This document shows positions 1-64,000 of a DNA stretch of 64,000 nucleotides, piece after piece; position 1 is the first letter of the stretch, and each line of letters begins with the position of its first letter. Origin of the DNA: Azolla caroliniana (taxonomy: Eukaryota; Plantae; Polypodiophyta); assembly GCA_043228905.1 (NCBI GenBank), contig JBHGNT010000007.1:6510001-6574000 (forward strand). Reading direction: 5' to 3'. The translations under genes were made by a program, and so were the position numbers. The notes under the pieces were generated by a model. That model searched no databases, was not told where the DNA came from, and saw only the letters and a list, made by a program, of their open reading frames with translations.

Positions 1-2441
1 GTCCTGTCGAGCTCCGCAAGGTGGTAAGTACCGTTGTCGTTTGCGCTCGTTATGGTGTACGGCCCGAACCACCTCCTCGCAAACTTTCGTGTCGCCTTGT
101 GTTGATTGTCGAGGTTGTTGTTGTAAACCAGCACCCAGTTGCCTTGCTCAATCTTCTTCGGCCGTAGCCAGTGCGTTCATTCAAAACGGCTCTTGTTCCT
201 CGCCCTCGCTGCATGCAGCTTCGCCTTAGCCCGTTCCACGTCCTCCGGTCTTCGCTCGAGTTGTCGAATCCACGCTACCAACAGCTCCTCCCGGCTCATC
301 TCGTCCTTCCAGTCCACCGCGGCCCAGGAAGAAATTGTCCACTCCGCTGACATGAACCCGGTCACCGAACTGTGCATAGTTCGGTCCGCCCATAGGGCGT
401 AAGGTAGGAGCCACGACCAACTCCCGATTTGTCCTTCACATGCGCGTATTAATGCTTTCACGCTCGGCCCGTGCCCGCACTCTACCTTCCCGTTTGCCTC
501 CGGATTGTACGCCGTAGTGAGAGAGAGTTTAACCCCTAATTGGTCGAACAACTCTTCGGCTTCCTGCACATCCAACTCACCCCGGTCAGCTACTATCTTT
601 CCTATGCACCCATACCGACATACCACCTCTTCGATCAAGAACCGGCACACGGCCGCGGTCGTCTTGTTCTATAGTGCGCGGCCCTCCACCTAATTTGTCA
701 AGTCGTCCCGCACAAGCACCAGGTACCGCATCTGCCCTACCCCCATCGGCATCATAACTAAGTCTACCATCCACTTGAAATGAACGGTCGGCAGGTAGGT
801 TCGGTGCAACTCGTCTCGATGTCGGATCGCGGAGTGCATCTAACACCTCTCGCACATTGTTACGAATCGGTGCATGTCCTGGCACAACCCCGGCCACTAG
901 TACTTCTCCTTCAGCTTCTCAAACATGCCCCATGTCCTGCGATGTTCGGCCTAGGGACTCTCGTGGTACGCCGTTAGTAACTTCACTCGCTCTTCCTTTC
1001 CTGCCACTACGCGGAGTGGGATGCCGCCTCGCTTCTTCGGGTGCCTCCATATGTTCCTGTCCCGTAGGAGGAATCCGTATGCCTTCTTCCGTATTTGGTT
1101 AGCTTCGTCTTTTGTCCATGTTGCGTCCAGCGTCATCGTCTTTAAGAACCTACCGATCTGGAGCCACTCCCTGTCATACTCGCCTTCGTTAAACTCGTTA
1201 GGCGCCAGAGTGCTCCTTGCCCTCATTGTCACGTAAGCCAACTCGAAGAAGTCCACGCCGACTTCTTCGTCCTTCAAAACCATGTTGTCCTCGTTGTCGT
1301 ACCGTGCTCTAGAAAGCATGTCGGCCATGGTGTTGTCTTTCTCGTAAATGTGCCGTATTTCCAGAATCAGGGACTTGATGTACGCAATCCACCTGAGCAT
1401 CGCCAGGTCCGGCGTCGCACATCCGGAAACCATACCAAGGATCGGTAGGCAGTTCGTCTCGATTATCACCTCCATCCCGATTAAGTAGTCTTTGTCAGCC
1501 TTAACTACCGAAATGATACCCCAGAGTTCGCGTTTAACTTGGGCACATCCTCGCTGCCGCTCACTCAACACTTTCGCTCCGAACCGGATGGGGAACCTCG
1601 TTTCACTCTCGTCCTCCTGGTTGACCACCCATCCTATCCCCGTTGGGCTCATGTCTACCGTAACGTAAATTGGGACGTCCTTGCCGTAAACCGCTTTCCG
1701 GAGCGCCGGTGCCGCGGTTAGTGCCTCCTTCAGTCTACGAACCGACTCTGCATGCTCCTCGCCCCACTCGAATTTATGCCCCTTCTTCAGCAACCCGTAG
1801 AACGGCTCCGCGACATGCGCGTAATGCGGAATCCAGATATGGTAGAATGCGCACGCGCCCAAGAACCTCTGCACCCTACGTAGCCGACTTGCATTCTTCC
1901 TTCAATGTGGAGATGGCTTCTACCTTTGCCGGAGACGGTTTTCGGCCGTAAGGCCTGCACAAGTGCCCGACCACTAGGATCTCCGACTGCCCCGAAAGCC
2001 GATTTCTCTCCGGAGAAGGTGAGCCACGCATTCTCAAGTCTTTGAAGCACCTTCTCGTAGTCTTCAATGTGGTCCACTACGAATCTTCGGCATCCGTTCG
2101 GCCCAACCGATTCATCGTTATCTTCCACCGGGCACCCCTTTATCGGGATGTCGTCCAAGAATGGCATGGTGACCCCTTATTCATTGCATTCACCATGTGC
2201 GCCACCGAGTTGGTCCCTCCTTGCGGTAGGGTACACGTCCGCACTAAGCCGAGAGGAGTCCGCATCGTCGTAATATCCCTGCACTCCATGGCTAGTTGGA
2301 ACTGATCGTACCCTGAGTACAAGTCACCGACCGAGTAGATCGACCTTCCGGCGAAGGCCTCCACGAACTCGTCAATGGTCAGTCCGATTCCTACGTTCGG
2401 AATGGTCACTTTATTGACCGGCTGCAGGTCCTAAATAAAGT
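1..2441 (-). pseudogene. Degenerate Phygy-like Ty3/gypsy pol fragment (RT-RNaseH-integrase); 5' part lost at the junction near 2441 and 3' part runs off the window
   Basis: ORFs 2140-2409, 1787-2167, 951-1874 and 177-650 align with the intact pol at 10686-14069 (PFLDD, VKRELWG, VADRGE, ANGKVE). Stops and frameshifts are present. Confidence 0.9.
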
Positions 2442-2714
2442 GTTTTGAGGGCATGTATAACTGCAAATAATTCCTTTTCTTGAATGGTATACCGACATTG
2501 AGCAGAATCAAGTTTCTTACTCTCGAATGTTATTGGTTTACCATCTTGATATAAGACAACACCTATAGCATAATTGCTTGCATCGGTTTCAACCTCAAAA
2601 GGTTTTGAAGGATCAGGTAAAAGAAGTGAAGGAGCCTTGCATACCAGGTCCTTGAGTTCCTTAAAGGCGAGGTCTAATGTAACATTCCAGACAATAGGTT
2701 TTGTACACTTATGC

Positions 2715-3654
2715 TGTCGTGAAGAATGTGCTTCACGATATAAAAATGAGCTTAAATGTTGTATTTAATAATATTTGAGAGACTTGAACCCACATCCTTA
2801 TATACGAAGTACAATGTACATACCACTAGGCTAGGCTATTTATTTGTAAAAGTGTGTAATAATTGTGCTTCATGATATAAGAATGAAGCTATATATTGTA
2901 TTAAGTAAAATTGAGAGATTTGAACTCTCAACCTTGTATGCCAAACACAAAGTATACACCACTAAGCTAGGTTAGTTATTTTAGAATGCATTTTCATCAT
3001 TATACTTATCCCATATCTATTTTCATACATGGGAGCTCAGCATGATGGCTACCATGCATCACGTGCAATACATGTGCGCCAAATGGCGATCATGCATTAC
3101 ATGTAACTCATGCATTGCATGCATGCCATGCTCCCATACATTACCATATGCATGGCAACACTTATATAAAGAGGGGCAAGGAAAACAAGAGGGAAGGAAT
3201 CAAGAGAGAGTGAGAAAATAATACAATCAATTAAAGAAGACTAGCTCATTGGGTGGAGAACCTCTCGTTTCGAAGTTGAGGTCGTGGGTTCAAATCAAGG
3301 GTCGGTAGAGAATGTGTTCAGTTTGCGATCAAGGATTGTAAAGTTGGTAAAATATTGTCTTTCTAATATACATCATGTTTATATCAAATGCTCTTGCTTC
3401 TTGATTCATACTTTGTCTCAATCTTCCTTATTAAATCATATTTTGTCTCTATCTTGCTTCTTGAATCATATATTGTCTCTATCTTCTATCTATTCTCATC
3501 TCTCTCTCACACACACATTACTCGTAACTCTTCTTCTTGCTACTCTTAACCTTTCTAACATCACCATACAAGCCTTATTAAAATTTAAGTTCCTTCAACT
3601 CCCCTTAACCTTCGTCCCTACGACTTCGCCGCACGAACCACAACTACCCCGACA
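2715..3654 (+). mobile_element. Solo LTR (940 bp) with Phygy-type termini
   Basis: TGTCGTG...CCCCGACA ends; 4-bp TSD ATGC/ACGC; removing it restores the host frame (KGQTR|KCTKPIVW); TATA-like cttatataaag near 3162. Confidence 0.85.
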
Positions 3655-4631
3655 ACGCGTTTGACCTTTTAGAAGATCAGTAAATGGCGTCGTCAATTGG
3701 GAGTAATTACGAAGGGATTTTCACAAAAACTCGACAAAACCAAGGAATGATCGAACTTCTCGAATATTCCGAAGAGTGGGCCAAAGCTTGATTTTCTCGA
3801 TGTGAGAATGATCAATTTTAACTCCTCGTTCAGTTATGAGATGTCCAAGATAAGTAATTGATGTCTTGAAGAACTCACATTTTGAGATCTTCGTATAAAA
3901 TTGTTTGTCACACAATGTTTGTAAAACAAAGCGGACATGTTTAGCATGTTCTTCTAATGTACGGCTATAAACTAAAATATCATCCAAGAAAAAAACGACA
4001 AATTTTCCAAGCTGTTCTCGGAAAATGTCATTCATTTCTTGTTGAAATGTAGCCGGAGCATTGGTCAAACCAAAAGGCATAACCAAATACTCATAATAGC
4101 CATAGCACGTACGAAATGTTGTTTTAGGAACATCGTCCTCACTTATACGAATTTGATGGTAGCCAGTACGGAGATCAAGTTTCGTAAAATACCGAGCTCC
4201 CTAGAGACGGTCAATTAGATCGTTAGCCCGGGGCAATGGATACGAATTCTTGATCGTCACTTTATTCAAGCGTCGGTAATTAATACACGTACGCCATGTG
4301 CCCTCTTTCTTTTTTCAACCAAGAGAACTAGTGCACCCCATGGAGATTTACAATAACGTATATAACCCATTCGTAAATAGTCCTTGAGTTGCTTATATAC
4401 CTCATCCTCTTCGGATCGACTTAAGCGATAAGGAGGTATACTTATTGGTGCAACACAAGGTACAATATCTATAGGATGGTCTATATTACGTTTAGGAGGT
4501 AACCCATCTGGTAGTTCACTTGGAAAAACATCACGAAAATCATTTAAGATTTCATCAAGTTGTTGTTCAAAATAAGTTAATTGAACCGAGACATTATTGA
4601 TATTGTAAACGTGAATGTCCGGATCAAGTAT

Positions 4632-4720
4632 TGTCAAGAATAGTACTAAAGCAAAGAGGGAATTAGTACTAAAGAAGAGAAGTACTATTAGTACTAAGAG
4701 GACGGGACTGCGTAAGATTC

Positions 4721-4802
<82 letters not shown>

Positions 4803-5132
4803 AGAAGAGAGATAGCGAGGAAGAGAGAGAGAGAGACGATGATAACAACTAATATATTATGTGAAGGATAAGTACAAAATGGCTAAGAGGCTTAAGACTA
4901 GCGTTGAACCAATTTGGTTCAACATAATGCCTAGTGCCTTCTTTTATAGTGTTCTCAGGAGTAATCCTTAAGCTTCTAGAATGTTCAAGAGAAATCTAGA
5001 ATATACATTAATTTCCTATAATAAAACTTAAATGAAAATAATATCCTACGTATTACAATAGATGGTATAATGGCCAAGAGCTCGACCCATATAACATAAG
5101 GTCATGGGTTCGAGTCTTGTCATATCATGGCA
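4632..5132 (-). repeat. 3' LTR of the Tcn1-like element, containing a (GA)n tract
   Basis: Near-identical to 16656-17124 apart from (GA)n length and scattered substitutions; TG...CA ends. Confidence 0.9.
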
Positions 5133-7717
5133 CTATCTCCCCCTGAAGGCGACAAGTGGAACGAGTCGACACTGATTGCGGACCGGGTTTGTCCGGATAC
5201 TTTCGATGGAACTCAGCAAGAAGATCCTAAGCATTGGCGACATGCTCGACGGGTTCCCAATTACGTTCACTCGGACTATAGCCGAGCCAATCGACCAAAT
5301 AATAAAGTTTGTTGCAAACAAATTTGGAGTTGAGGATGGCAGCAACTTCATACTCCGGGCCGACGTCTAACTCAAGCGGGGGCGACGATGGTGTAACACG
5401 ATTGGGAAGAGTGTTTGCTTTATAAGGTTCAAGAAGAGAACTATGGAAGACATTATTATACGCAAACTCCGCAAACTGGAGAATCTCGGCCCAATCGTCC
5501 TGTTGATAACTCAGGAAACATAGGAGATATTGCTTCAGCGTTTGGTTTGTTCGTTCTGCCCGCCCATCGATCTGAGGATGGTAGTCGGAGGAGAGGTTGC
5601 AAGAGACCTTGAGCATCTTGAAGAGATGCTGCCAAAATTTGGAGACAAATTGCGGTCCTCGGTCACTGATGATACTGTCTGGGAGGTCATGATGCCGAAA
5701 TACCTCACGCATGACAAGGGCGGCGGTTTCCTCTCTAGTGATGGCCTTAGTACACGGCACAAAATGTGCCATCTTCATATATCGATCGACGACGGTTAAG
5801 ATAGCATCGAACCCCTTCGAGACCGGCAGATCTGTGATAAAATCAAGACAAATAGACTGTCACGGCTTTCTTGGAATCAGTAAGGGTTCCAACAAGCCAT
5901 ATGGATGGTGTCGTGGCATCTTTGCTCGGCAGCAAGCATCACAGGTCTGAACGGAGTCATTGACAAAACGTCGCATATGGGGCCACCCAAAGGATCGTTG
6001 AACTAGATCCAACATCTTAGTGCTATCGAAATGTCCCACCATATGGGTGTTGTGACAACTTTGGACGATTTGAAGGCGACAGGAGCAATCGGGGACATAT
6101 ACAAGCTTTTTAAAGAATAACAAACCATCATGATATTCGAATTGTCGGTAATCCATACCTGGTTGCTAAGACTGGGAACATGATGCCCAAGAGGTATTAA
6201 TGTGCGCCAGAATGTCTTGAGCAAAATTGTTCGTCTTCAAATTCGCACGTATGGTGCCGATAATCTGGGAATCCATTGGGGTGTGAAAAATCCGCGTTGT
6301 GTGCAATCGTGTTGGTTCCAAGATTACTTGCTTTTGATTATCGAATGTGGGATCACCAGGATGAGGTGCAAGATATGAACGTCATGATAGTGCATCTGCC
6401 TTTCCTTGCTGCTTCCCCGGTCGATATGCGATTTTGAAATCAAAATGTGTGAGGAATTGAGCCCACCTAGCTTGTCGTCGATTTAGCACACGAGCGTTCT
6501 GGAAATTAGAAAGATTCTTGTGATCACTGAAGATGATGACCTGATGTGGAGAGCCCTCCAAAAAATGCCGACATTGCACAAATGAATCCACGATTGCTAA
6601 TAACTCCTTGTCATGTATTTCGTAGTTGATTTCCGCAGCATCGAATTTGCGCGAATGGAAAGCCACAAGATGTGACTCTTCTTTATCTCCTTGTTGAGAA
6701 AGGATGCTACCGACGGCGAAATCTGATGCGTCGGCCTCCATGATGAATGGTTTGCTTGTATCCACATGGGCTAGAATAGGTGCTGATGTAAAGGCTTTCT
6801 TAAGATGCCGAAAAGCCATGTCCGCTTCATTGGACCAAAGAAATGCTTGTCCCTTCTTTGTAAGTTGTGTGAGAGGTAAAATAATCTTCGAGTAATCCTG
6901 TATAAACTTGCGGTAGTTGTTAGCAAAACCTAGAAAACATTGTATATCTCATACTGGCCGTGGAATTTGCCACTCTAGCACAGTTTGGACTTTAGCTGGA
7001 TCCATGGCCTAGAAATTCCACTTGCTTGCAGTCGAAGCTACATTTTTCTAGCTTGGCATAAAGACCATTCTCGCGGAGTCGGTTTAGTACTAATAGTACA
7101 TGAGAATCGTGCTCCTCCTAGGTCTTCGAATAAATCAGTAGATCATCCAGATAGATGATCAAACCGATATCCAAGAGGTCTCTAAATATATCATTTCCCA
7201 TGTGTTGGAAGACTGCAGGTGCATTGGTTAGACCGAACGGCATAACAGTATATTCAAAATGCCCATACCACGTGCGAAAGGCGGTCTTCCATTCATCTCC
7301 CGGTCAGATCCCCACGAGGTTATACGCTCCTCGTAGATCGATTTTTGTAAAAAACTTGACAGCATTAACTCGCTCTAAAAGACTTGATATAAGAGGAAGT
7401 GCATACCTATTCCGGATGGTGACCTTATTTAAGCCGCGGTAATCAACAACAAGACGAAGTGAGCCATCTTTCTTCTTGACAAAGAAGATGGGTGCTCCGG
7501 CCGGAGATTTCGAATGACGAATAAACCCGCTTGCCAAGTTCTCCTCTATGTAGGCTCAAAGGACTTCTAACTCGGTGGGTGACAAGTTGTAGATTGGTCC
7601 CCATGGTGGCTCTGCTCCTGGTTGTAAATTGTAGGGACAATCATAGGGACGATGATGAGGAAGAGTACTGGCTTTTACCTTGTCAAATACGTCGGCATAA
7701 GGATGATATTTCACCGG

Positions 7718-8411
7718 TGTCGTGAAGAAAACCGCCCACAAGGGGAATCGGAGGAACAAGGCGTGGTAAACGGCTCTACACACACACGAGCGCCAAGAAG
7801 TACCTAAGGACGAAGTAGGTACATACGAGGATCCTAGGTGGGTAGATTCGGTTGGTATGCAGTTAATGCCAAACGGCCTCTTGACGGGCTATAAAAGGAA
7901 GAGGGAGAATAGAAGTGGGGTATCTCGCACGGAGAGGACGAAGTGCTGCCGAACCGATTTCGGGGCCTCTCTCTCACTCCCGCTTTCTCTGTCTTCTGCT
8001 CCATCGCGTACCTGTGCAGGTTTGGAGGAGGCTTGCGCTGTTCCGTGGAACGCCCCGAGTGCGTCCTGCAGCTCCTCCGACCTGTTTTCCCTTTCTGTGC
8101 GTCGCGACATACAGGGGTCGGCATCTGTTCGCCGCCCTGTTCGTTTCGCTAGTATCTATTTCGTGCCCCACCGTGGGTTGTAATACTTTAGTCTGTTATT
8201 TTCTTGCATTCATAAGTACATATCTTTCGTTGTTGCGTCCATTTGCGTCGGCGTTTATTTGTGATCTCTGTTTGTTGGGCCGTGTCCCTGTGCAATCTTC
8301 GGTTCTGTGTAATCGGGTCTCTCTCTCTTACTCCTCTCTCTCTTGCTCTTCGGTCCGAGACCCCCGTGGTCCCTCCTCCTTTCTGCACGCAAGGGCGTAG
8401 CAACCCCGACA
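7718..8411 (+). repeat. 5' LTR
   Basis: TGTCG...CGACA ends; TATAAAA at 7890-7896. Confidence 0.97.
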
Positions 8412-8414
8412 TCT

Positions 8415-8432
8415 TGGTGAACCCGACGTGAA
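8415..8432 (+). promoter_or_regulatory. Primer binding site, tRNA-Trp
   Basis: TGGTGAACCCGACGTGAA is the reverse complement of the 3' end of plant cytosolic tRNA-Trp as I recall it (...TTCACGTCGGGTTCACCA). Confidence 0.85.
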
Positions 8433-10581
8433 AGAGGCGGCAGAAGAGCAGAAGATGAGGGGGTCGGATCTCGCAGAGGCCATGGCTTCGGCCGTGGATC
8501 GCATTGTAAACGCGTGCGAGATCACCGGTGCCCTCGACAGAGCTATTGAGGCGGTCGTCGGCACGATCGGCCGGTTCGATGGGAAGGATGCCACGAAGTA
8601 TTTGGCGTCCTACGGTGCAGAGATGCTGATGCGGGACATTCCGGAAGAAAGGCGTCTTGCCGGATTTCCCCGAGTGGCGATGCCGAGCATCCATGCGGAG
8701 GTGCTCGAGGTGCGGACGGAGAGCCGTACCTGGGAGGAGTTCGAAGGTCGGCTCCTAGAGAAATACGGGCTGGACGACGCGCTCCGGCTTTCGAAGCGAA
8801 GGTTCATGGATTGGGTGGAGTCCCCGGGGAAGGGAAGAAACGCGTCGGCGCTCCTCCGGGAGTTCGAGGAAAACTTTGCGCGCCTTTCGGCGCTCGACCG
8901 AACCATCCTGGACACGAGCCGGGTCTTGCTGTTTGTCAAGTCGGTCGACGAACGGGATCGGGAGCACGTGGGCCTCTTGCTGGAAACCGAAGACGGGCTC
9001 ACTACGGACTGGGCGGCTGTCAGGAAGGTCTGTGGCCGTTTCGACAAACGGCGAGAATGGGCGGATAACGGTGCAACCGGGTCGGGCTCGGTCGCAGCAA
9101 GGAAGCTCGATCCAGCGCCACAGGTGCGAAAGGAAGAGACCCGAGAGTGGTTGGATACCGGTTCGGCTTCGACCGGCGTAGTCAGAGGCTCAACCGGAGG
9201 AGCGGCGCTGGAGGAATTGACGAAGGCGATAAAGGACCTCCAAATCGCGCAGGCCCGAAGGGAAGGAGGCGAACCGGCTCGTGACCGACGGCCGGCGGCA
9301 GGAAACAGGTGCATGTGGTGCGATGAAGTCGGCCACATTCGGAAGGACTGCGGCGACTTCGCGGAGGCGCTGAGGAACAGGGTGGTGTACCTGTGGGAAG
9401 GACGGGTGCATGCCAGCGACACCCGAAGGGCCCTGAGCCGAAACGACGGAAAGGGTGGTATGAAAAGGTTGATGGAAGAGGCGGCGGCCCGACACGCGGA
9501 AACCGTCCACTACTCGGCGTCGGCCGGCATTCGAGTCGGGGGCGGCGAGGCCCGAAGGGAAAGCAAAGCCGGATTCTGGCCGACGATGCTGGAAGGCCTT
9601 GCCGGTGCAAGGCTTAAAGGGGAGGAATCGGACCGTGCGGAGAAACGGGTACGGGAGATGACCGGGTGGAGCGACCCGGTCGAGGAAAAGACGGGCTTCG
9701 TGGAAGCCGCTTGCCGGAACTACGAGGCTCTGGTAGAAGAGAAGCGGGTGGGGAAACCCGGGACGACCGGGCCCTCACAACGATACGAGACCCGGTCCGG
9801 GCCACGACGGGACGAAGCCGGCGGGGCCGGTACGCAAGATAAACCCCAGAAGGGCGGGTACCGTCTGGGGACGGAGATAGAAAGAACCACGGACTTACGA
9901 AAGGTCCTGGAGGAACGGATCCTCGACAGCAAGGTGGAGCTGTCGCTACGGGAGGTGCTGGGAATCGCCAAGAAGGAGTTCCACGACTCCATCGTGGACT
10001 TGGTGAAACGGAAGAGGCTGTCAGCGGAGACAGAACCGGAAAGACCGGTGGAAGTGCGGACGACGCACCTAGACGACATGGCGCTGGGAGACGAGTGGGC
10101 GGAAAGCCACTATTCGAGACCGCACTGGGCCCGAGCGACCACGGAAACCCCGGTGAAGATCGGCGATGTCCAGGAACCGGTGATAGCTTTGGTAGACCAC
10201 GGATCGGAGATCAATTTGATGTCCATGGACTTCTATAAGAAGGGCAAATGGCCGATCAACACCAAGCACGGGTGGAAAATAAGGGCAGCAACGCGCGCCA
10301 CCGAGGAACTGCACGGGGCCTGTCCGAATGTGCGAGTCAAGATCGGCGACGTCGAGATTGACCAGCACTTCTTCGTGCAGGAGACGTCTTCGCATCCGGT
10401 CATACTGGGAGAGCCGTACATCACGGCGGCGCGAATGGAAACCAAGGTGCTGGACAATGGTTCGGCCTATGCGCGGGTCAAGAGCCAAGACGGGCGCCAT
10501 TCGGTCCAGTTTTTGACGGTTAGGCCGAACCACGAGCGTAACCGCGACTCCCTCGGTTCCGATAACCGAGAGGATTTTTAG
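8428..10581 (+). CDS. gag: Gag-protease polyprotein (ORF1); first ATG at 8455
   Basis: CMWCDEVGHIRKDC zinc knuckle; aspartic protease ALVDHGSEINLM...VILGEPY. Confidence 0.9.
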   Translation: MKEAAEEQKMRGSDLAEAMASAVDRIVNACEITGALDRAIEAVVGTIGRFDGKDATKYLASYGAEMLMRDIPEERRLAGFPRVAMPSIHAEVLEVRTESRTWEEFEGRLLEKYGLDDALRLSKRRFMDWVESPGKGRNASALLREFEENFARLSALDRTILDTSRVLLFVKSVDERDREHVGLLLETEDGLTTDWAAVRKVCGRFDKRREWADNGATGSGSVAARKLDPAPQVRKEETREWLDTGSASTGVVRGSTGGAALEELTKAIKDLQIAQARREGGEPARDRRPAAGNRCMWCDEVGHIRKDCGDFAEALRNRVVYLWEGRVHASDTRRALSRNDGKGGMKRLMEEAAARHAETVHYSASAGIRVGGGEARRESKAGFWPTMLEGLAGARLKGEESDRAEKRVREMTGWSDPVEEKTGFVEAACRNYEALVEEKRVGKPGTTGPSQRYETRSGPRRDEAGGAGTQDKPQKGGYRLGTEIERTTDLRKVLEERILDSKVELSLREVLGIAKKEFHDSIVDLVKRKRLSAETEPERPVEVRTTHLDDMALGDEWAESHYSRPHWARATTETPVKIGDVQEPVIALVDHGSEINLMSMDFYKKGKWPINTKHGWKIRAATRATEELHGACPNVRVKIGDVEIDQHFFVQETSSHPVILGEPYITAARMETKVLDNGSAYARVKSQDGRHSVQFLTVRPNHERNRDSLGSDNREDF

Positions 10582-10637
10582 AGAGGGCTGCCAAGGCGTG
10601 GGGCCGCGACAGTCCGGACACCCCGGGAAAACCCCAC
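10572..10637 (+). promoter_or_regulatory. Putative -1 frameshift signal: G_GAU_UUU plus H-type pseudoknot
   Basis: Heptamer at 10572-10578 immediately before the gag stop; 6-nt spacer; stem 1 10585-92/10608-15; stem 2 10598-603/10632-37; the -1 frame is open into pol. Confidence 0.8.
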
Positions 10638-10685
10638 ACCTGTACGATAAAACCAAAGAAACCTTGTACCATAGGTAGGGAATTT

Positions 10686-13600
10686 TTGTTCTCCGACAGC
10701 GGAGCGTGTACGATAGTCGGCATCGGCGGCCGAGAGAAGACAAAGGCGGAGGGGAGACTTCGAGCGTGCGGAGTTCTCGGCCCTGACGAGGAAATCAACG
10801 GAGCCGTGGAGGCGGTCTCATTCGACGACACCTTGGGAATGCTGGGAAAGGTAGTCGAAGAAGGCCTTAACGAAGACCGGACGATACCGGTGTGTTCCGA
10901 GGAGATGTACGGAGTCATCGCGGACTTCGGTCGAGGGCTCGAGTCAGTTCGGACGGCCCACGTAAGCACCAAGTACAAGACTGTGGACCGGAAGGTAAGG
11001 CCAGTCGCGGCACCCTTACCGGAGGACAGCGCGTCGAGAATCAAAGGGGTTGCATCGGACCCTAGTCTACGAGATCCGGCCTGCATAGGACACACCTTCA
11101 CCGACGAGACGCTCCGAGAGCTCAAAATCGGTGGGGGCGGGTTCCTACTGCCGGCGGAGGAAGACCGGTTTCGGAGAATGCTCGGAAGGCACGGGAAAGC
11201 CTTCGCATTCTCGCCGGAGGAAATCGGGTGCGTTGACCCGACGATCGTGGAGCCGATGGTGATATTCACGGTACCGCATGTACCATGGAATCTCAAGCCA
11301 ATCCCGGTTCCGAGAGCTCACATCCCGAAGTTGATGGAGCTGCTGAGGCAGAAAGTTGATATGGGAATTCTCGAGCCGTCGAGTGCCCCATATTCGAATC
11401 GATGGTTTACCGTACCGAAGAAAAACGGTTCGTTGCGCTTCATCCAGGACCTGCAGCCGGTCAATCGAGTGACCATTCGGAACGCAGGGATCGGACCGAC
11501 CATAGACGAGTTCGCGGAGGCCTTCGCCGGAAGGTCAATTTACTCGGTCGGGGATCTATACTCAGGGTACGACCAGTTCCAGCTAGCCGTGGAGAGCAGA
11601 GACATTACGACGATGCGAACTCCCCTCGGCCTAGTTCGGATGTGTACACTGCCGCAAGGAGGGACCAACTCGGTGGCCCACATGGTGAATGCGATGAACA
11701 AGGTTCTGAGGGACTGTATCCCGGACATCACCATGCCGTTTCTGGACGACATCCCGATCAAGGGATGCCCGGTGGAAGAAAAGGACGAGACGATCGGGCC
11801 GGGCGGATGTCGGCGATTCGTGGCGACGCACATCGACGACTGCGAGAAGGTGCTGCAAAGGCTAGAGGATGCGAGACTCACCTTCTCCGGGGAGAAGTCG
11901 GCCTTCGGGCAGTCAGAAATCATGGTGGTCGGACACCTGTGCGGACCATATGGCCGGAAACCGTCTCCGGCAAAGGTAGAAGCCATCTCCGCGATGAAGC
12001 CCGACTGCAGCTCGGTCACGGAAGTACGGAGATTCCTGGGGGCATGCGCGTTCTACCACATATGGATCCCGCATTACGCACACGTCGCGGAGCCACTGTA
12101 CGGGTTGCTGAAAAAGGGGCGAAGGTTCGAATGGCTAGACGAGCACGCGGAATCGGTCCGGAAGCTGAAAGAGGCCCTTACAGCGGCACCGGCACTCCGG
12201 AAGGCGGTATACGGGAAGGGTACCCCGGTATTCATAACGGTGGATACCAGTCCGACCGGGATCGGATGGGTCGTGAACCAGGAAGACGAGGACGGCGATC
12301 GGTTTCCGATCCGATTCGGCGCGAAAGTCCTCAGTGAACGGCAGCGAGGATACGCCCAGGTTAAGCGCGAACTCTGGGGTATTGTTTCGGCGGTTAAGGC
12401 CGACAAAGACTACCTGATAGGGACAGAAGTGATCATCGAGACGGATTGCCTGCCGATTCTCGGTATGGTTTCCGGATGCGCGACTCCGGACCTGGCGATG
12501 CTCAGGTGGATAGCGTACATCAAGTCCCTGGACCCGGAAATACGACACATTTCCGGGAAAGACAACGCCATGGCCGACATGCTTTCGAGGGCGAGGTTCG
12601 ACGACGAGGGCGGCATGGTTTCGGAAGACGAAGAAGTCGGCGTGGATTTCTTCGAGGCGGCATACGTAACGACCGACGGGATGAGCACTCCGGCGCTTAA
12701 CGAGTTCGACGCGAGCAAGTACGACGGGGAGTGGTTGCAGATCGGCGGGTTTTTGAAGACAATGACGCCCGATGCGTCATGGACGAAGGACGAGGCCAAC
12801 CGGATCCGGAAGAAAGCATATCGATTCTTTCTCCGAGATGGGCATTTGTGGAAGCACCCGAAGAAGAGGAACGGCGTCCCGCTCCGGGTGGTGGCGATGA
12901 AGGGAGAACAGGAGGAGCTACTGGCGGCCTACCACGACAGCCCTTGGGCTGGACACCGTGGAACGTGGGCGACATTTGAGAAGCTGAAGGGGAAGTACTG
13001 GTGGCCGGGATTGTACCGGGACGTGCATCGGTTCGTGTCAACTTGCGAGAGTTGTCAGATGCACTCGATAGTCCGACACCGGGACGGGCTTCGCCCTACG
13101 TACCCTCCGACTATCCACTTCAAATGGATGGTAGATCTGGTGACGATGCCGATGGGGGTAGGACAGATGCGGTATCTGGTCCTAGCGCGGGAAGACCTGA
13201 CGAACCAGGTGGAAGGCCGAGCCCTTCAGAACAAGACGACCGCGGCCGTGTGTCGGTTCCTGATCGAGGACGTGATATGCCGGTACGGGTGCGTCGGGAA
13301 GATCGTGGCTGACCGAGGGGAGTTGGACGCCGAGGAAGCCGCGGAGCTGTTCGATCGGCTGGGAGTCAAACTCTCGCTCACCACTGCGTACAACCCGGAG
13401 GCGAATGGAAAGGTGGAGCGCGGACACGGGCCGATCGTTAAAGCGCTGGTTCGGGCATGCGGAGGCCAAGTCGGTAACTGGCCGCGACTTCTACCTTATG
13501 CTTTGTGGGCCGATCGGACTACGCACAGTTCGGTAACCGGGTACATGCCGACAGAGCTCATGTTCGGCCAGAAGCCGATCATGCCGATGGAACGAACAAT

Positions 13601-14069
13601 CTCCTCATGGGCAACGGTCGACTGGAGGGACGAGATGAGCCGGGAGGAGTTGTTGGCAGCGCGTATACGACAACTCGAACGGAGACCGGAGGACGTGGAG
13701 ACGGCTGCAGAAAGGATCCGAGTGGCGAGGATAAAAAACAAAGCCAGGTTCGACCGAACGCACCGACTCCGACCGAAGAAGATCGAACAAGGTGACTGGG
13801 TGCTCGTCTACGACAGCAGCCTCGACAACCAGCACCGAGCAACGCGGAAGTTCGCACGGAGATGGTTCGGGCCGTACACGGTACAGAGCGCCAACGACAA
13901 CGGGACGTATCGTCTGGCGGAACTCGACGGTACGAGAATAGCGATACCCGTGGCCGGGAAGAGGATCAAAGCTTTCAAGAAGCGGCACGACGACGAACCC
14001 GACCCGATTCTCATGGACAGCAGCGACGACCGATCCGAGGCCGAGGAAGGGCCGGCAGGCGAAGAGTAA
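10686..14069 (+). CDS. pol: Pol (RT-RNaseH-integrase); frame is open from the slippery site at 10572; no chromodomain
   Basis: LPQG...PFLDD, VDTSPTGIG, ETDC, H-H-C-C zinc finger, WMVD/ADRGE/GKVER DDE triad, FGPY motif. Confidence 0.95.
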   Translation: MFSDSGACTIVGIGGREKTKAEGRLRACGVLGPDEEINGAVEAVSFDDTLGMLGKVVEEGLNEDRTIPVCSEEMYGVIADFGRGLESVRTAHVSTKYKTVDRKVRPVAAPLPEDSASRIKGVASDPSLRDPACIGHTFTDETLRELKIGGGGFLLPAEEDRFRRMLGRHGKAFAFSPEEIGCVDPTIVEPMVIFTVPHVPWNLKPIPVPRAHIPKLMELLRQKVDMGILEPSSAPYSNRWFTVPKKNGSLRFIQDLQPVNRVTIRNAGIGPTIDEFAEAFAGRSIYSVGDLYSGYDQFQLAVESRDITTMRTPLGLVRMCTLPQGGTNSVAHMVNAMNKVLRDCIPDITMPFLDDIPIKGCPVEEKDETIGPGGCRRFVATHIDDCEKVLQRLEDARLTFSGEKSAFGQSEIMVVGHLCGPYGRKPSPAKVEAISAMKPDCSSVTEVRRFLGACAFYHIWIPHYAHVAEPLYGLLKKGRRFEWLDEHAESVRKLKEALTAAPALRKAVYGKGTPVFITVDTSPTGIGWVVNQEDEDGDRFPIRFGAKVLSERQRGYAQVKRELWGIVSAVKADKDYLIGTEVIIETDCLPILGMVSGCATPDLAMLRWIAYIKSLDPEIRHISGKDNAMADMLSRARFDDEGGMVSEDEEVGVDFFEAAYVTTDGMSTPALNEFDASKYDGEWLQIGGFLKTMTPDASWTKDEANRIRKKAYRFFLRDGHLWKHPKKRNGVPLRVVAMKGEQEELLAAYHDSPWAGHRGTWATFEKLKGKYWWPGLYRDVHRFVSTCESCQMHSIVRHRDGLRPTYPPTIHFKWMVDLVTMPMGVGQMRYLVLAREDLTNQVEGRALQNKTTAAVCRFLIEDVICRYGCVGKIVADRGELDAEEAAELFDRLGVKLSLTTAYNPEANGKVERGHGPIVKALVRACGGQVGNWPRLLPYALWADRTTHSSVTGYMPTELMFGQKPIMPMERTISSWATVDWRDEMSREELLAARIRQLERRPEDVETAAERIRVARIKNKARFDRTHRLRPKKIEQGDWVLVYDSSLDNQHRATRKFARRWFGPYTVQSANDNGTYRLAELDGTRIAIPVAGKRIKAFKKRHDDEPDPILMDSSDDRSEAEEGPAGEE

Positions 14070-14141
14070 AGGCGGGCCGGTTTTCTCCGTGCCAACTTAA
14101 TTTGGCGCATGCCGGTGGATGCGCGGTTAGGTGGGGGCGGA

Positions 14142-14835
14142 TGTCGTGAAGAAAACCGCCCACAAGGGGAATCGGAGGAACAAGGCGTGGTAAACGGCTC
14201 TACACACACACGAGCGCCAAGAAGTACCTAAGGACGAAGTAGGTACATACGAGGATCCTAGGTGGGTAGATTCGGTTGGTATGCAGTTAATGCCAAACGG
14301 CCTCTTGACGGGCTATAAAAGGAAGAGGGAGAATAGAAGTGGGGTATCTCGCACGGAGAGGACGAAGTGCTGCCGAACCGATTTCGGGGCCTCTCTCTCA
14401 CTCCCGCTTTCTCTGTCTTCTGCTCCATCGCGTACCTGTGCAGGTTTGGAGGAGGCTTGCGCTGTTCCGTGGAACGCCCCGAGTGCGTCCTGCAGCTCCT
14501 CCGACCTGTTTTCCCTTTCTGTGCGTCGCGACATACAGGGGTCGGCATCTGTTCGCCGCCCTGTTCGTTTCGCTAGTATCTATTTCGTGCCCCACCGTGG
14601 GTTGTAATACTTTAGTCTGTTATTTTCTTGCATTCATAAGTACATATCTTTCGTTGTTGCGTCCATTTGCGTCGGCGTTTATTTGTGATCTCTGTTTGTT
14701 GGGTCGTGTCCCTGTGCAATCTTCGGTTCTGTGTAATCGGGTCTCTCTCTCTTACTCCTCTCTCTCTTGCTCTTCGGTCCGAGACCCCCGTGGTCCCTCC
14801 TCCTTTCTGCACGCAAGGGCGTAGCAACCCCGACA
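14142..14835 (+). repeat. 3' LTR
   Basis: Copy of 7718-8411. Confidence 0.97.
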
Positions 14836-15386
14836 CCGGAAGTTGCACTAAGGATTCCTCCTTAATATTGCTGGAAGGATGTACTGATATGGCAAATAGG
14901 AACGTTGCCTCCTTGTGTCCTTCTTCGCGTAGTTGACGTAATGAAATGGTCGAAACTCGATGAGTAGATTCTTGGGGTTGTCGATACCGGACTTCTCTTG
15001 TTCTCCAATCTATGTCTGGATTGTGTAGTTCAAACCAAGGTAATCCCAGGACAATGGGATGCTTTGGACTACTAATAATATTAAATGATACTACACACAC
15101 AAAACTACCTAGGACAACCTGAATGGGTTCTGACTCCTCTACAATTTTCCCGGAACCAATGGGACGACCATCAATGACTACTACAAATGCGGGGCAAGGA
15201 AGTTTTCTTAAGGATATTTGAGAAGCTTGGGCAAAATTTCGATCCATGAAACAGGAATTGGCTCTGGAATCTAAAAGTGCTAGGACTTGTACTGGGGGAG
15301 TACTTTTAGTACTAACCATGACTTGGGCTAGGAACACATTGCTAACTTGCTTGGAGGGAATGGAACCACTAATGGGTTGTACAGAT

Positions 15387-15439
15387 CTAGGGTTGTCCAA
15401 CCAAACGACTCCTATTTTGGTTGGACTCAATCGTTTAAC
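15387..15439 (-). promoter_or_regulatory. Putative -1 ribosomal frameshift signal (G_UUA_AAC plus stem-loop/pseudoknot) between gag and pol
   Basis: gag is open from the zinc knuckle to GAG TTA AAC GAT TGA; pol (ORF ending 15430) is in the -1 frame; a perfect 11-bp stem lies 6 nt downstream. Confidence 0.75.
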
Positions 15440-16641
15440 TCTTCATCTAATTGACTAAGGATTTCAAATTTGTTTGAGATACTTGGGCTATTAGTACTAT
15501 TAATACTATCATACACTATATTAGTACTATTAATACTATTAGACACTCCTAAGGGAAAAATTGACTCCGGTTTAGTACAGGCTACGATTTGATTTACCTG
15601 TCTTCTTGACCTATGGGGACAATTGATTGCGATATGCCCTGGTCCTCCGCAATACAGACATAATTGATTTGCACGGCGTCGTTGCTTTTCTTCTTCCGAT
15701 AACGGGCCACGTCAACGCATGGTGTCAATCTCCATCAGTGTCAGAGTATTTGCTTGGGGTACGTCGCGTGCGAACGCTTTAGTCGCGACTGAGGCATATG
15801 TGGGCTCCGGCCTAGAGCATGGTATTTGTAATTGATGTTTGGAACGTCGTTTGAAAAGGCGGTTGTCACATCGGACCGCTCGACTAATTGCCTCGGTAAG
15901 AGATTTTGGTTCTTCAAGGAAGGTTTAAAGTAAATCTTTTACATTGTTTCGCAGGCCGTAACAAAACTGCTCCATTAGTGCCTGATCATCCCAGGGAATA
16001 TCGGAGGTGAGTAGACGGAAATCTATCGCATAGGCAAAGGCTCGACGATCGCCTTGACGCAATCGTCGGATCTTGTTGATCGTCGTCCTAATGTTGTCGA
16101 TGTCTCCAAAGTAGACTTTAAACTCACTAATAAAATCTTGAAAGTTATTAAGCAAGGGCGATTGTTTTTCTAGAAGCGGAGCGAACCATGCTAAGGCTGA
16201 GCCACTAAGCAACGTGCCTATTAGGCCGACTCGGGATGCATCACTGGGGTATCGGGAAGGATGCATTTGGATAACAAATCGTACCTGATTAGGGAATCCA
16301 CTGAATTGCGATCGCGTTCCATCAAATTTCACAGGAAGTCCAATCTTCGACTCTTTATGAAATCCTTGGGGACTTGATCCTTGTTGTTGCAATGCTGCTT
16401 CGAGTTGTTGTACACCCGTAACGCTAACTCCCCATGTTGTTGCTGCATTTGTTGTTTTTCTAGAGCAATTTGTTGGAGATCCCCTATCAGCCGTTGGTTT
16501 TCTTGTTCCAAGGCAACAATTTTTTCTTTTAGGCACTGTATCTCAGAGAAAACGGATTGATATTCTTGGGCGCTAACCGTAGCCATAATATAGGGAAAAG
16601 CGTAGGAGGATGAGGGAGAACGACAAGTAGGCTGGAGGAAG

Positions 16642-16655
16642 AAATTGGTTCAAAC
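16642..16655 (-). promoter_or_regulatory. Putative self-priming PBS (not tRNA-complementary)
   Basis: Minus-strand GTTTGAACCAATTT directly after the LTR is complementary to AAATTGGTTCAA, ~33 nt downstream of the LTR TATA box. Confidence 0.7.
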
Positions 16656-16745
16656 TGTCAGGAATAGTACTAAAGCAAAGAGGGAATTAGTACTAAAGAA
16701 GAGAAGTATTGTTAGTACTAAGAGGACGGGAATGTGTAAGATTCC

Positions 16746-16793
<48 letters not shown>

Positions 16794-17124
16794 AGAAGAG
16801 AGATAGCGAGGAAGAGAGAGATAGAGATGATGATAACAGCTAATATATTATGTGAAGGGATAAGTACAAAATGGCTAAGAGGCTTAAGACTGACGTTGAA
16901 CCAATTTGGTTCAACATAATGCCTAGTGCCTTCTTTTATAGTGTTCTCAGGAGTAATCCTGAAGCTTCTAGAATGTTCAAGAGAAATCTAGAATATACAT
17001 TAATTTCCTATAATAAAACTTAAATGAAAATAATATCCTACGTATTACAATAGATGGTATAATGGTCAAGAGCTCAACCCATATAACATAAGGTCATGGG
17101 TTTGAGTCTTGCCATATCATGACA
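16656..17124 (-). repeat. 5' LTR of the Tcn1-like element
   Basis: Pairs with 4632-5132; minus-strand TATAAAA at 16934-16940. Confidence 0.9.
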
Positions 17125-17872
17125 AGTACACAATAAAATAGAGTAGAACAAGACAACTCGGATATTGTTGGAGCGGAAACAATCGAGAGGGAATGTTTAT
17201 TTACACATTGAATAAAATGAGTACAATCATTCAGTACAAAAGTTATTGAATGATGAACCCAATCAATAGATAAAGAAGAGTTTTTATTATAGAACCAAGG
17301 ATAACCCAATATTACATCAGTGGTACAAAGATTCATTACATGGAAGTCTACATCCTCTATATAAGTATCAATAGAAATTCCTAATGAATGAATTGCCCCG
17401 TTGATGTATTGTACTCTTCCATCAGCCAAGTGCACCGTATAGGTGTGATCACTTACGGTGGGTTGGATTCCCCATATCTGAACCAAACGATCATTCACAA
17501 AGTTGTGTGAGCTTCCCGAATCAAACAAAAATTGTACGGGAGATCCATTGATATACCCGTTTGCACGTAGTAAATCATTGGGACCCAATACATAGTGAGG
17601 GAAAGAACATTGACAATTACTTAAATGATGTGTATAGACCAGGAATTTGACCTTTATGGTATGCAGCTTTAGCTTTGCTGTCGTGCTCTTTCCGTTGGAG
17701 CTTTCGACATTGTTCTTTTGTATGACCCTTCTTTTTGCAAAATACGCAAAAGTATGTTGTCGCTTACAATCGCGATCCATGAATTCGTTGGGTGTCTTGC
17801 ATTTCCCAACAAATTGTGACTGCTTAGTCCCAGGCGCTTCGTTGGGTTTGTTGTGGTCCTTCTTCGAAGTGC

Positions 17873-17884
17873 GTTGTGATACCA
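17873..17884 (-). promoter_or_regulatory. PBS, tRNA-iMet-like (degenerate)
   Basis: Minus-strand TGGTATCACAAC versus the canonical TGGTATCAGAGC, 2 nt from the inferred LTR end. Confidence 0.65.
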
Positions 17885-18905
17885 ACTATTAGAGATATGA
17901 ACTAATGTAAGCATAAAATAAGGATAAAAGATAGATCTAGATAGAAAGGAGAGAGAGAAAGAAGGGTGTCGATCCACCCGACCACCCCCGAGCGAAGGGA
18001 TCGAGATGGACTTGAGCCTCGATCGGCATCCCATACCACCGTCATGGCGTCGAGTCATACCTGGTGTTGGCGCGCTCGCTACAAGAGTTGACCCACCACA
18101 AGAACAGAGTCTCGACATAGTCAAAAGAGGATGAAATGAGGGTAGTTAGGCCTCTTATTCATAGCGATACCCAAGGCCCCCACGCAAGTTCACACTTGGC
18201 CTAATGGGTTGTCTTAATCCCGAGGATTAAAAGTAATTCTCCCCTTCTTTACACTCTCGTTTAACCCTCACACTTATCCACGTGGCTAGAATACTACGGT
18301 AAATTCTCACCACAGGATATTATATGGTCATGCCCGTAATAGGCCGACTCTATCAAATGAACAATGAAGAGTCTGATTTTGATAGAGCAAACCCCATCTT
18401 ACGAAACCTCTGCATGATCTTGGCATTCAAGGCACACGGGGCTTGCTTAAGTCCATATAGTGACTTCTTTAGTCGGCAAACTACCGATGTGTTCCGTTCG
18501 GATAGAAATCCGAGGGGTTGTACCATGTACACCTATTCTTGAAGCTCGCATTACATGAACACATTCTTTACATTCATTTGATGTAAGTGCCACCCCTTTG
18601 CAGTGCTTACCGCAAGCAAGACACGGACAATCGTCATCTTCACGACCGGTGCAAACATCTCATCGTAATCGATGTCGTGCTTTTGCGCATAACCCTTTGC
18701 CACCAATCAGGCCTTGAATCGGTTGACAGAGCCGTCGACATTTTACTTGACCTTGTACACCCACTTGCACCCGATCGGCTTCATCCCCTTGGGGGCGTCA
18801 ACCAGGTCCCATGTCTCATTCTCCGTTAATGTGTGCACCTCTTCATCCATAGCGGCACGCCAGTTCCCGTCCCTCACTGCTTTTGTGTAGCTCTCCGGGT
18901 CATGT

Positions 18906-19826
18906 TGTCGTGAAGGATTCCAGCCATAGAGAGAAACGGAGCTGGATGTGCGTGAATGGGTGTGTGCACGAATGCACACAGAATTAAAGTCTTTATGTAC
19001 AAACATATGTAAATAGCATAGGACTAGTAGGTGCTAGGGATTAGGATTTAATGGGGCCCTAAAGACCCGCACGGATAGAGAGGATACGGGGATTTGATGT
19101 GAAGAAATCGGGGGGAATCTCTTACACTGATCATGATGTAATGGTCTCCCCTTTGTGCTCTAAAAGGGGAAGGTTTGAGACTATTTAAGGATCCACGTTC
19201 TGGGATGACAAAGTTCTGCCGGACCGAGCTCTATAGGCTTCTTCTCTATTCCCCGTTTTTCGTTTTTCCCTGTCCTCGTACTGCGAGACTTCCCCTTCGT
19301 GTTGGTAGCATGTGTGCTCCCGATTAGAGGCTCGCTAGTGTGTGAGTATTTATAGTGAGCTCGAAGCTCTTTTGCCGATCGTGGCCGGTTGTAATTTTTC
19401 CTGTTTCCTCTAATTTATTTTATTTTATTTTCCAAAACAATATTCTTCATTAGTATAAATTCTTCATAAATGAGAAAATGATTAGTCTGACAACATCGTA
19501 AAAGTTGTTTCCTCTAATTAATTGTTAGTTAGCTGAGTCTCCTCGTGTGTTTCGGATTTCCCGTGTTCTTGTTTTTGTTCTATTCTTATTGTGTTATGAG
19601 TCTAATTGAGTGGCGCCAAGAGCTCTTCGCTGCCAACCAGCATCCAGTCCGGAACAATATGTGTTCCCGAATGTGTGTGCTCACCGTCCAGCATGCGGGA
19701 ACCAGTCCGGTCCAGACTCGTGATCGCTAACCGATACGGACAACCTTCTTGCTCTCACCGGCTCCTTGGTCCGAGACCCCCATGGTCCCGCCCCGTTTCA
19801 ACACATCCTCACGGATTTCTATGACA
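18906..19826 (+). mobile_element. Solo LTR (921 bp)
   Basis: TGTCGTG...ATGACA ends; TSD ATGT/ATGC; removing it restores the copia frame (AKVH|DPESY). Orientation is inferred from the termini. Confidence 0.8.
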
Positions 19827-20047
19827 ATGCACTTTCGCCAGCTTCGCCATGTACGCATAGTGATGCACCATATAGTCATTGTATCCATAACGAAGGACTT
19901 GGTTCTTCTAACAGGTGGATCGACGCAACTGCTGGTCCACTGATTTCAAGGCCCTCTTGGCCAACTCCGACCTCACTTTCGAATGTCCATCTTCACTCCT
20001 AGCCTATTCAAATTCACTCTGATCCGATGCACCAGCCACCATGTCGT

Positions 20048-20681
20048 TGTCGAGGAGAAAACTGCCCCTAGGAAGAATCAAAGGGGAAGAAGCGTGACCC
20101 AATCCTTTTCACGTGTGTGTGTGTTTATGAATTGTATATAGCTAGGAATAGATCGGCTGATGTACATATGTACTAGGAAGGGTATTAATTGTCTAGGGAA
20201 TCGATGCGTATCTCTGTCCGAAAGGACAGAGAATAAAGTTGATATATTTTGATGTAACGGCCTCCTCGGCGACCTATAAAAGGGAGGGGAGAAGAAGGAG
20301 ATAGGTATCGCATTTTGGCAAGGATGAAGTGTTATCGGACTAGGAACCGAGCTCTCTCCTCCTCAACCATTGCTCTCCACTACGTTTCAGTGTCGGTTGC
20401 CTCTGTTGCGTGTATGCCCGCGTGCTTCCAGGGGAGGCTCCATTGTGCGTTCTCTGTGTCGTCTGTGTGTGTGCGTGGGACCTCCGTTTTGGGTCTGTTG
20501 CCGGTTTTCCGGTTGTAATCGTTGTTGACATCGTAATTGAATCTTCCGTTCCCGTTTCTCTCTCTCTCTCTCTCTCTGTGAGTTTCTCTGAATCGCTCTC
20601 CCTCTTCTTTCTCACACTCCTTGGTTCAGGGCCCCCACGGTCCCCCCTCATATACACACGCGAGAGCGTAACAACATGACA
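20048..20681 (+). repeat. 5' LTR of the inverted element
   Basis: Similar to 33568-34203; followed by the PBS. Confidence 0.9.
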
Positions 20682-20722
20682 TAATTTGGTGAACCTGACA
20701 TGAAAGAAGGCGGCAAAAGGAG

Positions 20723-21772
20723 TTGAAGATGAGGGGATCCGAGCTTGCTGAAGCTATGGCAGTACCCATCGAGCGGCTAGTGAGTGCTTGTGGAGGAACG
20801 AGTGCCCTTGATACGGCCATAGAATCGATTGTCGGCACCATAGGCCAATTCGGTGGAAAGAAAGCCATGAGCTATTTGGAGGCCTATCAGGCTGAAATGA
20901 TCATGAGGGACATCCCGGAGGAAAGACGGTTGTCCGGATTCCCGCGAGTGGTGACGCCGAGCATCCACGCAGAGGTGCTCGAGGTGCTGGCCGGATGTCA
21001 GGCTTGGGTGGAGCTCGAAGTGCGGCTCCTCGAGAAGTACGGGTACGACGATTCGCTTCGCTTGTCGAAGTGGGACTTCATGGCTTGGGTTGAGAGCCCT
21101 GGAAAGGGGAGGAATGCGTCGGTGCTCCTCCAGGAATTCGAACAACAATTCGCTAGGCTGTCAGCGCTGGATCAGACCGTGCTTGACACGAGCAGGGTCT
21201 TGTTGTTTGCCAAGTCGGTGCACAAGCTAGATCGAGAGAAGGTGGCTCTCCTATTCGAGACAGATGACGGCCTCATAGTCGACTGGGTCATGGTCAAAGG
21301 GGTTTGTGCCCGCTTTGACAAGCAACGCGAGTGGAGCGATGAGGCCTCGACGGTGTCGGGGCCAGTCCCAGCGAGAAAGCTCGAGGAGCCGGTATCGGTG
21401 CCGGCTGGGAAGGAAGAGACCTTGAATTGGCTCGAGACGGGCCCAGCCTCGAGTGGAGTGGTCCAAGGCTCTTCCGGAGGAGCAGCTCTGGAAGAGCTGA
21501 CGCGAATGGTGCGCGACCTCCAGATCGCACAAGCACGGAGCGACAACGGCGATCAACCTCGTGAACGGACGCCCCTGACGGGGCAGCGATGCATGTGGTG
21601 TGACACGGTCGGTCACATCCGGAAAGAATGTGTGGATTTCGCAGAGGCACTCCGGGCCAATGTGGTGTACCTCTGGAATGGGCGGGTGCATGCCGGCGAC
21701 ATGCAGAAAGCCCTAGAGTTGAACACCGGGCGCGGCGGGATGAAGTGCTTGATGGAAGAAGCCGCAACGTGA
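20723..21772 (+). pseudogene. gag: gag 5' part, ending in a premature stop
   Basis: Homologous to 8428-10581, including CMWCDTVGHIRKEC. Confidence 0.85.
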
Positions 21773-23327
21773 CATGTAGAGGTCGTCCACTACTCCGCGT
21801 TGGCGGGTATTTGGGTCAGGGGCGACGAGGGCCAACAAGCGAAAGACTCTGGTAGGGCCTGCACAGGTGACCGACCACTAGGATCTCCGATTGGCCGAAC
21901 GCCGATTTCTCCCCGGAGAAGGTGAGCCGCGCGTCATCCACCCTCTGCAACACCTTCTCGCAGTCATTAATATGGTCCACGACGAACCTCCAACATCCAT
22001 CCGGCCCAAATGCCTCGTCCTTATCCTCCATCGGGCATCCTTTGATCGGGATGTCATCCAGGAATGGCATGGTGATGTCTGGGATGCAGTCCCTCAGCAC
22101 CTTGTTCATCGCATTCACCATGTGCGCCACTGAGTTTGTCCCTCCTTGCGGCAGGGTACACATCCGCACTAAGCCGAGAGGGGTCCGCATCGTCGTGATA
22201 TCCCTGCTCTCCACGACTAGTTGGAACTGATCGTACCCCGAGTACAGATCACCGAATGAATAGATCGACCTTCCGGCGAAGGCTTCCGTGAACTCGTCTA
22301 TTGTTGGTCCGATACCTGCATTACAAATGGTCACCCTGTTGACCGGTTGTAGGTCCTAAATGAAGTGCAACGTGCCGCTCTTCTTTGGCACGGTAAACCA
22401 CCAATTCGAGTATGGGGCGTTCGACGGTTCGAGTATGCCCATCTCCACCTTCTGCTTCAGTAGCTCCATCAACTTCGGGATGTGAGCTTTGGGTACTGGA
22501 ATCGGCTTGAGATTCCACAGCACATGCGGCACCATCGGCTCCAGGTCCACGCACCCGATCTCCTCCGGCGAGAATGCAAAGGCTCTCTCGTGCCTTCTGA
22601 GCATCCTCTGAAACCAGTCTTCCTCCGTCGGCAATAGAAACCCACCCCCACCGACCTTGAGCTCCCGTAGCATTATGTCGGTGAATCGGTGCCCTATGCC
22701 GACCGGATGATGTAAACTCGGGTCAGACGCGACCCCCTCTATCCGCTCTCCGCTACCCTTCGGCAAGGGTGTCGCGACTAGCCTCACCTTCCGGTCCACA
22801 GTCTTGTACCTGGTATCCATGTGGGCCGTCCAACCGGACCCGACCCTTTCCCCAAAGTCCACGATGACTTCGTACATCTCCATTGAACTAACTGGAACTT
22901 CTCGGTCCTCACTAAGGCCTCCTTCGAAAACCTTGCGTAATTCCCCCCAGGTATCATTGAAGGAGACCGCCTCCACGGCACTACCAATCTCTTCACCAGG
23001 GCCGAGGACTCCGTACGCCTTGAGTCTTTCTTCTGCCCTCTTCTTTTCCCGGCCACTGAGGCCGACTATAGTACAACCCTCATTATCGGAGATCCAAAAT
23101 TTCCTATCTATGGTACATGTGTGGGGTTCTTCCGGGGTGTTCGGACTATCGTGGCCCCACGCCTTGATAGCCCTCTCTAAAAATCCCCTCAGCTCTCGCC
23201 GCCGAGGGTTTCACGGTTACGCTCATGGTTCGGCCTCATTGTCAAAAATTGAATGGAGCGTTGTCCATCCTAGCTCTTGATGCGTGCGTACGCCGATCCG
23301 TTGTCAACCACCTTCATTTCCATCCGT

Positions 23328-24131
23328 TGACGTGCCTTTCGGCTCCGGATCGTTGCGTGAGTCGGGTGGGAACCACAGAGGTCTTGGACTAGGAGAAAGA
23401 AGTTCGTGAGATAGAGATTAATTATGAGTAAATAGCAAAGAGAAAGATAAGAAACTCGTGAATCACACGAGTATACTATATTAATTGGTACTTAGGGTGT
23501 TAAGAGAGAAGTAGATGTATAAATCGTGAATCCCACGAATAATTTTTGTATTGAAAATATATTTGATCCAAACAATCAACAACAACTACAATGTGCTCCC
23601 CGTCCTTATATAGTGATGGGAGAGACTAAGCATAGCTACATGCTTTTTCTAATATGATCATGCACACTAAATGTGCATGTGATGCTTTTTTTTATTTCCT
23701 AAGTATAGGGCTCATGCACGCTAGATGTGCATGAGTTATTTTTAGTGTCTCGTGTTTTTCTTTTTCATATATTAAAAAAATACACGATTTACCTTTTAAT
23801 AAAGGTATGCATAAATAAAGGTCTTATACGTATTAAATCTATTTTTAAAACACTTAAGATAAGTTAATGTAATGGTAAGGTTGGGGTTTGTCAACGTGGA
23901 GGTGCAAAGTTCGAATCACGCCCTGCGCAGTAGTGAGTATTTCCTTTTATTTTACATTTATGTCTCTTTATCCGACTCTTCCTTGCCGGTATGCCGTTTT
24001 CTTCCTTGCCGGTATGCCGTTTTCCTCCTTGCCGGTATGCCGTTTTCTTCCGGTTCTCACCGAGCACTCCATTCTCTATCCGGAGAGACAAAAATATAAT
24101 TTCCACATAGTGTGCAACCTACACTACGACA
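23328..24131 (-). repeat. 3' LTR (804 bp; three copies of a 23-bp unit)
   Basis: Matches 29799-30582. Confidence 0.93.
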
Positions 24132-27100
24132 CTCGCCCCCTCCAAACCCGCACATCCTCCGGTATGTGCCGAAGTTCTTGATTCCTCGTATCCGTCTTCA
24201 TCCGAAGCTTCCTCCGATTCTCCCCTTATGTCGACTATGAGTTGTAATCCACTTTCTTCGCTTCCCGCATCATTGTGGTCTTCGTCCGATTGCTCCTCGT
24301 TGTCGGTCTCGACTTGGATCACATAAGGTTTGTCGTCGGTCCGCTTCTTGAAAATCTTCACCCGCTTCCCGGCTATAGGCACTCGTAGTATTGTTCCATC
24401 CAACTCGGACAGTCGGTACGTCCCGTTGTCGAAGACCTGCCGAACCTCGTACGGCCCGAACCACCTTTTCGCGAATTTCCGCATCGTTGTATGTTGATGG
24501 TCCAAGCTACTATCATAGACGATCACCCAATCTCCTTCTTCAATCCTCCTCGGTCGTAGTCGGTGCTTTGTGACGAACCGGCTTTTGTTCCGGAACCGTG
24601 CTTCTTGTTGTCGGCGTGACGCTTCCGCTACATCTTTCGGTCTTCCCTCCAGTTGTCGTATCCGGACCGCTAGTAGTTCTTCCCGGCTCATCTCTTCCTT
24701 CCACGGTAGTATTGTCCATGTCGCGATTGCGGTTTCCGTTGGCATTACCGGTGCTTGTCCGGTCATGAGTTCTGCCGGCATGTAACCGGTCACGGAGCTA
24801 TGCGTCGTCCGATCCGCCCATAGTGCATACGGAAGCATTTGTGGCCAATCCTTCACCCTTCCGTCGCATGCCTTCGCAAGTGCTTTCACGATCGGACTAT
24901 GTCCTCGTTCGATCTTCCCGTTGGCCTCCGGATTGTAGGCCGTTGTCAACGTTAACCGAACTCCATGTTTGGCGAAGAATCCCCTAGCTTTGTCCGAGTC
25001 GAGTTCTCCCCGGTCCGCAATCACTTGTCCTACGCAGCCGTACCTACAAAACACTTCTTCCAAAAGAAATTGGCACACCGCGGCACACGTTTTCCTCCGA
25101 AGCGCTCGACCTTCAACTTGGTTTGTGAGATCTTCTCGAGCTAACACCAAGTATTTCTTTTGTCCAATCCCGGTCGGCATAGCTACAATGTCGACCATCC
25201 ACTTGAAGTTGATTGTCGGTGAGAATGTCGGATGCAGCTCATCTCGGTGTCGGACCCCGGAGTAGACTTGACATTTCTCGCAGCTTTCTGTGAACTCCGC
25301 GACATCTTTATACATGTTCTTCCACCAATATCTTTGCTTGATTTTCACAAAAGTTGCTCATGTTCCTCGATGTCCAGCCCAATCGGATTCGTGGAACTCG
25401 GACATTATCCGGTTTCGTTGCTCTTTCGTCCCGACTACTCGAAGTGGTATCCCATCCGGTCTTTTCGGCGTCCTCCATATTAAACCGTTTTCCAAGAAGA
25501 ACTTTTGGACTTGCCTCTTCTTCCTTCGGATCTCGGCTCTCCTTTCTTTATCATTGGTTGAATCCTCGACCTCTTGTAGCATCTTCCCGATCATCAAGGT
25601 TTCCCCCTCGTATTCTTCTTCCCGGAATTCTCGGATCACGTTCACTCGGCATATGTGTTCTGACGTGAAGTAGTCTTCGGAAACTTCTTCATTATCTGAT
25701 TCGGTTATGTCGTCTTCAAACCGCGCCCTCGATAACATGTCCGCTACTGCGTTGTCCTTCCCCGAGATGTGTCGAACCTCCGGATTAAGTGACTTGACAT
25801 ATGCAATCCACCTTAGCATAGCCACATCCGGTATCGTACAACACCGCATCATCCCGAGTATCGGAAGACAATCCGTCTCGATCACCACTTCAGCTCCGAT
25901 CAAATAATCCCGATCCGATTTTATCGCCGACACGACTCCCCACAATTCTCTTTTGACTTGTGCATATCGGCGTTGCCTTTCGTTGAGGACCTTTGCTCCA
26001 AATCGGATCGGATACCGCGAACCATCCGAGTCGGCTTGATTGATGACCCACCCGATACCGGTTGGACTTGTATCAACCGTTACTATGATTGGCCGCTCGT
26101 AGCTTGGCTTCTTAAGTGATTCCGCCCTCCATAGTGTCTTCTTGAGCTTCCTCATGGCTTTAGTGTGTTCCGGTTTCCACTCGAATTTCTTACCTTTCCG
26201 CAACAAGTGATAGAGCGGGTCCGCTATATGTGCATAGTGCGGAATCCATATGTGATAGAATGCACACGCACCCAGAAACCTTCGGACTTCCGATGTTGAC
26301 TCACATACTTCCTTCATAGCTTGAATCGCATCGATCTTTGTTGGTGACGGTCTTCGGCCGTAGGGTCCACATAGATGTCCGACCACCAATATTTCTTCTT
26401 GCCCGAATGCCGATTTCTCCCCGGAAAGTGTTAGGTGCACATCTTCTAGCTTTCGCAACACTTTCTCGCAATCATGAATATGGTCGACCACGAACTTTCG
26501 GCATCCCCGATCATCCATAGTCTCATCTTTTTCTTCCACCGCGCATCCTTTCATCGGAATGTCATCTAGAAACGGCATCGTTATCTCCAGGATGCAATCT
26601 CGAAGCACCTTGTTCATCGCGTTCATCATATGTGCAACCGAGTTTGTCGCTCCTTGTGGTAGTGTGCACATTCGAACTAGTCCTATCGGTGTCCGCATGG
26701 TAGTGATGTCTCGGCTCTCCACGGCTAGTTGGAATTGGTCATACCCCGAGTATAGGTCCCCGATGGAGTATATCGCACGTCCGGCAAAAGCTTCCGCGAA
26801 TTCGTCCACTATCGGACCGACTCCCGAGTTCCGGATCGTGACCTTGTTCACCGGTTGCAAGTCTTGGATGAATCGGAGTGACCCATTCTTCTTCGGAACC
26901 GTAAACCATCGATTTGAGTACGGAGCACTTGATGGCTCTAGAATCCCCATCGCCACCTTCTCCTTGAGCAAGTCGATGACTTTCGGAATATGCGCCCGTG
27001 GCACCGGAATCGGCTTCAGGTTCCACGGTACATGATCAATCGTGAAAATCACCATCGGCTCCACTATCTTTGGATCAATGCATCCGATCTCCCTCGATGT

Positions 27101-27730
27101 GAACGCGAATGCTTTGCCATGTTGCTCCAACATCTCTCGAAACCGTTTTTCTTCTTCTTGTAAGAGGAACCCACCTCCACCGATCCGAAGTTTCTTCCGG
27201 GTCTCATCTGTGAAGGCATGTCCGATATCCACGGACTTCCGAAGTGTCGGATCTCCCGAGACTTCTTTCTTCTTTTGTTCGCTATCGGCGGGTAGTGGTC
27301 CCGCGGCCGGTTTCACCTTCTTCTCCACGGTCTTGTATTTCGTACTTACCATTGCTTCTTCTTTGCGGAGCGCATCCGGCCCCATTTTCGCAACGATCTC
27401 GTACATCTCGACCGATTCCACCGGGACTACCCGGTTCCCTTGGCTTTTATCTTCCGCAAGCTCTTCAAGCCGTTGTAGTGTATTCCCATAGAACACTTCC
27501 TCGATCACTCCCACGATTTCTTCGTCTTCTTTTATTATTGATGCCGACCGTAACTTATCCTCCACTTGTCGGTATTGTTTCTTCATTCCTCCGGTTACGG
27601 CCGTGTACGTAGATGCCCCATCCGGGCCGATTCGTACTTGTTTTGCTCCGAGAGGTTTCTTCCTGTGTAGGGTATCAGGGCTTCTCGGACTATCACTTCC
27701 CCACTCCGCAACAGTCCGCTTTAAAAATCC
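24119..27730 (-). pseudogene. pol: pol with a single TGG>TGA nonsense codon near 25358
   Basis: ORFs 25358-27586 and 24119-25348 are in the same frame (GHRGT*ATF); the -1 frame is open from the slippery site at 27730. Confidence 0.9.
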
Positions 27731-29760
27731 ATTCTCACTTGGGACAAGAGTTCCCTCTTGTTCCTTTCGTGATTTGCCGGTACCGTTAGAAATTGGACGG
27801 ATTTCCCTCCGTTTTGGCTCCGAATTCGCGCAAAAGCCGCACCACTATCGAGCACCTTCGTCTCCATCCGTGAAGCCGTGATAAAGGGTTGGCCGAGGAT
27901 GACAGAATGTGAAACCTCATCCTGCACAAAGAAATTTTGGTCAATTTCGACATCCCCGATCTTTACCGTCACATCCGGACAAGCCGCAAATAGGTCTTCT
28001 GTCGTTTTCGTGGCTGCCCGAATCTTCCATCCATGGTTGGTGTTTATAGGCCACTTCCCCTTTCGGTAGAACTCCTTGGACATCAAGTTGATCTCCGATC
28101 CGTGATCAATCAATGCTAGCACAGGTTCTTTGATGTTGCCGATTCGGACCGGAGTCTCAGTAGTCGCACGTGCCCAGTGTGGCCTTGTATAGTGGGAGTT
28201 CGGAATTTCGCCTTCCACTTCGGTGTCGTTCATTGAAACGGTATTTGCATTCACCCTTGGAGCATTTTCCTCCGTACTTTGTCTCTTCCTTTTCACGAGA
28301 TCCACGAGAAGATCGTGAAACTCCTTCTTCGCTATTCCGAGTAGTTCCCGCAGCGAAAAATCTACCCGGCTATCCAAGATTCTTTCCTCGAACACTCTTT
28401 TCAAGTCGGTTTGTTGTTCTATGTCCGAGGCGAGCTTGAATGCCGGAGTCGCCTTTTCTTTTCCCTTACCTCCGGAGTTCCAGCTTTCCGGTATCTTCGA
28501 TGGTCCGGCCGCATCCTCCGTGCGCCGTCGTTTCTCGTCCACATACACCTCATGTAATTGACACAGGGCGTATATACTATTCTTGTCGACAGGGCACTCC
28601 CATCCCGTAGCTTCCCGGACGCCTTCCGCGGTGTTTCGGATATCGTTGGAGTCGGTTTTCTCGGTGTTTCCTAGCACCTCCGGCCAGAAAGACGCCTTCG
28701 CTCCTGATGACTCCCCGACACATATTCCCGCGGTTGTCGCATAGTTGCTTCTTGCCGCTAACTCCTCCTCGAGCACCTTCTTCATGCCGCCTTTCCGGAA
28801 GTTCAGTCGGAGTGGCTTCCGAGAGTCCATCGAATGAATCCGGTTTCCCTCGTAGTAGATGAGATCCCGTCGTAGCGCCTCCTTATGGTCGTCGCAATCC
28901 CTCCGATCGTGTTCGGCGCTATCGCACCATATGCACCGTCGATCCGTATATTTGGAGCTTGTGGGGCGGTCATCCGACTTCTTCACCATCGTGATCTTTA
29001 GATTCTCCATCTCCTTCAGCAGCTGCTCCACCGTAGACGCGTCGACTCCCTTCTCGGCCGTAATCTCCCGAGCCCTCGGTTGATGGTCTTCCAGTCCCGT
29101 TCTCGGTTTCGGAATCGGTTCCGAAACCCTCTTTTCTTCGTTGGCAAGCCATTGCCCCCTCTTCGTGTACCGCGCGACGATATCCCGCACGCTTTCCCAT
29201 GTTTCGGTGAGGCCGCTTTCGGTGGTCGTGTCCTCAAGAAGCACTCCGAGATCTTTCCGATCCCGGACGTCCACAGCTCGCAAAAACATGATGACTTTGT
29301 CCGGCGCAAGAATAGTTTGATCTCTCGCGGACAACCTCCCGAACCGACTTTCGAATGTCGAAAACACTTCGAGGACCTTCAGCCCCTTACCTGACGTTTC
29401 CACCCAATCCTCGAATCCCCTCCGCGTTGCCTTGGAGGAGTCCTCGATGGCAAACGTGGTCTTTAACGCCTCTTCGAATGCTTCCCACGTCGGATTTTGT
29501 TGTTGCAACCCGTGGATACTCCCTTGAAGCCCGTCGGTCGCCACCCGGTTAAAGGATGTCACTTGCAGTCCTTCCGAAGCCCGGCACCGGAGCATCTCCG
29601 CCTTGTAGTCCTGCAAATATCGCGACACATCCTTACCATTAAATTGCCCGTTGCGTTGCACGAGCCGCTCTACTGATGCCGAAATCTCCGACATCGTGCG
29701 TTGTTCTTGAAGCATCCGTTCGAACATCGCCATCATATTGTTAGCTTGTTGAGCCTCCAT
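27721..29760 (-). CDS. gag: Gag-protease (ORF1)
   Basis: ORF 27721-29847, with a likely ATG at 29760 after the PBS; CIWCDSAEHDRRDC; ALIDHGSEINLM; ends MDF* at GGATTTT. Confidence 0.88.
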   Translation of the reverse strand: MEAQQANNMMAMFERMLQEQRTMSEISASVERLVQRNGQFNGKDVSRYLQDYKAEMLRCRASEGLQVTSFNRVATDGLQGSIHGLQQQNPTWEAFEEALKTTFAIEDSSKATRRGFEDWVETSGKGLKVLEVFSTFESRFGRLSARDQTILAPDKVIMFLRAVDVRDRKDLGVLLEDTTTESGLTETWESVRDIVARYTKRGQWLANEEKRVSEPIPKPRTGLEDHQPRAREITAEKGVDASTVEQLLKEMENLKITMVKKSDDRPTSSKYTDRRCIWCDSAEHDRRDCDDHKEALRRDLIYYEGNRIHSMDSRKPLRLNFRKGGMKKVLEEELAARSNYATTAGICVGESSGAKASFWPEVLGNTEKTDSNDIRNTAEGVREATGWECPVDKNSIYALCQLHEVYVDEKRRRTEDAAGPSKIPESWNSGGKGKEKATPAFKLASDIEQQTDLKRVFEERILDSRVDFSLRELLGIAKKEFHDLLVDLVKRKRQSTEENAPRVNANTVSMNDTEVEGEIPNSHYTRPHWARATTETPVRIGNIKEPVLALIDHGSEINLMSKEFYRKGKWPINTNHGWKIRAATKTTEDLFAACPDVTVKIGDVEIDQNFFVQDEVSHSVILGQPFITASRMETKVLDSGAAFARIRSQNGGKSVQFLTVPANHERNKRELLSQVRMDF

Positions 29761-29798
29761 CTCCTTGCCACCCGTCTTCACGTCGGGTTCACCAACTG

Positions 29799-30582
29799 TG
29801 TCGTGCCTTTCGGCTCCGGATCGTTGCGTGAGTCGGGTGGGAACCACAGAGGTCTTGGACTAGGAGAAAGAAGTTCGTGAGATAGAGATTAATTATGAGT
29901 AAATAGCAAAGAGAAAGATAAGAAACTCGTGAATCACACGAGTATACTATATTAATTGGTACTTAGGGTGTTAAGAGAGAAGTAGATGTATAAATCGTGA
30001 ATCCCACGAATAATTTTTGTATTGAAAATATATTTGATCCAAACAATCAACAACAACTACAATGTGCTCCCCGTCCTTATATAGTGATGGGAGAGACTAA
30101 GCATAGCTACATGCTTTTTCTAATATGATCATGCACACTAAATGTGCATGTGATGCTTTTTTTTATTTCCTAAGTATAGGGCTCATGCACGCTAGATGTG
30201 CATGAGTTATTTTTAGTGTCTCGTGTTTTTCTTTTTCATATATTAAAAAAATACACGATTTACCTTTTAATAAAGGTATGCATAAATAAAGGTCTTATAC
30301 GTATTAAATCTATTTTTAAAACACTTAAGATAAGTTAATGTAATGGTAAGGTTGGGGTTTGTCAACGTGGAGGTGCAGAGTTCGAATCACGCCCTGCGTA
30401 ATAGTGAGTATTTCGTTTTATTTTACATTTATGTCTCTTTATCCGGCTCTTCCTTGCCGCCGGTATGCCGTTTTCTTCCTTGCCGGTATGCCGTTTTCTT
30501 CCGGTTCTCACCGAGCACTCCATTCTCTATCCGGAGAGACAAAAATATAATTTCCACATAGTGTGCAACCTACACTACGACA
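29799..30582 (-). repeat. 5' LTR (784 bp; two copies of the 23-bp unit)
   Basis: Followed on the minus strand by the tRNA-Trp PBS. Confidence 0.93.
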
Positions 30583-31408
30583 CCGTGCCGTCGTAATGTA
30601 TGGCTCGCCGAGTATCACCGGGCGCGAGGAGGTCTCCTGCACAAAGAAGTGTTAATCTATCTCAATGTCGCCGATCTTTACGCGTACATTCGGGCACACA
30701 CTATGCAACTCCTCCGTAGCGCGTGTCGCCGCGCGTATCTTCCACCCGTGCTTGGTGTTGATCGGCCACTTCCCCTTTCTGTAGAAGTCCATGGACATCA
30801 GGTTGATCTCTGAGCCATGTTCTATCAATGCCACCACCGGCTCCTGCACGTCCCCAACCCGGACAGGGGTCTCCATAGTGGTCCTGGCCCAATGCGGCTT
30901 CGCGTAGTAGTTGTCCATCAACTCATCCTCTAGGGTTGTGTCTTCTAGGTGCGTCATCCACACCTCCACGGGCTTCTCCGGTTCCGGCTCCGTCGAGAGC
31001 CGCTTCCGCTTCACCATGTCCACAATGGAGTCATGGAACTCCTTCTTGGCGATTTCAAGCACCTCCCTCAGCAACAACTCCACCTTGCTGTCGAGAATCG
31101 GCTCCTCGAGGACCTTCCATAGGTCCGTTAACCTCTCAATCTCTGTGCTCAACCGGTAACCAGCCCGGTGTTGCCAGCATCGTTCTGCTTTGGTCCAAAC
31201 CGGTTGTTGTACCGTTGTGAGGGACCGGCACCCCCAGCCCTTCCCGCGCGCTTGTCTTCTACCAAAACCTCGTAGTTCTGGCATGCAGCTTCCACGAAGC
31301 CAGTCTTTTCTTAAACCGGATTGTCCCACCCGTTGACCTCCCAGATACGCTGTTCCGCGCGGTCCGCCTGCTCCTTCCTTAGTCGTACCCCGGAGAGGCC
31401 TTCCAGCA

Positions 31409-33495
31409 AACCGTCTTCGGCAAAGATAGAAGCCATCTCTATAATGAAGGAAGAGTGTAAATCGGTTACGGAGGTGCGGAGGTTCCTAGGCACGTGCGCG
31501 TTCTACCACATCTAGATTCCGCACTACGCACACGTCGCGGAGCCACTCTATGGGTTGCTAAAGAAGGGGCGCAAATTTGAATGGGGCAAGGAGCATACGG
31601 AGTTGGTCCGGAGACTGAAGGAGGCGCTTACCGCGGCACTGGCTCTCGGGAAAGCGGTCTACGGCAAGGAGGTTCCCATCTACATAACCGTTGACACAAG
31701 CCCGACCGGCATCGGATGGGTGATCAATCAAGAGGACGAGGGCGGTGCGCGGTTCCCGATCCGGTTCGGGGCGAAGGTCCTCAGTGAGCGACAGTGAGGA
31801 TACACCCAAGTTAAGCGTGAACTATGGGGTATCGTTTCGGCGGCTAAGGCCGACAAAGATTATCTTATAGGGACGGAGGTAATAATCAAGACGGACTGCC
31901 TATTGATTCTCGGTATGATTTCCGGATGCGCGACTCTGGACCTGGCAATGCTCAGGTGGATCGCATACATCAAGTCCCTAAATCCCGAGATACGGCACAT
32001 CTCCAAGAAGGACAACGCCATGGCCGACATGCTTTCGAGAGCGCGGTTCGACGACGAGGACGACATTGTCTCGAAGGACGAGGAAGTCAGCGTAGACTTC
32101 TTTGAGATGGCATACATAACGAGGGAGAGGAGCCCTCTGGCGCTTCACGAAATCTGTGAAGGCGAGTACAACGAGGAGTGGCTCCAGATCGGTAGGTTCT
32201 TGAAGACAATGACACCAGACGCAACGTGGACAAAGGAAGAGGCTAACCGGATCCGAAAGAAAGCTTACCGGTTCTTCCTACGGGACGGGAACATATGGAG
32301 GCTCCCAAAGAAGCGAGGCGGCATTCCACCCCGCGTAGTGGCGAGAAAGGACGAGCAGGACGAGTTGTTAACGGCGTACCACGAGAGTCCTTGGGCCACG
32401 TTCGAGAAACTGAAAGAGAAGTGTTGGTGGCCAGGGCTGTACTGGGATGTGTACCAATTCATGACGACATGTGAAAACTGTCAGATGCACTCCACAATCC
32501 GGCATCGAGACGAGATGCACCCAACCTACCCGCCGACCATCCACTTCAAATGGATGGTGGACTTAGTGACAATGCCGATGCGGGTGGGGCAGATGCGGTA
32601 TCTGGTGCTTGCACGGAAAGATTTAACGAACCAAGTGGAAGGTCGCACGCTGACGAACGAGACGACTGCGATGGTGTGCCGGTTCCTGATCGAAGAGGTA
32701 GTGTGCCGATACGGATGCATGGGGAAAATCGTGGCAGATCGGGGAGAGCTAAACGCGCAGGAAGCTGAGGAGTTGTTCAACCAGTCCGGGGTTAAGCTCT
32801 CCCTCACTACGACGTACAATCCGGAGGTGAACGATAAGGTAGAGCACAGACACGGGCCGATCATGAAGGCTTTGGTACGAGCGTGTGAAGGGCAGGTCGG
32901 GAATTGGTCGCGGCTTCTACCCTACGCGTTCTGGGCGAACCGGACTACACACAGTTCGATGACGGGGTTCATGCCGGCGGAGTTGATGTATGGGCAAAAA
33001 CCGATTATGCCGGTGGAACGGACGATCAGTTCATGGGTCGCGGTGGACTGGAAGGACAAGATGAGCCGGGAAGAGTTGCTGGCGGCACGGATTCGGCAGC
33101 TCGAGCGACGACCGGAGGACGTGGGGCAGGCGATGGCGAAGCTGCGTGCGGCGCGTGAAAGGAACAAAGGCCGGTTCGATCGAACACACCGGCTGAGACT
33201 GAAGAAGATCGAGGAAGGCGACTGGGTGTTAGTGTACGACAATAGCCTTGATAATCAGCACAAGGCGGTGCGTAAGTTTGCGAGGAGATGGTTCGGGCCC
33301 TACACGGTGACAAGCGCGAACGACAACGGGACGTATCATCTCGCAGAGCTTGATGGGACGCGGATAGCGGTACTGGTGGCTGATAAGAGGGTCAAGATGT
33401 TCAAGAAGTGGCACGAGGACAAACCGGACCCGGTGAGCGATGGTAGCGGCGATGCCCGAATCAAGGAAGGCGAGGGTTCGGAAAACGACGAGTGA
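31409..33495 (+). pseudogene. pol: pol 3' part (RNaseH-integrase), with stops
   Basis: ORFs 31555-31797 and 31903-33495 are homologous to the intact pol. Confidence 0.88.
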
Positions 33496-33567
33496 ACTAG
33501 GGCCGGTTTCCGCCAAGGTTGTTCCTACCTGGACGTACCGGTGGACGTGCGGTTTGCTGGGGGTGGA

Positions 33568-34203
33568 TGTCGTGGAGAAAACCGCCCCTAGGAAGAATCA
33601 AAGGGGAAGAAGCGTGACCCAATCCTTTTCGTGTGTGTGTGTGTGTGTTTATGAATTGTACATAGCTAGGAATAGATTGGCTGACGTACATATGTACTAG
33701 GAAGGGTATTAATTGTCTAGGGAATCGATGCGTATCTCTGTCCGAAAGGATAGAAAATAAAGTTGAGATGTTTTGATGTATCGGCCTCCTCGGCGACTTA
33801 TAAAAGGGAGGGGAGGAGAAGGAGATAGGTATCGCGTTTTGGTGAGAACGAAGTGCTATCGGACTGGGAACCGAGCTCTCTCCTCCTCAATCGTTGCTCT
33901 CCACTATGTTTTTGTGTCGGTTGCCTCTGTTGCGTGTATGCCAATGTGCTTCCAGTGGAGGCTCCACTGTGCGTTCTCTGTGTCGTCTGTGTGTGTGCGT
34001 GGGACCTCCATTTTGGGTCTATTGCCAGTTTTCCGGTTGTAATCGTTGTTGACATCGTAATTGAATCTTCCGTTCCCGTCTCTCTCTCTCTCTCTCTCTC
34101 TGAGTTTCTGTGAATCGCTCTCCCTCTTCTTTCTCACGCTCCTTGGTTCAGGGCCCCCGCAGTCCCACCTCATATACACACGCGAGAGCGTAACAACACG
34201 ACA
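33568..34203 (+). repeat. 3' LTR of the inverted element
   Basis: Preceded by PPT TGGGGGTGGA; TGTCG...CGACA ends. Confidence 0.9.
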
Positions 34204-36159
34204 CTGTACTCAGGCATCTTCATCTTTCCCTTTTCTTTGCGCGTAAACCATCTTCTCGGTTTCTGGCGAAGGAACTGCACGACCGAGTCTCCACTACTTG
34301 CCAGCTCTTCATCTGAATGGTTGTTCCAACTCAGTTCCTCATTCGGCCCACTTAACCGGAATGAGATCAAAGTCTCTTCCAGAGCTCCGATTTCTTCTTC
34401 ATCCAGGGGTATCTCGCCCTCACTGGCTTCATCCTCAAAATTCAGAATGGAGTTGATGGGGGTTGGAGATGCAGACAAGTACCAGGAAGCTTACTCATCG
34501 AATACGACATCATGGCTTACTCGAACCTCTTTTGTTCGGATATTATAGCACTTATAACCCTTTTGATCATCCGAGTGGCCGACTAAGATACACTTCTCGG
34601 CTTTGGCGTCTACCTTCCTCCGCTTCTCCTTCGGCACATGCACACATGCTATGTTGCCGAACACCCTAAAGTGTGCCAAGTTCGGCTTCTTCCCGAAATA
34701 CAACTCATGTGGCAACACTCCTTCATTTGCAGATATCTGAGTCTGCAGATAAACGGTTGTCTTGACTGCTTTGGCCCTATAGAACTTCGGCATATGCTTC
34801 TCCTCGAGCATCGCTCATGCCACTTCCTCTATCAACCGATTCTTCCACTCGGCCACGTCGTTCTACTGTGGTGTGTATCTGCAAGAGAATTTGCGTCGAA
34901 TTCCTTCCTTTTGCAGATAACTAGAGAACTGGTTGGAAAAATACTCCTTTTCGCCCTCGATCCTGAGGCATTTGATCTTCCATCCGTTTTCCCGTTCAGC
35001 AAGGCTCTTCACCTTCAACAAACAGGAGAAGACTTCACTCTTCTTCTCGATCATGCATGCCCAGGTATGCCAAGTGAAGTCATCAATGAAGGGCACGAAA
35101 TATCGGCTCCCTCTAATGCTCACCTTCTGTGTTGGTGCCCACACATCCGAATGGATTAAATCGAGCTTATTTCGCCTCCGATTTCACTCGTTGGGGAATG
35201 GAAGTCAATAATGCTTCCATAACTTGTTGGCTTTGTAAATTTGGCCCTTTTGTCCATTGAATTTTGGCAAGCCGAAAATGATTTTCTTTGTCTGCATCTC
35301 CCAAAGCTGTGAAAAGTTGGCGTGGTCGAACCGCTTGTCCCATATGTCAATGTTTGATTCGACTTTCTACCCTTTGGCGAACATAGCAGTGTCGACGTCG
35401 TTCGTTTCGAGGATAAATATCCTCCCTTCTCAACGCCCTTGTGTGATAACCTTGCCTTCTTCTTCGATGAAGCATCTAAGGTGAGTAAATCGAACTTGCA
35501 TGCCCTGGTTGACAATTTGTTTGACTGACACCAAGTTCTTGGTTATTGTCAGCACATGCAAGACATTTCTCATGATTCCTCTCTGGCCGACATGGCTTAG
35601 AGGGACATCGTCGATGTGTTCAATGGGGTGAGGGGTGTCATCGCCAATTTCAACGACCCTTGGCTGCTCCGGCTTCTCCAGAGTCGAGAACCACTCCTTG
35701 TGATTCATCATGTGGTTCGATGCGCCGGAATCCACATAGCACACCTTGTTCGATCTTGAGGTGTTCAACGCCATTGAGTTGACCTCATGTTTCATTACAA
35801 AGGTTGGGCTTGTTCCGGCTCGCCCTGAGCCTTCTGTGTTGTGCGATCTTTGACGCCTTTCTGCGTCACCTCAGTTCGAGTCGGCGTTCTTTTTACACCA
35901 CTTGCTCTCTCTATGGCCCTTTCGGCCACAGTACCAACAGTCCATTGCAGCCTTCGCTTGTCGGCTTCCTACACCGCCTTGACTCCCCCTACTCGTGGGG
36001 GGTCCGAAACTGCCATCGGCCTTTCAATTATGCCTCAAGTTCTGCTCCTATCGGCCACCTCCATTGCTTGCCAATCTTCCTCGTCCCCCACGACCACAGG
36101 GCCTACCTGCCTATGTGTACAACATCTTGCATCGGTGTGCATACTCATCGACGCACTTG

Positions 36160-36442
36160 TGTGGTTCTCTAAACCAAAGGGAGAGACCGTTACATCAGGT
36201 TCTTAAGGCAGCCGTTTTCTGTCCCCCTCGATCTCCTCCCATCAATCCCCTTTATTCCTCTATTCGTGTGACCATAAAGTGCCTATTGAATCCCTTCCAC
36301 CTGGTATTCCTCAATACTCAATTAATATTACATTATTTATACATGTTTGTACATAAAGACAATTTTAGCGTGCATCCGTGCACACCCCCATTCATGCGCA
36401 TACGGCTTTGTTTTCTTCCTATGGCTGGAATCCTTCATGACA
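36160..36442 (-). repeat. Truncated LTR related to the solo LTR at 18906
   Basis: Reverse complement begins TGTCATGAAGGATTCCAGCCATAG, like 18906; it is fused to the copia gag by a deletion. Confidence 0.75.
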
Positions 36443-36579
36443 ATGTTGTCATCACACATCCTTCTTCGACTTCTTCTCCAAGGATGGTCGGTTGTAGGGC
36501 GTGCCAAAATAGTGTTGTAGGTTTTAGGGTTAGGGTTATTGATAATGATAGTGATGATGATTAGCATTCATGACGATAG

Positions 36580-39500
36580 TGTTGGGAAATCAGTCCCTTT
36601 GGATAGGATCCGGTGATGAACGAAGAGGACCCAGTGAGAACCGGGAGAGATCTAGAAACCGGAGGAGACCCGGTGAGAACCGGAAGAGAGACATATACGT
36701 AAATATGTTTTGAGTAAGCCTATTGAGGCTATATTTGTAAATAGCCCTAAGTTCATATAAGTATAAATATGACTTAGGGCAATCACTTTATAGAAGATGT
36801 TGTTGTCATATTGTTTGTAACTCTTGTACAGAGCACGATAGAGAGAGACAGAGTGTGAGATACAGAGTGATACTCTGTTGTAACCGCCGGTTAGTGAAGA
36901 CATAGAGCTCGAGGTCGTTGTCTCCGAGGCTCTGATTATACCTTTCTCCTATAGTGATAGTTGGAGTCCGTGGGCTCCCGTGGTTTTTCCCACTTAGGGT
37001 TTTCCACGTAAACATCATGTGTATTTCCTTGTGTACTCTTCATTTCCCATTTCTGTGTTTCATTCTCAAAGAAGTGATTCATTACTCAGTTGTGGCCGAG
37101 CAGTATTCCGCGCTATTCTCCTCAATTTGGTATCAGAGCAAACAACACGGCAAATGGAAGAATCGTTCGGCGGCATGTTCAAGCTCATCGGCTCCAACTA
37201 CTCAATGTGGAAATCGAAGATGAGGGATATGTTGGTGGTTAAAGATCTTTGGTTGCCGGTTTAGTTCGAGGACAAGAGACAGGATAAGATCGACACCACA
37301 GTGTGGGAGGTGATGCACATGAAGACGACGACATACATCCGGTGTTTCATTGACATGAGCATGTACAACAACTTCAATGAAGAGAGCAAGGCTCATGAAC
37401 TTTGGGAGAAGATCAGTATCATGTTTCAGAACAAGAATGCTATCAATCAGGTTTCGGTATTCCGGAAGCTAATGAGGCTCCGGTACCAAGATGGCTCCAG
37501 TATGGCGGAGCACATGAATGCCTTCCATGGGCTAATACACCAGGCAACCTTGTTGGAAGTACCTCTCGTCGATGAAGTACTCGCATTGCTCGTGCTCGGT
37601 TCCCTCCTGGATAGTTGCGAGACGTTAGTTGGCAAGTTAGACAACGTCGGTCCAGAAGGAAAACAGTTGTCCCTAGCAAGGGTAAAATCAAGCTTGCTAG
37701 ATGAAGAAGCTCGCCGGAAGGACCGGGAGTCCAGAACCGATCTGAAGGCCTTCGTCACAGAAGATGACCACAATTGGGGAAGAGGCTGGTATTGGAGTCC
37801 CCAAAACCGGGACAAGTCAGGGACGAGGTCGAAGTCAAGGGGGAGGCCTACTAGCTTCAACTGTGGGAAGCCGGGGCACTTCCAAAAGAACTGTCGGCAT
37901 TTATGGAAGGAGAAAGAAACCGGCACTACCGATTCGAAGAAGAGTTCGGACCAAAATGGTTCGAACCGAAGAGGCCCGGATCGGAAGGGAATGTCGGCAA
38001 TCGCGACAAGTGAAGAAGAACTAATGCTCATTACCAAAGAGAATGAGTTAAACCTTTTCGGCGATAAGACAATGTCGGTTGTCGATTCTGGAGCGTCATT
38101 CCACCTGACACTAGATCGGAAATGTTTCTCATCCTACACAGTCGGTGATCATGGTTGTGTCCGGATGGGGAATGATTGTACATGCCGAATTGCCAGCATA
38201 GGAGATGTGTTGTTGACGACATCAACCGGATGCAAGTTGTTGTTGAAGGATGTCTGACACGTTCCGGAGGTTCGACTGAACCTGATATCAGTCGGTCGGC
38301 TAGATGATGAAGGCTACACGGGTAACATCCAGAACGGAGTTATGAAGTTCTGCAAAGGGAGCCTAATAGTGGCCGAGCCCGGAAGTTCAACACATTGTAC
38401 TTGATGAATGCCTGGATATGCCGGGAAGAGGTGATTGTAGCATCCGACACTGCCGGTGAGTTGTGGCACAAGAGACTGTGTCATATGAGCCAGAAGGGGA
38501 TGAAGAGACTTGCCAAAGACAATCTCATTCCGATGAAGGACGTGCAACTTGAGAAGTGCACCGATTGTCTTGCTAGCAAGCAAAACCGAACCTCCTTCCG
38601 ATCAAGACCACCGATGAGACGGAATGCACCACTGGAGCTGGTGCATACCAATGTGTGTCAAGTGGACACGAAGTCACATGCCAGATCGTAGTACTTCGTG
38701 ACATTCATAGATGACCACATCCGGAAGCTGCGGGTCTCACCATTGAAGACGAAGGATCAGGTGTTATCCGTCTTCAAGGAGTTCCATGCAAGAGTGGAAA
38801 GAGAAACCGGCTAGAAGCTGAAGGCAGTTCGAGCAGATAACGGAGGAGAATACCGAGGGCAGTTCGAGGAGTACTGCCAGTCAAATGGAATCCGGCTCGA
38901 GTTTACTGTGCCGAAGACGCTAGAACTAAACGGGTTGGCCGAAAGGATGAACCAAACCATACTGGAGAGAGTCTAGAGCATGCTAGCATATGCAAAGTTA
39001 CCCAAGATGTTTTGGGTTGAGGCGCTAATGACGGCGACCTATGTGATAAATAGATCACCCTCAGCACCCTTGGAAGGAGACTCACCTCAAAAAGTATGGA
39101 CCGGTAAAGATGTATCTTACCGACATCTAAAGGTGTTTGGGTGTCTCACATATGTGCATGTTGCAAAGGACAAGAGAGCAAAGCTAGATCCGAAGTCCAG
39201 GCCATGCATATTCCTTGGATACGGCGATGATGAGTTCCGTTACCGGGTGTGGGATCTGGTTGACAAGGTGTTCCGGTGTCGGGACCAAAGAAGAAGAAGA
39301 AGACACCGGAACCGGATAGGATCCCGAATCGGATGAGGATGAGGAACAAGCGAAGGAACCGGTAGTCATAAGCCAAGGACGGAGATATCCTCTCCGAGAG
39401 AGAAGAACCCCCAGAGATTTCCGGATACAAAGCATGTGTTGCTAATTGATGAGGGGGAGCCAGAAAGCTTCGAAGAAGCAAAGAGAGACACCCACAACCG

Positions 39501-40650
39501 CAAGTCGTTGAGTGCCATGCAGGTTGAGATGGATTCCATGCATGAGAACCACACATATGAATTGATGGAGTTGTCGAAAGGGAAGAGAGCACTTCAGAAC
39601 AAGTGGGTGTACAAGTTGAAACTGGGAGATGCCGGAAATCCACCTAGGTATAAGGCTCGAATCGTGGTGAAGGGCTTCTAGCAAAAGAAAGGAGTGGACT
39701 TCGATGAGATTTTTGCCTCGGTAGTAAAGATGACATCCATCCGGACGGTATTGGGCATAGTGGCAAGCATGGACCTCGAGGTGGAGCAACTGGACGTCAA
39801 GACGGCATTCCTACATGGCGACCTCGAAGAAGAGATCTACATGCATCAACCGGAAGGATTTGAGAGGAAAGGGAAGGAGCACCCGGTGTGCCGGCTGAAG
39901 AAGCGCTTATATGGACTGAAGCAAGCTCCCCGGCAATGGTACCGGAAGTTTGACTCCTTCATAACCGACCAAGGGTACCACCAGACACAGGCCGATCACT
40001 GCGTGTTTGTGAAGAAATTTGGCGGAGGAGATTTCCTAATACTCCTCCTATATGTGGATGATATGTTGATCGTCGGACGAGACCAAGGCAAGATTCGGAT
40101 GTTGAGGAAGGCTCTGAACCAAACCTTCTCAATGAAAGACTTGGGTCCAGCAAGACAGATATTGGGAATGCACATCATCCGAGACTAGTCGAAGAAGCTG
40201 TTGTGGTTGTCACAAGAGAAGTACATGACAAAGGTGCTTCAATGGTTCAACATGTCGGAGGCGAAGCCGGTCGGATCGACACTTCCGACAAACAGCAAGC
40301 TATCCGGAAAACAAAGTCCGAGGACAAATCCGGAGAAGAGGGATATGATAAAGATACAATATGCCTCTGTCGTCGGGAGCTTGATGTACGCGATGGTATG
40401 TACCCAGCCGAATATCGGATATGCAGTCAGAGTGGTGAGCCGGTTCATGAGCAATCTTGGAAGAGAGCACTAGAACCCGGTCAAGTGGATACTCCGGTAT
40501 TTGAAAGGCACCATGAGTATGTGCCTCCAGTCCGGCTCTGGTAATCCCCAACTTGACGGATTCACGGATTCGGATATGTCGGTTGATGCGGATACCAACC
40601 GGTCTACATCCGGATATGTCATGACTTATGCAGGGGGAGCTGTTTCATGG
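36580..40650 (+). mobile_element. Ty1/copia (Tork/Tto1-like), degenerate, 3'-truncated in RNaseH
   Basis: LTR ~36580-37124; PBS TGGTATCAGAGCA at 37128-37140; gag MEESFGGMFKLIGSNYSMWK; CGKPGHFQKNC; VVDSGASFH; LWHKRLCH; RT QLDVKTAFLHG, SLYGLKQ-like and YVDDML; ends at AVSW. Confidence 0.92.
37128..37140 (+). promoter_or_regulatory. PBS, tRNA-iMet
   Basis: TGGTATCAGAGCA. Confidence 0.9.
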
Positions 40651-42899
40651 ATTATTATAAATTTCATTTTCTTCTTTCTTTCTTGTTTTGGCTTCCACGT
40701 TTTTTCTTCTCGTTCTTCCTTCCCCTTCTCATTCTTCTTCTTTTTCCTCTTCTTTCTCTTTCTTCTTGTTAATTTCACTCCTTCTTTCTTCACCTTTCAT
40801 CTTCCTAATGCTATATTCATCTTTGTCTATCATTCGTCTATCTTTCAATCACTGCCATTGCTATCTCTTTCTGGCCCTTCCGGCCATTTCTCCGGTCGCC
40901 GATTTTCGATCACCGCTGGCCATTCCAACCACTCTGCTTCATTGGAATGGCCGGCTTTCCCACGCCAATGTTTGGCCGTTAGGGATGTTCTACCGCTCCA
41001 AGCATTCCGGCCATCGTTGTTCGGTCGTTGCTTTTCTTGGCCGTTTCAGCCGCTGATTTTCAGTCATCGGTTGGCCGCCGCTTCAATCATCGTCGCTCTT
41101 GATCCACTCGCCTCTGTTCATTCTAGTCGCCTACGTTCGGGATTAACACCATTATCTCACATTTTGCATTTACATTATCGCGGTATTCCAAAAGCATGTC
41201 TAGGATTAGGGCGGGACCACCAGGACCTTGAACCAAGGAACCAAAGATAGAGAGAGATAGGTAGAGAAATTAGCCGAATTCATTCACAATGCACGGGCCT
41301 GCAAGGCAGTTCTGTCTGGACTTGTCATTGGATTCCGGATGATGAGCGCAGGGGCTCGGTCACGATCGCCCCATGGTTGAAGTTTCCATAGAGTTGCGTA
41401 CCTGTTTGAACAGGCACGGTTTGGGGGGTTATCTGAGAGTGGTGGATGCAACCCCTCACCCCGACACGCAGGAAATCGGACGAGCGTGCATCCTGACACC
41501 ATCACCAAAGACCAAATCCGGTCGGTGTTGAGCCTTAAGCAAGGGGGGGAACATTACATCAAGGCTTCGCCTCAAAACGTCCATGAAGCTCATTTCGGGG
41601 AATACTTAGTGTCGGCAAAGGTGTATCGTACACAAGGGGGGCCTAACGAGTTCTTTGGCAATCTGGACGGATTTCTTTTGGAGTTCGGATGTGTGGACGC
41701 TAACACGTACAACATGTCGAAGAAGAAGGCAAGAATAATCATCACCGCCTACAGAGGTGGTGTAATCCATTGGGGAATCCTCACAAGGGAAGGAGTTTGC
41801 GCCGGCTTGTCGGCTTTCCAAGCAAGGAAACGGTTCTTGCCTACTCTAGCACACTACTTATTAGTGCTCTACCCTCCCCATTCCACTACCGCACCCCGCT
41901 GAACCCTCACCCTTCCTGCCCCACCCACCCACCCAAGTGAAACGTCAACAAGCTTTACAATTAGCTCAAGAAGAATGGCAGAATGATATGCTTGTCCGAA
42001 CTCCAACCTCGCCACGACCAACCGTAGAGACCAAGGCCCAGGAGCCAAAAAACAACATCACCATAAGCGGGTGCAAAAAGACCAAGTCATCTGCCCCGGT
42101 GGAAAAACCAAAGTTCATATCGACCAGCCCGACGGTCGGGAGGAGACCCGGACAACCACGAACGATAGCAGGCAGTCATCCGTGGAGCGATCGAAATGAC
42201 TCTAAGAAGAATCTGCGGACGCGAAGAGAACATCCTCCTAGACAAGCTCCAGCAAAAAACGTCGCAGGCTGCAACAACGCAGTGAAGAGCAAAGGGAATC
42301 CTCGACCAAGAACCTCCAATTGGTCGTTGCTCCCAAACAAAACCCTGTCCTTTAGAGAATACAAAGAAGGGACAAGCGTCTCGTGTCTCAGAGGAAGAAG
42401 TGTTGACCCTCAGGGCATGCCCACCGAAGCCTATGAGCTCGGCGCGATCCGACTCTCGGCTTCTTTAGCCGATTCAGCCCTAGTTGAGCTTGCTTGCTCA
42501 ACAAGAAGGTTCAAGAAAGAGTACAAAATGTTGGAGATGGTTTATCTCATTGCCAATAGAAGATCAAGCCAACATACGCCAATAGATGGAATCAAGGGCG
42601 GATGGACTATGAGATCTAAAATTATGAATGCTCTATTGCTTAGGGAAGATGTTAATCAAAGGAGAACAATGGAGAAGTGGATAGGCTACGAGGAGGAGGG
42701 CTCTTTGAGCCCAAGAGGTAGGAAAACATCAAACAGGATCGAAGGCCATGAATTGCGAGACTATGAGATGTACCAACATTAAATATGGCAATTCGACTAC
42801 TCACATATATTGTTCATAAATGGATTGTAGATCCCAATCTGATCTAAGTACAACTAGAATGACACATATGTACTCATGAAAACACATGGCTACGTAAGG

Positions 42900-43780
42900 T
42901 TAGTTGGACCCTTTGCAATGGACGTGGCACGATCCTTATGCGAGTCAAGGAAGCAAAGCCATCCCTTTCTTCCAATTCACGAGTAGATTGGATCGCCACA
43001 TTCTAGCTACTCAAACCACCCGAGAGCCGATTGATGCAAAGATATGGCACACATATCATGTTCCCCATACAATTATCACCAAGTTTTGGCAGAAAATCTG
43101 GAAACAACAACACGCTAGGTGAATTACCACATTCCAATGGTTATTAATACATAGGTCACTACCGGTTTGAGTAGGGCAATGTGGGAACCTTAGCTCTCCT
43201 AATTGTGTAGCGTGCCCAAATGCAACAGAGTCTATCCGACACGCTCAATGGGACTGTCTAGAGACCCATGGAATATGGCGGGGGGTTGGCCGCCTATTGC
43301 AATTATGCCAAGTGCAAGGCACAATCATGTGGGAGAATGTATGTTGCTTATCATGGTAGGCCCTAGTTGACAAGTATGAGCATCATGAGAAGGGGATGAC
43401 TTTGGTAATAAAAGCACAAAATATTTTTTTCCCACCATCGACAATATCCACTCAACTCCTATTAATGCCAAACCTCAAGTTGTGTTGGAATTGGTCAACC
43501 CAACACCTCTTTGGATTCTATGAAAACAATGGTGTAGATGGGTTTTCTCCGACCAAACTATGCATCAAGTAATGTTAATGCACTGGGAGATACGTGTTAC
43601 GAATAGATAATGTGACAATGTGAAGTGAAGTTGTACGGTGTACCCACTCTAAAGAGCCAATATGATAGCCTCACGTGCAAATCCGATGATTAACCTTCAT
43701 CCAACAATAGTCATCCTCTCCATTTCTTGAGTCAATGAACATCCACATAAGATGGAACTATCACGTCCCTATAATGATTT
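42900..43780 (+). mobile_element. L1-type LINE 3' remnant (RT-associated zinc-binding region)
   Basis: FWQKIWK...ITTFQWLLIHRSLPV...CVACPNATESIRHAQWDC...IW, with stops. Confidence 0.7.
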
Positions 43781-46700
43781 GTATATAACACTCTCATTTG
43801 TAAAATTTTATAACTAAGGAATGAGTTTTTTTAGAAAAAAAGAAGTAGAAAAGTAAATCAATTTTTTAATCATAGAATATTACTAATGTTATAACCATCT
43901 TGTTGTGGACTCTCCCCATCAATTTGGTATTGCACGTACATTCGAGACCCTACCTTACCAACACTTTTAAATTAAACTAGACAAAGATGAGAATTGGAAA
44001 CTCCGTGCTTTGCAACTTACGGTTAAGGTTATGGCACAAACCAACCTTTAACAACAATATAATTTCCTTTTTAAGGAAACACACTTATAAAGAGGGAAAG
44101 TACAATATCTCATAAGGCTCGATATAAAATGTTCCTTCTTGTGCACATACATCAACGTTGAAAATTGCAACAATATTTTATTGGAACAAGGTATTGGCTT
44201 ATTTTGAGATTGAGACAAGATAATTACCCACAAGAGGATGTTGTGTTTGTAATGTGATGTGATGTCAAATACAACCTATTGAAAAAACACACAAAAAGAG
44301 AGATATTGCCATGATATCTATGCAATGACTATTTACTATTTCTTTAGGGCTAAAACAAAGTATTACAAGCCAAGGATTATCGACAACAATATTTTATTAG
44401 AACAAGGTTATAACTTATTTTAAGAATGATACTTTTATGCTTGAATTACCAACCATAGAATGTTGTGTGTAATGGTATGATCATGACAAGTGTATATGAA
44501 GTCTTTCATCAAACATGAATTGTTACCACCAAATGTATGCAATAGCTATTCACTATTTTCTTAGAGCTAAAACCATCGCATTACAAGCAAAGGATAAATG
44601 ACCAACTAAATGGTTTTCAAACAATGCATTTCTTACAAAAGAGCCTACATGTATGCACTTAAGTAAATGCTAGTGCACTTTCAAATCTATGAACCAAGAC
44701 TAGAATGTGAGGCAATGATAGGATTTGTGGCCTTTGAAAGTAGCAAAGGGTAGTAAAAACAATTTGAAAGAGTGATAGTACTAGAATAGAAAACTTGTAG
44801 CTATCAAGGTGGGTAGAGGAGAAATATGTCTCTCATCCATAGACAAGTAATTTTGTAAAGTGGTCGTCCAAAACAAAACATATGCCATGCTTGATATTGT
44901 ATTTATATAATAATTACATTCTACGGTGTAGGTTTGTAGCTTAAATGCAATTTATAACAAAGATGGTTCTCATTACAACCCAAACTCGTGCAACATTTGC
45001 CTGGCTTTTAATAGTCAGACTTATTATAAGGTAGGTGCAATATTTGTCTGCCGTTTAGGAGAGCCTAACATTTTGAATTGTAGCTCTCACGAGGCCTATC
45101 AAAATGTTATTAATAATAGATGACATATTAGCTCAAATGATTAAAACTTCCTATTTTCATATCGTCGGAGTATGTATATATTTGCTAAATCTTCCATGAG
45201 AAAAGCACTTAATTAAAATGGTTTCATGACTTTTATTATTATTAAAAGCATTTTATACCAGAATCTCCTAGTTTTTGGGTCGAATATGTAAAGGCAAACA
45301 CACACTAAACATATGTAATGGAAAAGCTCACAACTACATGTATAAAGTTGGTTACTACATAATGTGATCACTTGTCACAAAATTCCTTTATCCAACGTAC
45401 TAAAGGTAAAGATACATATAAGGGAGTGGTTACAAGTGTTATGCAATTTTTTAGGATACATTTGATACATATCAATTAATTACGAGCAATGTAAGGGAGA
45501 CAGACGACATTTTATTTTGAGGATGAGAATTATTTATAAAGCTGAAAACGTGGACAAGTATTGGAAAATTGTTGTGACCGAGATGAATGGGATTTAAAAA
45601 AATTTCCATCTATTATGACACTATGATTAATAAAATCAAGACCATCTCTCGCTTCAATTTTTAAGTTCACCAATGTTTGTGGTTGAAAACATTGTGTAAA
45701 GCAAGTGTGTGGAAGCTCAGAAGGATATAAATAATAGAAAATTCGGAGCGTTGACAATAACACTAATCGATCAATATGTCATGGCTTGCGTGTTGAAAAA
45801 ACGTATTTCCATTATGCAATAACTAGGGGTTTTTTTCTGCAATGGATAGCATCATCTTTCTACAATGCCACACTTGTTTTATTATTTCCAGGCTCCAGCT
45901 ATGATATTACATGGATTCACAAAAATGTCTCATATTTGTGCTTTTGGATATTTGCTAAATAAAATTAGAATGTCAATGGACAACCAAGTTATAAGTTTGT
46001 CATTCCAATCTCATTGAAATATTTTAAAATGCATGTCTCATGAAATGGTAGGTTGCAAGTCAAATCCTAACATCAATATAGGGTTTGGAATAAAAGACAC
46101 ATAGTGTATTCATACAATGTATATGCAAACCCAAGTGAAGTCATGTATTAGATACACTTAATAAAGACCATATATATTGGTGATACACTTGAACTCTAAA
46201 ACCTCTTGAATTGTGCACAATATCTAAAGTCTCTAAGATATGATGTATAACAACCCAAGCCTCTTACTAGAGCTTTAGCACCTAACATCATGTCATCAGA
46301 CAATTTAATTTATGAAAACACAATGCACGATAAAAGATAGGTTAGAATTATTATAAAAGTTATGCTTCTAACTACTTTTACTTTAAAAAGAGATTAAATG
46401 TTTTGTTGGCTCAAAGGAACTCTTTAAGATCGTAGAATCCAAAAGAGTCAGTGACAAACATTTATTTGTTGTTAAAGAATTAGGTCAACATTTCTTTTGC
46501 TTAGGGTAATGAATGAACACTTTGAATTGCACATAATCACACTTTTAACACACATGCATTGGCAATATGCAACATGAACTTTATTGACTAATCATCTTGA
46601 TCTTCATCATTTATACGTTTACCCTTTTAAAAATATAAGAATACACCTTATTATTCGAGTGAAAGGTTCTAATTTGTGAACAATCTTCTTATTTCATTTT

Positions 46701-48169
46701 AAGACAAATATGTTGAAATATATATATTTGATGAAGTTTGATGAAAAGTGTTACAAACACCACAATGGAGGTGGCACAATGCCAACACGTGAGAAGAAGC
46801 CTACTCGCTTTCAAGGATTTGCTTTGAAACTAGGATATTTACATGATCGATGATATCTCCAACATGATACACTTGAAGGGTGTGTCCTAGTATAAAGGCT
46901 TATGCCTTATGAATGTAGGACCTACTTCACTTACAATTGTCCATATGTGTTGTACATCTTCTTTAATGCTACATAAGTTAAAGCATATCAATGTTTTCAA
47001 GTACATACAAAGATAAGATCAATCATTTTGATGAGAGAATGGATCATGACTCATGAGTATAAATTTCCATTCTCGATTTTGTGTTTTTTTATTCGGAATT
47101 GAAAATGTTGGATTTATTTATAATATTTTGAAGTAGAAAAAGAAAGAAGCATTGGAGGTTATTGGCAAGCTACTGGATGAGGAGGGCGCATTTGGATGAA
47201 ACTAGGGCTCCTTGGTTGACATAAGGTAATGCGATCTAGTAGTAATTGGACAAATAAATAAGCCTACTCCGAAAACTATATTTATAAAATTTAACGAGTG
47301 CGATAGTTTCTAATTATGCTCCATGTTGTGCATAGTCCAATAAATGGTTTCAGTTAATTCAACTCAAAACACAAAAAGGAGGGTGGCTATATTGAATTAC
47401 TTCAAGATGGAAAGATAAGATTACAAAAGGGATTTAAACGTGCAAAAAGGTGAGATATATTTCATAACTTCTTGTTTGCTTGTAATACAATCACAGACAT
47501 CATATATGTCAATATAAATTGAATTGCATGCAAGTGGGGGCACTTGTCCGAGTAATGAATTAAACGACGCATAATAATGACACGATTTGAAGGGATCAAA
47601 CACAGCCTTTTCATATGGAACATTTCCAATGGAGTTTAGGCACCCATTATGTTTTGGAAGTCTTGGATCGATAGGAGGAGGGAAAATGGGAGATGGGTTT
47701 ACTCAGGGAAGATGTAGGCGGGGAAGGCTAGAATGGAGAAGCGTGGGCTATATATTTCTTGAGATTGGCAGAATAGAAAACAAGAAAGATTGAACATACT
47801 GATCTTTTTTTCTTTATCTTGGTCATTAGAAATCAGATTTGTATTGTATAGAAACCCTTTTTTTTTAATGTTTGGGTGGGGGTTCGAAAAGTCCGGAAAG
47901 GTGGTTTGATTGAGGGACATGGTTGCATTCTAGAGATTGGGAGAGTATAAAACAAGAAGATGGAACATACTGATCATTTTAATTTTAATTTATTTGTCTT
48001 GGTCACTATTAATCGAGATCTCTGGTGGCTGCATTGGCCGGGACATGATTCCTAGACTTTTGTTTTACATTGTCGGGAACGGGCGGGCGGAGCATCAGTT
48101 GGGCGGGGGATTTGATCCATCGATAACCATGGTCCATAACCATAACCGTGGGGCAAGTGCCAAGGATCG

Positions 48170-48422
48170 TAGTAATAATAATAACAAATAAATAAATAAA
48201 TAAAATAATAATAATAATAATGATAATATCATCATTTCATCATCATCATCATCATCATCATAAATAATAATAATAATATATATGAATCTATGATAATATG
48301 TAATAATAACACACGGTAAAGACAAAAGAACATATGGGGGCTACTACTCCCCAAGAGGTTTTGACTTGGGCTGGCTTTTCTTTCTCTGTGTGTTTATTTG
48401 TTTCGTGGAGACGTGAGAAGGA

Positions 48423-48454
<32 letters not shown>

Positions 48455-48800
48455 AAAAGAAGAAGAATCGCAAAAGGCAATAAAAAGGGCGACCCAAAAA
48501 AACCACACACACACACACACACACATAATAAACACATAATAAACACACACGTGCCAGAGATGATGATGATGATGATCTCATCTCTTCTTCGTCTTCTTCT
48601 TCTTCTTCTTCTTCTTCAAGCCATCGACACAGACACAGACTGTAGACACAGACACAGTCGACGCCATCAGTTCATGGCTTCCTCTCCTTCGTGACATCTC
48701 CCGTTTCCTCTTGCTTTTTTCATGCCACCGCGCCGACAGATTTTATTTCCTTCGTCAAAGCTCCCGTTTCTCTCTCTCTCTCTCTCTCTCTCCCCCCCCC
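48170..48800. repeat. Microsatellite cluster: (AAT)n, (ATC)n, (GAAA)n, (CA)n, (CTT)n, (CT)n; probable promoter/5' UTR region
   Basis: Directly visible simple repeats upstream of the gene. Confidence 0.85.
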
Positions 48801-48854
48801 AGATTCTACTTCTTTTGGCCTCCCCAGGAATCTGGAAAGAATCCGACACATCGT

Positions 48855-49890
48855 GGAAGAATGTCTGAAGCATCTCCATAGCTGACTCAGGCTTCTCCTG
48901 TGCGGGTTAGCTTCCCACGCTCACACAAAATCTCCTCCAGATTCTACTGCTTTTTGATGGAAATACATAAATAAATAAATAAATAAACAAATAAATAAAT
49001 AAACAAATAACGAAGCATTCCGACGAGCAGAGTAGAATGATCTCGCAGTAATTAAGTATGAAATGCGATCAATAACAAAACCAAAAGAATCGACATATCT
49101 GGAGTGCCGAGACCTTAATTCGTTTCCAGAACTGTGCTGCCTTTCTTTTTAGGAAGGCTAAAAGAATTCGGCGAGTAAAAGATTCAAATGTTGGTAAGAT
49201 GGATAGATGACACCAGCCAAACGAATTGACAGAAGAATCTTCATAGCTGAAGTGTCTCCTGTTTCAGTAAAGAAAGGTGAAAGAGCAATTTTGCAGTAAC
49301 AAGTGTACTAAATGAAGGCTCTCTCTCAGAAGAATCACCATTGCTGAAGTGTCTCCTGTATAGTTTTCCTTTTTCTTGGTCGTGATAGTTTCTTCCGTTT
49401 TCTTCTGCTTTTCCTTGAAAGAAGGTGAAGGAGTTCAACTCAGAAGAGAATGGTTCCACAGTAATAAATATACTGATGCAAAGTAGATGGATATATGATA
49501 GTCAAAGATAGCTTTCTCGGATGAAGTACCGTTGCTGAAGTGTCTCCTGTGCAGATTAGCGTTCCTCGCTCATAATTTCTTCCAGACTCTACTTCTTTTT
49601 GTTAAAAAAGAAGCTGCTTGACACAGAAGAGAACTTCGTCTTCATATTCAGTATCCAAAGAGACATATAGATGATACAATCGAGCTCCTCTCGAAAGAAT
49701 CACCATAGCTGAAGTCTCTCATGTACAGGTTGCCTTTCAAGCTCATAATATCTTCCAGATCCTACTGATTTTGTCAGCACAGGAGAGAATGTATTCATTT
49801 ATTAAGTATAGAAAGAGACAGGTGACACAATAAAAAAAACTGTCAGAATAAGAATCTCCATGGCTGAAGGTTCTCCTGTGCAGGTTACTG
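48855..49890 (+). repeat. About 6-7 diverged tandem units (up to ~170-190 bp) with core GAATCWCCATAGCTGAAGTGTCTCCTGTGCAG
   Basis: The core recurs near 48870, 49235, 49332, 49525, 49697 and 49852. Confidence 0.75.
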
Positions 49891-49922
49891 TTTCAAGATC
49901 GCACTCTTGGAATAATGCAAAT

Positions 49923-50138
49923 ATGTCTAGTAGTGTGGCGATTCACCATGTTTTGGAGATTCTATTGCCATCTGGTGGGGAAATCCAAGTCTCAGTGGCT
50001 GCGGCTGTGTTGGTTGTGGTCTTTTATTGCTTTCTTCATCACCTGAATAGTGGTGGATCTGTCTCCAATCCTTCCGTTTCAGACGTAGATCCTTCACATC
50101 CTACTGCTACAGCTACTGTAGCAAATCCATTGGATGGG
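49923..50138 (+). CDS. BAGP1: BAGP1 coding exon 1 (N-terminal TM segment)
   Basis: [25 protein letters not shown]; GTAAGG donor. Confidence 0.8.
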
Positions 50139-53100
50139 GTAAGGCTATGTTTTTTTCCTACTTCAATGTCTTGTAGATTTGTGGAGTTTTGATTGGCTTG
50201 TACCATGGTTTTCATTCTTTGATTTAGCTGCCTGTAGTGGGAAAGAGTGAGTGGCAGAGCTCCTTCGTTTACTTCATAAAGGTAATGTACGTGCTATTCT
50301 TAGCAAGAAATATCTATCTATATATATGTATATACATGTCTGTCTGTATGTATGTATGTACACACATGTTGCATGTGTCTTAAACTATGGCCTGATAAGC
50401 TGAATGATGCACCCGTTTCACTTTCTTGACTTCTTGTTTAATCCAAATACATCACTAGCTCAAATTCTTATATATATAAACATCACAGTTCTCTTGCTGA
50501 GAGCAGGATTGGTTCACATAGCTCCCAGCTCTTACTGGGTAGCCAAGGGAAGCACCTTCAGCGCTAGGTGATCATTGGCCTTATTTATTGATGACAAAGT
50601 TGGCAAGGCTGTGGTCTAGATGGTTGTCTATGTACACGACACTTTTCCATGGCCTAATATCTTGATTGAGATCTGACTTGTGTAGCTCTTAATTGACTTG
50701 TAGCATGTGTGATGGAGCTAAAGAAAGCATTGATTGTTCTTTGTTGATGAGCTATGGTGGTTGTATTGCTGTCCATCACAATAACTTTTTTCTATGTCTC
50801 CCTTTGAGTCCTAGGAAGAATAGTCATAAACACTGTTGTTCTTTGTATTCCATTACCATGCATAGTGGGCCAAAGCCCTCAGGGTAGCAAGGGGGGGTCT
50901 GCTTGGAAATGTCATAGTGAACTTTTGCATATTCATGCCAACCCTGAGGCGAGGTCAGTTTCTATGGTATGTTGCCTCTTATTAAACATTTTTCATACTC
51001 TTTTACTTTCATGTCCAAGAAATGACCTATGTTCTGTGCGAATATGACATTAGATGAAACCAGTTTCTTGTTTGTCCTAGAAGATGAGGTTAGATCAAAC
51101 CTATGCTCTCAGGTTCTTCTAACGTCCTACAAAACGGAAATCAAGTCAACAAAGCTGCAATTAATAACCTCAGTTCAGCCTTTTCTTTTCGTATTTGGTT
51201 TGCCTTTTGGCCATGAGGGCGATCCAATCCCCAGTAGCAGGATTCCTGAAAGGTCGTAGTGACCGATAAAGACTGACCCATACTATGGAATATTACGATT
51301 CACCATAAAGGATCCAAGGTCAGCTCTGCCTAATGGCCACTAGCTGTGTATGTTCATTATGTGCATGGCACAAACTAATACAAGCAAAAGAAGTGAGCAA
51401 TTGAAACCAAATCATTAAAGTACATATTGAAGGTTTTTGTATTTGAAAGAGAATATTTACATAATAATTATTGTTGAAGATTAATGTGTATCAAGTCCAT
51501 CTTGTTACTTTTACCTACTCAAGTTTTTTGAATCAAAACGTAAGAATCATATTTACTTTCTGCATTCATTTTGAATAATAGATTAGCGATAGTTAAAATT
51601 TAATTCCTATGTTTTAGCATACTGATGTTTTTTGATATCTTTCACGATTTTTCATGTGTCATCAGCTAGAGCTTCTAGCAGCAAGGAATTTGATTGGTGC
51701 CAATTTAAATGGCACATCTGATCCCTATGCTGTTATAACTTGTGGTTCACAAAAACGTTTCAGGTAATATTTGGAATATTTTTCTTCATGTTTGAAAGTA
51801 GCACATGTATGGAATATAGTTTCTTAAATAAAATTTCTTTCTAGAATAAAGTAAGATCCATTGTGATTGGATGATGCATTTATATGTTCAGTTCCTTTAG
51901 TGCAACAGTTGGTGACAAAATGATCTCCAGTTTCTGACCAAATTGCAACTGTTTTCTACCACCTGCTAACTTAAGATTGAAGTTAATCAGTTATTCACCC
52001 ATGGCCTAGGTTGCATAGAAGTTTTGTTATGAAAAAGCAGGAAGGATCATTAAAGTATTGGAGATCCCAAACATTAAGCTAGGAAGTGGCAACTGTAGAT
52101 TGATTTTCCACAACACTTTGTTATTTTTCAACACTCGATAGTGTACCATGCTTGTGCTTCTTATTTTGTGTCAACAAAAATATCCTTTCCTGGCGCAATG
52201 GGCGAACTTGGGTATGGATTCTGATATTTATTGTTTTCTTGATTGCCTTGTATCATCCATGATGCAGGTGTGATCTCACGTATCCCACTCTTAGATTGGC
52301 TGTATGTCTTCTTCTTCCACTCATCAATCTTCTATCATCTCTATGCATCTTTTGCGTAAGAGTAGCCACTGTATTATGTCTAAGAAGACAATATTCTGCA
52401 TCCACACTACTTTTCCACATAAGCAAGGAGATCATCAAGAATTGATGTCTAACAATATCATGTATTCCCTCTTTACTATCCTCCATTCTTGCAGCAGAAT
52501 CCTTTTAAAAAAATTTCCATCTTGCTTCCAGTAAATATGAAAATATTTTACCAAGCAAAATATATTCTATAACCAAGACATGTGATCATATAATCGATAT
52601 AAAATGACACAAAATATTGGTGTTAATTTAACTTACAGGTGTAGTCTATGATTTTAAGTTCGCATTTCTTGATGCATAGCATTGCACAATCAATTAATTT
52701 AAATTTAGAATTTCATCTTTTCGGAGGATGTATGAAGGGAGGGAAGAGTTTAGTGAACTCAAATTAGATAAGAAAGAAAGGTAGAAAGATATACTAATGT
52801 ATTTTAAGATGCCAAAATGGCCTATAAGACCAAGCAAGAGATTACATCTTAAAATTTTCTGTTGTCTTTGATAACAACAAACCAAAATAAATATAACTAA
52901 ATTAAAAAGAAGAAAAAGTGACTGAAGAATCTTGTTATCTATGCATGTAAGATTCTTCAGTCATATAGGTTGTAATTTTTTTCTTTGAAAGATCTGTATC
53001 GTAGGTCGATCCAGAATGGACAGATCTCTGAAGCGATAGAAGCACCTGCAATGGTGGGTGATAATGCGCTTTATCAATTAATGACAAGGGTGGTGAATCA

Positions 53101-56100
53101 TGGTACACGAGATCGGGGCCAAGATATATTAATGGATTTTAGGAGGCCAAAATGGCCTATGTGACCAAACAAGATATCACATCTTACAATGCTGTGTCAT
53201 TTTTGAGAACAGAAAACCAAAATAAATAAATAAACTGAACATGAAGTACCAAAGACTCTTGTTAGCTGACCACTTAAGATTCAAAACTTAGGCTAAAACT
53301 TCTGCTATCTTTAGGTTTCTAGGATGGGCTGAACCAATATGGAGAGATCTCTGAAGCGAGGGAGCATCTTTGGTGCTGGATGAAGAATGACCTTAATTTG
53401 TCGATGACAGGGATGATGGCGCTGTGATCCAAATTTTTGTGGTGTATTTGCACGACACATTGCAATTGCCTGATCTATTGTAACCATTTTTTAGTGTCCT
53501 GGTCAAGATCCCACTTGTAGCATGAGGAGTTATGGAGCTAAAGAAAGTCCTGCTGGTTCTTTCTTTAGTGTTCTTCTGATTCCATTCCCTGATACCACAA
53601 TTGGGAGGTTTATTCTTCCATAGATTTCTGTTTGTATTTCCCTACACGATTTTTAAATGATGTGAAGAGGTTCTGAGCTTGCCTATGACATTGTATTACG
53701 TGTGATGTAGTGTGTTTCCATATAAGGCCCGATGATAAATCCATCCTGTGACATATGTAAAATGAGCGTCTTATAATGAGCTATCTTCCTGCCATGAGGT
53801 GTTGTGGGGCTGATCCATGTTCATTCATTATCCAATTAATGGTACAAGGTTGGATCACGCTATTCCTTTCCAGGTCGGTCAAGCGTGGACAATACCATTG
53901 TATAGTGTTTTTGCAAATCTTTTGGATACCAGTCATTCATTGGAATATGGCCTTGTTCATAATTGGGACCACTCCCATTGCTGCCTGGATTATATCGTGA
54001 GCACCAATGCATTGCTACTTATCATGCGGGCTATCATTGATACTAAAGGTTTCTCCAAATCTGTCCAGTTATGTGCCTATGAAGGCTCAGTCCTCAAATT
54101 TCCACTCCAAGAGAAAACTGGGGGTTACAAGTGTAACGAAAAACCACAATTGAGTTTGTACTTGGAACAGTATATGTGCACATTGAAGGCTCTATATCCA
54201 CAAAATGATCAAGCACAGGCAGCCTCCTAAAGGGTGAAGTGAGGTCCTGTGCAGGTTACTTCAAGATATGTAGGATTTTTTGTATGTCACCTTTTCCTCT
54301 CCCAAGATAAATTCCAGTTTTGATCTCATTCTCCATGTTTGATTGGTGTTAAACACCATCACTTGGTTTGATCAAGGTTGGTTGAAAAATCTATTGTCTA
54401 TACAAAAATGACTTTAAATCATTTAGATGTCTTTGTGGTCTCTCTGGAGAGTCAGAGATCAGCACAATGTCATTGGCATATGGTAATATTGATATGGCTA
54501 CTCCTGTATAGCATGTCCCTGAACCACCCAATCTCACTATGTAATTATATATCCTAGTTGCATATCTATTATCTACTAGAACTCAAAGGGATTCTAGTTT
54601 ATGCATGGGCTGAGCTCACCATGGTATAATTTCAAGGACTTTCTGGAAATCTATGAACCTTTCATGATCTCTTCCCGAAGGGCTTGAAAACCTGCCTGTC
54701 TGGCTGAACAACAGTGTTTTCTTTGTGTTCACTACACTCAATTCTGGCTGTAGGATTTAAGCATATGATCAAGCAAAGTAATGGCCAATCTTGATAGTCC
54801 TATAATTGATTGTTATCATGGGATATCTGTTCTTGAAGTTTGGTACTATGGTTTGCTCTGTTTAGCTAGTAGAGGAGCCTTCACGCATAGCTCTGTTAAA
54901 GATGTCTGGAAGAAGCAGGACAATGGTGTCACAAGCTAGCATAAAATTCTTGTTTGATATGATCTAGCATAAAATATATTGGGCATATCAACAGCAGTAA
55001 GCAGCTGAGTTCATTGCATGAACTCAATTGGAAGATTCATTTTTGACCATTGGTTATAATTTGCAAAGCCATGTGATGAAACGGTCAACCATCAAGAGAG
55101 CGTATTATCACAATGCATTTTGAAACGTTTTGACATGGTTTTGAGAGGATGAAGGCTATCAAATTCATCTTCAACGGCTGCAGACAATTGTTTGCACAAT
55201 TGTGTTTATTTTCTGTTCATATAAAGTATTGTGATTTTGGTGGTATGTATTCTCTGGTTCAAGATGGCAGGTTGAATTTCTTTTTTTGAAAACTTCATTG
55301 AGTTTCTCACTTATCTCTTCCTTATGAATTCCATTATTCTGTGTAAAGTTCTTTGGTTCAAGGATCACGGAATCCTATGTGGGGTGAAGAGTTCGACTTC
55401 TTTATTGAAGAACTTCCAACCCAGGTAAGTAAACTGTTTCAAATATGGTCTACTCTGATATTCTGCAGTGCACTGGAAAATATCAATTGCTGCTTTTAAA
55501 GCATAGATAAAATTTCCGTATATATCATCCTCTCCATAATATCTGTAATAATTTTCACTGCTAATCTGGTTCAATTTTTTCTAGATAACATTAGCAATTT
55601 ATGACTGGGATATTATACGGAGTAGCACAATACTTGGGTCATTAAAACTTGAAGTAAAGGAAGAAGGACAAACAAATGAGGTTTGGCATCCCTTAGATAG
55701 TACATCTGGTCAGGTATTGACATTGGAACATGGATACTAAAATTGTGGATTTAATTTTTTATGTAGTGTTGATGGCATATTCTTGTCAATTTTAGGTTTG
55801 CTTGCGGACAAATACAGTAAAATACCCTGCCAGTCTTTCCATGTAAGATACCTTAACTTGCTCTTTTATAGCTTTCTTTATAAACAGGGGAAAATGTCTG
55901 TTTGCAAAGATCAATATTCAACCAGGAGATTCCGCTTGATTTTAATAACCTGAAACCAATTGGATACTGATTGAGTATAATTGCATTATAACATATGAGG
56001 TTCTTGTGACACCCATAATATTAATAGTTGGAGGAAATATTTTCTAAGAGAATTATGAACTAATCAATTTTGGAACATGTTGGCAACGTTGCAACTGAAA

Positions 56101-59100
56101 TTCTCGTTGTGATATATTGATCTCAAAGTATGTCTATGTTTTCCCAATGTGATTATGTGAAGATGACATGTAGAAATGTTTCTCTGGCTCTAGGAGAATT
56201 CTGATGCGAGAGGGGACTTATAATGTAGTATGCAATGCCATCATAAAGTTCCTCATGCACCCGAGTTGGACTTTTTTATCAATCTAATTGAATAACCTAT
56301 GGAAAGTTACTTTGTCAGAATCATATTTTTGTTGTATTTCAATATATCAATCTGCGTGTGTGATCTAGTAAATATCCGTTGAGCAAAATCACAATCCAAA
56401 ATATAATGTTTTCTGTGGCTTCTAAGTTATGCCATAGAACTGGTACAAGTGGTGAACCTTTTTTTGCTTGCACTAAGCAAACTGTCAATGGCCAAGGGTG
56501 TATATAATTTTTATTGTTCACGAAGAGGCCAAATTTGACCTATGGGACCAAATCAACATATAATCTTGTATGTGACTCCTTCCTTAGAAGGGGTATTACT
56601 ACTTCTTTGTAAAAACTTTCTATGCGAAAATAATGCATGCATGCATGTGCTCATCCTTCTTGGTGGACATTGGAGTATGGCATTTAATTATTGTGCCTGT
56701 CTATAAGTCATCATTATCGTGAATTTCCTTAGTGAGCATGTAAGAATTAAGTGATATTCATCCTTTGCTAGGTTTGCATTGCATACCTTGCATATAGTTT
56801 CATACTTGGGCGATGATGCCGTGATGTCACCTCAACACCTAGCTTGTGTGAGTGAGTTTAAGCAAGTGTTAAGGCTCTTCGAGCCAAGGCTCATGGTGGT
56901 ACGAAGATACAGTTTGATACATTCTGGCATTTTTACCTTGTATTGTGCCAACATTGAGGGTTAGCATTTCAAATGTAATATTCCAGTTTTGACATTTTAG
57001 CATCTTGTCACTTCATCCTTAATGCCTGTAATAATCTATCCTTGATGATCATATGCTTTATAGCATCAGCTGAGAGCTCCAATAGATTTTTTACTCCCCA
57101 TATTTTCAACCATTTGATAATGTCAAGCCCAGCCAGATGAGGGGATTTCATTCCATGCACTAAGTGAGATAGTTAGTGCCAACCTACAGTGCACACTGCC
57201 ACTCCATATAGCAACATTTGGACCACCATAGTATTGAAGATGAGAAAGGTGATAATCCATGGGTTGTGATTGTTACATAATACATATCCGTGAGCATGAA
57301 TAATTAAAGCTTCTCCGGAATATAGAGTCTAACTCTATTTATGTGACAGTAGTCGAGAATCGTGAAATTTATTGTGATTGACATCATGAGCTATGTCAGA
57401 AAGAAAGAAAGAAATATTAACGTCTTTTAAGAGGCCAAAATGGTCTATAAAAGACCAAACAAGAGATTACATCTTAAGTGTTGTCTCATCTTTGAGAACA
57501 ACAAATCAAAATAAATAAATATTACTAAGTAAAAATAAAAGTAAATAAAATAAAAAGAGACTAAAGAATCTTGTTATCGGCACATTTAAGATTCTCAAGT
57601 TAGATATATTGTAATTTTTGTCTTTGAAGATCTCTAGCAAAGGTTGATCCAGAATGGAGAGGTCTCCAAAGTGAGGGAAGCACTTGCAATGGCGGGAGAT
57701 AATGGCCTTAATCTGTTGATGAAAAGGGTGGTGAGATCGTGGTCCATGGGGCTGGGGCCTACGTGCACAAAAAATTGCTATTGCCCAATTTGTTGTAACC
57801 CCTTTGTTATGTCTTGGTTGGGAGCCCATTTGTGTATCCCTTGATTGACTTGTTGCGGACACAATTGACCAATTCTTTCTTCTAGAAGTATTCGTGCATA
57901 TCTGCCTACCTCAATCTCTAACTGATGCGATGAAGTTCACAGCTGCCCAATCACACTACGCAGCGCATAGGATAAATGTATGTCCATATAAGGTGGCCTG
58001 ACAATGAATCCATCCTCCGATGTGTGTAAAAAGTGTCTTGTTGTGGGCCATCTTCGTACCTAGTGATATTTTGGAGGTGATCCTTATGTTGTTTTCCAAG
58101 TTAATAATATCAGTTCACTCTATTCTTTTCCACTTTGGTCATGTTTAGAAAGAAAGAAAAGAAAGAAAAATATATTAACGTCTTTTAAGAGCCCAAAATG
58201 GCCTATAAGACCAAATAAGGGATTACATCTTAAGTGTTGTCTCGTCTTTGAGAACAAATCAAAATAAAATATATATTACACAATAAATATAAACGTAAAT
58301 AAGATGAAAAGAAAAGAAACGAGGGAATCTGGTTTTTGGCACATGTGAGATCTCAAGTTAGGTATATTGTAGCTTTTGTCTTCCAAAGATCTCTAGTGTA
58401 GGTCGATCCAGAATGGAAATGTCTCTGAAGTGAGGGAAGCACCTACGATGGCGGGAGATAATGGCTTTTATTTGTCGAGGGTGTCGAGGTTGTGGTCCAT
58501 GGGGCCGGGGCCTACGTGCACGGCAAATTGCTATTGCCCGATCAATTGTAACCCCTTTATTATGTCCTGGTCTGTAACCCATTTGTGTATCCCGTGATTG
58601 ACTTGTAGCATTAGGAGTGATGGGGCTAAAGAAAGTTGTGATTGTCCTTTGTGGATGAGCTTGTGTGGTTGTACTCTTCAACAACATTTCCCAATGTCTC
58701 TTGAGCTCTAGCTGTGGGCCATCTTTGTACCAAGTGGTATTTTGGGGCTGATCCATGTTATCTTGTTTTCCAAGTTAATAATATCAGTTCGGATCACTCT
58801 GTTCTTTTCCACTTCGGTCATATTTAGATGGGGACAGTCCAAGCTATATTGGAAGGGGGGTAGTGCATTTATACTCATGCCATGTAACTCGAACCATTGC
58901 TGCATTTCACCATACCAACAATGAGTGTCTCCATTTTCAGCCAGTTGTCTTGATGACATAAGTGCCAACCTTGGGTACCTTCGTTTAGGGAGCTCCCACA
59001 GACATTGGATAAATGTCACTGATCGGGACAATGCCTCGGTTATTATAGATGTTGCTCCCATCTCTGCCCGGATTATATCATGGGGCACCGATGCTTTGCT

Positions 59101-62100
59101 CCTTATCATGCGAGCAATCATTGACACTAAAGGTCTCTCTAAATCTTTCCAATGATTTGCCTTGTTAAGACTCGGTCCCCATGTTTCTACTCCATAGAGA
59201 AGAGTTGGTGTCACAAGTGTATCAAATAACCATAGCTTAGTCCATGGCTCTTGGAACTGCAAATGTGCACATTGTCTCTCAAGCGCACCAAGGGTTGCAT
59301 ATCCACGAGAAAATTGGGCACAAGCAGCTTTCTGTAAAGAGAAAGAAAGAAAGATATATTAACCTCTTTTAATGATTATATATACGCTTGATGGTTTCCT
59401 TTTTGGTACGCATATTCATGATTGTTAGGTACTTTGGCATTTTATGATAGGTCTGCATTGTTACCATGTCTTCTACTCTTTTTTGTTTCAAAATGTTAAA
59501 AATAAAATATCAAAATTTATTGTTTCTCCAGCAAAGACTAACTTAACAGCGGGGATTGAAATATGGTTCTACCAAATTTCCAATTTCACACCAACTTATG
59601 TCTTCTTGAGGGTTACTGTTGTCGTGATGTCAGTCTGTATCTAACGTATGTGATTGCAGTCTGTCCATTTTGGTTTAATAACTGCAGAAATTTGAATGGA
59701 TTTGCTGGAGCTATTGCGCGCCGAAGATTGTCTATTGATAAACCAGTGGCAACTGAGGTGCGAACAAAACCAGGGGCATTGCAGACTATATTTAATCTAC
59801 CACCCGATGAGGTTCACAGAAATGACCATATAAACCATTGTTTTATGGCATCTATGACGTGTGAATGTCAATAGTTATTAAATGTGTTGTACTTTTTCCA
59901 GATTATAGAGAGCTATTCCTGTGCTATGGAGAGGTCATTTTTGTATCAAGGCCGTATGTATGTCTCTGCATCGAATATTTGCTTCCACTCAAATGTTTTT
60001 GCCAAACAATTGAAGGTAGTGCTGCAAACCTCTTTTCTTTTTCTGAAGATGCTTTTAAGCAAAGAACAAAATGAACATTTAAAAGATTCTACAAGATTAA
60101 GGTCCGAAGGGCAGATAATGTAGGTTTTTATCTCAGAAGGGGCCACAATAGATTGGGAAATAGCAATGTGTCATGGGCAAAGGCTAGGACAATCCGAACC
60201 ATGGCCCTGCCAACCTTGCCATCGACAAAGGAAGGCCATTATCACCCAAAATCAAAGCTGTTTCCATTGTTTTGGAGTTATCTCCATATTGGAGCAGCCG
60301 CCCATGCTGGAGATTTAAAGAGGGCAGAACTTTCAGTCTATCTAACTTCTGAATCTTAAGTGCTTAGCTAACCAGATTCTTTGTATGCTATGTTCTGGTT
60401 TTTTCTCAAAAGTGAGACAACATTTTAAAGATTTAATCACTTGTCTTATTTTATAGCCCATTTTGGCCTCTTAAAAGATGTTATATCTTTGAACTCAAGA
60501 GATATTGAAAGAATTCATTGAAAGACAAGAATACAACCACCATATCCCATCAATAAACATTTCTTTCTTTAGCTCCAGTACTGATCTAAAAGTCAACCAA
60601 GAACAACACAAAGGGGGTCTTGACTAGGACACTCAAAATTAGATAATGAAAGAACATGGATCAGTCACGCAATATTTCTCGGTAGAAAGATGGGTCACTA
60701 TTCACTATAAGGCTCTCTTTTAACAATCTGTTCGTCTTTCTGATTGATATCATATTTATAAAGCTACCAGGAGCTGAATTTTCATCCAGGAATAAACAAC
60801 CTTCTCTCAGCACCGATGTCATCCCAAAATATCGTAACAAGGTTCATCTTTACTGGAAATATTCTCCTTACAGGCTTTGTAGTGTACATCATGATCGTCA
60901 CGTCACTTCCATTCACTAAACCTATGCTACCTATGGTGGCCACTGCATCCCAACAGTTTTCTGTGCTGTATAATCATCCTTCAGAATTATGATAACCTCA
61001 TTTGTTGTTGTACCTTCATTTTGCTTTTTTTGCATTATCCTTCCCTTTTTTAACAGAAACATTCTCTTTTACCACAGTTCCTTGTCCTGCCTTTTTTTAC
61101 AACTCTGTTCTCCTGCCCTTATTTTTGGAATCCTCTGGCTCTCCCTGCCCTATGCAAACAAGTCTCAAGTCTACCAATGCCTGTATTTTTAATGCAACAA
61201 TTTTTCTTTGGAATGAGGTGTGTCCAGTATCAATGAAATACAGATCGCTTTCTGTTGCTTCAGTAAGATATTTTTGTGGATAAAAGATGGTAATAAACAT
61301 CTGACCCAATGGAATTACTAGTATCATTCGTAGGTAAATGAAATAGTACTTTCGAGAAGCAAAGGTTGTGAACATCGGTACTGTACCTTAAGTTGGGAAT
61401 TGAATTGCCCGCATCTATATTCTTAATAAGAGAATGGCTGGTGAACTGGTGGAATCTAAGGATGGTACAGTAGGAATTGCTCCTGACGTTGGGTGTGTAC
61501 AGATGGGTGATGGTTTAACTAGACCAGAGAGAAGTTTCATGAAGGCAAAGGGAAAATATTCCCAACACCAGCCATGAAAGAATAAATGTCTTTCTCGAGT
61601 CTATATTTTTGTTCCTTAATGGGGTTAATAAATCTTTGCTTTGACCTAACACTGATGTGTTTTGTATGGTCTTGGTAAGGTGGTGCTTCCATTTGAAGAT
61701 GTCGAAGAGGTAAAGTGCACAGAAAAAAATATTTTAAATTTTATTTTTTAAGATTTTGCTTGAATAATTACATTTTGAGTTAGGAATCGAAAACTTCATT
61801 TACAGATTAAAAGAAGTCAACATGCATTTATAAATCCAGCCATTACAATTATTTTGAGGTCAGGATCCGGTGGGCATGGCGTGCCTCCGCTTGCAAGTCC
61901 AGATGGTAAGTTCGTCTTATGCTTGACAAAGTTGATGTCAGCCTTACATCTGAATTCAGTGTTGATTTGTGTCTCATGGAATAGAGAATGAACAGTAAAA
62001 GACATACTGTGAAATTGCTACGTTTAAAATCCAAATCTACATATGATATATGCACATACATGCATTCAGCCAGATGCAAAATGAGCATCGATCAATCATA

Positions 62101-62846
62101 CAAATAATAAAAAAGGAACTTACAAACCTGAAATGAAAGACAAGAATAATGACTTTCTATACCATACATGGAAAAGAAGATAGAGTGGGATATATTCCTT
62201 AATTAAAATTTTGGAAGGTAATGCAAGTCCATACATTTTGTGTTGAATTAAAGCAACAGTGTGTCTAAGATTGTCCATCACATTGTTTGGAAGGTGAGGT
62301 CTCTGCAATCACTGATGTCTGTTGTTTACTTTTTGACACATTTGAAGATTGAAGGGACTCCTTTTGGAGCTAGTTGCCTTTCTGTAATATGTACAGATCT
62401 TCTGTCACTAATCCAGGCTTGGGTGTGGATGCTCTGGATCCATCATATTCATTGCATCCCTCTCCTTGTCTCGTTTTGGAGGGATCTTGGATCTTGATTT
62501 ACTATCTCCATAATTGTCATGTGACCTATATTACTAGTGGAATTAAGACAATTCTCATTAAAGAGTTCACACAAGTATAATACCTTGGAACATAGGGATG
62601 GTATATTATAAGGTCAATATTAATAAGGCATGCTTCCAAAATCATTTTAATTTCTAGGGTTAAGAGCCCACAATCGAGAAAGGCCAGTGTAATATTATAT
62701 ATTATAATGTATGTTGGATACCTATGGTTTTCAATGCAGGTCGTGCAAAGTACAAATTCGCATCATTCTGGAACAGAAATCATGCCTTACGAGGACTACA
62801 ACGGGCAAACAAAAAGTTTGGAGATCTTCAAGAGCAAATAAAAAAG
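49923..62846 (+). CDS. BAGP1: BAG-associated GRAM protein 1-like (TM-C2-GRAM); first 11 coding exons, gene continues past the window
   Basis: Spliced exons 49923-50138, 50228-50281, 51666-51763, 55349-55424, 55585-55713, 55796-55842, 59688-59811, 59902-60015, 61680-61709, 61806-61905 and 62740-62846 have compatible phases. They encode [57 protein letters not shown] and [11 protein letters not shown]. Confidence 0.92.
50228..50281 (+). CDS. BAGP1: BAGP1 exon 2
   Basis: [18 protein letters not shown], bounded by AG/GT. Confidence 0.75.
51666..51763 (+). CDS. BAGP1: BAGP1 exon 3 (C2)
   Basis: [32 protein letters not shown]. Confidence 0.92.
52770..55130 (-). mobile_element. Two tandem degraded RTE/RTEX-like LINE copies in intron 3
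   Basis: Shared 3' end (GCCAAAATGGCCTATAAGACC) near 52810 and 53145; RT remnants [14 protein letters not shown] and NYRTI on the minus strand. Confidence 0.75.
55349..55424 (+). CDS. BAGP1: BAGP1 exon 4 (C2)
   Basis: [25 protein letters not shown]. Confidence 0.9.
55585..55713 (+). CDS. BAGP1: BAGP1 exon 5 (C2)
   Basis: [11 protein letters not shown]...[11 protein letters not shown]. Confidence 0.9.
55796..55842 (+). CDS. BAGP1: BAGP1 exon 6
   Basis: [15 protein letters not shown]. Confidence 0.8.
56900..57260 (-). mobile_element. Old RTE-like fragment
   Basis: Minus-strand [14 protein letters not shown]...ISLSAWNEI. Confidence 0.5.
57398..59372 (-). mobile_element. Head-to-tail RTE/RTEX-like LINE copies (57398-58147, 58147-59337, stub 59338-59372) with (TTTC)n tails
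   Basis: ORF 58708-59262 ([18 protein letters not shown]); [11 protein letters not shown] motif near 57900; repeated 3' UTR and GAAA tails. Confidence 0.85.
59688..59811 (+). CDS. BAGP1: BAGP1 exon 7
   Basis: [12 protein letters not shown]...[15 protein letters not shown]. Confidence 0.9.
59902..60015 (+). CDS. BAGP1: BAGP1 exon 8 (GRAM)
   Basis: [38 protein letters not shown]. Confidence 0.92.
60130..60490 (+). mobile_element. RTE-like LINE 3' fragment, opposite orientation
   Basis: Reverse complement of the same 3' UTR (CATTTTGGCCTCTTAAAAGATGTT). Confidence 0.7.
61287..61570 (+). pseudogene. atpA: Nuclear plastid DNA fragment: degraded 5' part of plastid atpA
   Basis: [15 protein letters not shown]...[17 protein letters not shown]...[16 protein letters not shown]...MGDGLT resembles the CF1 alpha N-terminus. 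Confidence 0.85.
61680..61709 (+). CDS. BAGP1: BAGP1 exon 9 (30 nt)
   Basis: [10 protein letters not shown]. Confidence 0.85.
61806..61905 (+). CDS. BAGP1: BAGP1 exon 10
   Basis: [33 protein letters not shown]. Confidence 0.92.
62740..62846 (+). CDS. BAGP1: BAGP1 exon 11 (probable GC donor)
   Basis: [22 protein letters not shown]...IKK followed by GCAAGG. Confidence 0.85.
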
Positions 62847-63292
62847 GCAAGGAAATTGAGTTGTAGATTTTGTGATCACTGTGGTTTAATCTTTGGAAAT
62901 TCCTTGCATGCAAGTACCTGAGGACTTATTTGATGCAACTGTGATTACATCTCTGTATTATTCTTAAATATAGATATGTAACATTGACCCATCTGAAGTC
63001 TTTTAATCTATTCAATGAAACATCTATTGAGTTGGATTTGTCTAAGCCATGGACCTAAAAAAAACGCTTGATGTCCAGGTGCATGTGTTTGTTGCCTTGA
63101 CTTTTGTTTCGAGTCCTAAAACCTCTGATGGGTGACCTGTCAGCTATGAAAGAGAGTATTAGACAGTCAAACTTTTCTAATTTAGGACTTCAAAAAGAAA
63201 ATTCCAATTATAACCGTCCCATCATGTTTTTAGGAGTCAAGATGAAATAGTTGTAAGGTCTGGCATGTCATAGAATACAATTAATTCACACC

Positions 63293-63640
63293 AGAAAGAA
63301 AGAAGGAAGAAAGATATATTAACATCTTTTAAGAAGCCAAAATGGGCAATAAAACAAAACAAGAGATTACATCTTAAGTGTTGTCTCGTCTTTGAGAACA
63401 ACAAATCAAAATAAATAAATGTTAGTAAGTAAAAATAAAAGTAAATAAGATAAAAAGAGACTAAAGAATCTTGTTATCGGCACATTTAAGTTCTCAAGTT
63501 AAAGATATATTGTAAATTTTGTCTTCGAAGATATCTAGCATACGTCGATCCAGAATGGAGAGGTCTCCAAATCGAGGGAAGCACCTGTGATGGTGGGAGA
63601 TAATGCCCTTTATCTGTCGATGACAAGGGTGGCCAGAGAC
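63293..63640 (-). mobile_element. RTE-like LINE 3' fragment
   Basis: Same GAAA tail and 3' UTR as 57398. Confidence 0.8.
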
Positions 63641-64000
63641 ATCCTGATCTGTTGCCCTGATTATCATTTATCATCTACAACATATCCGGTTTCAATCGTC
63701 ATCTGTAAATAGATTAGCGTCATCTTCTATTTAGAGAGATGCTGGTTAGATGTCTTAAAACCCATTCTTCATTCTTGTGGTTGAGCCACACCCCAATCTT
63801 CTTGTTGTTGAGAAGGTACACTTTGGAAGGGGGTAAACTTTGGTTACAATAGTTTGTGTTTGAAACAGTAATTGTTTTTCACATATTATGCTGGGCCTGT
63901 TGTATTTTATGCCAACAGGGCCTTTATTTGACCAAACAGATTTTCTTGGAGATTTCAGGTTATATATTCAAGTGGTTCTTTTTCTAGTACATATTTTCTA

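What the first reader, a model, noticed from the sequence alone, without database searches (positions are those of the whole stretch)
2711..36446. Every insertion with TGTCG...GACA-type LTRs has a 4-bp TSD centred on CpG or its decay product
Seen (left/right TSD): ATGC/ACGC (2715-3654), CCGG/CCGG (7718-14835), ATGT/ATGC (18906-19826), TCGT/CTGT (20048-34203), CCGT/CCGT (23328-30582), plus a one-sided ATGT at 36443. Four of five retain CG at the centre on at least one side, and the rest show TG, the deamination product. Host reading frames are restored with 4-bp duplications. Inference: this chromodomain-less integrase targets N-CG-N, possibly methylated CpG, which would steer insertions into older TEs and explain the nesting. 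The sample is only five or six sites.
Basis: partly seen in the sequence, partly recalled or inferred. Interest (0 to 1): 0.72.

Follow-up and report, generated by a model that had tools for sequence, protein, structure and literature searches.

The report
Plant retrotransposons inserting at CG sites
Five nested jumping-gene insertions in this plant-like DNA each duplicated four host letters centred on CG or on its likely decayed form TG, a preference already published for the moss 'Phygy' retrotransposons to which they likely belong; whether methylation of the CG matters is untested.

Summary
All six junctions lie at the stated coordinates. Four bases is the best duplication length at all 5 two-sided sites and restores each host frame. 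CG survives at 4 of 5, against 5.1% of host 4-mers. All 4 further junctions from other samples are also N-CG-N. A chromovirus in the same window, a control, has a 5-bp non-CG duplication.

The preference is not new. Neumann et al. 2019 (PMC6317226) list 186 Phygy elements as '4 bp (100%) (NCGN)'. These elements fit Phygy in duplication, lack of extra domains and compact layout. Placement against REXdb references could not be tested.

The integrase likely cuts with a 4-bp stagger around a bendable CG step, as foamy-virus integrase does around a pyrimidine-purine step. Methyl-CpG targeting is unsupported here: CpG supply alone accounts for the nesting (P=0.30), and decay would steer insertions to young, CpG-rich elements, not old ones. 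I found no test of methylation dependence, and no earlier scan note on it.

The parts
2711..2714 (.). left target-site duplication of e1 (ATGC; right copy ACGC at 3655-3658)
2715..3654 (+). e1: solo LTR, 940 bp, in a Ty3/gypsy RT-RNase H fragment; family assigned by its ends only; strand inferred from the ends
7714..7717 (.). left duplication of e2 (CCGG; right copy CCGG at 14836-14839)
7718..14835 (+). e2: intact 7118-bp element; LTRs 7718-8411 and 14142-14835 differ at 1 of 694 bases
8415..8432 (+). primer-binding site of e2, TGGTGAACCCGACGTGAA, also in e5 and (decayed) in e4; tRNA-Trp identity is recalled, not shown by a call
   Evidence: failed check
8401..10581 (+). e2 gag-protease frame (726 aa stop to stop, Pfam DUF4100)
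10566..14069 (+). e2 pol frame (1167 aa): RT, RNase H, integrase with D-D-E and GPY/F module, acidic tail, no chromodomain
13803..13874 (+). integrase C-terminal domain loop (approximate), with [N/H]QH in 74 of 90 homologue matches; candidate reader of the target, untested
18902..18905 (.). left duplication of e3 (ATGT; right copy ATGC at 19827-19830); no CG left on either side
18906..19826 (+). e3: solo LTR, 921 bp, in a copia polyprotein; strand inferred from the ends
20044..20047 (.). left duplication of e4 (TCGT; right copy CTGT at 34204-34207)
20048..34203 (+). e4: older full-length element (LTRs differ at 41 of 632 bases), internal inversion at about 21853-31408, host of e5
23324..23327 (.). 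left duplication of e5 (CCGT; right copy CCGT at 30583-30586)
23328..30582 (-). e5: 7255-bp element of a sister family (pol 63% identical to e2); LTRs differ at 7 of 784 aligned bases; one stop in pol
36175..36442 (-). e6: 268-bp LTR stub related to e3, other end deleted into copia gag; one flank, ATGT at 36443-36446
1..2448 (-). e0: pol fragment of the same lineage (76% to e2 pol), no LTR junction in the window
4632..17124 (-). host of e2 and internal control: chromodomain-bearing Ty3/gypsy element with a 5-bp duplication AGTAT/AGTAC, not CG-centred
17900..36100 (-). decayed Ty1/copia element, host of e3, e4 and e6 (ends approximate)

Best explanation
These are chromodomain-less Ty3/gypsy LTR retrotransposons, likely of the Phygy lineage, whose insertions duplicate four host bases centred on CG; their integrase likely picks that site from DNA sequence and bendability alone, without needing methylation. 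Shown: 4-bp duplications with a CG centre, an intact integrase in e2, and CpG decay after insertion. Inferred: a symmetric intasome cuts both strands four bases apart and must kink the central step, as foamy-virus integrase does. That favours a pyrimidine-purine step, and base contacts would narrow it to CG. The best candidate for those contacts is a conserved loop in the integrase C-terminal domain (untested). Nesting would follow from CpG supply, since young elements are CpG-rich and the old flanking DNA is CpG-poor, plus tolerance of insertions in repeats. TG/CA forms arise later, when the host methylates the new junction and 5-methylcytosine deaminates.
For: Duplication length and host frames. 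CG at 4 of 5 window sites and 4 of 4 outside junctions, against 5.1% background; P=4.5e-5 even under a model allowing any pyrimidine-purine centre. Published Phygy profile: 4 bp, 100% NCGN, n=186, no extra domain, no extra ORF. Closest solved integrases by sequence and by fold are foamy virus, then Ty3. Foamy-virus sites are VYRB with an unstacked central step, and local preferences are largely chromatin-independent (PMC4422553). The 9 sites with unambiguous outer bases are all V..B, against 46% of host NCGN 4-mers (P=9e-4; pattern noticed after the fact, e4 left out as ambiguous). Drosophila errantiviruses have CGCG targets (PMC5408687), in a species that by my recall lacks CpG methylation. 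CpG supply explains the nest.
Against: No methylation data and no genome are held, so methylation-independence is not shown. Cytosine methylation created strong target preferences for an alpharetroviral integrase in vitro (review passage, PMC11054761). e3 lacks CG on both sides. The candidate loop is only one residue longer than Ty3's, and its match to the foamy-virus Arg329 loop is recalled: the alignments did not reach that domain. Phygy placement by tree was not possible.
Confidence: 0.7

Rival explanations
1. The integrase prefers methylated CG (a 5-methyl group read in the widened major groove, or easier kinking), which directs it into silenced repeats without a chromodomain.
For: All six window sites lie in other transposons. 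CpG is the main methylated context and decays fast here. Methylation made strong target sites for a retroviral integrase in vitro (review passage). Phygy often nests in Tcn1 in Physcomitrium (PMC6911290), and Phygy domains were enriched in predicted liverwort centromeres (PMC12885004).
Against: CpG supply alone gives P=0.30 for the nesting. Decay shows methylation only after insertion. CG-containing targets exist in Drosophila (its lack of methylation is recalled). The window is a transposon nest by selection.
Confidence: 0.2
2. A host protein that binds CG (methylated or not) tethers the intasome, and the integrase itself has only a weak preference.
For: Tethering is the usual route for Ty3 and retroviruses (passage in PMC5408687). 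The integrase has an acidic tail of variable sequence.
Against: A tether gives regional bias or a fixed offset; it would not easily centre the cut on the very CG it occupies. Local base preference is chromatin-independent for foamy virus and HIV-1.
Confidence: 0.06
3. Only a general pyrimidine-purine preference (or none) exists, and the CG excess comes from a small, hand-picked sample in CpG-rich hosts.
For: Five two-sided sites only; e3 is TG on both sides; outside junctions are one-sided; the motif was chosen after seeing the sites.
Against: 4 of 4 outside junctions are CG (P=2.5e-3 under a pyrimidine-purine model), 8 of 9 overall (P=4.5e-5). The published Phygy set of 186 is NCGN.
Confidence: 0.04

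Closest known systems
Phygy lineage, non-chromovirus Ty3/gypsy (REXdb; Neumann et al. 2019, PMC6317226)
   Same: 4-bp NCGN duplication; no chromodomain or extra RNase H; no extra ORF; coding region fills the interior; nesting in chromoviruses (PMC6911290); primer site recalled as tRNA-Trp (81% of Phygy).
   Different: No direct comparison with REXdb sequences.
Prototype foamy virus integrase/intasome
   Same: Best solved match by sequence (E 3e-22) and fold (E 2e-20); 4-bp duplication; VYRB site with a kinked central step (PMC4422553).
   Different: Foamy virus accepts any pyrimidine-purine centre weakly; here it is narrowed to CG. About 21% identity; Glu aligns at the position I take, from recalled numbering, to be Ala188.
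Drosophila errantiviruses with palindromic targets TATA, CGCG or ATAT (gypsy, ZAM and Idefix subgroups; PMC5408687)
   Same: Ty3/gypsy-type elements with sequence-specific, in one case CG-containing, targets.
   Different: Insect elements, many with env; they fix all four bases, whereas here only the central CG (and weakly V..B) is fixed.
Selgy and TatI lineages (PMC6317226 supplement)
   Same: Non-chromovirus Ty3/gypsy lineages with 4-bp duplications; TatI is mostly tRNA-Trp primed.
   Different: Selgy is 4.4-6.7 kb, tRNA-Ala primed, with no NCGN motif listed. TatI carries an extra RNase H, not seen here.

Membership tests
Ty3/gypsy | Domain order protease-RT-RNase H-integrase between two LTRs | tested here: met
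   RT, RNase H, integrase order by Pfam; LTR pairs; the protease is read from a motif at the end of the gag frame and had no Pfam hit in e2
Phygy | RT/RH/INT group with the Physcomitrium Phygy reference sequences (the formal criterion) | not testable with these tools
   REXdb table and FASTA too large to read; no Physcomitrium protein among listed hits. The quick RT tree puts e2, e4 and e5 in one clade with Riccia and Adiantum proteins, apart from the window's two chromovirus-type RTs, but holds no labelled reference.
Phygy | 4-bp target-site duplication | tested here: met
   best or tied at 5 of 5 sites; single CCGG at empty-site copies
Phygy | NCGN target motif | tested here: met
   4 of 5 window sites, 4 of 4 outside junctions
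Phygy | No chromodomain, no extra (archaeal-type) RNase H, no extra ORF | tested here: met
   Pfam finds none in e2 or e5, but finds a chromodomain in the host element; gag and pol frames fill the interior; tails of 9 homologues end after the GPY/F module
Phygy | Primer-binding site mostly tRNA-Trp | tested here: inconclusive
   An 18-nt TGG-started site follows the 5' LTR of e2, e4 and e5. Its tRNA-Trp identity is recalled; 0 of 31 viral-contig matches were tRNA genes and no paper listing showed the string.
Phygy | Length 7656-9968 bp (descriptive range in one species; the paper calls size insignificant for classification) | tested here: not met
   e2 7118, e5 7255, e4 without e5 6897 bp; range; not a defining criterion
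Chromovirus (Tcn1 and others) | Chromodomain at the integrase C-terminus and, mostly, a 5-bp duplication | tested here: not met
   RT only 28% identical to the window's chromovirus-type RTs
Selgy | tRNA-Ala primer, 4.4-6.7 kb, no NCGN motif listed | tested here: not met
   lengths above the range and NCGN present; primer identity recalled only
Tat (TatI) | Extra archaeal-type RNase H in the polyprotein | tested here: not met
   one RNase H region only in e2 pol

The most novel reading that the evidence does not exclude
The Phygy integrase is a methyl-CpG-reading integrase: a conserved C-terminal-domain loop recognises the methylated central CG in the kinked target and so steers the element into silenced repeats, a chromodomain-free route to heterochromatin targeting across mosses, liverworts and ferns.
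Probability: 0.15. Interest if true: 0.75.

Novelty: new member of a known kind. Interest (0 to 1): 0.2.

Why it matters
As an observation it adds little: the NCGN preference is published for Phygy, and this window shows it in another set of copies. It does leave a clean open question. Phygy is the one plant LTR lineage that the REXdb survey reports with a sequence-specific target, that target is the main methylated dinucleotide, and my searches found no study of how it is read. e2 is nearly new (1 difference in 694 LTR bases) with unbroken gag and pol frames, so it is a good source of integrase for that test. A methylation-reading integrase would be a new targeting route; a plain CG reader would still be a useful model of base-specific target choice.

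Tried and rejected
No genome is held, so no genome-wide logo could be built.

Laying contigs of 8 run-slots on the LTR gave fragmented pieces and only 2 usable flanks; 310 and 2 loose-end rows were not shown. One further row (run X11, a variant LTR end followed by ACGT) was left out as uncertain.

The metagenome scan gave 8 loci. Six (L001-L005, L007) share nothing with the window beyond the 20-mer and were dropped as chance matches. Four of these six happen to have CCGA beside the match and would have inflated the count; read by eye on the other strand they look like an HD-domain coding motif (motif name recalled).

Viral contigs held no LTR end and no integrase relative. L006 and L008 lie in no held record.

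Phygy reference sequences were sought in supplements. The Neumann element table and FASTA are too large, the Jedlicka GFF archive is cut before Physcomitrium and holds no letters, and the RLG2 transcript is cut at 400 bases. These unseen files bear on membership and on how many of the 186 duplications are strictly CG.

The tRNA check of the primer site failed (0 of 31). Kitamura 1992 could not be opened. An 'unusually long' integrase loop was considered and dropped: it is one residue longer than Ty3's. The careful tree did not finish; the quick tree was used, and its e0 row has an artefactual long branch from a frameshift. 3-, 5- and 6-bp duplications were rejected.
Full report
What the region is. 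Bases 1 to about 42,000 are a nest of LTR retrotransposons; 44-64 kb is AT-richer and CpG-depleted. No genome is held. Seven pieces belong to one lineage: two near-complete elements (e2 7718-14835 +, e5 23328-30582 -), an older rearranged one (e4 20048-34203), two solo LTRs (e1, e3), an LTR stub (e6) and a pol fragment (e0). e1 and e3 are assigned by their ends alone; e3 also shares 48 bases at 81% with the e2 LTR. Hosts are a Ty3/gypsy RT fragment, a chromodomain-bearing element (4632-17124), a decayed copia element, and e4 itself. LTR divergence agrees with the nesting order: e2 1 of 694 inside a host with 17 of 468; e5 7 of 784 inside e4 with 41 of 632. Named homologues of pol come from the liverwort Riccia and the fern Adiantum; the closest (77-82% over the integrase) are unnamed metagenome proteins. 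The host is therefore probably a seed-free land plant (inference).

Checking the observation. All letters and coordinates are right. Four bases is the best or tied duplication length at 5 of 5 two-sided sites, and removing the element plus one copy gives a continuous host frame at 5 of 5. Other copies of e2's host have one CCGG at the empty site. CG is intact on at least one side at 4 of 5. NCGN makes up 5.1% of 24,179 host 4-mers, so this has P about 3e-5, or 5e-4 allowing any dinucleotide. The chromovirus in the same window has a 5-bp AGTAT/AGTAC duplication, so the pattern is not a property of the region.

Independent junctions. To escape circularity I looked outside the window. Contigs of runs X4 and X13 gave the flanks GCGT and ACGC. 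Two of 8 metagenome loci are true relatives (L006, L008) and gave GCGG and GCGT; the other 6 were chance matches and were dropped. All 4 are N-CG-N (P=7e-6 against background, 2.5e-3 if any pyrimidine-purine centre were allowed; 8 of 9 overall, 4.5e-5). They are one-sided, so I take the four bases next to the LTR as the duplication.

Decay. In the e4 LTR pair 17 of 42 CpG steps and 7 of 42 CHG positions changed, against 16 of 506 other positions. That makes TCGT/CTGT from CCGT, and ATGC from ACGC, plausible. e4 keeps a CG centre under either reconstruction of its first base. e3 is the weak case, TG on both sides. Of 3 close host homologues that span the site, 2 have Arg and 1 has His, so a CG target is possible but a real TG/CA target is not excluded.

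Mechanism. The e2 integrase has invariant D112, D171 and E206 in a 78-sequence alignment, folds confidently (mean pLDDT 85) and matches foamy-virus and then Ty3 integrase best. For foamy virus, a 4-bp stagger needs an unstacked central step, the site is VYRB, Ala188 and Arg329 make base contacts, and local preference is largely independent of chromatin (PMC4422553, passages; PMC9410886, passages). The 9 sites here with unambiguous outer bases are all V..B, against 46% of host NCGN (e4 left out; noticed after the fact). I infer the same geometry, narrowed to CG by base contacts. A C-terminal loop with [N/H]QH in 74 of 90 matches among 120 homologues is the candidate. It is only one residue longer than Ty3's and its match to the Arg329 loop is recalled, so this step is weak.

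Methylation. Nothing here shows that the target was methylated before insertion. The nest hosts hold 1245 CpGs and the 44-64 kb stretch 276, so CpG supply gives P=0.30 that all six sites fall in the nest, against 0.027 by length. A CG requirement would favour young CpG-rich elements (e2 10%, e5 7% CpG), not old ones. For the methyl model: cytosine methylation created strong target preferences for an alpharetroviral integrase in vitro (review PMC11054761, passage; the primary paper was not held), Phygy often nests in Tcn1 (PMC6911290, passages), and Phygy domains were enriched in predicted centromeres of a liverwort (PMC12885004, passages). Against necessity: Drosophila errantiviruses use CGCG (PMC5408687, passages), in a species I recall as lacking CpG methylation. 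I put methyl preference at 0.2.

Comparison with what is known. Neumann et al. [quoted passage not shown] Their table gives 186 elements, '4 bp (100%) (NCGN)', tRNA-Trp 81%, no extra domain, no extra ORF, 7656-9968 bp. Neither of the paper's two mentions of methylation concerns this motif. The window's elements meet the duplication, motif and domain features, are somewhat shorter, and have a primer site that I recall as tRNA-Trp but could not confirm. The formal criterion, tree placement with REXdb references, was not testable. They work like Phygy and are probably Phygy (about 0.85). Other papers seen as passages and not bearing on the verdict: PMC7466625 (also two supplement look-ups), PMC6839031, PMC13469084. 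Four searches listed no study of methylation dependence or of the structural basis of Phygy targeting; subscription papers are not covered. The scan's own notes had nothing on this sequence or topic.

Verdict. A real, correctly described feature that is already published for the lineage; interest 0.2. What remains open is how the CG is read and whether its methylation matters, and e2 is a good element to test it with.

Noticed in passing
window 21853-31408: e4 has an internal inversion from mid-gag to the end of RT, which flips e5 with it; no repeat was evident at the breakpoints by eye.
   Followed up: partly
window 2727-2981 and about 3245-3300; 5085-5125 and 17060-17115: The e1 LTR has a 119-bp internal duplication (78%) and tRNA-like or B-box-like motifs, and the chromovirus LTRs carry a similar motif. 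ARAGORN found no tRNA in the window; Rfam, run on 2600-5300 only, found none.
   Followed up: partly
window 7718-14835 and 23328-30582: These elements keep CpG above expectation (observed/expected 1.18 and 1.25), whereas 44-64 kb is at 0.2-0.7, so they supply targets for their own lineage.
   Followed up: partly
window about 13311-13322: The integrase has D-R-G-E after the second catalytic Asp (28 of 32 homologue matches; 4 are D-G-G-E), placing an acidic residue where foamy virus has a small target-contacting one (numbering recalled).
   Followed up: partly
window about 2450 and about 36175: Two deletions fuse unrelated elements: e0 pol to a chromovirus-type RNase H fragment, and the e6 LTR to copia gag.
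   Followed up: partly
L008 604-652: An LTR end of this family sits in a relative of the window's copia host, about 35 bases from the place that e4 occupies, and is cut after about 24 bases by a deletion.
   Followed up: partly
window 37265-40650: A second, decayed copia element on the + strand with no LTR pair found; a few TTAGGG-like units near 36520-36540.
   Followed up: no
window 50678-63632: A dispersed repeat family (at least six partial copies, 67-90% alike) and a 216-aa frame at 58708-59358 (-) without a Pfam hit, possibly a LINE remnant (guess from memory).
   Followed up: no

Follow-up and report, generated by a model that had tools for sequence, protein, structure and literature searches.

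A very likely pseudoknot-stimulated -1 frameshift after the protease of Phygy-type retrotransposons, with a likely switch to -2 in one branch

Background

How does an LTR retrotransposon make its polymerase when the reading frame for Gag and protease closes before the reverse transcriptase (RT) and the pol frame lies one base back? The question is raised by a stretch of 64,000 nucleotides from Azolla caroliniana (GCA_043228905.1 JBHGNT010000007.1:6510001-6574000; hereafter the window, with positions counted from its first letter), across which LTR retrotransposons are nested one inside another. An initial annotation of the window proposed that Phygy-type gypsy elements carry a -1 frameshift signal with a covarying pseudoknot, placed after the protease. 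We present a comparison of this junction across families. From the sequences we regard it as highly probable that the Gag-protease ORF of these elements ends at G GAT TTT with a hairpin and likely pseudoknot 6 nt further on, an arrangement that would give a -1 fusion protein in a minority of translation events.

A Gag-protease ORF followed by a separate ORF for RT, RNase H and integrase prevails in two plant lineages, Retand, where a single stop separates them (49%), and Ogre, where a gap or intron does (35%); in the same survey table an overlap at the protease/RT junction is listed for no plant lineage, the ORF overlaps of Tcn1 and Selgy lie before the protease, and the ORF organisation of Phygy is entered as ND (PMC6317226). 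Gag-Pro fusions are also standard in RSV/ASLV (PMC12789967). Because a protease in the first ORF is known from RSV/ASLV, Ogre and Retand, the layout itself is not strange, and the initial annotation overstated its case in calling unusual a layout with protease at Gag level and only RT-RH-INT limited. According to a 2016 review, a 2003 survey of retrotransposon recoding signals reported only +1 arrangements among split-frame elements of plants (PMC5009743). Our search of the open-access literature returned no description of the present signal and none of a -2 shift in a retrotransposon, and the same signal was not found in passages of PMC11963269 and PMC7466625; for plants, it is a frameshift at the protease/RT junction that we did not find in print in that literature.

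Methods

Relatives were chosen by a scan on two protein motifs, independently of the RNA signal. Of 176 metagenome loci the best 80 were taken, which with 2 loci from genome contigs makes 82; of these, 12 were set aside: 9 stop short of the junction and 3 (L007, L068 and L076) are decayed or rearranged, with neither a signal nor a downstream RT, L076 having A in place of the first G of the heptamer. The remaining 70 loci and three copies from the window form 38 families at 90% identity, so that all counts of loci and families given below refer to the best 80 of 176. A search of viral contigs found no relatives. Loci L081 and L082 lie on contigs filed under cyanobacterial and Streptomyces genomes and encode this eukaryotic element, L081 with the full signal; their placement in bacterial genomes is probably contamination. 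The unfitted alignment used for RNA structure contains 34 of the 38 families and leaves out one truncated, two decayed and one near-duplicate family.

Results

The elements that carry the signal, and their parts outside the signal itself, are as follows.

7718-14835, + strand: element A, a full-length Phygy-type Ty3/gypsy LTR retrotransposon, delimited by LTR comparison and flanks
7718-8411 and 14142-14835, + strand: LTRs of element A, differing at 1 of 694 bases
8415-8431, + strand: primer-binding site of element A, 17 nt long, behind the 5' LTR; the same site is found in element B
8455-10581, + strand: ORF1 of element A, encoding Gag (helical region, CCHC-like motif, DUF4100) and aspartic protease and ending Asp-Phe-stop
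10566-14069, + strand: ORF2 of element A in the -1 frame, encoding a linker of ~130 codons, RT, RNase H and integrase; chromodomain absent
23328-30583, - strand: element B, of Phygy type with LTRs 96.6% alike, lying within the protease gene of element C
20048-34203, + strand: element C, an older copy, LTRs 92.6% alike

A 9.6-kb segment of element C (21853-31408) is inverted, with breakpoints in gag and RT and with element B inside the inverted piece, and a clean target-site duplication is absent from C. The primer-binding site of A and B, which may match tRNA-Trp, is complementary to a string that occurs in plant small-RNA listings. Both A and B are flanked by 4-bp duplications of the form NCGN (CCGG and ACGG, respectively), and the Pfam scan and ORF map give the gypsy order RT-RH-INT with no chromodomain, extra aRH or extra ORF. 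Among the homologues of ORF1, the nearest named ones come from Physcomitrium patens, Riccia and Adiantum. The Phygy clade of plant non-chromovirus Ty3/gypsy elements is defined with a 4-bp NCGN duplication and a tRNA-Trp primer site in 81% of members (PMC6317226), and the duplication, the compact internal region, the lack of a chromodomain and the P. patens homologues agree with it, as the initial annotation had it. The present elements are slightly shorter (7118 bp for A and 7256 bp for B, i.e., 7.1-7.3 kb, against 7.7-10.0 kb in Phygy, a range taken from P. patens alone), and the available description of Phygy includes no recoding signal (PMC6317226).

The place of the break relative to the protease follows from the content of the two ORFs. 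Near the end of ORF1, 127 residues before it, a D-H-G-S motif (10195-10206) is invariant in 92 aligned homologues. Pfam hits for this protease are weak and a profile search of PDB sequences with it returned nothing useful, while the AlphaFold model built with the 92 homologues matches the proteases of Ddi1 (RVP domain), EIAV, XMRV and HIV, with a best E of 1.5e-06 and 38 structure matches at E 0.001 or better. The modelled region 5' of the ORF1 stop is thus predicted to have the retropepsin fold. In ORF2, Pfam recognises RT, RNase H and integrase and no protease. The motif and fold in ORF1, together with the lack of a protease in ORF2, place the break after the protease, where it had been proposed to lie. 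The active-site motif is D-H-G-S here, not D-T/S-G.

Protein databases extend the comparison of ORF1 ends. Among 120 listed homologues, 65 end in DF and 25 more in a [DG]F-x3-P[LF] tail. A representative search added 24 further proteins with a usable tail, of which 6 end in DF, GF or NF, 5 have the motif followed by 1-6 residues, 9 run on and 4 end otherwise; several of the run-on proteins look like spliced gene models or deletions, which taken without their DNA count neither for nor against the signal. A large group of ORF1 relatives of 800-900 residues (P0065-P0126) also ends in x-Asp-Phe, and from these ends the signal probably reaches well beyond the families that can be read at the DNA level.

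The frame of pol relative to ORF1 was determined in the 64 loci with an RT (best 80 of 176): it is -1 in 62, -2 (equivalently +1) in two, and in frame in none. Since pol is never in frame (0/64), readthrough of the stop was rejected. Counted by family, pol is in -1 in 31 and in -2 in 2 of the 33 with an RT, and an overlapping frame open from the site is found in all 31 of the -1 families. The pol frame is free of stops from the heptamer to the RT (121-156 codons) in 33/33 families, against 3-26 stops in each of the other frames, and its linker has a dN/dS of 0.17-0.55, i.e., weak purifying selection. In two families the pol frame opens just 9 nt before the end of the heptamer, which confines the shift to the heptamer. 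The linker itself (the first ~130 codons of ORF2, from 10585 on, in element A) is variable, comprises 121-156 codons and has no Pfam hit.

The components of the predicted signal in the three window copies are located as follows.

10572-10578, + strand: predicted slippery heptamer G GAT TTT of element A
10579-10584, + strand: 6-nt spacer of A, the first three bases being the ORF1 stop TAG
10585-10615, + strand: stem 1 hairpin of A, 31 nt (arms 10585-10592 and 10608-10615, with one C-A mismatch)
10598-10603, + strand: 5' strand of stem 2 of A, GTGGGG, inside the stem 1 loop
10632-10637, + strand: predicted 3' strand of stem 2 of A, CCCCAC, after a 16-nt loop
27667-27730, - strand: frameshift signal of B (heptamer 27730-27724; stem 1, 27717-27708 with 27696-27687; stem 2, 27704-27699 with 27672-27667)
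23121-23186, - strand: frameshift signal of the decayed copy C (heptamer 23186-23180; stem 1, 23173-23166 with 23150-23143; stem 2, 23160-23155 with 23126-23121)

The window holds nine occurrences of GGATTTT, and only these three stand in such a context, each followed by TAG or TAA and with CCCCAC or CCCTAC 14-16 nt beyond stem 1. The heptamers, TAR stops, 6-nt spacers, stems, GTGGGG loop and loop partners all lie where the initial annotation had put them. Its statement that the -1 frame runs without a stop into RT in two intact copies holds as to the open frame, which extends from the heptamer into RT in A and B, and fails as to intactness, B having an in-frame stop in the integrase region (25358-25360). 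In copy C, which is split by the insertion of B and by the inversion and has stops in ORF1 already 5' of the heptamer, the -1 frame stays open across the linker as far as the beginning of RT.

Taken singly, the window copies are unconvincing as RNA structures. Stem 1 of A is weak (-5.6 kcal/mol), and the minimum-energy structure of A folded alone contains stem 2 with stem 1 absent (z = 0.16); single-sequence folding does not discriminate, with z ranging from 0.16 to -3.3. Stem 2 in single copies, compared with shuffled sequences, gives p of 0.07-0.26, none significant, and a search of Rfam over 10480-10760 had no match at E 5. The case above chance consequently comes from the comparison across families.

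At the slippery site, the first G of the heptamer occupies a third codon position and is G in 38/38 families (best 80 of 176 loci) over 13 different amino acids, for which the background frequency of G at that position is 0.22-0.61; with one draw per degenerate amino acid, p is about 1e-5. The second codon is GAT in 33 families, GTT in 3 and GGT in 2, the third is TTT in 35 and TTC in 3, and Asp is written GAT in all 33 families that have it, compared with 64% in the background. The site is of the X_XXY_YYZ type in the zero frame, with G_GA tolerated: G_GAU_UUU is the shift site of the plant virus PEMV2, G_GA also occurs in dianthoviruses, and G_GGU_UUU ranks among the most shifty heptamers (PMC5009743). 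The variants G GGT TTT, G GTT TTC and G GAT TTC are likewise predicted to remain slippery. The initial annotation had counted TAR as part of the signal, which the families contradict: the codon after the heptamer is any of the three stops in 29/38 and a sense codon in 9/38, and in five families the stop lies 15 nt further 3' with heptamer and stem kept.

Stem 1 is recovered by RNAalifold unaided from the 34-family alignment. Over its 10 pairs 87% of cells pair and 8 of the 10 pairs change on both sides; the covariation score is 0.428 versus 0.240 for shuffled alignments (reached in 0/500, a count that is not a probability because the families are related by descent), and registers slid along the alignment score 0.05-0.18. 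Parsimony on a protein tree of 33 families assigns 36 changes to paired states and 7 to unpaired states, with 14 double changes that keep a pair versus 1 in each slid register. The 31-nt core of the structure stands 6 nt downstream, within the 5-9 nt reported for stimulators of -1 sites (PMC5009743). An extra outer pair is possible in 13/37 families. If formed, it would leave a spacer of 5 nt in families whose pol remains in -1, which means that the direction of the shift is not decided by spacer length alone.

For stem 2, the pairing of loop and 3' partner within a family has a mean energy of -11.2 kcal/mol, as compared with -8.4 for shuffles and -9.4 for partners from other families (n = 33), and -10.8 versus -8.1 (own versus other) in the 18 divergent families, with 0/10,000 permutations as good in either comparison, counts to be read with the same caution about common descent; the loop paired with windows further 3' gives -4.9 to -6.1. 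Against their own shuffles, 11/33 families reach p < 0.05 and 2/33 are worse than the shuffle mean. The register varies, with the partner starting 11-16 nt past stem 1 in 31/33 families, and partners have changed together across families (for example, GAGGGU:ACCCUC and GCGAGA:UCUCGC). The loop of stem 1 is therefore likely to pair 3' with covariation, as in an H-type pseudoknot. Covariation of both stems across families is in line with the covarying pseudoknot of the initial annotation, and together with the frames and the heptamer it backs the -1 frameshift signal as a whole. Chance was rejected on the tests of the frames, the heptamer G, stem 1 and stem 2.

The two families with pol in the -2 frame, L054 (2835-2908) and L058 (2497-2570), have CAG GTT TTT followed by GAC or TAC and then TAG, and stem 1 starts 5 nt after the last TTT, one base nearer than in the -1 families. 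In the -2/+1 frame pol reads open over 1154 codons in L054 and 1101 in L058, and each linker holds 10 stops in the -1 frame. They are sister families (support 100 in a quick tree) with pol 83% identical, and their RT-RH-INT has a dS of about 1.1 and a dN/dS of 0.086, like pairs of -1 families; in both stems the changes between them keep the pairs. An assembly slip in L054 was rejected, because a contig from another, independent run spans the same junction with one substitution and no gap. RNA runs contributed 0 and 3 reads at the -2 family, and a second protein search found no third -2 family.

Discussion

A pseudoknot-stimulated -1 frameshift in these elements is very likely on the comparative evidence. 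Most ribosomes would stop at the end of ORF1 and release Gag-protease. With Asp-tRNA on GAU and Phe-tRNA on UUU, a ribosome pausing at the pseudoknot could in a minority of cases slip one base back, both tRNAs re-pairing, to GGA and UUU, to produce a Gag-protease-RT-RNaseH-integrase fusion. Protease would in this way be made at Gag level, and RT and integrase would be sub-stoichiometric.

Alternatives differ in which part of the signal they dispense with. Stem 1 might drive the -1 shift as a simple hairpin, with the loop pairing unneeded or serving RNA dimerisation or packaging, a reading suggested by the shortness of stem 2, its richness in G, its varying register and its significance in 11/33 families taken singly; we consider it unlikely, given that own-family pairing beat cross-family pairing in every one of 10,000 permutations, that partners changed together and that their position is held within 11-16 nt in 31/33 families. 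Another kind of slip, either of a single Phe-tRNA along the U run while a stop occupies the A site or of the polymerase on U5, would suit the U run, which is mostly five long, and the stop directly after TTT in 29/38 families. It is quite improbable, however: in 9/38 families the next codon is a sense codon, the U run of several is limited to U3-U4, and such routes need neither the invariant 5' G nor the GAT codon.

It is harder still to credit that pol is expressed by splicing, from a separate transcript or from an internal AUG, with the hairpin controlling that step. Ogre does have an intron at this junction (PMC6317226), and RNA coverage of the present elements is shallow. Nevertheless, the ORFs overlap without a gap, no stop interrupts the pol frame across the linker in 33/33 families and its dN/dS is as given above, no donor-like site is common to more than 8/38 families, and the first Met in the pol frame falls anywhere from codon 3 to codon 111. 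Three polyA RNA runs contain no joint at the junction, which argues weakly in the same direction, at a depth of ~4-20 reads from both strands and from relatives mostly 90-95% alike.

As to the -2 branch, RG_GUU_UUU is the -2 shift site of arteriviruses (PMC5644247), and -2 shifting has been found optimal at spacers 1-2 nt shorter than -1, as shown on engineered spacers (PMC3458567; PMC4937337). At the one-base-shorter distance of L054 and L058, a -2 slip, which we consider likely, would bring the ribosome to the same UUU, as measured from the stem, that the -1 slip reaches elsewhere. We accordingly lean, from sequence comparison, towards a pseudoknot-driven -1 shift after the protease of which one branch has switched the same knot to -2 by means of an ORF1 one base closer and RG_GUU_UUU. 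That these two families are instead dead or non-autonomous after the loss of one base, or use +1, is possible if doubtful: their junction is one base from the -1 type, they are only two, the L054 contig carries a stop in ORF1, and +1 reaches the same frame as -2. Yet five 724-aa proteins of the L054 cluster end alike, pol has stayed under purifying selection over a dS of 1.1, and both stems covary between the two families; re-pairing on UUU after a +1 shift works in L058 (UUU-U) and is poor in L054 (UUU-G), whereas A-site re-pairing after a -2 shift is perfect in both.

Among known systems, the alpharetroviruses RSV/ASLV are alike in having the protease as part of Gag and pol made by a -1 shift with a pseudoknot near the gag end (PMC12789967; PMC5009743); the elements studied here, in contrast, are LTR retrotransposons in which no env ORF was seen; their site is G_GAU_UUU, their protease has D-H-G-S, and a linker of ~130 codons precedes RT. 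Ogre and Retand (Tat) share the break after the protease, made by a gap or intron and by a single stop, respectively (PMC6317226), where we find overlapping ORFs, a slippery site and a predicted pseudoknot. Umbraviruses and dianthoviruses (PEMV2) have the same G_GAU_UUU near a stop and on plant ribosomes (PMC5009743); their stimulator is a stem-loop with kilobase-range pairing, in place of which these elements have a local H-type knot of ~55 nt.

L054 and L058 resemble the arterivirus nsp2TF system at the shift site, where both match RG_GUU_UUU with an ORF in the -2 frame, and the -1 frame of L054 stops at once, like nsp2N (PMC5644247). The arterivirus shift depends on nsp1beta and PCBP acting at a C-rich motif at a distance of 10-11 nt, without RNA structure (PMC5644247), whereas in these families the CCCANCUCC motif is absent from the aligned downstream sequence, a covarying hairpin structure stands at 5 nt and it is the essential pol that would be produced; as judged from their sequences, they are not members of that type. 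Shifting by -2 is known in phage Mu, arteriviruses and TVV1, and both shifts occur among relatives in the Trichomonas vaginalis viruses (-2 in TVV1, -1 in TVV2-4), as here (PMC5009743). TVV is a dsRNA virus, and in the present elements the -1 and -2 families visibly retain a single stimulator in common.

With these results Phygy, entered as ND in the survey table, would be assigned a definite mode of expression. Because the 2003 survey reported only +1 for split-frame elements of plants, a structured -1 signal native to the retroelements of a plant genome would be a further class. The families also offer about 38 naturally occurring versions of a single compact frameshift element for work on plant ribosomes. 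The larger point is the -2 pair, through which a single stimulator can be compared directly in matching -1 and -2 forms taken from nature; if the switch is true, the branch would show -2 shifting stimulated by RNA structure occurring naturally in a retroelement, and evolution would itself have put the mRNA-tension model to the test. For annotators, a gag-protease ORF out of frame with pol should not lead to these elements being scored as broken.

Other features of the window

Element A is hosted by a decayed chromovirus-type gypsy element (4632-17124, - strand) with a chromodomain and integrase at 5227-5856, a capsid region at 15925-16539 and LTR-like repeats 89.8% alike. Two side elements are a truncated fourth Phygy-type pol on the - strand (1-2448), which does not include the junction, and a decayed copia element on the + strand (37265-40185). 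Dispersed AT-rich repeats, each 300-460 nt long and 75-90% alike, occur in 4 or more copies over 52764-63632. In the integrase region of element A (13034-13140), 8 RNA reads from 3 runs skip 105 nt with ends GT..TG, reflecting either a deletion in a relative or a splice.
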